From: Ptychomitrium polyphyllum
Lineage: Eukaryota
NCBI GenBank assembly: GCA_973851085.1
Contig: OZ316775.1
Location: forward strand, 18,848,001-18,912,000
Length of the DNA: 64,000 nucleotides
Reading direction: 5' to 3'
Part shown: piece after piece, positions 1-64,000 of the stretch
Layout of the letters: the number at the start of each line of letters is the position of its first letter
Position numbering within the stretch: the stretch's first letter is position 1
The notes under the pieces: generated by a model
Told to the model about the DNA's origin: nothing
Databases searched by the model: none
The model's input: only the letters and a program-made list of their open reading frames with translations
Position numbers and translations under genes: made by a program

Positions 1-1120
1 TCTGAAGACGGCGCACACCATTGTTGGGATGGAATTCAAGGGCCATGAAAGTATTAATTGGATCCTTGAGGACATCAAAAGGCACACATCAGGCTTCTCT
101 ACCATTGCATTGTCAATACAACGTTGGCAATTGAAGGATTTTGAGCACTTTCACAAGCTCAAAATTCTCTAGTAAACAAGCTTGATTTGGAGAGAGAAGA
201 CTTAACTCGTAGGCCAGCATGCAAATGGATTGTCAGGTTCATTGGTCAGTTAAGTTATTTGATTCTACCAAAACAAATTATTATTTAAGATATAACATAC
301 ATATGTTTAACTTAGGAGTAACTTCAAGTTGTTAGTCAATAAAAAATTGGTTCTTTCATGGAATTTTGAACGCAAATTTTATACATTGCTAAAATTCATT
401 TGATGCAAACTAAAATCAGTTAAATTTGAATTGAGTATTATAATGCTCATTGCTCATTATGTACTGTTTTATAGCGCTTGGTAAATGGAATGTAAAAGGA
501 AGTTTTGGATTTTTCCATTGTGAGACAATTCTCTCTAAGGTCTCACAGTGCGAAAACGGAAAGTGGACAAAATAATACTATGATATCATATAATATTTTG
601 TAACTTCGCACGCTTCCGAGCTCGATGTTGGCTGGCATCCTCGACAACGCTAGCTCCGGTGCTCCTTAACGGCAGACACGTGAGAGCTCTATCTGGACTG
701 GAGATTGAGCATCAAAGCGCCACGAAAAGCGAACAACAACATGGTGACTTATGCAGGCATTGCCAAGTTGTGGAACTCGTTCAGGTAGCAACACTTCTAC
801 AGCTCTTGTGAGTAAAAACCAAAAGTGGATCGACCGAACGCTAAAGCACCCGCCATCTGTAGCTTACACAGAGCACAGCACTGTACTCACCTCTGAGTTG
901 CTGAAAGTGGAATCTGGGTAGAATCTTCGACCATCACATCACAGTCAAAGCATTGGCCTTGTCTGTCGGAAGTGGGTGGTGTGCACTGATCATGAGATGG
1001 GCACCATACCAGCACGAGCTGCAGCAGCCACCGAGCCGCATCCTCCTCACTGGACAAGACTTGGAGCCTTCTGAGCTTCTTTGGAGTGCCTTCCTGTAAA
1101 TTGTAATTTTTTGTGTAGGG

Positions 1121-1159
1121 TACATATCTAAGCAGTGCTTTCTACTGCTTAGATATGTA
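1121..1159. repeat. Perfect 16-bp inverted repeat with 7-nt loop
   Basis: TACATATCTAAGCAGT (1121-1136) and its reverse complement ACTGCTTAGATATGTA (1144-1159). Confidence 0.9.
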
Positions 1160-2126
1160 GCAAGGAAAATGTGGAGGGGAAGGGGCTATCAAGAGGAATC
1201 AGCAATTAAGCATTATGAAGGCATTGTAGGATGGTGGAAAAATGATTTGTTTAAAGGTACATGTACGTTGTATACAAATCAATTGACTTATGGATATCCT
1301 TGGGAAAAAATATGATTTGTCATTGAAAAAGAAAGATAGGGATATATTGCTGGAGGCATAGGAAGTGAAAGGCCTAAAGAATGTAATGTGCAAAATAAGA
1401 CCAGATTGTTAAATTGAAAAGACGTTAATTTGAGGGAGAGTGGAGGTTCTTGCATATGTGTATGGAGGCAGCTTATGGAAGTGGAAGATACTAAGATAGA
1501 AAGAAGACTATAGACCAAGAGGAAGTCATGCTACTAAAAGTGAATATTTGGCATTCTTAAAGATTAATGCTTTGAATAATTTGCATGGGGATTAAAACTA
1601 TTAGATTGACAAGGGAGTTTAAAGCATTGATCCTACTAGATGTGACTTTAATGTGCACCTACTGGACAATGTCTATCCAAGAAGATTTGAAATACAAAAA
1701 CCAATTCAAAACACTATATGGTTATCAAATATTAGGATCAATACCTATCAGGCATAAAATCTAGAAGGAAAGTTGAGAAGTATAAAAATAAAACTAAAGA
1801 AATCCTTGACTAGAATCAAAGACTTTAATAAGAACAATGAGAAAGGCAATTTAGTCTCAAAAAGAATTCCTATTGCTAAAAGATTGCAACTTGAAAATTA
1901 AAAATGTATATTCTTTCCTAATTGAAGATTTTAAATATAGGTTTGAAGTTCAAAATTATATTATTTTGGATTATGTCTATCATTTGGATGAATAATACTA
2001 ATGACTATCACCTAATAGTAATGGATGGAAAATTTGGTAATATTGAATGGTAGACTGAGGGCAATGATATGGATTTTTGCAAATGAATTTATTATTGAAA
2101 GCAATGTCTACAAAGATTACACTAAA

Positions 2127-2203
2127 TACAATCATTTGTTTGGACAAGTGTGTAACAATCTACAATCATTTGTTTGGACAAGTGTGTAACAATCTACAAT
2201 CAT
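2127..2203. repeat. 34-bp tandem duplication (~2.3 copies)
   Basis: TACAATCATTTGTTTGGACAAGTGTGTAACAATC starts at 2127 and 2161, with a partial copy at 2195. Confidence 0.9.
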
Positions 2204-3975
2204 CTTTTAAAGTATCAAGAGGCCTTTACAAAAGATATATTATAGCCAACTTGCATCTAATATGGACTATTCAAGTGACAACCAACTCTTGCATCTATTG
2301 AAAGAGGCTAATTTTTGTAAAGATTTAATATTTTTGTTTAGTGTATGAACAACAAAAATACAAATCTTTTATATGGAATGGAACAAACTAAGTAGATTGA
2401 AATGGAGAGTAAAAGAGACTCAATCTAAGAAGTAGTTGCATATTAATTCTATCATCACAGTACAAAAGCTTAGAAATAAAAAAGATTCAACATAAATCTA
2501 TAAAAGCATTGCAAATATTGTTATTTAATAGTGATATGGTTGTATTTGGTGTATTTTGGAATTATGCACTTTTGTAAATACAACATAATATTTTTATAGC
2601 GTGATTTAACATGCACTTGCCTAAATTTTGAAGATGTGGTGTTTATAGCATTGTTTGATTTGCAATCATGAACAAAATAGGTTTTAATATGCTACCTTAA
2701 GTGTTATGTTCAATATTATCCATTTACAAAAAAATGATTATTTCTGTACATTTGAGCTTTAAGCTTACATGGAATGTTTAGAGTACTCTTAGTGCTAATA
2801 TAGTCCACAATTTTAATTAAATGAATGAAAAAATTTCTATAGAAAATGCTCAATTGCCTATGCATAATGTTTTATGGTATAATCAATGAATGTAGATGAA
2901 GGACTAATGAACCACATTGCAAGGTTTTACGTTAGAAGAAGAAAACAAGCATTATGTCAATGATTACCTAAATTGGTTTTTCAAGTTTTACATACCATAC
3001 ATCCAAACAATGGCGTCATCATAAACGCTAATAGAAACAAATAAATATAAGGCAAGGAGCAACTTTAAATGGATAAGCTTAGCAATTGACAAGGCACTTG
3101 TCATATGACTTCAAGTTGATGACATTGCATTTAACTAAAAGTTTGCTTCATCTGGGTATTTTTGCGCCTAAGATTATTTTGGAACTTCAAAATTTTGTAT
3201 AGTGTAAAATATGGTATTGTTTGTAGTTAATGTTCATAATTCATAAAAAGTATTTTTTTTCATATTTCAAACATTAAAGCAAAAACCATAAGTACCAAAA
3301 TATAACGTAAGCATCATTTTAGCAAAAACTTAATACAAGTACTTTAAATGTTGAAAATTTTGGAAGTCCACTTTCTTGAATACTAAAGTATATGATATAT
3401 TAGAATAAATTGCTTTATTTATATAAGCTTCTATACACAGATAAATTCTTCTATTAAGTTTTTTATTGCACATATCATTCAATTGACATATGTATAATTA
3501 CAACAATCTTGTTACTATACTCTAATGTTGGTGATGACATGCATGTGTTGTAGTTAGACAAGAAAACTAGCCAGGTTGTTTGGTTTCACTTTTGGATAGG
3601 AAGCAGTAAGGACTTGAATAGTTTCAGGATTCAGTTGAGATTGATCAAAACTAAAATATTACAATTCCATTCCTTATCAATGAAAAGCCATTCAAAAAAA
3701 TTTCCAATGTGCTTGATAAATTTGCACCATTAGCCTTAGTTATAATTGGTTTAGAGGTGGTGCAAGCTAAGGCTCAAGCTGATGCCGGACTAGCAGCTTG
3801 TGCTAATGAAGATGACACTGTACCAATGCAATTGAAGATTCAAATAAAATCACAAAACTAAGTCTAATTACTAGTCCTTTCCTGTTCTAGAAAAGGTTCT
3901 AACTACCAAATAATGGTATGGCATAATCTCTAACAATGTTCTTGGATCACATGTTTAGATGAGCAACTGAGGTGG

Positions 3976-6900
3976 TGTCACGGACATCGATCATGCAACG
4001 TAGTCCTTAGAACATTCTAAAACCTTCTAATATATTATAATAGTTTCTTAGAATACTCTTAGATATCTCCATAGTCTTTCCATGTTCTTGGGAAGCTTCC
4101 TAGGAAAGTTTTCCCACTTTAGAAAATTCCCTAGGAAGGTTCCATTATCTTAGGAAACTTCATCTTGAATCCTGCCTTATTCTAGTCTTTCTATCAAGTT
4201 CTTGTTAATCATTAGCTCTTTGGAAGCTAATTCTTGGAAAACACTTTGTTTCTGCTTCTTGTTTCTTATGTCCCTAACAGTTTGGCAAGACTATTTTTCA
4301 TCTTTGTCAGAACTAAGATTCTTTGAAGAAGATTGTGGATTACTCATCTTTTTTAGGATTCCATAGCGTCTTAGAGGTTGCGGATTACCCTCTTCTAAGC
4401 TGGAACCATAGAGTTGGTTTCTCCTTCTAGAACTAAGTATTACTTCTTTCAAAAGACGTGGATTTTCCTCTTTTGAAAGTACTCATAGTCTTTCTGTCTT
4501 TGAGAGTCTTAAGGAATGGATAACGTGCCTGGAACATCAGAGAATAGGTTTGCAACTATTGCAGACCTCTAAGAGTTATTAAACACAGTTTGAACGGAAC
4601 TTGCCCATTTTAACACCACCAACAATTTGGAGCAACATACTCGGCAAGCTGAAGAATCCAATGGTGATATTAAAAGCCTATATCAAGAGGTTGTTCAATT
4701 GCAAGAGGTCAATTATGGAAGGGAAGGCTTACGTCGAACCCATGCAGAGCCAAAGATTAGCATGCCAGACAAGTTCGATAGATCAAGATCAAAATTGAGA
4801 GGCTTTGTTCAACAAGTAAGGCTCTTCCTTAGTTTGCATCAATTTTGCTATCCTGATGGCACAACTCAAGTGGAATTTGTGGCCACTCTTTTATCAAACA
4901 ATGCACTATTGTGGTTTACACTACTAATGGAGAAGCAGTCACCATTATTGAATAATTTAGATGTTTTTATAGAAGCATTGACATCTACTTTTGGAGACAT
5001 TGACCGAGAGAGGGTGCCTGAAACAAGGATTCAGAGTCTCCAACAAGGACAGCGCTCAGCTGCTACATATGTTGCAGAGTTTTGATAATTAGCTTGCGAC
5101 CTTGATTGGAATGATAAGGCCTTAGTCACACGATTCCGATGGGGCTTAAGAGAGAATGTAAAGGACTTGCTACTCACAATGCCAAGAGTTGAAACATTGG
5201 ACAAATTCATCATTCAAGCAATAGTATGTGACAATAGACCATTTGAGAGGCGCCAAGAACAACGCTTGGAATGGCGACCAGTACATCAAAGCATGGCTAC
5301 CACTTCTTCAAGAATATTGGAAAATCGACCACAAGGACCAGAACCTATGCAAATTGATGCTGCCCAATTCAGACGTTTGACTCCAAAAGAAAAAGAAAGG
5401 CGTCGAAGAGAAAACCTATGTTTGTATTGTGGCAAGTTTGGACATAAAGTGCGCAATTGCCAAATCAAAGGATCTACCTTTAAGGCTCAAAGCACAATGG
5501 TAGAGTTGGAAAACGAGGCTGTCTAGTCACAATAGGGACCATGCAACTAGACACCACAAGGAACGACCATCAAATCAAGGTCTCTTACTACCTTCAAGCC
5601 CTACCTCTTATTTTACATTTCCTATCAAAATTAAATTATTAGATGATGAAATAATTAGTGAGGCTCTTTTAAACACTAGTGCAACGACATGTTTTATGGA
5701 CAAGGATTTTGCAACCAAACATCACATGGTGCTTGTGAACAAAAAATACCCCGCACCTGTTGAAGTTATTGATGGACGATCTCTTGCGTCTGGCAACGTT
5801 ATTGAAGAAACTCAACCCTTGGAGGTTGTTTTAGGAGACCAGGCATCTAAGATTGTCTTCAACATCATTCAATGCCAAACGAATCCTATTGTTTTGGGCC
5901 TTCCTTGGTTTAAATTACATAATCCAGACATTGACTGGCGATCACGGAGTGTGGTTTCAAGGAAAAGACGCCAAGATACGAGAAATCTTCGACCATCATT
6001 TATTGGAGCTAAGGCATTTATGAGAGCGGCAAAGGATGAACCAATCTATGCCATTTATGCCACGCCAATGTTCAGCTCTATAATAGAGACTAATCAAAAC
6101 ATACCTCGTCAATATTAAGATTATAAAGACGTTTTTTAAAAGAAGAATGCGGACATGTTACCAAAGCACCGGCCTTACAATTGTACCATTGAATTGCAAG
6201 AAGGAGCCCAACCACCTTTTGAACCTATTTATAACTTATCACAAACTGAATTGGCTACCTTAAGAAAATATATTGATGAAAATCTTGGAAAAGGTTTCAT
6301 TCAACACTCTAAATCACCTGCTGGAGCACCCATTCTATTTGTAAAGAAGAAAGATGGATCATTACGTATGTGCATGGACTATCGAGGCCTCAATAAAGTA
6401 ACAAAAAAGAATTGCTATCCATTACCATTAATCTCAAGACTCCTACAACAACTTGGCCAAGCAAAGATATTCACCAAAATTGATCTTAGAGGAGCCTACA
6501 ATCTTGTACGCATCAAAGAATGAGACGAATGGAAGACAGCTTTTCGATCTAGGTATGGTCATTTTGAATATAATGTCATGTCTTTTGGACTTACAAATGC
6601 CCCCGCAGTCTTCCAACATATGATGAATGATATCTTCCATGAACATTTGGACAATTTTATAGTCACCTACTTAGATGACATTCTGATATATTCAAAGGAT
6701 GAATAAGACCACGAATGTCATGTGCGACGAGTCTTAGAAAAACTACGCCAGCGAGGATTATATGCCAAATTGGAGAAGTGCCTTTTCTATGAATCCTCGG
6801 TTGAATTTTTAGACTACATCATTTCCAAAGGAGGAATCCATATGGATAGGAAAAAAATAAACATTGTCATGGAATGGAATACGCGAAGATCAATTTGAGA

Positions 6901-8645
6901 TGTTCAATGCTTCTTGGAATTTGCAAACTTCTACAGAATATTCATCAATAATTATTCCAAAATTGCGGCACCATTAACACGTCTTACAGGGAAGCAAAAA
7001 TTCATTTGGGATGAAGAGGCGGAAAAAGCATTTCAAAGTCTTAAGAAGTCATTCACGTCGGCTCCAATTCTTATTCACCCAAATCCATCAAAGCCTTTCT
7101 ATTTGGAAGCGCATGCCTCAGATTTTGCGCTTGGCTTAGTACTCTCACAATATGATGAAGACGGGAAACTTCACCCTCTTGCCTTTTGTTCAAGGAAGTT
7201 CTCAACGGCAGAGATCAACTATGATATATATGATAAAGAACTACTTACAATTGTAGATGCGTTTGAAGAATGGCGATACTTATTGGAAGGAGCTCAACAT
7301 ACGATCATGATATACACAGACTACAAGAACTTAGAGTATTTCATGAGCAAGCGCGTTTTGAATTGTCGTTAAGCAAGGTGGAGTATGTTGCTTTCCAGAT
7401 TTGACTTTGTCATTACCTATTGATCTGGTAGCTCGCAAGGTAAGTCAGATGCCTTATCTCAAAGATCTTATTTAGCTAGTCAACCTGGAGATGATGTTTT
7501 GAATCAACAAAGGACTATTTTATTGAAGCCTAAGAATCTTCAATTGAGAGCAGCATTTATTACGACAACATCCCATCTTGACAAAATTCGGAAGGCTTTG
7601 AAGAATGACGTCTTTGTTGCAAATATAAAGAAGCACCTCAAAGACAATGGAAATCCTTCAAATAGCGATGAGGACTTTGAAATCCAAGAAGGCCTACTTT
7701 ATTATAAAGGACTTTTGTACCTATTTCCAGGCCCTTTGCGATTGAAGATCCTTCAAGCACGTCATGATTTTCTAGCAGCAGGACATTTTGGATTCAATAA
7801 AACAATGGAGTTGATTGCTAGAGATTATTGGTGGCCACAAATGTGGAAGTATGTAAAGGACTTTGTTCGATCATGCGACACTTGTGCAAGAGCCAAGGTA
7901 CCAAGACAAAAACGTCATGGTCTCCTCCATCTGCTTCTAGTGCCAAAGGGCCTATGGTTGTCTTTATCAATGGATTTTATCACGGACCTTCCAAATTCCG
8001 AATCTAAGGATTATATTTTGGTAGTAGTAGATTGATTTCCCAAAATGGCACATTTCATTCCATGCAACAAGACGGTAACAAGAGAAGAAACTGCCAAGTT
8101 GTTCCTAAATCACGTCTACCGCATACATGGATTACCAGATAATATTGTATCCGATCAGGGGCAGCAATTCGTTTCCAACTTTTGGAAGGCTCTATTCTAG
8201 CTGTTGCGTGTAAAGATCAATTTTTCTTCAGCACATCATCCGTAAACTGATGGCAAACCGAACGTGTGAATCAAATTTTGGAACAGTACCTTTGTTGTAG
8301 CATAAATTACTAACAAGACAACTGGATGGACCTCTTGCCTTTGGCAAAATTTGCTTATAACAATACGGTGCATTCTTCAACAACTCAAAGTCCATTCTTT
8401 GCAAACTGTAGACATCATCCTTGAACAGATCCATTTCAAGTGAAGCATGTTGGAAGTCCTGCAGCGGAGGATTTTGCAATTCAACTTGCTAAAATCCATC
8501 AAGAAATTACTTTCCACTTACAACAAGCTCAAGATCGTTACAAAACTTATGCAGATCGCCATCGAAAGGACCATCCAAAGTTCAAGGTTGGAGATAGCGT
8601 ATGGCTCCTACGACGAAATATACAAACAAAAAGACCATCAAAGAA
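3976..8645 (+). mobile_element. Decayed, 3'-truncated Ty3/gypsy LTR retrotransposon (Tf2/Tcn1/sushi-like gag-pol)
   Basis: Probable LTR start TGTCACGGAC at 3976. Gag (EPKISMPDKFD..., zinc knuckle CLYCGKFGHKVRNC) at 4627-5526, protease ~5640-6118, RT ([24 protein letters not shown] at ~6668), RNase H 6914-7372, integrase (GHFG...CDTC, SMDFITDLP) 7499-8640. Many stops and frameshifts; no 3' LTR. Confidence 0.9.
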
Positions 8646-9267
8646 GTTCATCCTCTGCAGTTCCTCCAAGATTGTCCTTCTTCTGGAACTATTGGGCAAG
8701 TTTCTTCAAGTCTGCCAAGTTGTTAAGTTCCAGCTGGTTGATGATACTGGGCACGATGTCTTGGAGCTTCTTTGTCTGGAAAGGCCCGCTTACCACCTAT
8801 GAATTTGCAGCAATAGAAGCTTGCACTATACAAACGCACATTGATGAAAAATTGGACATGAGCGCTACAGATGACATTTTTGGAACATTACAAAAATAAA
8901 TGAATTGCACAAAAAATTATACCTTTGGGATTAACAAAATGGATGACAAATTCATCCTAGAAAATGTTGACCTCTTTAATTCCCGAGATGGTGTTCACTT
9001 TGAGTTGCTTCAAAGTGCTCTACAACTTTTTGTCGTCGGTGGTGTTCGATTTGTGTACGGCTTTCTTTTGTCTGTGAACCCAATGAAATTTAGTGCGGCT
9101 GGATAAAATGGATACACAACACTGTGTGATATGATATGTAGACCTCCTAGCTTCACAAAAGAACGTCTTCCACAAATACTAACGCACCAACATATTAACC
9201 TCCTAACATTGCCCTTGCCACTAGTACGCACGACAATGGCCATCTTCATCAGTTTCTTTCTATTCAT
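8640..9267 (-). pseudogene. BTF3: BTF3 / nascent polypeptide-associated complex beta pseudogene, introns retained
   Basis: Exon 1 MNRKKLMKMAIVVRTSGKGNVR (9267-9200). Exon 2 KAVHKSNTTDDKKL*STLK...EVNIF*DEFVIHFVNPK (~9071-8923). Exon 3 VQASIAANS*VVSGPFQTKKLQDIVPSIINQL...LKKLAQ*FQK. Matches the plant BTF3 consensus as I recall it, with in-frame stops; the 3' end abuts the gypsy integrase. Confidence 0.9.
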
Positions 9268-11652
9268 CTCCTTTCAAAACCCATTCATTTCAATCAAACG
9301 CAACATATAATTAACTCCAAGACTCAGAAACAAGACATCTCTCTAGCGCATAATAACATCTGCTCAACATTGTCCACAATCCTGTACACAACCGAGTTCA
9401 ACAGAACAATGATTCCTAAACAGACTCCACAATTTGGAAATGTTATCTTCAAATTTTAGCAAGCGTTAAGAGCAGCACACGCTATCCAGGTTCCCATAGC
9501 ATATGTACTAGCACTACTCCAACAGACTCTTGATTTTTGGTCTCTGTCCACAGCTCTTCTTCTTCTAGTAACCAAAAGACAATTCAAACCAACAAAACGG
9601 CGCCACAAATCCCCTCCATTGCTTCATGGAATAGGAAACATGAGCTTGTTAAGCTTTAAAATCCCAATAAGATGCCAAGCACATTAAAACTCTATTGCCA
9701 CAACAAAATGTTGGGCTGTTGCCTTGAGTTCCACCACCGGTTTTCCGCGTCTGCGTCTGTGTCTGCAGGAGTGCTCGTGCTTGGTTGCCCATTTTTTGTG
9801 GGGCCCATATACGACTTTCCTTTCGGTTACAAGATAAGTGCTGACGTGGCAGTATATGAGCCCATTATGGTGTAGCCAGGTATTTTTATATTCGTTTCTA
9901 TTTTGGGTAGAATTTCTCATCATCTATGCAAATTCACCATTTTATGTGAAATTAGTGGTTTCATATAATTTTCAAATTTTTTTTTGGAACAATATGGTTT
10001 TCTCGTCTATTTCTTCTTTTTATTGCAAAAAAAGGATATAAATGATTTTATTGCTTAAAAGATTAGACCTATGGCACTCTATGTGGTAATATTTTATTTT
10101 CAAAATTGAATCTAAGAATTTATTCATGATATAGTAATAGTAAACTACAAGATGTAGATTTTGAAAGCAAAGATATAAAGAAGAAGAATGTATGAAAGAA
10201 TTAAAAAATAGTAACCAATTTTATTTTTATATGGAACATTACTTTCAATTTTTTATTTATTTATTAAAAATGATTTTGAATGCAAGGAAAGAATAAAAAA
10301 ACTTCATGAAGGAATTGAAAAATAATGATGTCATTAGAATTTTTTCTTTTAATATAGAATTGTAATATTTCAATTTCTTAAATAAATTTTTTGAATGTAT
10401 ATTGATAGTGCATATTTTTAAAAGAAGTTAAGTTGGAGTTTAATAAAAAGAAATGATGGAAGTAGAGTAGGTAGAACTTAGAAGCAAACTCAAATAATAG
10501 TTCATTTTGAATATTCAAAAGATTTTGAAGAATTTGGATTTTAATTGAGTTTGATGCTTTGAATTTACAAGCATTATTTATAAAGCTTCCAAATATCTTT
10601 TCAAAAATTATAGTATAATCTTTCAAAGGTTTAAATTTTTATTCAAAAACATATTTAAATAAAGATAGAAAAAATCTTTGAGGATGTATATGCATTACAT
10701 CTAAACTCATATGTGCTTGCATTCATTTCCACATGCCTTTATTACTATTTGTTATTGACTTTCTACATATTAAGACGAAGGTGAATTATTTTAATTGTTG
10801 AAAAATGATATATAAATTTATTAAAATACATCTTGTAATTTATCACCTTTATTACCTTTACCTGTAAAAAATTCGCACCAGAAATAGGTGCCCATTAGTG
10901 TTTCTACAAGTTTCAAATTTAAAGTGTGAAGTATTAAGAAACATTTTTCAAAGCTTAAAAGTGTGTATTTATTTGCAATCCATATACATCTTTTCTGAAT
11001 TTGAGAAAAAAACGTAAAATGAGTTCTTAAGGAAATCAGGTGTAAAAGATTGCTGTATCAACTTTAGTCAAATTCTATGCAAATGAATTCCTTTTAATTG
11101 AAGAGATTGCTCATCGTTACAAGAAATACAATTCTTTAGAAGAAATCTTGCTAAATCTGAAGATACCGAAGCCCATAGTAACTCCAAGGCACAGTAATTG
11201 CACGTTTATGTGTAGTGGTATGGTTCAGAGATGTGAAACCGAAACCGTGCTTGCTTGCAGAACCAGTGCATTGTTGTTGCCAGTTGCAACTGTTGCACCA
11301 GACAATGTATCTACGCTATTAGAGTTCAACTTGTGAGGTGCAAGTCAATCCAGTAAACCCATGTTGCAATTCAAAGAACCAAAATGTTTAGAGAAGGGTG
11401 CATACAGCACAAAGAATGTATGGGCACTCACGTGGGTCCTCAACAATTGTGGATGGCACAGTGAGGTTGCCACCTGGGCATCGACCCCAAAGTATGAAAG
11501 GTAAGTAACTTCAAACAAGCTACTTCCATTTAAGGTCAAGTTTCCTTCAAGCCTCCAAGGTCAAGACTTCTGCAACTGCTGCATGCCACGTGATATCTTC
11601 AAATTTTCGTAGGCATGTGCTCAGCTTACAACATCAAACATCAATGCCTGAA

Positions 11653-14165
11653 TTACAGCCCAGCGTTCGTCCGTTCCTCTCGAATCATACTTTCAATGAA
11701 GAATTCTCCAGCTCGATAGGAAGATCGGACCTACAGGGAATGAGATCAGCTTAAGAAGCAAGATAAATCTGTGCAAATAATACGAATGAAGTCATAAGTG
11801 CTCACATAGCGTGATACTGACAATCTGGATCCATACAAGAAGCATGACAACCTCTAAATTAGTTTGAAGAGAGACGAAAGAAATAACCTGCCCCGACTCA
11901 AATGAAACCAATTAAATCAAGTTCAAAACACCAAATGATTGACTTCATTATACTTTCAGAAAAACTGCTTGCCGTTGATGTCAAACGCATGGACTCAACG
12001 CTGTTTCTCTAGGTCATCAGGATAAAGCAGAAACGATTACACAAAAAACTGACTTCAAAATAAGTATTGATAACAAGAAATAACTTACCAGAGGGCCACT
12101 TGCAACGTATCTGAAACCAATAGACTCGCCATACTGCTTCCAATATTCGAACTTCTCAGGTGTCACATATTCCTTTACTGTAAGGTGGAGAGGTGTCGGC
12201 TGTCCAGGTGAAATTAGAAAAAGTTAGACTAAAGATATTGCCTGGATATCCAGCTATCAGCTAAAAGAAGACACAGAACAACTAAGATTCATCTAAATGA
12301 TCAAAATGCTTAGTGATGACACCTTAATTAAACTATCAAACTTCAATCACCTCACCTGTAAGTACTGGCCTAAAGTGAATATATCCAATCCAACATCACG
12401 AAGATCCAGCATGGTTTGCTTAATTTCTTCATCACGCTCGCCCAGACCTAGCATTATCGACGACTTCGTCACCATCCCCTTCACAGTCTTCGCATGCTTT
12501 AACACTGCCATACTCTGGTCGTAGCTGCAAACCATTACATCGTTTTAAAAAAAAAGGGCCCGTATGAAGAGGTGTCTCAAGGTGAAAGACACTAGTTCCT
12601 TGGAATTGAAACACCAAAATAGCCCTGAAAACTGCACGAAAGATGACGTACCCAGCTCGGGGATCTCGAACAATCCGTTGTAAGCGCTTGACTGTCTCAA
12701 TATTATGAGCATAGACATCCAGTCCCGAACTAGCCAGATGGTGGACGGCGTCCAAATCACCTCTAAAATCAGATACTAGACACTCTACTAATATATCTGG
12801 CTTCAACGTCTGCAACTCAAGTCCACATCCACCGGCAGATAAGCTTCATGAAAAGATAAAGCACCACTTTGCAACGAAAGACGTTTCAGACATAGTCCTA
12901 TTCTGAAACGAAGATCAGTATGGAATCAGGAGCACTCTGAGAATAAGTAGCTTACTGAATGTTCTGGCTACTTCTAAGCTCCTAACTCATGACCGTGCAC
13001 ATCAGAATTAAAAAAGCCAATTCCAAAACTGGCAGGCAGAATTATATAGTAATTGCTAGAAGACTTGAATGGAGGAAACGAACGAGCTCACCTTGAGGGC
13101 TATCACGGTTCGAGCAAAATGGTCACTTCCACCATCAGGCATATCATCTCTGTCCACGCTAGTTAACACTACATACCCAACACTGCACATTATTCCACAA
13201 ACACAAAGAATCATCAGGGCTAAGATTTTCCGCACAAGCAACGAAGTCCTTAAAGGCTATTGCGAACCATAAGCCCTAAACCAACCTCAGGTGCAACATG
13301 AATGAAACAAGAAAAAAATCCTTCACTAAAAGTCAGGCTCAGAAATGCCAGGCCCTTCTTCAACTCACGAAGAAGGAAAGATTAACCCAATTAAGTGTAC
13401 ATTGCAACATAAGGACGCATTGAAATTTGGAAGAGTTCTTGGATAGAATACCCCCAGCTACCGATAGCCTTTGCTGTATTTTCTGGTTCCATGGGATCTG
13501 CAGGCGCAGGATTCCTGCTAGTGGCAACTGCACAGAATCGGCATCCGCGAGTGCAAGTGTCGCCGAGCAGCATGATGGTGGCGGTCGCAATGCCATCTCC
13601 TTCTCCCCCTGCTCCTCCGCCACCGTTCCAGCACTGAACCACCAACCCATGACCAAATCCCCAAAACTCACTGCCGAGCTTTAGTAACCACTTCACATCA
13701 TGCAGCCTGCAGTCGCCCTTTTGAATCCCCAGTCCCTCCACACTGCCCATTGCCAATCCAGGAAGCAGAAAAACAACATAACCCTGCACACAAGCTCACC
13801 TCTCCAATGTTGGGGCACTGCGCTTCCTCGCAAACAGTGTTGAGCTTCAACGTGGTAATGCTCTCCTTCAGCTTCGCCAGCTTCTCCCCCTGCGGCGCCC
13901 GCTGCCGCAACCACGCAGGCTTCTTCACGTTCGGGTCTCGCCCTGTGTAAGGCCCCAAATTCCCAGCGCGAGCCGGCGTCTTCTCATCCATTAACACCGA
14001 AGACGCAACTTGAACCCCACCTCCCAACTTCTTCCCACTCAATCCCACTCGCCTCCGCATCCCATCCTCTCTGCGCAAGCAAAACCCGAACCATTCGGAA
14101 GACTTGAACTCCTTCGATCTCGCTACGTTTGCAACGAAACTGCTCCCCCCTGCTACCAACTCCAT
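11653..14165 (-). CDS. LIP1P: Lipoyl synthase, probably plastid-targeted; 7 exons, 384 aa
   Basis: Exons 14165-13800, 13633-13452, 13182-13092, 12809-12652, 12524-12356, 12199-12089, 11730-11653; GT-AG introns; total 1155 nt in frame. Motifs [12 protein letters not shown], radical-[34 protein letters not shown]-terminal extension before [12 protein letters not shown]. Confidence 0.95.
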
Positions 14166-15267
14166 GATGGACTCGCCCTCAAACCCCAAAATCCTCGCAA
14201 CCAACTAACCTCTCCACCTGTTGGTGTACATCACACTCCGAGTATCCCCAATTGTCTTATTCAACACATAGACTCACATCATCGCATCACCGCGACAAGT
14301 CAAGCGATTTCACCAAAGATGAAGGGCGACTTCACCAAAGTAGAATCCCTCTTTTGATACCCTGCCTTCAATATGTGGGCCCACATGACCATGGTCGCAG
14401 AAAAGTTTGATCATGGAATACCGTGCATTTAGTATTGTAGGTTGTGGTTGTAAATTCGCTTCATGTGTTGCATCGCCGTGTGAGATTTTGACTTTGAAGT
14501 CTGCAGTTTGGCTTCAAGTTTATGCTTTTCTGCTTCCTCTTCTGCTCACATCCATCTTGTCGGAAGCATCGCACCTAATTTTGTGGTCACTGTGACGTCA
14601 TCATCGCAGTAACCCAACTCTTTTACCTGAGATGAGATGACCTCCGGCGAGTTCACGTTGTCGTCTTGGTTTTTGAGGTTTTTCAGGATGGTGTTGTGAG
14701 AAAGTTGTCTGCACGTGTGGGGCTGGTCCGAGAGGTGGCAGTTCGTTGCACTTGTGAGGGGTTACTCTTTTCCTACCGACACTTGCAATAGATCTGCCTC
14801 TGAGGGCGTGGGTTCTGGAATCCGAGTAGCAGTGCGGAGGAATTCTCTCAACCGAGTGAGGAAAGCTTCTGGGTTGCACTTTGGAACGCGAGTCTGGCGA
14901 TGGCCTTTCAGTTGAATATTTGCTGCTGCATCGGGTTGTGTTGGGGTGGTTATGTTTTTTTCGTTTATGTTCAGTTGCTCTGTTTTTGTGAGAGGTAGCT
15001 AAAGAGCTTCGCCTCGTTTTGGGAATGAGATCATTTCCAGAGCTTCTCATTGAGCTGTATAACGTTTTCCAAAGTGGAAGTTCTGGATGCCGCTTTCTTT
15101 TCTAGTAGTGGAAGCGGTTTTAGCGTTTTAGTGTTAGGCGCTGTGGATTGTCCAACATAGTTAGGGGTTGGAGTTGTAGATCGCTGCCCTAAAAGCGTTC
15201 TGGATCAGAGGAGAGGGCGAGAGCGAGGGTGAGGGCGAGGGTGAGGGTGAGGGTGAGGGAAGCAGCC
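14166..15267. promoter_or_regulatory. Shared upstream region of the divergent lipoyl synthase / P4H pair
   Basis: Head-to-head ATGs 1.1 kb apart. Palindromic site II-like ATGTGGGCCCACAT (14373-14386) and TGACGTCA (14593-14600). Confidence 0.55.
15213..15259 (+). repeat. (GAGGGY)n hexamer microsatellite in the P4H 5' UTR
   Basis: About 8 units of GAGGGC/GAGGGT ending 8 bp before the ATG at 15268. Confidence 0.85.
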
Positions 15268-18200
15268 ATGGCGAAATTGAGTCGAGGTCAGAGAACTGGA
15301 GCTGGTACAGTAGCGTTGCTGGTGCTGGCCGCGTTGTCTCTCATGCTCATGGTCATGTTGGTGCTGGGCTTGGTAGCCGTGCCAACGGGACGGCGAGCTT
15401 CGATTGAAGCCGGAGCTATGGTGGAACTGAAGCTGCCCACACACAGGTATGTCTAAGTTTTTAAGGATCTATAGACGAATTCCCGCTTTCGATTACGGTT
15501 GCGGATATTCAAAGCAGCAGGAGCTGCATAGGGTTTAATCGTCAATTCGCTGGGGTTCGGTTTTCGAGAGCTCGGGTGCATTCCGAAACCCAATTCTGTG
15601 TCACCTCTTGGGTTTCTGGATACGGGTAGAAATCGAGGGGCACTTGCTGCGAGTTAGCAGAGCTCAGTCTTTCTGACGTAGCCTGAATACATAAGGACGC
15701 TAAGGTGATAGCTTTAGCCCGATTTCGGGCAGAGTTCGCCTTTTCTGGAGTTTGTGCGTAGTGACCTGATCTTCGTCTTGGATATCCTAATCGCGGAATG
15801 CATCCGATTACATCGTAATCTTGCTCTGCAATACTCGGAATCCACGAGAGCTTCGAACACTTGATTATATGGCGGTACTTTTGGGACGTATTTTAGGGTT
15901 AATCTTTAGATTAATCATAGTTGATTCGAGATTGAGTCTCAACTGCGGTTGTGTTAGAGAATTTATCAAAGCTGCGGGTGGTTGATTTGGTAATTGATTG
16001 GAATAAACGTATCTGCTCAAGTGCTTCGGATCGTGCAAGGCCGTCAAAAATGGATACGTGAGAGTCAATAAGAGTAGTAGATAATCAATGTGATGTTTTG
16101 ATTTGCTGACACAGTATGGTTACTCCAATTACACGATAATTATCATTTGTTGGAGCGTGAGTCGCTCTCATCGTCTGTTAATCCCTGAACCGAAGCGTAT
16201 ATTTGCGTAGTTGGTTTTAACTTCACCTAGTAGCATGTTGTAACAAAAGCTTGCACCTGAAAAGGAGCTATTCAAACTCATATTTAGAGTAATGGGCTCT
16301 ATGACGTTTTCCCGAGCGTCTGTTTCTGGTCGCAGGCATAGGGAGGACAACGCCTTGACTCCTTGGCTTGAAGTCCTATCTTGGGAGCCCAGGGGTTTCT
16401 TGTATCACCACTTTCTGGTGAGTCTTGTTTACAATTCATGCTCTGTTATCATGCATGTGAAACCCTAGTTTATTTGGATAGTCATACGTCCTGATAATGT
16501 GTATTTCCGACACAGACACGGGAGTCTGTACTGATGAGGTGCTCTAATAAACACTCCCCTGCGATCTACATCTGAGTTAGAGCTTGTAATGGGAACATGT
16601 GATGATGTTCAGTGACATTAGAAGAAGAATAAGAATAAATGGATCGCTGGTGCCGATTACTCGTAGATGTATCAAGTGATCTAAGTCGAGACTGGTGTAT
16701 TGGGAACAGGCACAAGAGGAATGCAAGCATCTGATTGAGGCAGCGAGGCCAAGCTTGGTGAAGTCAACGGTTGTGGATAGTGCTACTGGAAAGAGCAAAG
16801 ACAGCAGGTGCGTGCTAATGGAGCTCTTTCTCAATGTTGCAGTCTGTAAGTGGTTGATCCCGCCAGCTTTTCCAGTTCAGCTGTGATTACACTTTTGGTC
16901 TCCATTGGCTCCACAGGTGGATCCTCATGTATGTGTAGTGAATCTTAGGTTGTCTCAACGTTTCGTGCATCACATGGCGACTGCGCAATGTCCAGGTTTT
17001 CATAGCCATGCTTTGACTCGGTGCTTATGATACTGCAGAGTACGCACAAGTTCAGGAACATTTTTGATGCGTGGTCAAGACCATGTGATTAAGAGGATCG
17101 AGAAACGAATAGCTGATTTCACATTCATACCCGTTGGTGTGTATGATCCACCCTTGCTTTCAGTGCTGAGTTTATGTAGGTGGTATGCTAGTCGGATGAG
17201 GTTTTGATGTTTCTTCCGGTGGCAAGAATTTGTGCATGTTGATGCGTTCTCGATGTGATTGGTTTGGCGCTGGTAGTCCACCATGGAAAACCGTGCCACG
17301 CTTACGGGTTTTATTTCACTTTTCATTCTGCACCTGGCATGGATTGGTACAGCCCCTGCTCAGGAGCGTGCTAGCGTGCTTTGTGCGCCATCCTGTTCAG
17401 TGCAGTCACGGCGTGTTGTTTTTTGGACGCAGAACAAGGTGAAGGTTTACAAGTTCTGCAGTACAAAGAGAGTGAAAAGTACGAGGCTCACTATGACTAC
17501 TTTCACGACGCGTTGAACACCAAGAACGGTGGCCAACGAATTGCTACTGCACTGATGTATCTGTGAGTCTTCCGCTCTGTTGATCCCCTCACCACACGAC
17601 TTGCGCTGCACTTGTTTCCCGTGTATGCAGCGGAGCAGGCTTGTACAGCCTGCGTCGACGATCAGCAATCCTACATCACCTGTTAGCTCCCAGTGAAGAG
17701 AGAATGACAGTCTGGCATGATTGAGGTGTAGGTGAAACTACTTTCGGCTGGAAAAGTGTACGTCTGCAATCACATCGGTCTCACTGATGAGTCCTGACGT
17801 TTTCATGACGTGGGCAGAGCTCAAATGTTGAGGAGGGGGGAGAAACGGTTTTCCCAGCTTCGAAGGTGAATGCCAGTGAGGTTCCCGATTGGAATCAGCG
17901 ATCAGAATGCGCGAAGGCTGGCGTTTCCGTGCGACCGCGTACGGGAGATGCCTTGCTGTTCTGGAGCATGAAGCCAGATGCCACTGTAGATCCTACGAGC
18001 TTGCATGGTAGGCTTCCGTTTCGGCCTGGGTTTGCAGTGGAAAACTCGTCGTGCAGTCTCTGATCGGCTAGGGTTTGGAAGAGAGCCACGCTCTTTTCGC
18101 TGCCCATATACTTCGGTCGTCAAGAACTTAGAGGAGTCACATGTCTGGGTTGAATGCGCGTCCTGTTTCGCATTCCCTTATCCCCTCTTGAAACTCGACA

Positions 18201-18339
18201 GGCTCCTTGTGTTGGGACCGAAAGGCTGGTTTACTAAAATGGTGGGGTGTGCTTTCGTTGGGCAGGCGGCTGCCCTGTGATTAGAGGCACCAAATGGTCT
18301 GCCACAAAGTGGTTGCACGTTGAGATGTACGCAGTGTGA
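15268..18339 (+). CDS. P4H: Prolyl 4-hydroxylase (type II membrane 2OG-Fe(II) dioxygenase); 7 exons, 282 aa
   Basis: Exons 15268-15446, 16336-16417, 16710-16807, 17039-17136, 17433-17562, 17820-18007, 18266-18339 (849 nt). N-terminal TM helix; EVLSWEPR, RTSSGTF, EGLQVLQY..YEAHYDYF, GGQRIATALMYL, GGETVFP, SLHGGCPV..GTKWSATKW. Exon 6 needs a GAG acceptor to stay in frame. Confidence 0.92.
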
Positions 18340-21300
18340 AGGCGATCCAGGAAGCCTTGTTCAGGTATCAATGCTTCGTTTGTTGCCACCTGTTTCTGAA
18401 CAGTGAACTCCCCCACGGAGTTCAGTTTCACGGTGGGCAACGTGGTTGTGTAGGAGGGTCGTCGTGAATGTCATGAACCGTACAGCACACGGCTCTGAAG
18501 CCTGAAGTAGTTCGTGTTAAGAACCGATGACTTGGGGTCCTTTCCGTGAGCTGAAAACGCTTACATTCATCAATGACGGCGTACCGGTGACTTGACATCA
18601 TATTCTTCCTGTTCGCACTGACTCACCGAAATCCACACTGCGTGAGTGCAGGCAGATGGAGAGTCCGGTACTGGCGGAGACGGAGTGCTCTAGTAGACCG
18701 TTGGGAGAATACAAACATGTTTGCCAGTTCTGTTGGCCGTGGCACACGGAGAGGTGATCGAGGGTGGTGAGTGCACCTCATACTGCAGAGAATTGAGACG
18801 ACGAGAACACCCAAGCGGACTAGTTATAATCCGGTTTCTCCAAAGCAACTGTAGTGGCTAGTAAATAGGGCAAACTTCACGTTCTGGGACCTGATCAAGG
18901 TTCCAGTGCTGTGAGATTTGATGTTCATGAGTACGTCGTGTATGTGAAACAGTGTGGTGCACACTATTGTTCCAATCCAGGCTACAGTGGAATTCCAGTG
19001 ACGCACAATTTGCTCCAATTCTGAAAGAGAGTGCAATAAACACTAGAATTGTGATGTGACTAGTCGGCTGAGGCTGAAAACTTTGTCCATTCCACATCTG
19101 ATAAGCGCAACGAAGGTGAATGTGAACATCCACAGCACCTAGAGTTACTCCGAATGACGCGTCCAGGAAAGAATGAGGGTGGGCCGTGTTGTACTGCAGC
19201 CGCGGGACTCCGTGGCAGGGACGGCCCTGCCCGGGGCATCTCCCGGCGCATCTCCTCGTATTTTATGTCTGCATGCACACATGGGGGTCCGCGTGTTGGA
19301 TGCTGGGCGGACACCGCGTTCGAGCTTGACCTGGGCGGCCTCTTACCATTCGCGCTCCCGACTTGCCTGCATTGTGTGGGGCTTCCTGGAGGCAGAGCCC
19401 ACGGCTCATGTGGCTCGCAAGCGACGTCGGTCATTGGCAGTTTGTGTTATTGGCTGGGATGTTCCCACTCCTGGCGTGGTCGCCCGTCGCAGCCATCGCA
19501 GAGCTCCGTCCCTGCTTGTCGCTGGTCGCCCCGAGGCGCTAGTTCGTGGCCATCTTCTCTTTCGTGCGCGGTTTTCAGCATCCTGCGGAGGGCCGTGGGG
19601 GAGAGTGCTGCGCCTCTTCCCCATGGGTGTCGGCGCGTGGATGTTGATGTGAAGCGGAGCTGAGGAAACCAGGGCGTTTGGTGGACGCTTCGGCTGGTGG
19701 CCGGCGCTAGTGCAGGTGGGTCGGTTGGACTGCGCTTGTTGGTTGTGGTTGTGGAGTGACAGTACCCGTTGACAGCTCTGTGGTTTGGTGATGGCTATTG
19801 CGGCGAGCAACGTTTTGGGGAGGAGAGAGGTGCAGTGAGGGGAGGTGCGTCTTGGGAGCTGATAGGTCTTGAGGCGGAGGATGAGAGGAGAGGAGCGGAG
19901 TGGGGTATTGTGCGTGGGAGTGTTCGCCACGGGCGCCATACCGTCGCGGAGGTTGTATGCTGGGGTGGGGTGGAATGCGAGCGTCGTTTGCTGGTGCAAG
20001 GTTTCGCAAGTCTTAGTGGTTGCGTGCTACAGTAGGCCGTTCCATTTGTACTGTGCTGTTGACCTCTTTCTAGTCGATTCAGTGGATGATAGTTGATAGA
20101 TTAGTGGAGCCCTATTTGGAGCTTCTTTGATGTAGATCCGGGTTGTTACAGCGTTGAAGTTTGCAATGAGCGTGCTGGCATTGTTGACAAATGTGCGGAC
20201 GGCGTGGTGAATGAAATACCTGGGAGATTGTTGATAGGTCTCTGTGGTGTGGTGACGGAAGGAAGGCTGGGATTTCAAGTATCATTTGAGCAGGCAAGAG
20301 GAGGAATTTCGTGTACTTCCCATCAGGTACCTTCGTGCGAGAGATCTCTGTTTGATCACAACGTCGGTCTAGAGTGCTAGTGGAGGCAAGCTGCTTGTCC
20401 ATCTTTCTGCACACCATTTGGGTAGGTGGTTGTCACTGCTTAATTGTGGGGAGCTTCATTGTGGTTGTGGGTCGTGATTGATTTGGCACGTATGTTGATT
20501 ACGGGAGAGTTGATGATATCATTGGCAGCCGTAGAGGTTGTCATGGCAGATCCAGTCTTCACTCCTGCTGTAGTAGGGACAGCCGTAAATATGTTCGTCA
20601 ACGAGGTGATCAATGCAGCCAAAGGTGCCTACAGACATAGAGAGAAGTGCAGGCTTCTCCTGGAGAGTGCGAACAAGCTCCAACCACACATTGACGGAGC
20701 ATGTGAACATTCAGCCGGTTGGGAGAAGGCTCAGAGTGATGCGTTGCACGAAATCAAAGGTATTATGGAGGAAGCAAGAAGCTTTGGCACAAGAGGTGTA
20801 GAAGAATCAAAGCGCGAGGGGAGGAAGAGAGCGGTGCTTTTCTGGCGGTGGGGGAAGCTGCCAGCCGAGCTAGCGGCTATCATTCGCCGGATCGAAAAGG
20901 CAATGGGTATTGTTGTTTTCTGTGCTGCGGTTGAATGCCTGAAGGGCGCCAATGCTGCAAAGAAAGCAAGATGGCCAGACTTTGTAGTGCAACCGATCCC
21001 AGCGGAGATCGTGGGGGTGGATGTTCCGTTCAACAAACTGAAGGCAGCCATTCTAGAGAGCCACACAAAAGATGCGGCCAGCCACCTTGGGTTGCACGGG
21101 AGAGGTGGAGCTGGGAAAACGTTGGTGGCAAAGATGTTGCATAATGATGGAGACATCAAAGGGAAGTACGGAGCTGATCTTGTGAGGTGGATCAGCGTGG
21201 GACTGGATGCAAGAGTTCGTGATGTGTACAAAACAATGGCAACATTCTTAGGAGATGCAAGGTTTGAACAGAGCTACATTCATCGGAGCTTAGAAGATCA

Positions 21301-22805
21301 ACGTTCTTTCTTGATGGATGCATTCAGAGAGAAGAAGGTATTGTTGGTTTTGGACGATGTGTGGCAGGAAGGAGGCGAACAAAATCATGCCATGATGTAT
21401 TGGCTGAACATTATAACGGCCCCAGGATCTGTAACCTTGATCACAACACGCAACGTTGTAGTGCTGTCAGAGGTTTATGCTGAAGCAGAGGTCGTACTGT
21501 CTCTGTCGGAAGATGACAGTTGGAAATTGTTCTGCATTCATGCATTTGACAAGGGCACACTACCTGAGACAGTTCCAAAGGACTTGGCAAAAGAAGTATG
21601 TGAAGAGTGTGGACGGTTACCCTTGGCATTGGAAGTTGTGGGTAGCACAATGAGGGACAAGGTGAAGAAGGAAGAATGGAGTTATGCGTTGCATGGTTTG
21701 AAGCAATCCAAAGCAATATTAGGTTCCAAAGTAGACAGTGAAGTTTTTGGTCGCTTGCGGTGGAGTTACGACATGTTGGAGGGGGACGTGTTGAAGACAT
21801 GTTTCTTGTACTTTGCAGCATTTCCGGAAGACTATGAGATTGAAGTGAGCAAGTTAGTCCAGATGTGGATCTCAGAGGGATTGGTTGGTGCGGAAGATGA
21901 GGGAAAGGCCCACTTGGCAGTTCTTGAGAAGCGGTCTTTGATTGATTTGCGTCGTGGTGGAACACATGCGCAAGTGCATGACATTTTGCGAGGCCTTGCG
22001 CTCATGATCATTGCCAAAGCTGAAGTAGGCCAGAGTGGATACAATAGTTTCTTTGCATCAGGAAAAGTGTTGAAATCACTTCCACCAGGGAAGTCGGTAG
22101 AGGCCATCAAAAGAATGTCATTGATCAACAACGGCATCCCTCAAGGCTTGGACACCCTTCGAGCAGCTAACCTTCAAGTGTGCTTGTTTTCGGGGCTCAA
22201 TGGATCCGTAGATGAAGTGTTGAGTTTCTTCTCCAATTTGAGAATGACGAATTTGAAGTATTTGGACCTCTCACATACTAACTTAAACTTTCAAGGGGAG
22301 TTTTTACATTTTTGTGAATTGAGATTTCTTACGCACTTGGACCTATCATGGTGTAAATCCTTGAGGCAACTTCCTAAGCAAATTGGGGAGATGAAGGCTC
22401 TCACAAACTTGTACTTAAATGGGTGTTCATCCTTGCAGCAACTTCCAGAGCAAATTGGGGAGATGAAGGCTCTTGCGAACTTGTACTTAAATGGGTGTTT
22501 ATCCTTGCAACAACTTCCTGTGCAGATTGGGGAGTTGAAGGCTCTTACGAACTTGGACCTAGATGGATGTTCATCCTTGCAGCAACTTCCTGCGCAAATT
22601 GGGGAGTTGAAGGCTCTTACAGACTTGGTCCTATATGGTTGTTCATCCTTGCAGCAACTTCCAAAGCAAATTGGGGAGTTGAAGGCTCTTACAAACTTAG
22701 ACCTAAATAGGTGTTCATCCTTGCAGCAACTTCCAGAGCAAATTGGGGAGTTGAAGGCTCTTACATTATTGGACCTATTTGGATGTTCATCCTTGCAGCA
22801 ACTTC
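16560..22805 (+). repeat. Left arm of 6246-bp inverted duplication (partner 52203-58448)
   Basis: Position x maps to 75008-x. All ORF-track translations in the two arms are identical mirror images. Identity breaks at 16559/58449 and 22806/52202. Confidence 0.97.
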
Positions 22806-23056
22806 TAGAGCAAATTGGGGAGTTGAAGGCTGTTACGTACTTTAATTTTTATGGTTGTTCATCCTTGCTGCAACTTCCAGAGCAGATTGGAGAGTTGAAG
22901 GCTCTTGCAAAGTTGTACCTAAATGGGCGTTCATCCTTGCAGCAACTACCAGAGCAAATTGGGGAGTTGAAGGCTCTTATGTACTTGGACCTATATGGGT
23001 GTTCATCTTTACAGCAACTTCCAGAACAAATTGGACGGTTGAAGGCTCTTACGTAA
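20543..23056 (+). CDS. NLR immune receptor copy A (CC-type N-terminus, NB-ARC, ~10 regular LRRs, ends at a premature-looking stop)
   Basis: Single exon from MADPVFTPAVVG. P-loop GRGGAGKT, kinase-2 LLVLDDVW, RNBS-B GSVTLITTR, GRLPLAL, RNBS-D CFLYFAAFPED, VHD. 24-aa LRRs from 22328. TAA at 23054 falls inside repeat 11, and degenerate LRR sequence continues to ~23184. Confidence 0.93.
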   Translation: MADPVFTPAVVGTAVNMFVNEVINAAKGAYRHREKCRLLLESANKLQPHIDGACEHSAGWEKAQSDALHEIKGIMEEARSFGTRGVEESKREGRKRAVLFWRWGKLPAELAAIIRRIEKAMGIVVFCAAVECLKGANAAKKARWPDFVVQPIPAEIVGVDVPFNKLKAAILESHTKDAASHLGLHGRGGAGKTLVAKMLHNDGDIKGKYGADLVRWISVGLDARVRDVYKTMATFLGDARFEQSYIHRSLEDQRSFLMDAFREKKVLLVLDDVWQEGGEQNHAMMYWLNIITAPGSVTLITTRNVVVLSEVYAEAEVVLSLSEDDSWKLFCIHAFDKGTLPETVPKDLAKEVCEECGRLPLALEVVGSTMRDKVKKEEWSYALHGLKQSKAILGSKVDSEVFGRLRWSYDMLEGDVLKTCFLYFAAFPEDYEIEVSKLVQMWISEGLVGAEDEGKAHLAVLEKRSLIDLRRGGTHAQVHDILRGLALMIIAKAEVGQSGYNSFFASGKVLKSLPPGKSVEAIKRMSLINNGIPQGLDTLRAANLQVCLFSGLNGSVDEVLSFFSNLRMTNLKYLDLSHTNLNFQGEFLHFCELRFLTHLDLSWCKSLRQLPKQIGEMKALTNLYLNGCSSLQQLPEQIGEMKALANLYLNGCLSLQQLPVQIGELKALTNLDLDGCSSLQQLPAQIGELKALTDLVLYGCSSLQQLPKQIGELKALTNLDLNRCSSLQQLPEQIGELKALTLLDLFGCSSLQQLLEQIGELKAVTYFNFYGCSSLLQLPEQIGELKALAKLYLNGRSSLQQLPEQIGELKALMYLDLYGCSSLQQLPEQIGRLKALT

Positions 23057-23749
23057 TTGAATCTACATGGATGTTCATCCTTACAGCAACTTCCAGAGCA
23101 AGTATAGAATTAAAGAGTATTGTAATTTTTGATGTAAAGAAGTGTACATCTTTGAAGTTGCTTCTAAAGATTATTAGTATATAGAAATATTCACAATTGT
23201 GTATGAAATCAATTGTAGCATGTGTAAAGATGGTTGTAGGTGCAAACTCTATAATATATTAAGAAGAGTTGAAATAGAACTAATGGTTTATAAATAAAAG
23301 CAGAGGAATAGTGAAAAGTCAAAGTGGCCATATTTGAAGCTAAAGAATTTTTTTTGATAAATAATACTATGACACATCTATTATTTTATAAATAAACAAG
23401 CTTCTGATCTGATAACATCTAAAATTGTATGTAATATCATTGTATTTCATTTGAAAATGATCTATTGGATTCATAAGTAGTACACCACGATTTTAGTTAT
23501 TTATAACATTGTTGTTGGTAAAACTTGTCCAAATTCCAAATGAAATAGAAACTTTCACTTGTTAAGGGATCAACTATCAACTCGTCAAGGACTTTGTAAC
23601 ATCCTTAATATGAAGCCGAATTGATATTGAAATTACTTTGTAATCAATAGCACTTAGAATTAAGCTAGCCGTAGCAACTTAAATTAGCTCAATTGACAAA
23701 TTTGAATTCTAGTTCAATTACATGTAAAGAAAAGTTGTTCTTTGAGACA

Positions 23750-24900
23750 ATATGCAACTTTTTGAAGTTAGCATTAATTGATAGTCATTTCTAAAAATTT
23801 GTATATTTTTTTTTGTTAAATAGAGTTTTGCATCATTTTGCTATCTTTTGTAATTGTTGTTTTTTGTTCTAAGTATTGTTATGAGTAAGCTACTAGGACA
23901 TTAGTTGAGTTAATAACTCCATTGGTTTTTGTTAAGTGTTGTGTAGTTGGTTACTGAATGAATAGTAATTGACTGATAAGGATTGGGTTAATACTCAAAG
24001 TATTTTTCCACCCTTAACATCACCTACACAACTTTCTTAGTAACTAAAGCAAGTCCAGTATATTCTACTTTGGCAGCTGAGAGAGTGACAACAGATTGCT
24101 TCAACTGGCGACTCTTCTTCTAAGCAAAAGTATACATTCAAATGCTGACTTTCTATCATCTACATCACCAACCCAAGTTAAATCATTGTAATCAACAAGA
24201 ATAATCTCCAACACTTTTGATAACATGGCTTGAAATGTCAATGGAAAATCTCTTATACCTTTCAAGTATCTAATTGTCCGCTTAACCATGTGTCCATGTT
24301 AAGGTCTAAGATTGGCCTTATATTTGCTTAATGCAACAATAAGTAAAGCAATATTGGAACTTATTGCATGTCATCAAATAAATGAAGCTCCCCGCAACTT
24401 GTCAAGATGGTAGTTGCAACATGTTACTATTCCTAGCCTTAGATGATGGACTCATGGATATAGTAAGCTTTATACCTGCTTCAATTAGTGTAGACATTAG
24501 ATGACAGTTGGTTATGAAGTACTAATTTTGAATTTTGTCAATGACAGCAAACTGTGACATGATTAGCATTCCTTTACTAATGTCTTGTTTCATTGACCTG
24601 CTTTACAACCATGTGATCTATTTCAAATCTGTCATCTAAAAGCATGTAGATAAGGTAACATTTAACACATTGATGAGTTGCAAATTGTCACTTAGTAAAC
24701 CTAAGTTGCCAACATACGACGTGATAAAGAAGGGTCAATAGGTGTGAACTTAGACACTATAATCAGCTTGATGTAAGATGAAACCGTTTGCAATCTAAAA
24801 CTCATCCATCTTTATGTAGTATAATTCTAGTGCTTGTCTTAAACCGTATAGATCATTTTTCAATTGATACAATTTTGAGGAATTACTTGATTAGAACCTT
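23750..24900 (-). mobile_element. Highly decayed Ty1/copia RT-RNase H fragment
   Basis: ORF 24101-24289 VKRTIRYLKG...DLTWVGDVDDRKS resembles the copia KRILRYLKG...DADWAGDxDDRKS motifs. Boundaries approximate. Confidence 0.75.
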
Positions 24901-25740
24901 TCAAATGTCTATTTGGTAGATTTCTAGTTCAAGACAAATGCCATTGCAAGAATCATGAGACTAGATAAGCAAGAATATCATGATAAAAAAGAATCCATAA
25001 AGAAGCATTTGAAACATCATACTCCTCATGTAAATCCATCACAAAAATTTAGAAAAAGCAACCTAGTTTAGGGATTAAACTTATGCAAATGATAACAAAA
25101 GTAATAACAAAATTCCTTGGTAAAATAGAAAGTGACATAATGACTATTATGAAATGAGTTTTATCACGTGCAATTTGTATGTTGTAAATATAACACATAC
25201 ATTGAATGTCTTAACGTTTAGCTCTTTATATTTGTATTTTGCTGACAAGAAAAGTGATGAAAAAGTTGGTTATCTATTTGCAATTAATGTATTCAATGCA
25301 CTTTAAACTTGCAACTAAGAAATTGATACCTAAGCATTGCTTGCAATACACTTCAACTTGTATGCATGACAAATTATATAGAACCAAAACAAAAAGCTCA
25401 AAAAAAGAATATTCCTCAATGAATAAGATCCTTGTATGGCATTGTGGGCTCTTTTTGCACAAACCTTGTTGATACAATATATAAGCACAAAGGCATTATT
25501 AGTACCATATATATAATTAAAATGAACCTTCCTTAATTATTAGGCCTTTGGAGCAGAAAAAAAATAACATTTAAAAAGATATAACATATACCAAATTAAA
25601 AGGATCAATTTTTTTTAATTACATCTATATAAATAACATTAATTAAAGATGAAAATTGCAAAAAATAACAACTAGCAATAATGAAAGGTATATATAGAGT
25701 AATATAACTATTAAAAAACTTCTACATTAGTGACTATGTT

Positions 25741-26678
25741 TGTTATATACCTTTCTTTAAAGAGTGCCTACAACACTAAAAGCATAAGAAGGATCTAGGA
25801 GTGACCTTTGGGACATGTGGCACCAATAATGAGGTAACCCACATGGACCTAGTATGGGAAAGAACTCCGAGGAAGAGAAACATCTTTGTTCACAAAGACT
25901 AAGAGCCACAAAAAAGAAGTCAAAGGTATTAGATGCCTCACAATGAGTTGATTTTAGAATGCTAAGGATTGCTCAAATTAAGCAAGGAAACTAGAAGATA
26001 TGGAGCTCCAAAGTTGAGACTGGCCAAAAGCTGTTTTGGACAGTGGATGTTCTAGACTATAACTGTGTTGGATTAAGATAATACAAGGAAAGACTCCCAA
26101 TTGTCAAATTTTAATTAATATTCTAAAAGATATGCCTTTAAAAAGATTTAGGACTTAGAAGGATTCTATTGACATCTATGCAAAGAATAAATGACAAGAA
26201 ACTAGTCGTTTGATAAATTTAAAGACCAATCGTGGAAGATATTGAATCCTGAAGGTCCGCAAGAAGTTTTGAAAGCTTCCAGGAACTAAGTCTTAAGAAG
26301 AATTGGGTAATCTTCAAAAGTTTGGATGTGTCAAGATTTGGCCAGGTACAAAGGACTAAGGGGCTTATCAACTCCCACATAGAGTATTATAAGAGAGGGC
26401 TAGTCTCCCTCTCCACTGCCATAATGTCTCAATAGTAACTAAAGAAGAGTCTTGGTCAAAGGAGCTAGTGTTGAGGCTTCACTATAGAAACATCCACACC
26501 ATTGTGAGCTTATATATAGACGATTTCACAAAAAACAAACTAATGCGTTCTAAAATGTGCATAAGATGTCACTAACTTAAGATAGTGTCTTTAAGCCGGC
26601 ACTATAATAGTCCGGGGTGATCATAGGATTACATGGAGATCATGAGTGGTAATGAGGAACCACCACTAAATGCAACTA
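25741..26678 (+). mobile_element. Old solo LTR of the chromovirus family, 5' part (3' part now at 41952-42185, inverted)
   Basis: Starts TGTTATATACCTTTCTTTAAAGAGTGCC and is collinear with the young LTR but AT-shifted. Preceded by ATGTT (25736-25740); interrupted at ...CACTAAATGCAACTA by the younger element. Confidence 0.88.
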
Positions 26679-29600
26679 TGTCGCGCACCTCTCTTTGAAG
26701 AGTGCCTGCAACACTAAGGGCACAAGGAGGACCCCGGAATGACGTCCGGGACTTGTGGCGCCAATAGTGAGGAGAAATCAAGTGGGCCTAGCATGGGAAG
26801 GACCCCTAGGGGGAGAAACATCCTTGCCCATGTAGACCGAGGGCCACAAGGGATAGATCAAGGACATTGGAGGAATCACAAAGAGCTGATTCTAGAATGC
26901 TAAGGATTGCCCAAATCGGACATGGGAGCTAAAAGTTATGGCATCCCAAAGTTGGGGTTGCCAAGGGGCTGTTCTGGAGTGTGGCAGCCCTACACAGTGA
27001 CTGTGCTGGAGTGGGATAGTCCAGGGAGGGACTCCCCGGGAGTCCCGAACCTTGGGAGAGGCGTATCTCCCACAATACTAACTCAAATTGGACGTTTGAG
27101 GAGTCTATCGGCATCTACGCGAAGAGTAATGACGATAGAGTGGTTGCTCGATACATTCGGGCACCGGATGAGGAAGATATGGCGCCCTCAAGGTCCGCTG
27201 GGAGTCCCGGAGCCTTCCAGCGGCTAAGTCCCAAGGAAGATCGGGTGGTCTTCCAAAACTCTAGGTGTGTCGGGGTTCAGCCAACTCCAAAGGGCCAGGG
27301 GGCCCGCCGAATTCCACAGAGAGTACTATAAGGGAGGGCTGGTCCCCCTCCCCACTCCCCTAGTGTTCCGGTAGAGACCAAGAATGAGTCCCGGTTGGTG
27401 GAGCTAATGTTGGGGCTTCACCACGGGGACTCCCACACCATTGTGAGCCGGTGGACGGCCGGTTTCACAGAGGGAGCTAGCACGTTTAAAAGAGTATGCT
27501 TGTTACCACTAAGTTGGGGTGGTGTCTTCACGCCAGCATTATGATGACCCGGGGTGATCTTAGGATCACATGGGCATCATGAGTGGTGGTGAGGAGACAC
27601 TACTAAGTGCGGTTAGGCCGTGTGGAATGGGAGTAACACCAAGGAGGCCTTGGACATGAATGGAAGTCCGCACCTAACCATTGGCTACTAATAAATTGGG
27701 TGTCCAAAGAGAAATGGTAGAAAGACTTGAAAAGTGAGAATGGGGGTTAACCATGTGCATGTGGAGGTGTACAGGGTTGACGCGCGTAATGCTTGCTAAG
27801 GTGCATTACAAGGGTTGCGACATTTGGTATCAGAGCAGGCTTTAAGTATCTAAGTGCTACGTTGCAAGGAGGCGATGGGTAAGAAGAAAGCCGGTGATGG
27901 CGGTGAGCCCGGGGCCTCTAAACGACCATGCACGAGGGTAAACAAAGACCCTGATCCGATTAATGAGGCTCCATCCTTTGATTCCAATGAGCGAGGGAAT
28001 GACATCGGAGTCACCGTGGAAGTTGAGGAAACTCAACAAGACAAAGCGTTAGAGGGTGGAGAGTACTCAGGAGTTAGGATTCCTGAGCCACCTGAGGGCC
28101 TAGAAAGTCAGGACCCTGACTTGAGTTTTTGCATGAAAATGCTCGAGTTCATGGACGGTGTGAACCAAGAACTCAAGCGTGGCAAAGAAGAAAGGACTCG
28201 TCAAGAGAGGTTGATTGAGCATTTGATGGCACAAGGTTCCAGGTCCTCATCTTCGACCAAGAAGTTGGCCAAGGTGAACATGCCAAGCACTTTTTCTGGG
28301 CTGGGTAAGGCCAGGAAGGTGAAGGAGTTTCTTTTGCAAATGGACAACTATTATGATGTTCAAAGGCCGGAAGAGGTGGAAAAAGTTTCAATTGCGGTGA
28401 CCTTTTTGAAAGACCATGCTCTTCAATGGTGGACAAATAAAAAGCAACAAGAGCCGGAGTTGGTAGCGACTTTGTCTTGGGTCAATTGTAAAGAGATTTT
28501 GAGTGAACACTTCACTTCGAAGTACCAAGAGTTGAGGGAGGGCATGAACTTGGTGCAAATGAGGCACACCAGGTTGCTCAAGACTTATGTGCAAGATTTC
28601 AACGCCCAAATGAATGCCACACTCAAAATGGATGAGTTTTCAAAGAAATGCATCTTTTTAGGTGGACTTCAAAAGTGGGTGGTGGACGCCTTGTTCAAAT
28701 TTCCAAAGCTTCCGGAGGACGTGGCAGGAATCATTAAGATTGCGGAAAGAATTGACGCCGACGGTCCCGAAAGAAAATCAAGTGGTCCCTCTTAATATAG
28801 TGGATTGAGACGAAATGTATCTCGGGGCGGAGAACGTAAGAAATTTGGCTTTGGAAACAAACACAAGGGACAAGTAGATGGAAGGGCCTACAATAAAGTA
28901 GACCATTATGAGAGAAAACCATTCAAATCGGGAGATAAGAGTGCTGAGGTGAAGCACAAGCATTGCCACGGGTGTGGCAAGATTGGTCACTTCATTGCGG
29001 AGTGCCCCGATAAAAAGGTGAGTACCAAAGCTTGTCACACTTGTGTTGTGGATCACATCTTAGAAGGTGGATTTGTGGCCAAGGCTAGTAGCCTTAAGCC
29101 AAGGTTGAGTATCTTATACCTTGAGGCCCAAATAAATGGCAAAAATGTCTCATGTTTGATTGACACAGGGGCAACGCACTCTTTCATGAGTCCCAAGCTA
29201 GCAAGGGAGTTGGGCTTGTCGGCTCAAAGATCTAGCAAGCCCATCAACGTGCGATTTGCAAAAGGCAAACCATACGAGATGAAGAAGGTGGTGTTGGATG
29301 TGGCCTTAAGTAGTGGAACATTGGAGTTGAAGGAAAGCTTTACACTATGTGAGATGGATGAGGTAGACCTCATTTTAGGTGATACCTTTTTCGAAACTCA
29401 TGTGGTGGATGTGAAGCAAAAGCTAGCACGGTTAGTACTGCGCCGTGGTGGAAAGGAGACAATATTGAAGTTGACTAGGACTCCTATGGTTGCTGGAGGC
29501 AAGTTGAACTTAGTCTCTTTAGAACAATTAGAGAATAATCAATTTGTGGTTGTGATGCAAATGGAGCAAGAAGAGGGGAATGGGCCAAGTGCCAAGGAGG

Positions 29601-32600
29601 TTAGGACTATTCCCAAGTGCATTCAAAATGTACTAAGTGGTTACAAGGATGTGCTCACCAATGAGCTGCCCGCAAAGTTACCTCCAAGAAGAGAAGTAGA
29701 TCACAAAATTGAAGTGATACCGGGAACGGAACCCCCTTCTAAGGCTCCATACCGGTTGAACCAAAAAGAGCTAGAGGAATTGAAGAAGCAAATGAATGAC
29801 TTGTTGGAAAGAGGCTATGTTAGGCCAAGTAAGTCACCATATGGAGCACCGGTCCTCTTCGTTGACAAAAAGGATGGCAAGCTCCGCATGTGTGTCGACT
29901 ATAGAGCCTTGAATAAAGCCACCATCAAGAACAACTATCCTTTGCCTCGCATCGATGACCTCTTTGATAGATTGGCGGGAGCTAAATACTTTAGTTGGAT
30001 AGACTTGAAGTCGGGCTACTACCAAATCCGCATTGCGGATGAAGACGTGCCAAAGATCGCATGCCGCACTAGATATGGGTCCTATGAATTTTTGGTGATG
30101 CCATTCGGGTTGTGTAATGCTCCTTCGACGTTCACGACCCTCATGAATACCATCTTTTGAGAAGAGATGGATGACTTTGTCATTGTCTACATTGATGACA
30201 TCTTGGTGTACTCCAAGTCGGCGGAAGAACATGCAAGGCACCTCGAAGTGGTGCTTCAAAAACTTAGGGACCACAACCTTTATGCCAACGGAGAAAAGAG
30301 TGAGTTTGTTCAACTTGAGATTGAGTTCTTGGGCCATATAGTGACGGATGATGGAATCAAGCCGGACATAAGGAAGATAAAGGCAATTAGAGAGTGGAAA
30401 CAACCTTCTACACAAAAGAGGTTGAGATCATTTTCGGCCTAGCAAGTTATTATAGGAGGTTCATACGCAACTTCTCCAAAATTGCTAGACCTTTGACCGA
30501 CTTGTTGAAGAAAGGAGCTAGCCAAGTATGGGATGGATTTTGTCACCAAGCTTTTCAAGAACTCAAGGATAAGTTGTTACAACCGCCGGTATTGAAATTT
30601 CCCGAGTTTGAAAAGCCCTTTGAGGTCCACACGGATGCAAGTGATTTTGCCATTGGCGGAGTGTTCATGCAAGAAAGCATGCCAATTGCCTATGAGAGCA
30701 AGAAGTTGGATGGGTGCCAAAAGAGGTGGCCCACGCACGAGAAAGAACTCTTTGCCGTAGTGCATTGTTTGAAAACATGGCGGCACTACTTGGGCCTACA
30801 TAAAACCAAAGTCTACACGGACAACGTGTCCTTGAAGTACTTTGAGTCGCAAGCACAAATGAGTGCAAAACAATTGAGGTGGCACGACACCTTGGCACTC
30901 ATGAATGTGGATTTGATCCACAAGCCGGGGCGTGACAATGTAGTGCCGGATGCTCTAAGTAGGCGGGAGGAGTTGCAAGCGATGGGCACAACCCAAGTCC
31001 TGCGAGTAATGTACAAGGGAGAAGGCAATTTGGAAAGGAAGATAAGAGAGGGGTACATGAAGGACTCCGAAGCACAAAGGCTTCTCGGCGAGCTTAAGAA
31101 GGGTAAGAAACTTAAAGAAATTAAGTTGGAGAAGGGATTGCTCAAGTACAAACAAAGTCGGGTGTATGTGCTACAAGGAAAATTACGGTTGTTGGTTTTG
31201 AAAGAAGAACATGATAGTCCCATAGCCGGCCATAGAAGGGAAAAAACCACCATTGCAGCGGTGTCAAGAAGGTACTATTGGCCGGGCATGAAAGCGGACA
31301 TCACCGACTTTGTGAAAACTTGTGTGAAGTGCCAACTCAATAGAGCCTCTTACCAAAAGCATGCCGGTCTACTACAACCTTTGCCAATTCCGCCGGGTCC
31401 ATGGCATAGCGTGTCCATGGACTTCATCACAAGTCTTCCAGAATCGCAAGGGCATGATGCCATCTTTGTAATGGTGGATCGCATTAGCAAGTTGGCGCAC
31501 ATGGTGCCAACTAGAGGAACCGTAACTGCACATGAGACCGCAAAGCTATTCCTCGATGCATGGTGGAAACATCACGGGTTGCCGAGAGTGATTGTGTCGG
31601 ACCGAGATCCAAAATTCACTAGTGCTTTTTGGAAACATTTTTTTAGGAAAGTTGGAACCAATTTGACATTTAGCACTGCCTTCCATCTTCAAACGGATGG
31701 GCAAACGGAACGAGTGAATGGAGTCTTGAACCAATACTTGAAGAACTTTGTGAGTGCGGACCAGTGCGATTGGGCGGATTATGTGAACTTAGCGGAGTTC
31801 AGTTACAATGCGGCCAACCATTCGGCGAAAAAGCAGTCGCCATTTAAGGTGGCCTATGGAGCGGAGCCACTCTAGCCTGCCGACTTAGCTCTCGAAGGGG
31901 CACATTCAACACTAGAGTTTAACCAAGATGGTGAGGACTTGGCCAAAAAGCGGGAACAGATGTTGGAAAAGACCAAGCTTTTGTTGGAAAAGGCACAAAA
32001 GCGGTACAAGAAACAAGTCAATGCCGGAAGACGTGAAGTGGAGTATGAAGTAGGCCAAAAGGTATTGTTGAATGTGAAGAACTTTAGCTTGCCCAAAGGC
32101 CTCACTCCAAAGTTCATGTCCAAGTTTGCGGGGCCGTTTTCCATTGTGGAGCGGATGTTTAAAGACGTGTACAAGTTGGAGCTACCACCCAAAATCAAAG
32201 TGCACCCAACATTTCATGTCTCACTTCTTAAGCCATTCAAAAAAGATACCTTGTGGCCCAATCGCAAACAAGTGATTCGGCCACTGCCAGAATTGGTGGG
32301 CAACCACTTGGAATGCAAAGTAGAAGGAATTCTCAAGTGTAGGCACCACAAAAAAGTAGGAAAAGAGTATTTGGTGAAGTGGAGAGGGTACCATGAAAAG
32401 GAAGCAACTTGGGTAGCAGCCAAGGACTTGGGAAATGCCAATGAAGTGGTGGAACGCTTTGAAAGGGATAGGAACTCCAACAAAAGACAACGTCGGCATT
32501 AATGAGAACATCAATCTCTTTTAGTAGGGGGAGAGTGGCTTGTAGTTATAACTTCTTCACATCATGTATTGGTTCCCTGACTTATGGCAATAAAGTTCAT

Positions 32601-34441
32601 TTTTTGTGTGTACAAAGAAAAGAGTATAAGATAACGTCATAGTCTTGTGCTTGTGCTAAGTTGGTAGAAGAGGGGGAATAGACATGTGAAACCAAGTTGG
32701 GAAGGCCGAGTAATAGGGACCAAGGCTTGGAGGAGGAATGGTTAAAACCATGAAACCTCTTAGCCTCGGGCTTGTCCGGGCGAGGACAAGGTAATAAATG
32801 GCGCGTGCTCATAAAAGCGCCACTCCTACAAACTAACAAAAGTTAGTGCATGGGAGTTATGAACCCACGTCTCAATAGAGATAGTGGGATCTAGGTTAGG
32901 CGGAACTTGGCATTTCCCCCCGTGCAATCAAGTTGTGGAATAAAAGCCACCTTGGGTTTGCAACCAAGACAACTTGGTGGAGCATTGAGGTCCAGCCTAG
33001 TCAGAAAGGAAGAGTTAGGGAAGTGTAGCCTAACTAGGGAGTGTATTCCAAGAGGAATTCAAAGTACGTAGGTCTAGAATAATTTAGGGCCCCAAAGATT
33101 TTGGTCTAGGGTGCCTAAATAGACCACTTCCCAAACGACACCTTTGAGACTTTGCCAAAGACTTATGAGTGCATTGTGGGGGTCGCACCCTGGATGAAAC
33201 ACAATGCAGCACCACTAGAGGATGGCAACCTTGGAATTGGTGTGCCGACTATAAGTATAGTCGATGAGGGCATTGACTCCATTTAGGTGGAGGTGAGTGT
33301 TGCGCACCTCTCCTTGAGGAGTGCCGGCAACACTAAGGGCACAAGGAGGACCCCGGAATGACGTCCGGGACTTGTGGCGCCAATAGTGAGGAGAAATCAA
33401 GTGGGCCTAGCATGGGAAGGACCCCTAGGGGGAGAAACATCCTTGCCCATGTAGACCGAGGGCCACAAGGGATAGATCAAGGGCATTGGAGGAATCACAA
33501 AGAGCTGATTCTAGAATGCTAAGGATTGCCCAAATCGGACATGGGAGCTAAAAGTTATGGCATCCCAAAGTTGGGGTTGCCAAGGGGCTGTTCTGGAGTG
33601 TGGCAGCCCTACACAGTGACTGTGCTGGAGTGGGATAGTCCAGGGAGGGACTCCCCGGGAGTCCCGAACCTTGGGAGAGGCGTATCTCCCACAATACTAA
33701 CTCAAATTGGACGTTTGAGGAGTCTATCGGCATCTACGCGAAGAGTAATGACGATAGAGTGGTTGCTCGATACATTCGGGCACCGGATGAGGAAGATATG
33801 GCGCCCTCAAGGTCCGCTGGGAGTCCCGGAGCCTTCCAGCGGCTAAGTCCCAAGGAAGATCGGGTGGTCTTCCAAAACTCTAGGTGTGTCGGGGTTCAGC
33901 CAACTCCAAAGGGCCAGGGGGACCGCCGAATTCCACAGAGAGTACTATAAGGGAGGGCTGGTCCCCCTCCCCACTCCCCTAGTGTTCCGGTAGAGACCAA
34001 GAATGAGTCCCGGTTGGTGGAGCTAATGTTGGGGCTTCACCACGGGGACTCCCACACCATTGTGAGCCGGTGGACGGCCGGTTTCACAGAGGGAGCTAGC
34101 ACGTTTAAAAGAGTATGCTTGTTACCACTAAGTTGGGGTGGTGTCTTCACGCCAGCATTATGATGACCCGGGGTGATCTTAGGATCACATGGGCATCATG
34201 AGTGGTGGTGAGGAGACACTACTAAGTGCGGTTAGGCCGTGTGGAATGGGAGTAACACCAAGGAGGCCTTGGACATGAATGGAAGTCCGCACCTAACCAT
34301 TGGCTACTAATAAATTGGGTGTCCAAAGAGAAATGGTAGAAAGACTTGAAAAGTGAGAATGGGGGTTAACCATGTGCATGTAGGGGTGTACAGGATTGAT
34401 GCGCGTAACGCTTGCTAAGGTGCATTACAAGGGTTGCAACA
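26679..34441 (+). mobile_element. Full-length defective Ty3/gypsy chromovirus, copy 1
   Basis: 1144-bp TG...CA LTRs at 26679-27822 and 33298-34441. tRNA-iMet PBS TGGTATCAGAGC (27825-27836); PPT-like AGGTGGAGGTGAG (33285-33297). Flanks AACTA / TCATC do not match each other. Confidence 0.97.
27875..32502 (+). pseudogene. gag-pol polyprotein (gag, zinc knuckle, protease, RT, RNase H, integrase, chromodomain), disrupted
   Basis: [44 protein letters not shown], chromodomain EYLVKWRGY..EATW. In-frame stops at 28793, 30158 and 31873; frameshift near 30435. Confidence 0.95.
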
Positions 34442-35110
34442 TCATCCTTGCAGCAACTTCCAGAGCAAGTTGGAGAGTTGAAGGCTCTTACAAACTTCTT
34501 CTTAAATGGGTATTCAATTTTGCAGCAATTTTCAAAGTAAATTGGAGAGTTGAAGGCTCTTAGAAACTTGTATTTAAATGGGTGTTTTACCTTGCAGCAA
34601 CTTTCAGAGCAAATTGGGAGGTATAAGGCTCTTACTTCGTTGAGTCTAAACGGGTGTTCATCCTTGGAGCAACTTCTAAAGCAAATTGGGGAGTTGAAGG
34701 CTCTTACGTACTTGGACCTAGATGGGTGGTCATCCTTGCAGCAACTTCTAGAGCAAATTGGGGAGTTGAAGGCTCTTACATCCTTGGACCTATATGGGTG
34801 TTCATTCTTGCAGCAACTTTTGTAGCAAATTGGGGAGTTGAAGGCTCTTATGTCCTTGGACCTATCTAGATGTATATCCTTACCACAACTTTATCGGCAA
34901 GTTGAGGATTTGAAGGACCTTATGGACTTGGATTTTTGTGGTGCTCATTCTTCAAATAACTTCCTTTGCAAATTGGAAAGTTGAGTGCTCTTATGTATTT
35001 GAATCTATATAGATGCTCATCCATGCAGCATTTTCTCCAACAATTTGGAAAATTAATGGCTTATATATATTCATTTATTTAAAGGTGTTTATCTTAGTAG
35101 CAACTTTACT
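34442..35110 (+). pseudogene. Orphaned, decaying 3' LRR tail (~9 repeats) of NLR copy B
   Basis: Starts TCATCCTTGCAGCAACTTCC (SSLQQLP) directly after the LTR. Same 72-bp unit as the NLR arrays, with stops near 34537 and 34823 and progressive degeneration. Confidence 0.9.
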
Positions 35111-38100
35111 AGTACTTTTGGAATTTATAAGTTTTATTTTTTTGAACATAAGATGTTGTTAATTTTGGAATCATCATATAATGAATATTAGTGTATAATA
35201 GTATTATATTTAACAAAAACTAATAGAATAATTTTTCTATTATACAAATGAATTTGTTTAAATGAAGATTTGATTTCTAGGCTATCATATTTAAAGAATT
35301 GGACCTAATAATATTTCAACTTATATTTGTACTAAGTATTTACATTTATATTTATATTTATCTCATTTTGGAATAATAAACATTATATAACAATGTAAAG
35401 TACAAACAACATTGTAGAGAAGAATTTGGTAGTTTGACAAAGTCAAATTTCAAATTTATTTATAAAAACAATCAAAAATCATATTTGGCAATTCCACAAA
35501 ACCTTCTTGTTATTAATTTGAAACATTAGATAATGTGATTGATAGAAGGTGCTATATTCATTCTTTAAGTATTAAAATTGGATGACATATAATAAGATAA
35601 TTACAATCAAATACCAAGGCATTTTGTTTCAAGCTATGTTTTGCAATACTACATTAATCCCAAAATATTATCATTAGTTCCATTCTTGGCATGAATGTGA
35701 TTTGTAATCATCGATGGAAAAATGACTAAGAAGTGCTAGAGTTGTTGGCAATAGTTGATGCTTGATAATAAAAAATATACAATCAAATTTATTTCAACAA
35801 TCTAAATGTAAGCTCATCTTTTCAAAACATTTTAGGCAACAAGTCATTTTTATAGAGGTTTGAAGATACTTAGATATATTGAAATGTATGCCAAAAGATG
35901 TATCTTAAAAATGTATTAATATATAATGATTTTGACCCTTAGAATAGGCCGTCCAAAAGAATGGTCCATCTATACTTTTATGTGCAAATAAGCCGTAAAA
36001 TATTTGAAAACATAAGTAATTTAAATATTTCTTTTGAAAGAACTTGCTCTTATGGGTTTCCAGAAATTCAAATACATGATGTATAGGATAAGTTAATACA
36101 AATTTTTAATCTAAACATTAAAAACAACATACAAATTTTGAACTCATAAAAAAAAAAAAAACGTCTAGAATTTTGGTTGAAAATTTATATCATAATAATG
36201 GACTAGGTATTATGATTTGATTTGAGATAATAGGTCTATTTATTTTTCAAATATATTAAAACCATATACTTTTCAAATATTTTTAAAAACATGTACTTTT
36301 CTAATATTCTCTGAAATACTTTTAAATACGTGCTTTATTCTGTGATTTAAACCAGGATCCCTATGGCCACACAGATGTAATAAAATCCTCAATACAAATA
36401 GAACGTAGACTTGCTAAGCTGTGTTGAACATGATGAAGGCGATGAGGCCCCAAGGATGTGGTCCATTCACAGTGAGTCTTTTAAGGAACTCCCTGGGGGT
36501 CTGCTCGTGTATAATTTCCTTCGTACATGTCTGGAAGTTTTCAGTATAGAAAAAACGAGTGAACAAAACCTCAACTTCGACTACCGGTACTCTGGCTTCT
36601 TCGACAGAAGTGGAAAGCATGCACTAAAAGGGGATTGGAGCTGTGCGTTTTACACGAACCATTTTAACTCAAAACAACTGACCAGAATCCAACACAAACA
36701 AGTTAGGTAGCCCATATAGAACCTAAATAAGCTGCAACGACAAAAACATTCGTTTCTTGTGAACAGAACATCCATATTTGCTTCTGCAAAGAGAGCGAGC
36801 TGAACGCATGAAAAACAATGCGTGTGATTGTTCGGGTAGCGAAGTTGGTTGGCCACAGCACTCGAAAACAGGTCCCGTCCTTCAGTATCAAAGTCAGTCA
36901 ATGAAAATATCCATGTGTTACGAGTGCTGTTGGAATTGCCAATTGCTGTGGTGTTGTCTGGCTTTGCATGTGTTGTGATGCCTGTGCACAAGAGGATGAA
37001 GTATTCAGACTATCAGTAATGCTCATTGTCCTGCTGACTGCCGATCAATGCGGCGTTCATGCTAAGCTATTCATCACGGTCAAACTAAAATACATGACAT
37101 CATTGGCAAGAGTACTCTGAACCCGACGCAAAACTGCACTAACATATTGTGCGCCCTAAGATGTCACTGAGATACACTATAGAAAGTCAGATTTGGAGGT
37201 GGTACCGGCATGCCAATGTACAGCACCGGGGCATTTGTAAGAGGCACGTTGTATTTTGTGCCATGAGGAACACCCTCAGTTGTAGGTAAAACAAGTCGCG
37301 CCTTGATATCCAATTATTGGAAAGATTGAGAATGTCTCGTCCGCTCATCCAGCATTAATATATTCAGTATAGTACGAAACAGCGGTATGATCTTGAAACT
37401 CCACCGTCTAAACGAATCTAGAAACTACATCAGAAGCGGGGGCACACAGACAAGACCATAATCTTCCATTCTGGTTATTTGGTAGAATTTCAAGACTGCT
37501 TGTCAATTATGTGAATTATGTGAAGATTGTTATTTGGTGGCAGATGGAGCCATTTATCAAGAGCTCAGTTGTGCCCGTACGAGATGAGTACCCCAAAGAG
37601 TGAGTCCCTACCGAACAAGATCGTGGGTCTCAAGAAAACACTAGCAAATGTCCAACAACTATAAATAGAACTCAAGGTAGTGTTCACTGCTCGAACTTCC
37701 ACCAACTTTCAATTTGATGCACTTGAATTGGGTATACTTTCTTGTCCATAGTTTCCGTACAGGGAAGGATGTTGTATCGTAATTGTTGTAATGTTTTTCT
37801 AGGCTTGTGTCATGAGTGAACGACTTCCTATATTTCTGAAACGGTGAAATGTTTCTCGAAATCCTGACTAGATTCTTCAGAAATCTTATAATGTGCTCTT
37901 GTTTACTGATCAGACTGCAAAAGAAGTACCTCTGCTGACACTGCTAAGAAAGCTCTGCAGTGGGCAGAGAAGGGGGAGTCGGACTTCTTTGTAGAAACAT
38001 TTGTGCCCTGCCCGGAAGAGCGGCTTTCTTTTGAAGCTCTGCAGCCAATTGTAGGGAACCCTTGCTATCACTATGTCGAGCAATTCGTAGCGTGGCCACG

Positions 38101-39381
38101 GCGATAACTCTGCTCATGCGGTCAGGCATTCTTCTCTCTCTCACCTTTTTTGTTCCTATACTTTTTTCAGTTCATGAGGTGGACCGTGTCTCATGATGAT
38201 GTGGGCAGTAGGGCGAGCCCAGTGTTCGATTAATATTGAGTTCCAGCAGTTCTGGCGCTGTGTTTACCTTTGCAGTTGAAACCATTTTGAGACACGACTT
38301 GCGGCTCTTGGTGCTACAAAATGGCTGGCTGAGCATGATGCCGAGCCTGCACAATGACATGTTTCCGATGAGAATATATACAGCAGCTTTTAAGCATATT
38401 GACCAAAGAGTCTTCACATTACCCACCATCTGAAATTATAACAGTTCTAATAGAAAAATGCCAGAGAGCTGACTAAAACCAACTTGAACGTCAATAACTT
38501 TGGAAGTGCTCCGTCCAGACAACCATACAATCCATTTAAACTGAAACAAATGCATATGCAAACCTGAAGTTACAAATCGAAAAAGAAGACCAAGTACATC
38601 ATTATTTTTCACGCCAAGCAAGCCAGCTAACCAATCCACAAGCATTACCCCATCATGTTATGCGAGCTATTAGATTGAAGAGAAAGATATGAATGTATTA
38701 ACATGCACCTGAAATCCTTTTGGTTGATTTCAAATATACAGGGTAGTAGCCTATTGAGTACTCACAAGAGCTTTGCCGGTGTCACAGAAACAGGGAAACC
38801 TGTTCCTTCGAATCACAATAACAGGAAATGATCATGTGGAAATTACAGTAGTTATGTACAACCCCGAGAAAGCAAAATAGAGTAGGGCTTTCACTACAAA
38901 ATAGGCTTGTGAACGTTGGAGTCACCGTCGTTTGCAAGGCGAGGTATCAAATCCTGAAACGTAAAACTACAGTTCACCAAAGGCCCAAAGTTTTTGAAAC
39001 AGGAATCGCACCTTAGAGCTCCATCGAAAAACAGGGATTCAAAAAATTGTTCCCTCAAAAGATTGCAGAAGATTAGCCTAAAATGTACTTGCAATCAATG
39101 ACATTGATAATCGAGAGCAACCCCATTGAGAAAATAAAATTCATCCCAGAAGGCTTCAGTGCAGAGGAAAGGCCAACTCTAAATAGAAAAGCCACAGCGA
39201 TCGTCTACTGATGAATCGAACTTGTAGGACATCATCACCATCTTCCCAACTCCACAATACCAATTCCGGAGATCAAAGGTGAGGGTTTTGTTCCAACCAA
39301 TTTCCTGGGCACCGCCAAGACACTTCTCAATTGCCCAAGAAACTCATCAGAGTAGCCAGTCAATGTGTGCAGGTAGCGTAC

Positions 39382-39614
39382 CATGAAGCAGAGGTCCGGC
39401 CATAGCGTGATGAAGTAGCGATAGGTGAAGATCGAGTAAGGCTCTGACAACTCCTGGTCAATCAACGCCATGATATCCGGCAGCTGCGTCTCATCTTTGT
39501 ACGAAACGTACTCCATGCGGCCATCACCGCCACTCTTCGTCTCGCCCTCCTCCACCTTCACTCCATCTCTCTCCCCACATCCGCATCCGCTCCCCTTCTC
39601 TCTGCCTCCGCCAT
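39382..39614 (-). pseudogene. NAA30: N-alpha-acetyltransferase 30 (NatC catalytic subunit, MAK3) exon 1; probably a pseudogene
   Basis: MEYVSYKDETQLPDIMALIDQELSEPYSIFTYRYFITLWPDLCFM followed by a GT donor (39381). The upstream ATG at 39614 is out of frame. No intact downstream exons found, only a possible eroded remnant near 38880-38955. Telo-boxes at 39782 and 39961. Confidence 0.8.
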
Positions 39615-41951
39615 AGCGCTCCCAATTCGCCGTCAAAGTCGCAAGCTTCTCTGATGAATCAATCAACACCCACACACATCGGCATCGCCAAACACTCACG
39701 TCCCTGACACACTGCCCTCTGTCCGTCTCCACACATCAAACAGAAGTTACCCCTCCCACCTCCGCAAGCCTTCTTCACACAAAACCCTAGTAATACATCC
39801 GCCACAGCTCTCACTCCACTCTCACATTGCCGAATCTTCACTCTTGAATGCCAAGCCCTCACTGTTCCTAGCTTAAAATACGATTGAATGTAGACCCTAA
39901 CACGGCACTCCATTCTCATAATCAAGCTCGGATGAGCGAATCAGTGCCCTAATCCTCATTTAGGGTTTACTCCAAAACACTGAATAAACCATTAACTTCA
40001 GTTCCTGAAATTCTGTTTCGCTGCTCTGCTTTGTGCATCTCATCAGCTTGGAGCTAAGTTGATGCGTAGCTCCCTTGGACCTCTGTATCTTTGCTGCCAC
40101 ACATGCACAAATCTTATATCAGCTGAGTCTGTGCAAGATGACATTACAGGTACCATGCTGTGCTGTACTGTGATATATGCTGTACCATACGCTGTAGTGC
40201 ATTATACACTATATTATGTACTGATATGTACTGTATTAAGGATTGTATCGATCGTGAGCATACGAAACACTGGCAACACTTGGTTTCTGAATAGTGTTAT
40301 TGATGCTCTGTGCAAGCTCGAGAACTTGCCACCTTACTAGTTATTGCTAGCATCCATTCTGAGGGGCAAGATGGTGGTGTTCACAGTGACCTCCGCCCTT
40401 GCTAGAAACAGTGGTTGAAACAAAAGTGGGTCAAGTTGATTGGATAAGAGTGATTTGAGGTGCTTCACCTTGCAGTGCCCAGGGTTGTTCATGCAGACTT
40501 GAATTTTCAATAATCTTTTCGCTGGAGCTCTTACTGCCAAAATCATATGAGTTGGTTTAAGAAGACAAGTGTATACGTCCAGTGGCAAAGCAATTACCTA
40601 GCTGCATGCCGAATTTGGAGTTAAACCAAACCAGATGGTTTTGGTGCAATACCGTAACTGTATTCTAACCGTATTCTGTGATTTAAAAGCGAGAGATTTC
40701 ATGGGATGTGTTCTTTGAGGTTCAGTAGATATGGGGCTGATTTTCTCTAAAACGAAGTTGAATGGGTGCACATATTGGTAGCTTTTGAATGAGATATCAC
40801 ATGCACAAGAGATCATTTTTCATTATTGTGAATCATTAGTTACATAGAATAAGAGTGAGTTGAGGTAAAAGGGATTATTTAAAGTATTTTAGATTGTGAT
40901 GATGGTAGGATTTTAAGATGCATTTCATCAAGGAATGTAAGGGTTGTGTCGTTATTATATAGTAAATATGTGAGTGGAAAATGTCTCAATATTTCATGGT
41001 GGTGTTTTAATATGATTTTCAAAATTTTAGGTGATTATATTTTTAGAAATAGAACTTCAAGATCTATTATGAAGAATATCTTCTAAAAAATTTGAATAAG
41101 TTTAAGGGGACTTTGATGTACATGGGAAAATTCATAAAGTGATTGAGATTTTTGCCAAAGAATTGCACCTCATAATACCTATGTGGTGCAACTACACTTA
41201 CTTGCTCCTCATATCAAAGTTGTAATCTAATTAGATGATGCTACAACATTGTATTTGCTTGAACTTGGTAATGAATTAATGCTTGACAATAAATTATTAA
41301 CTTCAATGAATTGGTGCTAAAACAACAGGTCATAATATTGATACTTTTGATAAATTTGACTCATAGTCATTAGATAATATTTGTAAAGGCAATAAAATAG
41401 ACTCTTCTTAAATGCTACCTCTTTAAACGTTATAAAACCTTGATTGTTCTTTTTTGGCACTTTCAATAAAAATATACTTGCAAACATCATGTCTTAAATG
41501 TTAAACAACTTAAGAAAATATACACTCTTTCTTTTGTAAATCCACCTTTGATAAATATTATTTTTGTTATTTCTACTAATATATGGTATTCTTACAGATA
41601 TGTATTACATATAAATAATCATTGATTTTTTAGTTATAATGAAAATGAATCTATTTAGGATTGGAATTTAAGATTTTTTAGGGAGCTTTCTTTTATAAGT
41701 ATGAATTATCTTGTTTGCCAATTGATGAGGAGACTTTTTATACTTTTTAAAGTAAATAATGCAGCTTAAGATGAAAAAGATGACAAAGTTGGTACAATCA
41801 CCTCCACAAGTTGAATATTTACAATTACAATAATCAAATTGACAATTGATTATGGTAATTCCAAGCTAAAATATATTAAAAATAATTTAGCAAAATTTCT
41901 AATTCAATGCACTTATGTAAGTACTATTAATAAATATTTCTCTAATAACAT

Positions 41952-42185
41952 TGTCGCAATCTTTGCAATGCACCTTAACAAACATCATGAATGCCAACCT
42001 TGTACACCTCTACATGCACATGATTAGCTCCTATTTCTACTCTCCAAATTCAAGGCTTAGATTCCAATTTTTCTTACTCATTTTCCTAAAAACACCTAAT
42101 TGGTCAATAGCCAACAATTAAATGTGGACTTTTATTCATATATAAGGCCTCATTTGGTGTTACTTCTATTCTACAAGACCTAATT
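41952..42185 (-). mobile_element. Old solo LTR, 3' part (continuation of 25741-26678)
   Basis: On the minus strand it reads AATTAGGTCTTGTAGAATAGAAGTAACACC...GATTGCGACA, resuming at the LTR position where 26678 stops. Followed by ATGTT (41951-41947). Confidence 0.88.
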
Positions 42186-45100
42186 TGTCGCAACCTTTGT
42201 AATGCACCTTAGCAAGCATTACGCGCGTCAACCCTGTACACCTCCACATGCACATGGTTAACCCCCATTCTCACTTTTCAAGTCTTTCTACCATTTCTCT
42301 TAGGACACCCAATTTATTAGTAGCCAATGGTTAGGTGCGGACTTCCATTCATGTCCAAGGCCTCCTTGGTGTTACTCCCATTCCACACGGCCTAACCGCA
42401 CTTAGTAGTGTCTCCTCACCACCACTCATGATGCCCATGTGATCCTAAGATCACCCCGGGTCATCATAATGCTGGCGTGAAGACACCACCCCAACTTAGT
42501 GGTAACAAGCATACTCTTTTAAACGTGCTAGCTCCCTCTGTGAAACCGGCCGTCCACCGGCTCACAATGGTGTGGGAGTCCCCGTGGTGAAGCCCCAACA
42601 TTAGCTCCACCAACCGGGACTCATTCTTGGTCTCTACCGGAACACTAGGGGAGTGGGGAGGGGGACCAGCCCTCCCTTATAGTACTCTCTGTGGAATTCG
42701 GCGGTCCCCCTGGCCCTTTGGAGTTGGCTGAACCCCGACACACCTAGAGTTTTGGAAGACCACCCGATCTTCCTTGGGACTTAGCCGCTGGAAGGCTCCG
42801 GGACTCCCAGCGGACCTTGAGGGCGCCATATCTTCCTCATCCGGTGCCCGAATGTATCGAGCAACCACTCTATCGTCATGTACTCTTCGCGTAGATGCCG
42901 ATAGACTCCTCAAACGTCCAATTTGAGTTAGTATTGTGGGAGATACGCCTCTCCCAAGGTTCGGGACTCCCGGGGAGTCCCTCCCTGGACTATCCCACTC
43001 CAGCACAGTCACTGTGTAGGGCTGCCACACTCCAGAACAGCCCCTTGGCAACCCCAACTTTGGGATGCCATAACTTTTAGCTCCCATGTCCGATTTGGGC
43101 AATCCTTAGCATTCTAGAATCAGCTCTTTGTGATTCCTCCAATGCCCTTGATCTATCCCTTGTGGCCCTCGGTCTACATGGGCAAGGATGTTTCTCCCCC
43201 TAGGGGTCCTTCCCATGCTAGGCCCACTTGATTTCTCCTCACTATTGGCGCCACAAGTCCCGGACGTCATTCCGGGGTCCTCCTTGTGCCCTTAGTGTTG
43301 CCGGCACTCCTCAAGGAGAGGTGCGCAACACTCACCTCCACCTAAATGGAGTTAATGCCCTCATCGACTATACTTATAGTCGGCACACCAATTCCAAGGT
43401 TGCCATCCTCTAGTGGTGCTGCATTGTGTTTCATCCAGGGTGCGACCCCCACAATGCACTCATAAGTCTTTGGCAAAGTCTCAAAGGTGTCGTTTGGGAA
43501 GTGGTCTATTTAGGCACCCTAGACCAAAATCTTTGGGGCCCTAAATTATTCTAGACCTACGTACTTTGAATTCCTCTTGGAATACACTCCCTAGTTAGGC
43601 TACACTTCCCTAACTCTTCCTTTCTGACTAGGCTGGACCTCAATGCTCCACCAAGTTGTCTTGGTTGCAAACCCAAGGTGGCTTTTATTCCACAACTTGA
43701 TTGCACGGGGGGAAATGCCAAGTTCCGCCTAACCTAGATCCCACTATCTCTATTGAGACGTGGGTTCATAACTCCCATGCACTAACTTTTGTTAGTTTGT
43801 AGGAGTGGCGCTTTTATGAGCACGCGCCATTTATTACCTTGTCCTCGCCCGGACAAGCCCGAGGCTAAGAGGTTTCATGGTTTTAACCATTCCTCCTCCA
43901 AGCCTTGGTCCCTATTACTCGGCCTTCCCAACTTGGTTTCACATGTCTATTCCCCCTCTTCTACCAACTTAGCACAAGCACAAGACTATGACGTTATCTT
44001 ATACTCTTTTCTTTGTACACACAAAAAATGAACTTTATTGCCATAAGTCAGGGAACCAATACATGATGTGAAGAAGTTATAACTACAAGCCACTCTCCCC
44101 CTACTAAAAGAGATTGATGTTCTCATTAATGCCGACGTTGTCTTTTGTTGGAGTTCCTATCCCTTTCAAAGCGTTCCACCACTTCATTGGCATTTCCCAA
44201 GTCCTTGGCTGCTACCCAAGTTGCTTCCTTTTCATGGTACCCTCTCCACTTCACCAAATACTCTTTTCCTACTTTTTTGTGGTGCCTACACTTGAGAATT
44301 CCTTCTACTTTGCATTCCAAGTGGTTGCCCACCAATTCTGGCAGTGGCCGAATCACTTGTTTGCGATTGGGCCACAAGGTATCTTTTTTGAATGGCTTAA
44401 GAAGTGAGACATGAAATGTTGGGTGCACTTTGATTTTGGGTGGTAGCTCCAACTTGTACACGTCTTTAAACATCCGCTCCACAATGGAAAACGGCCCCGC
44501 AAACTTGGACATGAACTTTGGAGTGAGGCCTTTGGGCAAGCTAAAGTTCTTCACATTCAACAATACCTTTTGGCCTACTTCATACTCCACTTCACGTCTT
44601 CCGGCATTGACTTGTTTCTTGTACCGCTTTTGTGCCTTTTCCAACAAAAGCTTGGTCTTTTCCAACATCTGTTCCCGCTTTTTGGCCAAGTCCTCACCAT
44701 CTTGGTTAAACTCTAGTGTTGAATGTGCCCCTTCGAGAGCTAAGTCGGCAGGCTAGAGTGGCTCCGCTCCATAGGCCACCTTAAATGGCGACTGCTTTTT
44801 CGCCGAATGGTTGGCCGCATTGTAACTGAACTCCGCTAAGTTCACATAATCCGCCCAATCGCACTGGTCCGCACTCACAAAGTTCTTCAAGTATTGGTTC
44901 AAGACTCCATTCACTCGTTCCGTTTGCCCATCCGTTTGAAGATGGAAGGCAGTGCTAAATGTCAAATTGGTTCCAACTTTCCTAAAAAAATGTTTCCAAA
45001 AAGCACTAGTGAATTTTGGATCTCGGTCCGACACAATCACTCTCGGCAACCCGTGATGTTTCCACCATGCATCGAGGAATAGCTTTGCGGTCTCATGTGC

Positions 45101-48100
45101 AGTTACGGTTCCTCTAGTTGGCACCATGTGCGCCAACTTGCTAATGCGATCCACCATTACAAAGATGGCATCATGCCCTTGCGATTCTGGAAGACTTGTG
45201 ATGAAGTCCATGGACACGCTATGCCATGGACCCGGCGGAATTGGCAAAGGTTGTAGTAGACCGGCATGCTTTTGGTAAGAGGCTCTATTGAGTTGGCACT
45301 TCACACAAGTTTTCACAAAGTCGGTGATGTCCGCTTTCATGCCCGGCCAATAGTACCTTCTTGACACCGCTGCAATGGTGGTTTTTTCCCTTCTATGGCC
45401 GGCTATGGGACTATCATGTTCTTCTTTCAAAACCAACAACCGTAATTTTCCTTGTAGCACATACACCCGACTTTGTTTGTACTTGAGCAATCCCTTCTCC
45501 AACTTAATTTCTTTAAGTTTCTTACCCTTCTTAAGCTCGCCGAGAAGCCTTTGTGCTTCGGAGTCCTTCATGTACCCCTCTCTTATCTTCCTTTCCAAAT
45601 TGCCTTCTCCCTTGTACATTACTCGCAGGACTTGGGTTGTGCCCATCGCTTGCAACTCCTCCCGCCTACTTAGAGCATCCGGCACTACATTGTCACGCCC
45701 CGGCTTGTGGATCAAATCCACATTCATGAGTGCCAAGGTGTCGTGCCACCTCAATTGTTTTGCACTCATTTGTGCTTGCGACTCAAAGTACTTCAAGGAC
45801 ACGTTGTCCGTGTAGACTTTGGTTTTATGTAGGCCCAAGTAGTGCCGCCATGTTTTCAAACAATGCACTACGGCAAAGAGTTCTTTCTCGTGCGTGGGCC
45901 ACCTCTTTTGGCACCCATCCAACTTCTTGCTCTCATAGGCAATTGGCATGCTTTCTTGCATGAACACTCCGCCAATGGCAAAATCACTTGCATCCGTGTG
46001 GACCTCAAAGGGCTTTTCAAACTCGGGAAATTTCAATACCGGCGGTTGTAACAACTTATCCTTGAGTTCTTGAAAAGCTTGGTGACAAAATCCATCCCAT
46101 ACTTGGCTAGCTCCTTTCTTCAACAAGTCGGTCAAAGGTCTAGCAATTTTGGAGAAGTTGCGTATGAACCTCCTATAATAACTTGCTAGGCCGAAAATGA
46201 TCTCAACCTCTTTTGTGTAGAAGGTTGTTTCCACTCTCTAATTGCCTTTATCTTCCTTATGTCCGGCTTGATTCCATCATCCGTCACTATATGGCCCAAG
46301 AACTCAATCTCAAGTTGAACAAACTCACTCTTTTCTCCGTTGGCATAAAGGTTGTGGTCCCTAAGTTTTTGAAGCACCACTTCGAGGTGCCTTGCATGTT
46401 CTTCCGCCGACTTGGAGTACACCAAGATGTCATCAATGTAGACAATGACAAAGTCATCCATCTCTTCTCAAAAGATGGTATTCATGAGGGTCGTGAACGT
46501 CGAAGGAGCATTACACAACCCGAATGGCATCACCAAAAATTCATAGGACCCATATCTAGTGCGGCATGCGATCTTTGGCACGTCTTCATCCGCAATGCGG
46601 ATTTGGTAGTAGCCCGACTTCAAGTCTATCCAACTAAAGTATTTAGCTCCCGCCAATCTATCAAAGAGGTCATCGATGCGAGGCAAAGGATAGTTGTTCT
46701 TGATGGTGGCTTTATTCAAGGCTCTATAGTCGACACACATGCGGAGCTTGCCATCCTTTTTGTCAACGAAGAGGACCGGTGCTCCATATGGTGACTTACT
46801 TGGCCTAACATAGCCTCTTTCCAACAAGTCATTCATTTGCTTCTTCAATTCCTCTAGCTCTTTTTGGTTCAACCGGTATGGAGCCTTAGAAGGGGGTTCC
46901 GTTCCCGGTATCACTTCAATTTTGTGATCTACTTCTCTTCTTGGAGGTAACTTTGCGGGCAGCTCATTGGTGAGCACATCCTTGTAACCACTTAGTACAT
47001 TTTGAATGCACTTGGGAATAGTCCTAACCTCCTTGGCACTTGGCCCATTCCCCTCTTCTTGCTCCATTTGCATCACAACCACAAATTGATTATTCTCTAA
47101 TTGTTCTAAAGAGACTAAGTTCAACTTGCCTCCAGCAACCATAGGAGTCCTAGTCAACTTCAATATTGTCTCCTTTCCACCACGGCGCAGTACTAACCGT
47201 GCTAGCTTTTGCTTCACATCCACCACATGAGTTTCGAAAAAGGTATCACCTAAAATGAGGTCTACCTCATCCATCTCACATAGTGTAAAGCTTTCCTTCA
47301 ACTCCAATGTTCCACTACTTAAGGCCACATCCAACACCACCTTCTTCATCTCGTATGGTTTGCCTTTTGCAAATCGCACGTTGATGGGCTTGCTAGATCT
47401 TTGAGCCGACAAGCCCAACTCCCTTGCTAGCTTGGGACTCATGAAAGAGTGCGTTGCCCCTGTGTCAATCAAACATGAGACATTTTTGCCATTTATTTGG
47501 GCCTCAAGGTATAAGATACTCAACCTTGGCTTAAGGCTACTAGCCTTGGCCACAAATCCACCTTCTAAGATGTGATCCACAACACAAGTGTGACAAGCTT
47601 TGGTACTCACCTTTTTATCGGGGCACTCCGCAATGAAGTGACCAATCTTGCCACACCCGTGGCAATGCTTGTGCTTCACCTCAGCACTCTTATCTCCCGA
47701 TTTGAATGGTTTTCTCTCATAATGGTCCACTTTATTGTAGGCCCTTCCATCTATTTGTCCCTTGTGTTTGTTTCCAAAGCCAAATTTCTTACGTTCTCCG
47801 CCCCGAGATACATTTCGTCTCAATCCACTATGTTAAGAGGGACCACTTGATTTTCTTTCGGGACCGTCGGCGTCAATTCTTTCCGCAATCTTAATGATTC
47901 CTGCCACGTCCTCCGGAAGCTTTGGAAATTTGAACAAGGCGTCCACCACCCACTTTTGAAGTCCACCTAAAAAGATGCATTTCTTTGAAAACTCATCCAT
48001 TTTGAGTGTGGCATTCATTTGGGCGTTGAAATCTTGCACATAAGTCTTGAGCAACCTGGTGTGCCTCATTTGCACCAAGTTCATGCCCTCCCTCAACTCT

Positions 48101-49696
48101 TGGTACTTCGAAGTGAAGTGTTCACTCAAAATCTCTTTACAATTGACCCAAGACAAAGTCGCTACCAACTCCGGCTCTTGTTGCTTTTTATTTGTCCACC
48201 ATTGAAGAGCATGGTCTTTCAAAAAGGTCACCGCAATTGAAACTTTTTCCACCTCTTCCGGCCTTTGAACATCATAATAGTTGTCCATTTGCAAAAGAAA
48301 CTCCTTCACCTTCCTGGCCTTACCCAGCCCAGAAAAAGTGCTTGGCATGTTCACCTTGGCCAACTTCTTGGTCGAAGATGAGGACCTGGAACCTTGTGCC
48401 ATCAAATGCTCAATCAACCTCTCTTGACGAGTCCTTTCTTCTTTGCCACGCTTGAGTTCTTGGTTCACACCGTCCATGAACTCGAGCATTTTCATGCAAA
48501 AATTCAAGTCAGGGTCCTGACTTTCTAAGCCCTCAGGTGGCTCAGGAATCCTAACTCCTGAGTACTCTCCACCCTCTAACGCTTTGTCTTGTTGAGTTTC
48601 CTCAACTTCCACGGTGACTCCGATGTCATTCCCTCGCTCATTGGAAGCAAAGGATGGAGCCTCATTAATCGGATCAGGGTCTTTGTTTACCCTCGTGCAT
48701 GGTCGTTTAGAGGCCCCGGGCTCACCGCCATCACCGGCTTTCTTCTTACCCATCGCCTCCTTGCAACGTAGCACTTAGATACTCAAAGCCTGCTCTGATA
48801 CCAAATGTCGCAACCCTTGTAATGCACCTTAGCAAGCATTACGCGCGTCAACCCTGTACACCTCCACATGCACATGGTTAACCCCCATTCTCACTTTTCA
48901 AGTCTTTCTACCATTTCTCTTAGGACACCCAATTTATTAGTAGCCAATGGTTAGGTGCGGACTTCCATTCATGTCCAAGGCCTCCTTGGTGTTACTCCCA
49001 TTCCACACGGCCTAACCGCACTTAGTAGTGTCTCCTCACCACCACTCATGATGCCCATGTGATCCTAAGATCACCCCGGGTCATCATAATGCTGGCGTGA
49101 AGACACCACCCCAACTTAGTGGTAACAAGCATACTCTTTTAAACGTGCTAGCTCCCTCTGTGAAACCGGCCGTCCACCGGCTCACAATGGTGTGGGAGTC
49201 CCCGTGGTGAAGCCCCAACATTAGCTCCACCAACCGGGACTCATTCTTGGTCTCTACCGGAACACTAGTGGAGGTTTGGGAGAGGCGTATCTCCCACAAG
49301 GTTTGGGAGAGGCGTATCTCCCAAGGTTTGGGACTCCCGGGGAGTCGCTCCCTGGACTATCCCATCTCAGCACAGTCACTGTATAGGGCTGCCACACTTC
49401 AGAATAGCCCCTTGGCAACCTCAACTTTGGGGTGCCATAACTTTTAGCTCCCATGTCCGATTTGGATAATTCATAGCATTCTAAAATCAGCTCTTCGTGA
49501 ATCCTTCAATGTCCACGATTTATCTCTCGTGGCCCTCGGTCTACATGGACAAGGATGTTTCTCCCTCTAGAAGTCTTTCCTATGTTAGGCCAACTCGGTT
49601 CTCCTCACTATCGGCACCTCAAGTCCCGGACGTCACTTAAGAATCCCTCTTGTGCCCTTAGATTTGTGGGCACTCCTGAAAGAGAGGTGCGCGACA
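42186..49696 (-). mobile_element. Defective Ty3/gypsy chromovirus, copy 2 (inverted relative to copy 1)
   Basis: Position x maps to ~76628-x. 3' LTR 42186-43330; 5' LTR 48806-49696 (891 bp, internal deletion, diverged outer part); PBS next to 48805. Same stops and frameshift as copy 1, with a few SNPs in gag. Confidence 0.97.
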
Positions 49697-52600
49697 GATG
49701 AATATCCGTTTAAACTCAAGGAAGTAAGAGCCTTTAACTCCACAATTTGCTCTGGAAGTTGCTGCAAGGATGAACACCCATCTAGGTCTAAGTTCGTAAG
49801 AGCCTTCAACTCCCGAATTTGCTCTGGAAGTTGCTGCAAGGATGAACACCCATAGAGATTCAAGTTCGTAAGAGCCTTCAATTTCCCAATTTGCTCTGGA
49901 AGTTGCTGCAAGGATGAACAACCATATAGGATCAAATCTGTAAGAGCCTTCAACTCCCCAGTTTGCCTTGGAAGTTGCTGCAAGGATGAACACCCATATA
50001 GATTCAAGTACGTAAGAGCCTTCAACTCCCCAATTTGCTCTGGAAGTTGCTGCAAGGATGAACACCCATTTAAGTACAAGTACGTAAGAGCCTTCAGCTC
50101 CCCAATTTGCTTTGGAAGTTGTTGCAAGGATGAACACCCAGTTAAGTACAAATTTGTAAGAGCCTTCAACTCTCCAATTTGCTCTGGAAGTTGCTGCAAG
50201 GATGAACACCCATTTAAGCACAAGTTCATAAGAGCCTTCAACTCTCCAACCTGTGCTGGAAGTTGCTGCAAGGATGAACACTCGTATAGGTTCAAGTTTG
50301 TAAGAGCCTTCAACTCCCCAATTTGCTCTGGAAGTTGCTGCAAGGATAAACATCCATCTAGGTTCAAGTTTATAAGAGCCTTCAACTCCCTAATTTGTAC
50401 TGGAAGTTGCTGTAAGGATGAACACCCAGTTAAGTACAAGTTTGATAGAGCCTTCAATCCCCCAATTTGCTCTGGAAGTTGCTGCAAGGATGAACACTCA
50501 TAAAGATTCAAGTTCGTTAGAGCCTCCAACTCTCTAATTTGCTCTGGAAGTTGCTGCAAGGATAAACACCCATCTAGGTTCAAGTTTGTAAGAGCCTTCA
50601 ACCCCCCAATTTGCTTTGGAAGTTGCTGCAAGGACGAACACCCATCTAGGTCCAAGTTTGTAAGAGCCTTCAACTCCCCAATTTTCTCTGGAAGTTGCTG
50701 CAAAGATGAACACCCATTTAAGTATAAGTTTGTAACAACCTTCAACTCTCCAATTTGCTCTGGAAGTTGCTGCAAAGATGAACACCCAGTTAAGTACAAG
50801 TTTGTAAGAGCCTTCAATTCCCCAATTTGCTCTGGAAGTTGTTGCAAGGATAAACACCCATCTAGGTTCAAGTTTATAAGAACCTTCAATTCCCCAATTT
50901 GCTCTGGAAGTTGCTGCAAGGATGAACACCCATATAGTTTCAAATACGTAAGAGCCTTCAACCTCCCAATTTGCTCTGGAAGTTGCTGCAAGGATAAACA
51001 CCCATATAGATTCAAGTACGTAAGAGCCTTCAACCCCCCAATTTTCTCTGGAAGTTGCTGCAAGGATAAACACCCATATAGATTCAAATACGTAAGAGCC
51101 TTCAACTCCCCAATTTGCTCTGGAAGTTGCTGCAAGGATGAACACCCATATAGTTTCAAGTACGTAAGAGCCTTCAACTCTCCAATTTGCTGTGGAAGTT
51201 GCTCCAAGGATGAACACCCAGTTAAGTACAAGTTTGTAAGAGCCTTCAACCCCCCAATTTGCTTTGGAAGTTGCTGTAAGGATGAACACCCATAAAGATT
51301 CAAGTTTGTAAGAGCCTTTAGCTGTCCAATTTGCTCTGGAAGTTGCTGCAAGGACGAACACCCATTTAAGTGCAACTTTGCAAGAACCTTCAACCCCCCA
51401 ATTTGCTCTGGAAGTTGTTGCAAGGATGAACACCCATATAGATTCAAGTACGTAAGAGCCTTCAACTCCCCAATTTGCTCTGGAAGTTGCTGCAAGGATG
51501 AACATCCATTTAAGTACAAGTTTGTAAAAGCCTTCAACTCCCCAATTTGCTCTAAAAGTTGTTGCAATGATGAGCATCCAGTTAAGTACAAGTTTGTAAG
51601 AGCCTTCAACTCCCCAATTTGCTCTGGAAGTTGCTGTAAGGATGAACACTCATATAAATTCAAGTTCGTAAGAGCCTTCAACTCCCCAATTTGCTTGGGA
51701 AGTTGCTGCAAGGATGAACACCTTGTCAAATTCAAGTTCGTAAGAGCCTTCAACTCCCCAATTTGCTTTGGAAGTTGCTGTAAGGATGAACACCCAGTTA
51801 AGTACAAGTTTGTAAGAGCCTTCAACCCCCCAATTTGCTCTGGAAGTTGCTGCAAAGATGAACATCCATCTAGATTCAAGTTTGTAAGAGCCTTCAACTC
51901 CCCAATTTGCTCTGGAAGTTGTTGCAAGGATGAACACCCATTTAAGTGCAACTTTGAAAGAGCCTTCAACCCTCCAATTTGCTTTGGAAGTTGCTGCAAG
52001 GATGAACACCCATAAAGATTCAAGTTTGTCAAAGCCTTCAACTCTCCAATTTGCTCTGGTAGTTGCTGCAAGGATGAACATCCATTTAAGTACAAGTTTG
52101 TAAAAGCCTTCAACTCTCCAATTTGCTTTGGAAGTTGCTGCAAGGATGAACACCCAGTTAAGTACAAGTTTGTAAGAGCCTTCAACTTCCCAATTTGCTT
52201 TGGAAGTTGCTGCAAGGATGAACATCCAAATAGGTCCAATAATGTAAGAGCCTTCAACTCCCCAATTTGCTCTGGAAGTTGCTGCAAGGATGAACACCTA
52301 TTTAGGTCTAAGTTTGTAAGAGCCTTCAACTCCCCAATTTGCTTTGGAAGTTGCTGCAAGGATGAACAACCATATAGGACCAAGTCTGTAAGAGCCTTCA
52401 ACTCCCCAATTTGCGCAGGAAGTTGCTGCAAGGATGAACATCCATCTAGGTCCAAGTTCGTAAGAGCCTTCAACTCCCCAATCTGCACAGGAAGTTGTTG
52501 CAAGGATAAACACCCATTTAAGTACAAGTTCGCAAGAGCCTTCATCTCCCCAATTTGCTCTGGAAGTTGCTGCAAGGATGAACACCCATTTAAGTACAAG

Positions 52601-54465
52601 TTTGTGAGAGCCTTCATCTCCCCAATTTGCTTAGGAAGTTGCCTCAAGGATTTACACCATGATAGGTCCAAGTGCGTAAGAAATCTCAATTCACAAAAAT
52701 GTAAAAACTCCCCTTGAAAGTTTAAGTTAGTATGTGAGAGGTCCAAATACTTCAAATTCGTCATTCTCAAATTGGAGAAGAAACTCAACACTTCATCTAC
52801 GGATCCATTGAGCCCCGAAAACAAGCACACTTGAAGGTTAGCTGCTCGAAGGGTGTCCAAGCCTTGAGGGATGCCGTTGTTGATCAATGACATTCTTTTG
52901 ATGGCCTCTACCGACTTCCCTGGTGGAAGTGATTTCAACACTTTTCCTGATGCAAAGAAACTATTGTATCCACTCTGGCCTACTTCAGCTTTGGCAATGA
53001 TCATGAGCGCAAGGCCTCGCAAAATGTCATGCACTTGCGCATGTGTTCCACCACGACGCAAATCAATCAAAGACCGCTTCTCAAGAACTGCCAAGTGGGC
53101 CTTTCCCTCATCTTCCGCACCAACCAATCCCTCTGAGATCCACATCTGGACTAACTTGCTCACTTCAATCTCATAGTCTTCCGGAAATGCTGCAAAGTAC
53201 AAGAAACATGTCTTCAACACGTCCCCCTCCAACATGTCGTAACTCCACCGCAAGCGACCAAAAACTTCACTGTCTACTTTGGAACCTAATATTGCTTTGG
53301 ATTGCTTCAAACCATGCAACGCATAACTCCATTCTTCCTTCTTCACCTTGTCCCTCATTGTGCTACCCACAACTTCCAATGCCAAGGGTAACCGTCCACA
53401 CTCTTCACATACTTCTTTTGCCAAGTCCTTTGGAACTGTCTCAGGTAGTGTGCCCTTGTCAAATGCATGAATGCAGAACAATTTCCAACTGTCATCTTCC
53501 GACAGAGACAGTACGACCTCTGCTTCAGCATAAACCTCTGACAGCACTACAACGTTGCGTGTTGTGATCAAGGTTACAGATCCTGGGGCCGTTATAATGT
53601 TCAGCCAATACATCATGGCATGATTTTGTTCGCCTCCTTCCTGCCACACATCGTCCAAAACCAACAATACCTTCTTCTCTCTGAATGCATCCATCAAGAA
53701 AGAACGTTGATCTTCTAAGCTCCGATGAATGTAGCTCTGTTCAAACCTTGCATCTCCTAAGAATGTTGCCATTGTTTTGTACACATCACGAACTCTTGCA
53801 TCCAGTCCCACGCTGATCCACCTCACAAGATCAGCTCCGTACTTCCCTTTGATGTCTCCATCATTATGCAACATCTTTGCCACCAACGTTTTCCCAGCTC
53901 CACCTCTCCCGTGCAACCCAAGGTGGCTGGCCGCATCTTTTGTGTGGCTCTCTAGAATGGCTGCCTTCAGTTTGTTGAACGGAACATCCACCCCCACGAT
54001 CTCCGCTGGGATCGGTTGCACTACAAAGTCTGGCCATCTTGCTTTCTTTGCAGCATTGGCGCCCTTCAGGCATTCAACCGCAGCACAGAAAACAACAATA
54101 CCCATTGCCTTTTCGATCCGGCGAATGATAGCCGCTAGCTCGGCTGGCAGCTTCCCCCACCGCCAGAAAAGCACCGCTCTCTTCCTCCCCTCGCGCTTTG
54201 ATTCTTCTACACCTCTTGTGCCAAAGCTTCTTGCTTCCTCCATAATACCTTTGATTTCGTGCAACGCATCACTCTGAGCCTTCTCCCAACCGGCTGAATG
54301 TTCACATGCTCCGTCAATGTGTGGTTGGAGCTTGTTCGCACTCTCCAGGAGAAGCCTGCACTTCTCTCTATGTCTGTAGGCACCTTTGGCTGCATTGATC
54401 ACCTCGTTGACGAACATATTTACGGCTGTCCCTACTACAGCAGGAGTGAAGACTGGATCTGCCAT
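49633..54465 (-). CDS. NLR immune receptor copy B (CC-type, NB-ARC, 41 complete 24-aa LRRs; last 20 aa and stop encoded by the LTR)
   Basis: Uninterrupted ORF, identical to copy A through LRR7. Reads ...LNGYSS|VAHLSFRSAHKSKGTRGILK* across the LTR boundary at 49697/49696. Confidence 0.95.
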   Translation of the reverse strand: MADPVFTPAVVGTAVNMFVNEVINAAKGAYRHREKCRLLLESANKLQPHIDGACEHSAGWEKAQSDALHEIKGIMEEARSFGTRGVEESKREGRKRAVLFWRWGKLPAELAAIIRRIEKAMGIVVFCAAVECLKGANAAKKARWPDFVVQPIPAEIVGVDVPFNKLKAAILESHTKDAASHLGLHGRGGAGKTLVAKMLHNDGDIKGKYGADLVRWISVGLDARVRDVYKTMATFLGDARFEQSYIHRSLEDQRSFLMDAFREKKVLLVLDDVWQEGGEQNHAMMYWLNIITAPGSVTLITTRNVVVLSEVYAEAEVVLSLSEDDSWKLFCIHAFDKGTLPETVPKDLAKEVCEECGRLPLALEVVGSTMRDKVKKEEWSYALHGLKQSKAILGSKVDSEVFGRLRWSYDMLEGDVLKTCFLYFAAFPEDYEIEVSKLVQMWISEGLVGAEDEGKAHLAVLEKRSLIDLRRGGTHAQVHDILRGLALMIIAKAEVGQSGYNSFFASGKVLKSLPPGKSVEAIKRMSLINNGIPQGLDTLRAANLQVCLFSGLNGSVDEVLSFFSNLRMTNLKYLDLSHTNLNFQGEFLHFCELRFLTHLDLSWCKSLRQLPKQIGEMKALTNLYLNGCSSLQQLPEQIGEMKALANLYLNGCLSLQQLPVQIGELKALTNLDLDGCSSLQQLPAQIGELKALTDLVLYGCSSLQQLPKQIGELKALTNLDLNRCSSLQQLPEQIGELKALTLLDLFGCSSLQQLPKQIGKLKALTNLYLTGCSSLQQLPKQIGELKAFTNLYLNGCSSLQQLPEQIGELKALTNLNLYGCSSLQQLPKQIGGLKALSKLHLNGCSSLQQLPEQIGELKALTNLNLDGCSSLQQLPEQIGGLKALTNLYLTGCSSLQQLPKQIGELKALTNLNLTRCSSLQQLPKQIGELKALTNLNLYECSSLQQLPEQIGELKALTNLYLTGCSSLQQLLEQIGELKAFTNLYLNGCSSLQQLPEQIGELKALTYLNLYGCSSLQQLPEQIGGLKVLAKLHLNGCSSLQQLPEQIGQLKALTNLNLYGCSSLQQLPKQIGGLKALTNLYLTGCSSLEQLPQQIGELKALTYLKLYGCSSLQQLPEQIGELKALTYLNLYGCLSLQQLPEKIGGLKALTYLNLYGCLSLQQLPEQIGRLKALTYLKLYGCSSLQQLPEQIGELKVLINLNLDGCLSLQQLPEQIGELKALTNLYLTGCSSLQQLPEQIGELKVVTNLYLNGCSSLQQLPEKIGELKALTNLDLDGCSSLQQLPKQIGGLKALTNLNLDGCLSLQQLPEQIRELEALTNLNLYECSSLQQLPEQIGGLKALSNLYLTGCSSLQQLPVQIRELKALINLNLDGCLSLQQLPEQIGELKALTNLNLYECSSLQQLPAQVGELKALMNLCLNGCSSLQQLPEQIGELKALTNLYLTGCSSLQQLPKQIGELKALTYLYLNGCSSLQQLPEQIGELKALTYLNLYGCSSLQQLPRQTGELKALTDLILYGCSSLQQLPEQIGKLKALTNLNLYGCSSLQQLPEQIRELKALTNLDLDGCSSLQQLPEQIVELKALTSLSLNGYSSVAHLSFRSAHKSKGTRGILK
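49697..52680 (-). repeat. 72-bp tandem array encoding LRRs (41 full units + 32 bp)
   Basis: Unit consensus LTNLxLxGCSSLQQLPEQIGELKA; 2984 bp = 41x72+32, with no indel. Confidence 0.97.
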
Positions 54466-57400
54466 GACAACCTCTACGGCTGCCAATGATATCATCAACT
54501 CTCCCGTAATCAACATACGTGCCAAATCAATCACGACCCACAACCACAATGAAGCTCCCCACAATTAAGCAGTGACAACCACCTACCCAAATGGTGTGCA
54601 GAAAGATGGACAAGCAGCTTGCCTCCACTAGCACTCTAGACCGACGTTGTGATCAAACAGAGATCTCTCGCACGAAGGTACCTGATGGGAAGTACACGAA
54701 ATTCCTCCTCTTGCCTGCTCAAATGATACTTGAAATCCCAGCCTTCCTTCCGTCACCACACCACAGAGACCTATCAACAATCTCCCAGGTATTTCATTCA
54801 CCACGCCGTCCGCACATTTGTCAACAATGCCAGCACGCTCATTGCAAACTTCAACGCTGTAACAACCCGGATCTACATCAAAGAAGCTCCAAATAGGGCT
54901 CCACTAATCTATCAACTATCATCCACTGAATCGACTAGAAAGAGGTCAACAGCACAGTACAAATGGAACGGCCTACTGTAGCACGCAACCACTAAGACTT
55001 GCGAAACCTTGCACCAGCAAACGACGCTCGCATTCCACCCCACCCCAGCATACAACCTCCGCGACGGTATGGCGCCCGTGGCGAACACTCCCACGCACAA
55101 TACCCCACTCCGCTCCTCTCCTCTCATCCTCCGCCTCAAGACCTATCAGCTCCCAAGACGCACCTCCCCTCACTGCACCTCTCTCCTCCCCAAAACGTTG
55201 CTCGCCGCAATAGCCATCACCAAACCACAGAGCTGTCAACGGGTACTGTCACTCCACAACCACAACCAACAAGCGCAGTCCAACCGACCCACCTGCACTA
55301 GCGCCGGCCACCAGCCGAAGCGTCCACCAAACGCCCTGGTTTCCTCAGCTCCGCTTCACATCAACATCCACGCGCCGACACCCATGGGGAAGAGGCGCAG
55401 CACTCTCCCCCACGGCCCTCCGCAGGATGCTGAAAACCGCGCACGAAAGAGAAGATGGCCACGAACTAGCGCCTCGGGGCGACCAGCGACAAGCAGGGAC
55501 GGAGCTCTGCGATGGCTGCGACGGGCGACCACGCCAGGAGTGGGAACATCCCAGCCAATAACACAAACTGCCAATGACCGACGTCGCTTGCGAGCCACAT
55601 GAGCCGTGGGCTCTGCCTCCAGGAAGCCCCACACAATGCAGGCAAGTCGGGAGCGCGAATGGTAAGAGGCCGCCCAGGTCAAGCTCGAACGCGGTGTCCG
55701 CCCAGCATCCAACACGCGGACCCCCATGTGTGCATGCAGACATAAAATACGAGGAGATGCGCCGGGAGATGCCCCGGGCAGGGCCGTCCCTGCCACGGAG
55801 TCCCGCGGCTGCAGTACAACACGGCCCACCCTCATTCTTTCCTGGACGCGTCATTCGGAGTAACTCTAGGTGCTGTGGATGTTCACATTCACCTTCGTTG
55901 CGCTTATCAGATGTGGAATGGACAAAGTTTTCAGCCTCAGCCGACTAGTCACATCACAATTCTAGTGTTTATTGCACTCTCTTTCAGAATTGGAGCAAAT
56001 TGTGCGTCACTGGAATTCCACTGTAGCCTGGATTGGAACAATAGTGTGCACCACACTGTTTCACATACACGACGTACTCATGAACATCAAATCTCACAGC
56101 ACTGGAACCTTGATCAGGTCCCAGAACGTGAAGTTTGCCCTATTTACTAGCCACTACAGTTGCTTTGGAGAAACCGGATTATAACTAGTCCGCTTGGGTG
56201 TTCTCGTCGTCTCAATTCTCTGCAGTATGAGGTGCACTCACCACCCTCGATCACCTCTCCGTGTGCCACGGCCAACAGAACTGGCAAACATGTTTGTATT
56301 CTCCCAACGGTCTACTAGAGCACTCCGTCTCCGCCAGTACCGGACTCTCCATCTGCCTGCACTCACGCAGTGTGGATTTCGGTGAGTCAGTGCGAACAGG
56401 AAGAATATGATGTCAAGTCACCGGTACGCCGTCATTGATGAATGTAAGCGTTTTCAGCTCACGGAAAGGACCCCAAGTCATCGGTTCTTAACACGAACTA
56501 CTTCAGGCTTCAGAGCCGTGTGCTGTACGGTTCATGACATTCACGACGACCCTCCTACACAACCACGTTGCCCACCGTGAAACTGAACTCCGTGGGGGAG
56601 TTCACTGTTCAGAAACAGGTGGCAACAAACGAAGCATTGATACCTGAACAAGGCTTCCTGGATCGCCTTCACACTGCGTACATCTCAACGTGCAACCACT
56701 TTGTGGCAGACCATTTGGTGCCTCTAATCACAGGGCAGCCGCCTGCCCAACGAAAGCACACCCCACCATTTTAGTAAACCAGCCTTTCGGTCCCAACACA
56801 AGGAGCCTGTCGAGTTTCAAGAGGGGATAAGGGAATGCGAAACAGGACGCGCATTCAACCCAGACATGTGACTCCTCTAAGTTCTTGACGACCGAAGTAT
56901 ATGGGCAGCGAAAAGAGCGTGGCTCTCTTCCAAACCCTAGCCGATCAGAGACTGCACGACGAGTTTTCCACTGCAAACCCAGGCCGAAACGGAAGCCTAC
57001 CATGCAAGCTCGTAGGATCTACAGTGGCATCTGGCTTCATGCTCCAGAACAGCAAGGCATCTCCCGTACGCGGTCGCACGGAAACGCCAGCCTTCGCGCA
57101 TTCTGATCGCTGATTCCAATCGGGAACCTCACTGGCATTCACCTTCGAAGCTGGGAAAACCGTTTCTCCCCCCTCCTCAACATTTGAGCTCTGCCCACGT
57201 CATGAAAACGTCAGGACTCATCAGTGAGACCGATGTGATTGCAGACGTACACTTTTCCAGCCGAAAGTAGTTTCACCTACACCTCAATCATGCCAGACTG
57301 TCATTCTCTCTTCACTGGGAGCTAACAGGTGATGTAGGATTGCTGATCGTCGACGCAGGCTGTACAAGCCTGCTCCGCTGCATACACGGGAAACAAGTGC

Positions 57401-58448
57401 AGCGCAAGTCGTGTGGTGAGGGGATCAACAGAGCGGAAGACTCACAGATACATCAGTGCAGTAGCAATTCGTTGGCCACCGTTCTTGGTGTTCAACGCGT
57501 CGTGAAAGTAGTCATAGTGAGCCTCGTACTTTTCACTCTCTTTGTACTGCAGAACTTGTAAACCTTCACCTTGTTCTGCGTCCAAAAAACAACACGCCGT
57601 GACTGCACTGAACAGGATGGCGCACAAAGCACGCTAGCACGCTCCTGAGCAGGGGCTGTACCAATCCATGCCAGGTGCAGAATGAAAAGTGAAATAAAAC
57701 CCGTAAGCGTGGCACGGTTTTCCATGGTGGACTACCAGCGCCAAACCAATCACATCGAGAACGCATCAACATGCACAAATTCTTGCCACCGGAAGAAACA
57801 TCAAAACCTCATCCGACTAGCATACCACCTACATAAACTCAGCACTGAAAGCAAGGGTGGATCATACACACCAACGGGTATGAATGTGAAATCAGCTATT
57901 CGTTTCTCGATCCTCTTAATCACATGGTCTTGACCACGCATCAAAAATGTTCCTGAACTTGTGCGTACTCTGCAGTATCATAAGCACCGAGTCAAAGCAT
58001 GGCTATGAAAACCTGGACATTGCGCAGTCGCCATGTGATGCACGAAACGTTGAGACAACCTAAGATTCACTACACATACATGAGGATCCACCTGTGGAGC
58101 CAATGGAGACCAAAAGTGTAATCACAGCTGAACTGGAAAAGCTGGCGGGATCAACCACTTACAGACTGCAACATTGAGAAAGAGCTCCATTAGCACGCAC
58201 CTGCTGTCTTTGCTCTTTCCAGTAGCACTATCCACAACCGTTGACTTCACCAAGCTTGGCCTCGCTGCCTCAATCAGATGCTTGCATTCCTCTTGTGCCT
58301 GTTCCCAATACACCAGTCTCGACTTAGATCACTTGATACATCTACGAGTAATCGGCACCAGCGATCCATTTATTCTTATTCTTCTTCTAATGTCACTGAA
58401 CATCATCACATGTTCCCATTACAAGCTCTAACTCAGATGTAGATCGCA
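52203..58448 (-). repeat. Right arm of 6246-bp inverted duplication
   Basis: Reverse complement of 16560-22805; outer junction ...AGATCGCA|AGAGACACTC joins TFIIIC-like coding sequence. Confidence 0.97.
56669..58298 (-). pseudogene. P4H: 5'-truncated duplicate of P4H (exons 3-7 only)
   Basis: Mirror of 16710-18339. The duplication starts inside intron 2, so the promoter, ATG and TM exon are missing. Confidence 0.92.
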
Positions 58449-61400
58449 AGAGACACTCTAGGGTCTGCCAGTAGGCCTCCAAAGTTTTGATTAAAGTCAT
58501 GGAGAACTCTTGGCTGGCTCTTGGGGTCAAGTCAAAGGCATCTAAATTGAGAGACGACAGAGGTTTACGCGCCAATTCCACTATAGAAGGCTGTATTTCC
58601 GTGCCATATATAAGTGATGCTTCAAGAGAATAAGTTGTTGCGGGATTTTGAATGCCCCATGGAAATCTTCTGGAAGATCACATAAGCGTAGTTCTTTGTT
58701 GCTGTAGGGCTCTAACTCCTCCATTGACTTCGTTGAGCCGACAACTTGTAGAAAAGGATCCAACGGCATTGCCTTTACTGCAAGTGCCAATAAAAAGACC
58801 CGACAAGAGTTTTCATCTGGCTTCATCACCAGCTCGTCATCAGCGTACTCTGGAATACCATCTACATACGACCAGAGAAAGATGTGTAGCATCCGAACCC
58901 AAACCATCTTTGCAGAAACAAATCCATTTCCACTCAACGTCCTCGCCTTCTCGGCCTCAGTTTCAGCTGCAGGTTCGAATTTTCTCTTTCCACCTTTGTG
59001 TCTTTGCTTCACACTCGGAACAGGTACTGTGGAAGCATCGGCCTTAACTTTTGATGAACCATAACCCCTGTCGATCTTGTCGAATTGCCGGATGCGATCA
59101 TGCCCTTTAACAAGCAAACCAGGCCCAACCTGCACTTCAGGGTTAATAACAACCTCGCTTTGCCGACTTTGCCCACCATTCGTAGGGCCTGGCAGGCTCA
59201 AGATGATGCACTTGACCCGACCATCTCGCTGTAGCTTCTGTAGCGACCGCGTTGGAGTCTTGCGATCCATCATAGTATCTTCAGGATCCTTCTCAGATTC
59301 TCAATCCACCTGTGAAGCATGCATCAATACTCTACACCCTAGCAATTGCTAGTCTTCATCCGAGGTCGGCCAGACTTTGCCAACGAGATGTAGAGAGGCT
59401 CCTGAAGAGCACACAAGTCGAGGAGGGAATTCAAGAAGGATATTGTGAAAGACGAATATTTACATGCAATCTTTGCATGATAGGAAGTTCCCGCTAGATG
59501 GCTGGGGTGGTCTGAAGCGGTAATGCATACACCTGCCCGGACCTACATGCAAACGTTTCAAATAATAATGCTGAGGTTAACGCCTCGAATTGGTAAATCA
59601 CTCCACATTCATGGTGGGTTTGTGATTCGTACACACTCACCTAAGTGACACATATGAAACATTGGCAATGTTGCTATGACAAATATCAGTCGAAATCAGA
59701 AGAAGCTAGAGTTGCAACCAGGAGCTCATCTTCATCCACCTTCACAATCGACAAATCCGCTGATGCCAGAGCTCGACAACTATTACAATCCTCTGGACCC
59801 TTCAGCAAGTTATTTGTTGCAATAGGAGTTCCTCTGGTGTCTTCAGTCAGATCCTGTTCCTGTTCCTGTACTTTTTCCTTCTCCTGTTCCATCTCCTTTT
59901 ATTTTGCCTTCTCATGCTCTTTCTTACCTTTGTCAGTAACTTTCGAGCCCTTCGAATTTTTGCAGTGGATAAAGGAGAAAATTGTGCTGCAACCAATTCC
60001 AACCCGCAGGTTACGGCAGAAAGTAAGACGAGTATTGTATCGTGGAAGAACGTTTCCCATAAAACAAACCTACACAAAAAGCCCTTACTCATGACAACTT
60101 CGTTGTATCCAAACCAGTGTTCGCCTGATATTGGTAAGAGCTGTCTACAAACCAAAATGATCTTACATTTTGACTACCAGAACCGGTGCAAGCAAAGGAA
60201 AAGATTTCAAAAATCCTAGGTGGGTACAGATCACAGGAACTCTTTCGAATACCGGAACAACACTGGTCCAAACACATACATAGAGTATACCTAGAGGAAC
60301 AACATATTGTGGCTCGAGATCTGTCCTTGCAGGTCCAACAGTCAATGTGAGGTCGGAGGCCAAACTGGCGTTTGGTGCAGACCTTAGCCGGTAGAGCATT
60401 GCTTTCGTGTGCTGTGCTCCTACCGAAACAATGCAGCCCTTGGCAAGCATGTTGGTACCCGGGAGGTAGTTCCGCTCGTTGTTCAGTCCTAGCTGCTTCC
60501 AGATCTGTATGACGACAACACCTGGTGTCATCACTTGATAATTCTGAATTCAATACTACGCCACAATCAAGGATAATGTAGCTAAAACTGGGTGGGATAT
60601 AAAACACATAAACGGGCTGTTAGCCTGTAACTTACGTCCATCATATACAATCAGCCAGGACCTGAATTATGAATGAAATCGTAGATCTGGCGATCCAGGG
60701 TACTTTCAACCATTTGTTCCGTTACTTGACCCCGTTGCATACCGCGTAGTTGTGCCGCTGCTTCTGTGCCATCGTTTCCAGCATTGAAGGCTTTTGTATC
60801 GAAAGATTTCAAAAAACGAACACAAGGTGCAATCTGCAGTCAAAGAGTCCATCATGAAGTCCAAGCGTCCCTCGATGGACTTCAAAGTGCTCGAAAAACG
60901 AACTCTAATTCTCATTCATAGCCATCAGGGTCAAGCAACTACGTAAAGAGCTTCGGCATAATTACTAACACGATACGTTTCGAAATTGCGGATAACACGA
61001 GAAAGAAGTATCACTTTTGATCCCGCAATCTGGATATTACATATCCCCACCATACCGACATCTTGGAGCCGTTTCGCCAGCTGCATCAACAGAAAGCAGT
61101 CTCAACTTTGATTTCTCAGGAGCACATGACAGAGTCCACTCTTGCCTCCAGATGATGCCAAGCATAACCAAATGCGATTACTCTGCTTTTCAGAACAACT
61201 TGAGACAGGAAGGCCACGTACCCTGCGCCAACTCGGTGGCCTTGGGCAAAACGATACTTCAGGTCGGACATCATAATCACCTTTGTAAAATCACACGCAG
61301 CAAACATCAAACATCAATGCAATATGACAGGCAGACGATAATGAAAAAACCCCTAGGTCACTGTCGAGGTGCTTCAGAAGACCATGTGGTATCCAAGGGT

Positions 61401-62003
61401 GCACCGCCCAAGTTCGTTAGTAACAGGACATTGCTCCATCATATGTTATAGTAACATGAAATGAAATAACAAAACATCTGTAAGAGTCGGGCACACCTCG
61501 TTCTCTGCAGACCCAAGCTTCTCACATATTCATTGCATAGCCGGGTAATCGTCATGAATCGGAACCTCCTCTGTTGGTTGCTTAGCATCTTCTTCACCTG
61601 CACACACATCTCCAGAGGTAGAAGCGTTGCCATGTAAAACATTGGACTTGGATGAACTTGGGATCTCATAGCACGCATGCGAGCCAAGATTGTGATCCTT
61701 CTCACAGCGAGAGAGACGCGCCAGGTTGGTAGCCACAATAGGCACGAACGTGCTATTTGGCCCTCTCGACGACCTAAGGCATTTTGTTCCCGCCTGTTTC
61801 AAACTCTTTGCCTAGCTGGCTCTGTGTAACTCCCTGGCCCGGGGTAAAGCGGAGGGGCGACGTAACTAAAGTCTGCGCACAAACCTCGAGGTACAATCGA
61901 ACGGAATTTTGAATTGAAAGTATGTCTTTACGTTGACGATGCATTTACCTTCAGCTGCTTCTGCGGCGATTTCGTGCAGCGCCCCGGTCACCAGGGCGTC
62001 CAT
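58449..62003 (-). pseudogene. GTF3C1: TFIIIC subunit 1 (B-block binding subunit) pseudogene, 3'-truncated at the duplication junction
   Basis: Exon 1 MDALVTGALHEIAAEAAEG (62003-61949). Blocks recognised from memory of plant homologues: IWKQLGLNNERNY, LHRWIENL/EKD..MMDRKT, KCIILSLPGPTNGGQSR, NGFVSAKMVWVRMLHIFLWSY, LDPFLQVVGS, EAYWQTLE. Frameshifts near 59295 and ~58640. Confidence 0.85.
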
Positions 62004-62475
62004 GGCGCTGCCTCGATTTCCGAAATCTCCACTACGCACCCCGCCTGCCGAAGCTGGCATCTTGCTGCTCTCGAAACTTCTGGAGACACAACAAAGTCGG
62101 TCTGAGGGCATGGGCATTGAAATAGCTTGAGAGTCTCCACGTGAGAGAAGCCCCCGCTGTGACGCTCCTCGTCTCGCAATCAACCAAACTCTGCTCCCAT
62201 ACACACGCGGAGGTCGAGTCATCAGACTCGAGAGCCGCACATCTGCCATCATTCCAAACAACACCAACGACTCGCGTCACGCTCGGAATGCCAACTCGAC
62301 ATGCTTCACCCAACTTGTGCAGGCTGGGTGCTGGGTTGGTGGCGTGGTGCGGTGACGATGCCGCGTCGTCGTTTGCGCTTGGGAAAGGGATTCCTGAAGG
62401 GTCTCTTAGTTGTAGCAGCGCACGCTATCCCTTCCCGAAATTTGTGATATTCATGTGTATGATCTGGATGAGATC

Positions 62476-62531
62476 TACTTACATTCTTTGCAGTACTATG
62501 GGTTACTTACATTCTTTGCAGTACTATGGGT
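62476..62531. repeat. 28-bp tandem duplication
   Basis: TACTTACATTCTTTGCAGTACTATGGGT twice, at 62476 and 62504. Confidence 0.9.
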
Positions 62532-64000
62532 TGTTTGGCTTGAGGTCCCATGAATCACCGCTGGCATTGTTCAACTGAGAGGTTAAGCCGCGAATTATTA
62601 ACCCTTTAGCGCTCAGGGACTGTATTATAGGGACCTCCGCAGATTTTCTACCGGCTCCATAACTGCCCCTAGGTTGCTGGATGGAAATGACCTATATGGT
62701 GCAGTATTGGTATGATTTGGCGAAGGCAGGACGGCTTCGGTCATCCTTCCTTGAATAGGTGAGCAAATTGGACAGCCTCAGTAAAGGTAGCCCGTGGCAA
62801 GCCGACTGTGGTTACCTAGATGTATTCTCGTAGGCCTGCGTAGAAGGTTCTAAGCATAAAGGTAATGTTTGAGGGTTGGTGAGGTTCTCCATTAGTTGTA
62901 GTAGTTGTTCTATAGAATCCTCAACAAATTCTATGGATTTTTGTGTCATGGTATAAAAATGGATGTATGTTTTATCTTTGGTTTTAATCAATCAATAGCA
63001 TTTTTTGAATGCAAGAAGGAAGTCATCTAAAGTTTTGTAAAAAAATTAGAGGCGATGAAATGTGAACCAGATGAATTCTTTGTTGGTAAGTATACTACCA
63101 AAAAGTTCTAGTTGGACTAGGAGAGTATTTTTTCCATTCAAAATAAGTAACAAGATAAATTTTTGGCAATAATGTTCAAGATATGTACCAATTTGATAGA
63201 TCGAATATGCTAGAGCTTTGTAAATAAGAAGGTATATAATAAGGAGCACTAGCAATGTGGAAGCTATTGATGGAGGTTGCAACCAATTGGTAGTAGCAAG
63301 CAAGCAAATATGGATATATTGATGATAAGAAGGAGTATGGGAGTTGGATAGTCTACAAAGGTGGCAAAATGTAGAAGGAATACAAGAAATGGAAAGAAAA
63401 TAAGGGAATTAATTAGGAAAAAATAGATAAAAGAAAAGTTGGTTTAAGTAGGTGTTTATATGTATGTGGAACTTGCCAGTAATTTAGTAAGTTAATATTA
63501 TAATTAGTAGAAGGCAAATTGGCAGCTATAAAAAAGAAGTTTATTGTAGTAGAATTATTAAAAGGTCCTTTGGTAGAAATATGAATTGATTAAGGAAATT
63601 GGAAGTGATAGACAACAATAATAGATGTAATTTTAGGAGATTCATGCCAAAAAAAAGAAGTATATGGAATTGGTTGAAGAATTAAAAGAAACAAAGATTA
63701 TATCATGATAAAATTGTCATCCTCCTATGTCTATCAGTTAATAATCAAGTTAATAATGGTATTGACTTGATAAGCATGTTCTTGAAGTATTGAAAGGTCA
63801 TTTTATATGTAACAAGGAATATGTGGAGAAGAAGTATTAGGAACACAAGAAACAAAAAGCAAAAACGAAGTGTTTCCCAAAAATTAGCTTCCAAAGAGCT
63901 AATGATTAACAAAAATCTGATACAAAGACTAGAACAAAGTAGGATTCAATATGATCTACAACTTGTGTTGGCAAGATTAAAGAATACCTTGTCTTGCCTC

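What the first reader, a model, noticed from the sequence alone, without database searches (positions are those of the whole stretch)
16560..58448. Nested ~42-kb inverted-repeat NLR locus: one shared receptor head, alternative LRR tails, candidate recombinational diversification system
Seen: two nested inverted repeats (6.2-kb NLR/P4H arms and ~7.5-kb retroelement arms) around a spacer that has flipped. The NLR copies are identical in upstream region, CC, NB-ARC and LRR1-7, then switch abruptly to different tails (3 damaged repeats plus a stop, versus 34 more intact repeats). A third pool of the same 72-bp unit sits in the spacer. Inference: fold-back pairing lets out-of-register exchange or conversion between the inverted 72-bp arrays rewrite the ligand-binding tail while the signalling head stays constant. 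This resembles palindrome arm-to-arm conversion or cassette shuffling. Whether it is ongoing or functional cannot be seen from one haplotype.
Basis: partly seen in the sequence, partly recalled or inferred. Interest (0 to 1): 0.85.

Follow-up and report, generated by a model that had tools for sequence, protein, structure and literature searches.

The report
Mirrored moss immune genes, transposon-flipped spacer
In what is likely a moss, two mirror-image copies of an immune-receptor gene have an identical 6.2-kb front end, likely kept the same by gene conversion, while the 'third pool' of repeats is likely the cut-off end of the longer copy, moved by a transposon-bounded inversion, rather than a stock of spare parts for receptor shuffling.

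Summary
The anatomy is real. The outer arms (16560-22805 / 58448-52203) match at 6246 of 6246 bases. Inside lie two inverted Ty3/gypsy copies around a 7.7-kb spacer. The inversion is shown three ways: two swapped target-site duplications and one old solo LTR split across both breakpoints. The 'third pool' continues the right array in register across target site TCATC, so it is that gene's amputated, decaying 3' end. Both NLRs are whole genes with their own identical promoters: 837 aa (10 LRRs) and 1610 aa (41 LRRs, stop codon lent by the LTR). A contig from another individual bridges the same outer breakpoint, yet its arm sequence differs from the window at 32 of 2153 bases. The duplication therefore looks old and the arms recently homogenised. 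The retroelement arms also hold a 4.4-kb identical tract (p 0.0003). Conversion stops in LRR 7; no repeat unit is shared between the tails or with the pool (longest exact match 35 nt). Best reading: an inverted NLR paralog pair under long-tract gene conversion, with a highly self-similar LRR array reshuffled within one gene. A cassette system is not supported.

The parts
15268..18100 (+). Prolyl 4-hydroxylase gene; its start codon and first exons lie left of the arm, so this is the native copy (3' end approximate)
16560..22805 (+). Left outer arm: P4H 3' part, NLR upstream region, N-terminal helical domain, NB-ARC, LRR units 1-6.6; identical to 52203-58448
   Evidence: 0 of 6246 mismatches
20543..23056 (+). 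NLR-L open reading frame, 837 aa, 10 LRR units, ends at TAA inside the array
22806..23105 (+). Private LRR tail of NLR-L (rest of unit 7, three units, one stop-bearing unit, then a frameshifted remnant)
25741..26678 (+). 5' part (LTR positions about 1-932) of an old solo LTR, preceded by target site ATGTT and ending in AACTA
   Evidence: 68% identical to the young LTR
26679..34441 (+). Left Ty3/gypsy chromodomain retrotransposon (two 1144-bp LTRs; gag, protease, RT, RNase H, integrase, chromo; stops in the frames); its last ~60 bp carry 6 private changes (older B-type LTR end)
28901..33274 (+). 4.37-kb tract with no difference from its mirror 43354-47727, beside a 1.06-kb stretch with 7 differences
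   Evidence: p = 0.0003 for so long a run
34442..35110 (+). 'Third pool': amputated, decaying 3' end of the NLR-R array; begins with target site TCATC in register with the last unit of NLR-R; stops in 2 of 6 whole units
34442..42185 (.). Inverted spacer (7.7 kb): pool, NOT1 fragment, NAA30 first exon, 3' part of the old solo LTR
36653..37009 (-). Frame holding a fragment of the CCR4-NOT1 C-terminal domain
   Evidence: Pfam Not1, E 1e-12, profile positions 234-307 of 372
39380..39516 (-). First exon of an N-alpha-acetyltransferase 30 (NAA30/MAK3) gene; later GNAT motifs not found in the spacer
41952..42185 (-). 3' part (LTR positions about 935-1144) of the same old solo LTR, starting with AATTA and followed by ATGTT
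42186..49696 (-). Right retrotransposon copy; 8 differences in 5475 internal bases from the left copy; its 5' LTR is a mosaic
49304..49696 (-). First 393 bp of an older LTR type (86% to the young LTR), preceded by TCATC; joined to the young type across a ~250-bp gap with short inverted copies of a local hairpin; supplies the stop codon of NLR-R
49633..54465 (-). NLR-R open reading frame, 1610 aa, 41 whole LRR units, last 20 residues and TGA from the LTR
49697..52680 (-). 72-bp LRR array of NLR-R; units 87% identical to the commonest residue; variants shared in mosaic among units
52203..58448 (-). Right outer arm (derived position; P4H lacks its 5' part here)
58449..58455 (-). Last 7 bp of P4H-intron sequence before the breakpoint; TGT microhomology with GTF3C1 at 58453-58455
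58456..62003 (-). 5' half of a GTF3C1 (TFIIIC subunit) gene, cut inside an exon at residue ~880 of ~1960 and carrying an internal deletion near 58667

Best explanation
Two complete, inverted copies of a CC/RPW8-like NLR gene have an identical 6.2-kb front end that was likely homogenised by long-tract gene conversion after an older duplication, while the longer copy's 41-unit LRR array was likely built by unequal exchange among its own units and lost its 3' end to an LTR insertion. Steps: (1) shown: the right arm is joined into a GTF3C1 exon at a 3-bp microhomology; inferred: an old inverted segmental duplication. (2) Shown: an LTR (type B, target site TCATC) sits in unit 42 of NLR-R and supplies its stop; the severed units have decayed. 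(3) Shown: a younger Ty3/gypsy (type A) sits inside an old solo LTR behind NLR-L, and the spacer between A and B is inverted. Inferred: recombination or template switching between A and B LTRs flipped it and copied A's interior to both breakpoints. (4) Inferred: later conversion tracts of 6.2 kb (heads) and 4.4 kb (retroelement arms) erased differences. The head tract stops where homology breaks (an indel at 16560, loss of register in LRR 7), so its net product would be a chimera of one head on two tails, as in ordinary NLR clusters. New binding surfaces would come mainly from reshuffling inside the long array, not from the spacer pool.
For: Swapped target sites AACTA/AATTA and TCATC/TCATC, and an old LTR split 1-932 | 935-1144 with ATGTT at both outer ends. 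Pool in register with the last right unit. Pool decay: stops in 2 of 6 units against 0 of 34 (Fisher p 0.019); greater distance from the commonest base (p 0.003); 2.4 private changes per unit against 0.32. B-type sequence only at the two outermost LTR ends; both elements share 5'-versus-3' LTR differences at several columns, which independent insertions would not. Sample S1 is another individual (all laid depth shows the other base at 55072, 55082 and 58188 in both runs). It has a 107-nt contig across the same breakpoint, with 35 letters on the arm side counted to 58455 and 5 substitutions plus 5 deleted bases. Its three longest arm contigs differ from the window at 32 of 2153 bases, which would predict about 93 arm differences where 0 are seen. 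Differences between the retroelement arms are clustered: a 4375-bp clean run, p 0.0003. Inside the right array 203 of 214 deviations are shared with another unit, 151 of 276 site pairs show four gametes, and framework codons are conserved (pN/pS 0.16).
Against: S1 is one sample (X1 = X2) seen only as short contigs, which may drop minority alleles, so the arm sequence of its junction-bearing copy is not phased. Only 28 letters of the bridging contig lie on the arm if the breakpoint is counted at 58448. The window's GTF3C1 side matches a different S1 contig (0 of 79 differences) better than S1's junction contig, which needs further exchange or a second origin of the junction. Contig depth hints at about 4-5 copies of the arm segment in S1 (the tool warns that depth is no copy number), so the donor need not be the opposite arm. 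No long reads and no RNA were available. Block duplications inside the right array were not above shuffles, and four gametes can arise by repeated mutation.
Confidence: 0.65

Rival explanations
1. A single very recent copying event (template switch or break repair) made the right arm from the left one; nothing recurrent is happening and the identity only reflects youth.
For: 0 of 6246 differences; microhomology at the outer junction; the window's GTF3C1 fragment is identical over 79 bp to an S1 contig that may belong to an intact copy.
Against: The same breakpoint exists in S1 with 5 substitutions and a 5-bp loss beside it. The right copy keeps 7 bp of P4H intron like S1's native allele, where the left copy has about 47 bp of other sequence, so it was not copied from the present left flank. 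The two LRR tails are about 12% or more apart at the best register (30 of 242). A second clean tract lies in the retroelement arms.
Confidence: 0.16
2. Assembly artefact: the two arms are real but diverged, and consensus calling or polishing overwrote one with the other.
For: Perfect identity including intergenic DNA; no reads of the source individual were available; no genome is held.
Against: The same assembly keeps 8 single-base differences between 5.5-kb retroelement copies next door. Both window copies keep alleles that about 99% of the family's contig depth in S1 lacks (for example 44313, 45266, 46836), so they were not polished to a family majority. The outer junction is seen in another sample.
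Confidence: 0.1
3. One reading: a selected diversification device in which fold-back pairing lets the three arrays trade repeat units, rewriting the tail under a constant head.
For: Heads are homogenised; the inversion placed the pool in the same orientation as NLR-L, 11.3 kb downstream; units do not sort by array on a tree; one left-tail unit shares rare alleles with right units 11 and 19; repeat exchange between HIC NLR genes is reported in fungi (PMC13449251, abstract and passages).
Against: No near-identical unit or long exact tract across arrays: 30-35 nt at most, against 86 and 61 nt within the right tail. The pool carries stops and private changes. The tree has 2 starred branches of 49 and no short cross-array pair beyond the tract end. 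The spacer holds only gene fragments and no recombinase-like frame was found among the frames scanned. Each gene has its own promoter.
Confidence: 0.09

Closest known systems
Type I (fast-evolving) plant NLR cluster genes, e.g. the Mi-1/Rpi-blb2 family; lettuce RGC2 (its ~40 LRRs are recalled, not checked)
   Same: Paralogs exchange sequence by gene conversion and unequal crossing-over, giving chimeric genes; pseudogenes are discussed as reservoirs (PMC3645687 and PMC4590265, passages).
   Different: Here the tract is 6.2 kb, covers promoter and intergenic DNA, and homogenises the head while leaving the tails apart; PMC3645687 (passage) describes conversion as higher in LRRs than in the NBS. 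The host is likely a moss.
NLRs with high internal conservation (HIC) repeats, e.g. Podospora het-e/het-d (HNWD)
   Same: Near-identical sensor repeats with variation concentrated at a few exposed positions; association with transposons; unequal crossing-over proposed as the cause (PMC13449251, passages and section 12; PMC4986451, passages).
   Different: LRR instead of WD40; exchange between genes and length polymorphism are not shown here; dN/dS above 1 was not met by my crude test. HIC LRRs are common in this moss clade (80-89% unit identity in 4 of 13 relatives), but 41 units is the largest count among them (7-23 by the same pattern that finds 38 here).
Palindromes with arm-to-arm gene conversion (mammalian Y/X; Salix purpurea W, whose 42.7-kb palindrome W.P1 also carries NB-ARC genes)
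   Same: Inverted arms over 99% identical although old; differences from a relative shared by both arms is the test used in PMC7023750 (passages).
   Different: The arms here are short (6.2 and 7.1 kb), nested and separated by unlike tails; the inner pair is a retrotransposon; linkage to a sex chromosome is unknown.
Inversions bounded by inverted LTR retrotransposons (general knowledge)
   Same: Target-site duplications swapped between the two breakpoints.
   Different: One partner survives only as its outer ends, with the other element's interior on both sides and short inverted inserts at the junction, which points to template switching or later overwriting rather than a clean crossover (inference).

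Membership tests
Plant NLR (NB-ARC-LRR) | NB-ARC with P-loop, kinase-2, GLPL and MHD-like motifs, followed by LRRs | tested here: met
   Pfam NB-ARC E 2e-35 and winged helix; motifs GRGGAGKT, LLVLDDVW, RLPLA, VHD
RPW8-type (CC-R) NLR | N-terminal domain reaches the Pfam RPW8 cut-off or matches an RPW8/CC structure | tested here: inconclusive
   RPW8 12.9 bits against a cut-off of 30.4; 9 of 11 aligned relatives match RPW8 at E <= 0.1, and the same 9 match Rx_N; model is four long helices at pLDDT 60, no PDB match at E <= 0.001
HIC-repeat NLR | Repeats highly alike (Psim >= 0.7 or > 85% identity over 100 aa, as in PMC13449251 and PMC4986451) | tested here: met
   87% identity to the commonest residue over 40 units; mean pairwise 79.6%; T-REKS itself was not run
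HIC-repeat NLR | A few hypervariable positions under diversifying selection | tested here: inconclusive
   pN 0.27 on the exposed strand against 0.03 in the framework, but pN/pS 0.55 there; pairwise counts on recombining units are crude
HIC-repeat NLR | Repeat-number polymorphism among individuals | not testable with these tools
   Only short contigs of one other sample
HIC-repeat NLR | Repeat exchange between different genes | tested here: not met
   Beyond the head tract no shared unit; longest exact cross-array match 35 nt. Old exchange cannot be excluded.
Gene-converting palindrome | Inverted arms over 99% identical | tested here: met
   100% and 99.68%
Gene-converting palindrome | Duplication older than arm divergence implies; both arms share differences from a relative | tested here: met
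   Breakpoint shared with S1; 32 of 2153 differences to S1 against 0 of 6246 between arms. One sample, unphased.
Gene-converting palindrome | The donor is the opposite arm (intrachromatid or sister pairing) | not testable with these tools
   S1 appears to hold further copies; no genome held
Cassette-switching diversification system (VSG/VLR/vlsE-like; recalled) | One expression site plus silent donor cassettes kept intact | tested here: not met
   Two whole genes with identical promoters; the pool has stops and is a severed gene end
Cassette-switching diversification system (VSG/VLR/vlsE-like; recalled) | Somatic mosaicism of the expressed tail | not testable with these tools
   No reads of the source individual and no RNA holder listed
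Ty3/gypsy chromovirus-type LTR retrotransposon | LTRs TG...CA, PBS, gag-PR-RT-RH-IN order with chromodomain, 5-bp target site | tested here: met

The most novel reading that the evidence does not exclude
In a haploid-dominant moss, nested inverted repeats act as a self-recombining NLR palindrome: repeated multi-kilobase conversions and crossovers end at different LRR units, so one conserved head is re-grafted onto a 41-unit array, a 10-unit array or the stored spacer units, producing new receptor tails within clonal lineages without sex.
Probability: 0.12. Interest if true: 0.78.

Novelty: new variant of a known kind. Interest (0 to 1): 0.42.

Why it matters
How sensor repeats stay nearly identical is called unknown in PMC13449251 (passage). 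This locus offers an internal control: one array with its coding part (34 tail units, no stops, 0.3 private changes each) and its own severed end (stops, 2.4 private changes each) in the same chromosome. It also suggests that short inverted arms in a bryophyte are homogenised over kilobases, as in sex-chromosome palindromes, which would let a haploid plant repair or re-graft receptor heads without a homologue. My searches found no paper holding all of NLR, inverted repeat, gene conversion, palindrome and LRR, and three general reviews or surveys for the moss/NLR/conversion search; subscription journals were not searched. The parts are known; a programmed shuffling system is not shown.

Tried and rejected
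Whole genome: none held, so other copies could not be counted. Metagenome scan with the NLR head gave 31 loci of 152 pattern matches, all 25-42% identical in the best segment and too distant for synteny; not used. No RNA holder listed: no statement on expression. Synteny with Ceratodon by locus tag failed: the NAA30 search gave only unnamed short fragments and the GTF3C1 search listed no Ceratodon entry. Unit tree: 72 columns, 2 of 49 branches starred, no clustering by array; it says nothing firm on exchange (six left head units left out as exact duplicates). Higher-order blocks in the right array (for example units 8-13 against 16-21) looked plausible by eye but were not above shuffles (537 and 406 of 1000), and no lag stood out. 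The 3' flanks of NLR-L and of the pool share no alignable sequence beyond the units. Fold search of the N-terminal model gave no match at E <= 0.001. Pool distances were out of phase by one base and were redone. Spacer orientation cannot be read from short contigs because the switch points lie inside 7-kb repeats. Independent insertion of two sibling retrotransposons was rejected as the origin of the inner arms, because of shared 5'/3' LTR differences and B-type ends. Earlier findings: three look-ups, nothing returned. Runs X3-X5 hold small shares and were not used as evidence. No supplements were read.
Full report
Host and genes. The long ORF is an NB-ARC-LRR protein. Its best relatives are from the moss Ceratodon purpureus (57% over residues 34-640), then unnamed metagenome proteins and Sphagnum; the GTF3C1 fragment is 82% identical to a cluster that holds Physcomitrium patens. 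The host is therefore likely a moss (inference). The start MADPVFTPAV aligns with the Ceratodon start, giving NLR-L 20543-23056 (837 aa) and NLR-R 54465-49633 (1610 aa). The N-terminal domain is helical, below the RPW8 cut-off itself, while 9 of 11 aligned relatives match both RPW8 and Rx_N. I call it CC/RPW8-like; PMC11218826 (passages) describes a broad CC/RPW8 lineage and more than 315 NLRs in Ceratodon.

Outer arms. 16560-22805 and 58448-52203 agree at 6246 of 6246 bases; differences start 46 nt into LRR unit 7. P4H starts at 15268, outside the left arm, so the left position is native. On the right the arm abuts a GTF3C1 gene cut inside an exon at residue ~880 of ~1960; the rest is not in the window, and the fragment has its own internal deletion.

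The inversion. Three independent marks agree. AACTA precedes the left element and AATTA follows the right one. TCATC precedes the right element and follows the left one. An old solo LTR (68% to the young one) has positions 1-932 at 25741-26678 on the + strand and positions 935-1144 at 42185-41952 on the - strand, with ATGTT at both outer ends. The four-LTR alignment shows that the element in the NLR (type B) survives only as its first 393 bp (86% to type A) and its last ~60 bp (6 private changes). Everything between is type A. Both copies share 5'-versus-3' LTR differences at several columns, which sibling insertions would not show because each starts with identical LTRs (established retrotransposon biology). 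The B-to-A junction has a ~250-bp gap and short inverted copies of a local hairpin. I infer template switching between A's LTRs and B, or later overwriting; the two cannot be told apart here.

The third pool. TCATC falls at the same phase of the last right unit and of the pool's first bases, and the last right unit's first 27 nt are closest to a pool unit (4 differences). The pool is thus the right gene's former 3' end. It has decayed: stops in 2 of 6 units against 0 of 34 (p 0.019), larger distance from the commonest base (p 0.003; five units tested, the sixth left out as degenerate), and 2.4 private changes per unit against 0.32. NLR-R now ends 20 residues into the LTR. Many relatives also end abruptly in or just after a repeat.

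Exchange between arrays. Nearest right-tail unit: 9, 6, 9 changes for the three whole left-tail units; 10, 11, 10, 5, 9 for five pool units; median 4 within the right tail. Longest exact matches: left-right 34, left-pool 30, pool-right 35 nt, against 86 and 61 nt inside the right tail and 56 nt between head and right tail. The best register of the left tail on the right array still has 30 differences in 242. Some rare alleles are shared (one left unit with right units 11 and 19), which fits common ancestry or old exchange. The tree is unresolved. No recent transfer is visible beyond the head tract.

Inside the long array. 203 of 214 deviations from the commonest base recur in another unit, and 151 of 276 pairs of informative sites show all four gametes. 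Framework codons have pN/pS 0.16; the exposed strand has nine times more replacement variation but pN/pS 0.55. Units are 87% identical to the commonest residue. This is the HIC pattern of PMC13449251 (passages, section 12) and PMC4986451 (passages). It is a trait of the clade: 4 of 13 relatives have 80-89% unit identity, with 7-23 units where the same pattern counts 38 here. The Ceratodon match has the same length, 1245 aa, in both assemblies listed.

Is the identity youth, conversion or artefact? Runs X1 and X2 are one sample, S1, holding 0.69 and 0.64 of the words. It is another individual: at 55072, 55082 and 58188 all laid depth shows the other base in both runs. Laid on 58100-58800 (46 and 36 contigs, 8 listed per run), S1 shows loose ends for intact GTF3C1 at 58453 and 58455 and for native P4H intron at 58455, plus one 107-nt contig in each run that crosses the junction with 5 substitutions and 5 missing bases. 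The breakpoint is thus 58455/58456 with a TGT microhomology; the contig has 35 letters on the arm side by that count, 28 if counted to 58448. An X2 contig also carries the GTF3C1 deletion with no mismatch (58608-58696; 29 letters on its short side). S1's three longest arm contigs differ from the window at 32 of 2153 bases; at that rate about 93 differences are expected between arms that split earlier, and 0 are seen. This is the test used for the willow palindrome (PMC7023750, passages). The right copy also keeps 7 bp of intron where the left copy has other sequence, so the identical tract stops at an indel. The retroelement arms show the same pattern: 11 differences in 7022 bp (B-type ends left out), 7 of them in 1.06 kb, and a clean run of 4375 bp (p 0.0003). 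That patchiness could also come from a 1-kb conversion by a third family member. Against collapse: the assembly keeps those single-base differences, and both copies keep alleles rare in S1's family. Limits: one sample, unphased contigs; the window's GTF3C1 side is closer to a different S1 contig than to S1's junction contig; depth hints at 4-5 copies of the segment in S1, although the tool warns against reading it as copy number.

Mechanism and verdict. Shown: identical heads, swapped target sites, severed pool, LTR-supplied stop, mosaic units, shared breakpoint. Inferred: old inverted duplication, template-switch inversion, recurrent long-tract conversion (0.65). The direction is probably right to left, since head units resemble right-array units more than left-tail units (mean 10.1 against 12.3 differences), but this is weak. 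Because each gene has the same promoter and head, flipping changes nothing about which tail is made. Conversion between NLR paralogs that yields chimeras is ordinary (PMC3645687, PMC4590265, passages), and NB-ARC genes already occur in a converting plant palindrome (PMC7023750, passages). What is unusual is the combination in a moss, the tract length, the 41-unit array and its built-in dead control. New variant of a known kind; interest 0.42.

Noticed in passing
window 36653-39516 and 55000-62003: The region is a patchwork of truncated housekeeping genes (GTF3C1 5' half, P4H 3' half, NOT1 fragment, NAA30 first exon) around one NLR; S1 contigs show several GTF3C1 and P4H variants here. It may be a repeatedly duplicated block or a gene-capturing element.
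   Followed up: partly
window 49633-49696: The last 20 residues and stop codon of the 1610-aa NLR come from an LTR; its 3' UTR and poly(A) signal would also be LTR-derived.
   Followed up: partly
window 49272-49333: A 27-bp tandem repeat at the B/A junction is made of inverted copies of a hairpin in the LTR, like a templated insertion from end-joining or template switching.
   Followed up: partly
window 16509-16559: About 47 bp in the left P4H intron have no counterpart in S1's native intron or in the right arm; the identical tract begins exactly at its edge.
   Followed up: partly
window 27707, 34326, 42302, 48922 (LTR column 1029): Both left LTRs have A and both right LTRs have T at one column, which suggests conversion between the two LTRs of one element after the duplication.
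   Followed up: no
window 4594-8899: A second, decayed Ty3/gypsy element (gag, RNase H and integrase pieces) with no nucleotide match to the young family in the self-comparison.
   Followed up: no
window 12017-14165: Lipoyl synthase gene on the - strand, head to head with P4H about 1.1 kb away.
   Followed up: no
window 4160-4277 and 63837-63954: A 118-bp inverted match at 87% far outside the described arms.
   Followed up: no
window 24104-24298: A short - strand frame that resembles the RNase H end of a copia-type element (recalled resemblance; no Pfam match).
   Followed up: no
proteins P0005, P0007, P0008, P0011: Related bryophyte-type NLRs also have 24-residue LRRs that are 80-89% identical to each other, so HIC-type LRR arrays look common in this clade.
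   Followed up: partly

Follow-up and report, generated by a model that had tools for sequence, protein, structure and literature searches.

Features of the locus

The window analysed was a 64,000-bp stretch of the assembled genome of the moss Ptychomitrium polyphyllum. NLR-A (20546-23056, + strand) encodes NB-ARC and winged helix domains followed by about 10 LRR units, and has a degenerate end of its own. NLR-B (49633-54465, - strand) has an open frame of 1,610 aa from ATG with 41 LRR units and without a stop, which ends about 20 codons inside the LTR of an adjoining retrotransposon. Parts of both genes lie in an outer inverted duplicate. Its left arm (16560-22805, + strand) holds the 3' exons of a prolyl 4-hydroxylase gene and the 5' part of NLR-A, and the edge of its right arm (52203-58448, - strand) is the end of a GTF3C1 match (residue 880 of 1,958). 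The two arms are identical over 6,246 bp and carry minority alleles compared with deeper contigs (16 other letters in 792 bp, about 2%).

Between the arms lie two Ty3/gypsy copies in opposite orientation. Copy 1 (26679-34441, + strand), which has a chromodomain, consists of a 5' LTR (26679-27822), an internal region (27823-33297) and a 3' LTR (33298-34441), and its pol is disrupted by stops and a frame change. Copy 2 (42186-49696, - strand) consists of a 5' LTR of 891 bp (49696-48806), an internal region (48805-43331) and a 3' LTR (43330-42186). The first 394 bp of its 5' LTR are only 86% like the young LTR; about 280 bp are then deleted, with a short filler duplication at the deletion. The domain order found with Pfam was that of Ty3/gypsy elements: gag, protease, RT, RNase H, integrase and a C-terminal chromodomain (Chromo E 8e-14). 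TG...CA LTRs, a primer-binding site, a polypurine tract and a 5-bp target-site duplication (TSD) were also present. The primer-binding site is presumably of tRNA-Met type.

The spacer between the copies (34442-42185) contains a detached LRR tail, AT-rich DNA, a NAA30 exon and the right part of an old solo LTR. The LRR tail (34447-35106, + strand) keeps a 72-bp register and is decayed, with stops in units 2 and 6. Although it lies on the same strand as NLR-A, assignment to that gene was rejected: the degenerate end of NLR-A (about 23100-23180) lies 3.5 kb short of the element, and NLR-A breaks in a different phase of the LRR unit.

Flanks of the elements and orientation of the spacer

The first-pass annotation had claimed that neither element has matching flanks, that the flanks match crosswise, and that the spacer was inverted between the two elements. 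All six flanking 5-mers were found in place. On their own side, the flanks of each element were mismatched at four of five bases. Crosswise, AACTA before copy 1 (26674-26678, + strand) pairs with AATTA behind copy 2 (42181-42185, - strand) with one mismatch; these are the halves of insertion A, and AATTA is nearer than AACTA to the corresponding young-LTR site. TCATC before copy 2 (49697-49701, - strand) pairs with TCATC behind copy 1 (34442-34446, + strand) without mismatch; these belong to insertion B. The third pair, ATGTT (25736-25740, + strand; 41951-41947, - strand), is also exact. These had been counted as three reciprocal pairs. All three exist, but they witness only two sites, as ATGTT and AACTA/AATTA mark the same one. 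In 18,932 local host 5-mers, ATGTT made up 0.21%, TCATC 0.20% and words with at most one mismatch to AACTA 2.6%. Chance matching was ruled out by this background, the crosswise mismatch counts and the register of the solo LTR.

Insertion A split an old solo LTR of a family related to that of the inserted elements. The left part (25741-26678; 25736-26678 with its TSD, + strand) is 67% like young-LTR positions 9-932, and the right part (42185-41952; 41947-42185 with its TSD, - strand) is 69% like positions 935-1144. The left half ends at position 932 and the right half resumes at 935, so that they abut with exactly a 5-bp duplication. When the spacer was flipped back, the halves rejoined in register as had been proposed, and the product passes as a solo LTR: 1,167 bp, TGTTAT...GCGACA, ATGTT on each side and no internal region. 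This register is stronger evidence than the 5-mer matches.

Insertion B interrupted the LRR array of NLR-B, and each element now carries one flank per insertion. The frames of NLR-B and the tail agree in codon phase and in 72-bp register. TCATC is the end of 33 of the 41 NLR-B units; the real test at this site is therefore the register (about 1 in 72), which points to no single LRR unit. Restoration of the NLR-B LRR frame by flip-back was correct as to phase, which is continuous. A stop follows at codon 33 counted from 34442, and no long NLR reading frame results, because the tail had already decayed.

With the elements removed in silico and the spacer flipped back, host sequence was continuous across the solo LTR and across the LRR array. 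Host DNA was neither lost nor duplicated at the junctions, and the two TSD pairs are intact, as are the four LTR termini. In the assembled sequence the 7,744-bp spacer is thus backwards relative to the insertion-time state, and the earlier claim of inversion holds; no other reading rejoins the solo LTR and the LRR array together. We infer that the inverted segment extends beyond the spacer, into the elements.

Copy comparison and origin of the arrangement

The copies match at 99.7% between 27345-34441 and 49285-42186. A near-identical tract (28901-34324, + strand) contains 2 differences in 5,424 bp, at 33275 and 33747, so that the copies are still distinguishable inside it. The longest exact run is 4,374 bp (28901-33274 = 47727-43354). 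Outside the tract, 8 substitutions were counted in the 1,541 bp of 27360-28900 (p = 1.6e-4, for boundaries picked after looking and with four filler-junction events excluded). Seven contigs of one set depart from the window sequence at 30434, the frame change shared by the copies; the shared tract is therefore not a family-wide consensus.

At LTR column 1029, copy 1 has A in both of its LTRs and copy 2 has T in both of its own. The four bases lie at 0.1-1.0 kb from their respective unique flanks, which implies that allele and TSD were exchanged reciprocally. The putative crossover window (34326-34381, + strand; partner 42301-42246, - strand) extends from this one site to the first private base of an old LTR end (34382-34441, + strand), which has 6 private differences in 60 bp beside the TCATC junction. 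The crossover thus likely fell within the last ~115 bp of the 3' LTRs, a placement that rests on one base. Both 3' LTRs share 6 alleles against the 5' LTR of copy 1; the simple reciprocal-chimera pattern has thus been overwritten, and conversion must have spared a patch at column 1029. The switch-point pattern consists of this site and the old LTR end, the 5.4-kb shared tract having erased the remainder. The base at column 1029 could also have come from third copies of this abundant family.

The spacer was compared with short contigs from a single sample of unrecorded library type, perhaps the source of the assembly itself. Spacer words were present in two of the three sequencing runs listed (0.84 and 0.83), both of the same sample. 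Base quality looked high: 15 of the 16 listed contig pieces on the spacer had no other letter, the sequence contains no N, and the 41 LRR units of NLR-B are free of stops. Among the pieces listed (16 per query, of thousands, from one sample), none spanned an element. Of the four element junctions, these pieces covered 26678/26679, without other letters and with 30 letters on the LTR side, one fewer than the bridging threshold. The 8 joints and 12 of 132 loose ends listed for this sample included no empty-site or un-inverted allele. A joint from 34441 to 41952 was discounted as a repeat-to-repeat match from elsewhere (24-letter side). In a second contig set, loose ends before 34442 and 34444 were LRR-type and unlike the last unit of NLR-B, and a second, diverged copy of the region is present in the sample contigs. 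The exact 28-base NLR-B flank had 0 matches in metagenome contigs. Among 80 loci carrying the NAA30 exon, none shared a neighbourhood with the window; 42 matched, at that exon only, and synteny therefore gives no polarity for the spacer.

Homologous recombination between the oppositely oriented copies probably turned the spacer round. Insertion B would be older than insertion A, because element B differs from the young family by 10-14% at its outer ends and the LRR tail beyond it is decayed; the last LRR units of NLR-A are degenerate too, so that the tail is a weak argument for age. The interior of B would later have been replaced by young family sequence. A and B would then have exchanged a tract of about 5.4 kb, disabling lesions included, before a crossover between them inverted the spacer. 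No intact gene would have been destroyed, because NLR-B had already been cut by insertion B.

Alternatively, the genome may be un-inverted, the assembler having crossed between the copies within the identical tract and possibly collapsed it. We consider this unlikely. Exact runs of 4,374 bp in the copies and 6,246 bp in the NLR arms are also expected from repeat collapse or polishing; the copy differences are concentrated outside the tract and gather at the outer termini next to unique DNA, a pattern that anchored polishing would produce; and the unrecorded library type and the diverged second copy of the region are compatible with such an error. However, a swap merely inside the identical tract would not explain column 1029, at which a separate reciprocal swap is required. 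Residual differences persist inside the tract, the NLR arms show minority alleles and not the majority path of the deeper contigs, and reads longer than about 5 kb should phase the copies. The evidence internal to the sequence, through column 1029, tilts towards a real crossover.

That the arrangement is real and arose without reciprocal crossover, for example by template-switching break repair that at one stroke copied a young element into an old LTR and reversed the spacer, is highly improbable: the copy 2 5' LTR does change from old to young out of register at the deletion with filler duplication, element B combines old outer ends with a young core, and cDNA conversion of inserted copies is common in yeast (excerpts of PMC5371812), but the TSD pairs, the LTR termini and the junctions are undamaged, and the eight substitutions in 27360-28900 show that A was not the template for the 5' interior of B in that event.

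The homogenised tracts (5.4 kb in the copies, 6,246 bp in the NLR arms) may reflect either conversion or assembly collapse. The inner pair of arms, formed by the retrotransposons, is near-identical over 5.4 kb, while its four outer ends have stayed old. A more speculative proposal, which we regard as possible though doubtful, treats the 42-kb block 16560-58448 as a quasi-palindrome with one arm pair nested in the other, in which repeated conversion between arms would keep each pair alike. Both arm pairs would then be live flip sites with several orientations segregating, the NLR front ends would be homogenised while the LRR arrays diverge (about 10 vs 41 units), and element B would be an old insertion whose core was replaced in situ by sequence of the young family.

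Comparison with known inversions

If real, the arrangement is a base-resolved, retrotransposon-mediated plant inversion inside an immune-receptor locus, polarised by two independent host sequences. The flip appears to make or remove no gene, so that its biological consequence would be small. Such copies defeat dating by LTR pairs and annotation by TSDs: neither element has matched flanks, and the two LTRs of copy 2, which enclose a young core, show 71 differences in 891 aligned bases. Narrow literature searches, which give no proof of absence, returned no plant case with swapped LTR TSDs.

RLG1, a gypsy family abundant in the moss Physcomitrium patens, carries a chromodomain in its integrase and has been suggested to insert into transposon-rich DNA (excerpts of PMC7466625). 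By description, the position of element A in an older related LTR resembles this.

In yeast, crossover between inverted Ty1 pairs flips the intervening DNA and produces hybrid elements (PMC9879454), and inserted Ty/Tf copies are overwritten by cDNA conversion (PMC5371812). As far as the excerpts of these papers go, the yeast events were induced or obtained in the laboratory and were checked with long reads, whereas the moss case is natural and known from assembled sequence.

A close counterpart is inversion 2z3 of Drosophila buzzatii, attributed to ectopic recombination between Galileo copies (Delprat et al. 2009, PMC2775673, in the excerpts used here): the copies are oppositely oriented and chimeric, and their TSDs are exchanged. 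Homologous copies in opposite orientation at the breakpoints and exchanged TSDs, two of the marks of an inversion by ectopic recombination (PMC2775673), were both found in the moss, where the copies are likewise of one family. Galileo is a DNA transposon with 7-bp TSDs at a large inversion, in contrast to an LTR retrotransposon with 5-bp TSDs and 7.7 kb inverted. For Galileo, non-inverted chromosomes were sequenced and chimerism extends over 53 sites, whereas in the moss the listed contigs showed no non-inverted allele and chimerism is blurred by the long shared tract. The moss pair is likely a clean example of this known kind of rearrangement.

Locus and exchanged flanks

The window sequence contained 0 Ns, with genes in the order lipoyl synthase (-), prolyl 4-hydroxylase (+), NLR-A (+), old solo LTR, element 1, spacer, element 2, NLR-B (-) and GTF3C1 (-). 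The starts of lipoyl synthase (-) and prolyl 4-hydroxylase (+) lie head-to-head (12400-15400), immediately upstream of NLR-A. A second, broken Ty3/gypsy element of another family (4594-8900) retains pieces of gag, RT, RNase H and integrase, and a 118-bp piece (4160-4277) has an inverted, 87% identical counterpart at 63954-63837. In the spacer (34442-42185), an NAA30-like exon (39516-39382, -; match to PDB 7mx2, E 5.5e-16) is probably a gene fragment, because tblastx comparison to 4 related loci brought up no further NAA30 exon.

Copy 1 (26679-34441, +) and copy 2 (49696-42186, -) match at 99.7% across 7,100 bp. They were assigned to Ty3/gypsy elements with a chromodomain because of their Pfam domain order (gag, protease, RT, RNase H, integrase, SH3, chromodomain). 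Frame boundaries are identical in both copies, and pol is damaged by two stops and one frame change. Both copies also have an in-frame stop where gag gives way to protease (28793-28795), outside the tract they share; it could be an old lesion or the point at which gag naturally ends. The sample is very rich in the family; 31,153 and 7,119 contigs match the stretch with the copy 1 5' LTR and interior.

All six flank 5-mers proposed by the first-pass annotation were found in place, and they match crosswise (1, 0 and 0 mismatches), not on their own side (4 of 5 bases differ). Local background rates were 0.21% for ATGTT, 2.6% for 5-mers at most one mismatch from AACTA and 0.20% for TCATC (n = 18,932 5-mers), and TCATC ends 33 of the 41 NLR-B LRR units, which limits its weight as a TSD. 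Each of the three proposed TSD pairs is present, but two of them mark one site. Register is a better test of exchanged flanks than 5-mer matches. Flipping the spacer back restored the older host LTR as had been claimed: its left half (25741-26678, +) corresponds to positions 9-932 of the young LTR, that of the copies' own family, and its right half (42185-41952, -) starts from 935, the 5-bp duplication filling the gap. The rejoined LTR measures 1,167 bp, ends in TG...CA and has ATGTT at either side. Restoration of the NLR-B LRR frame held in part: codon phase and 72-bp register are common to the frame and its detached tail (34447-35106), but the rejoined frame meets a stop at codon 33. Tail units 1-6 are on average 10.5 bases off the array majority, compared with 6.5 for the 41 array units, and units 2 and 6 contain stops.

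The locus holds two insertions with exchanged flanks, insertion A (TSD AACTA/AATTA) in the old solo LTR and insertion B (TSD TCATC) in the NLR-B LRR array. The exchanged TSDs are confirmed as an observation; at sequence level an inverted spacer is supported as their interpretation, with real inversion and assembly flip both in play.

LTR comparison and shared tract

The four LTRs do not form two matched pairs. The first 394 bp of the copy 2 5' LTR (891 bp) are 86% similar to the young LTR, and within 49696-49270 old-type U3 meets young sequence out of register, at a deletion with a ~25-bp filler duplication. The last 60 bp of the copy 1 3' LTR carry 6 private differences, and the copy 2 LTR tails carry 0 and 1. 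Because both TCATC-flanked ends are old LTR ends, insertion B has an old shell around a young core.

Between the copies, 27360-28900 holds 8 substitutions, 28901-34324 holds 2 differences and 34325-34441 holds 8, four more events at the filler junction being left out. Six alleles are common to both 3' LTRs against the copy 1 5' LTR, four of them within the first 29 bp. It follows from these common alleles and the pattern of differences that the shared tract reflects later homogenisation, through conversion or assembly. Nor does the tract represent a consensus of the whole family, since seven contigs of X1, one of two contig sets from the sample, diverge from the window at 30434, the site of the shared frame change.

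Outer arms and NLR genes

The outer arms (16560-22805 and 58448-52203) form an inverted duplicate of 6,246 bp with zero differences. The left arm continues the prolyl hydroxylase gene started upstream (~15270); at the edge of the right arm the GTF3C1 match breaks off (residue 880 of 1,958), the remainder of GTF3C1 being absent from the 64-kb window. In X2, the other contig set, arm contigs have depths of 231-248, where single-copy pieces close by have 32-35, and they show up to 2% difference from the window. With depth as a rough guide only, this points to several additional arm copies, the window's two arms being nearer each other than to those. Because NLR-B has 41 LRR units and a decayed tail and NLR-A about 10 units, the exact arm identity likely stems from collapse or from conversion at a recent date, and a freshly made duplication is the less likely source. 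It is conceivable but rather doubtful that 16560-58448 forms a nested quasi-palindrome in which conversion recurs and two sites can still flip.

The 41 24-aa units of NLR-B (49697-52681) are stop-free in one 1,610-aa frame ending in LTR; Ceratodon NLR relatives have 803-938 aa. Units 16 and 36 are identical, a sign of recent expansion or conversion. The closest NLR relatives are Ceratodon purpureus proteins (56-58% identity), which places the window in a moss.

Probable origin of the inverted arrangement

The arrangement probably arose by insertion B, then insertion A, then ectopic recombination with a crossover that inverted the spacer. Insertion B would have cut NLR-B long ago; insertion A would have entered the old solo LTR, 7.7 kb off and in opposite orientation; and ectopic recombination would have homogenised the tract, with a crossover close to the 3' ends. 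We infer this insertion order, the conversion and the crossover point. LTR column 1029 is A at 27706 and 34325 and T at 42302 and 48922, so that the LTR adjoining A's right TSD bears B's allele and that adjoining B's right TSD A's allele. This pattern is independent of long-range assembly because none of the four bases is more than about 1 kb from its own unique flank. Such a pattern is expected from a crossover in the interval from column 1029 to the old LTR end (34326-34381 with 42301-42246, the same sequence in all four LTRs). As one base in an abundant family, column 1029 carries moderate weight.

An assembly flip of an un-inverted genome is improbable; a swap within the 4,374-bp exact run would require an extra reciprocal exchange at column 1029. 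The spacer was present in two runs of one sample, as contigs only. No other letter occurred in 15 of the 16 spacer pieces listed (X2 depth 34-40), and neither a contig piece spanning an element nor an empty-site join was found among those listed from the two runs. Deeper contigs (45-66, about 1.5 times single depth) in the spacer (35798-41795) and at 23476-24000 show indels and several per cent of differing letters, which suggests that the sample has one further copy of the region (homeologue, haplotype or duplicate). One-step template-switch repair is very improbable.

A narrow literature search turned up no example from plants of exchanged LTR TSDs, and one may still be in print. RLG1 is described as a moss chromodomain family (PMC7466625), inserted copies are converted by cDNA (PMC5371812), inversions are linked to transposons in cod (PMC12368964), and yeast Ty1 yields inversions and hybrid elements (PMC9879454). 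For Drosophila Galileo, the inversion signature comprises opposite orientation, exchanged TSDs and chimeric copies (Delprat et al., PMC2775673); the opposite orientation and exchanged TSDs of the present copies fit it as defined there. An inversion by this retroelement pair would be a further case of a known type of event.
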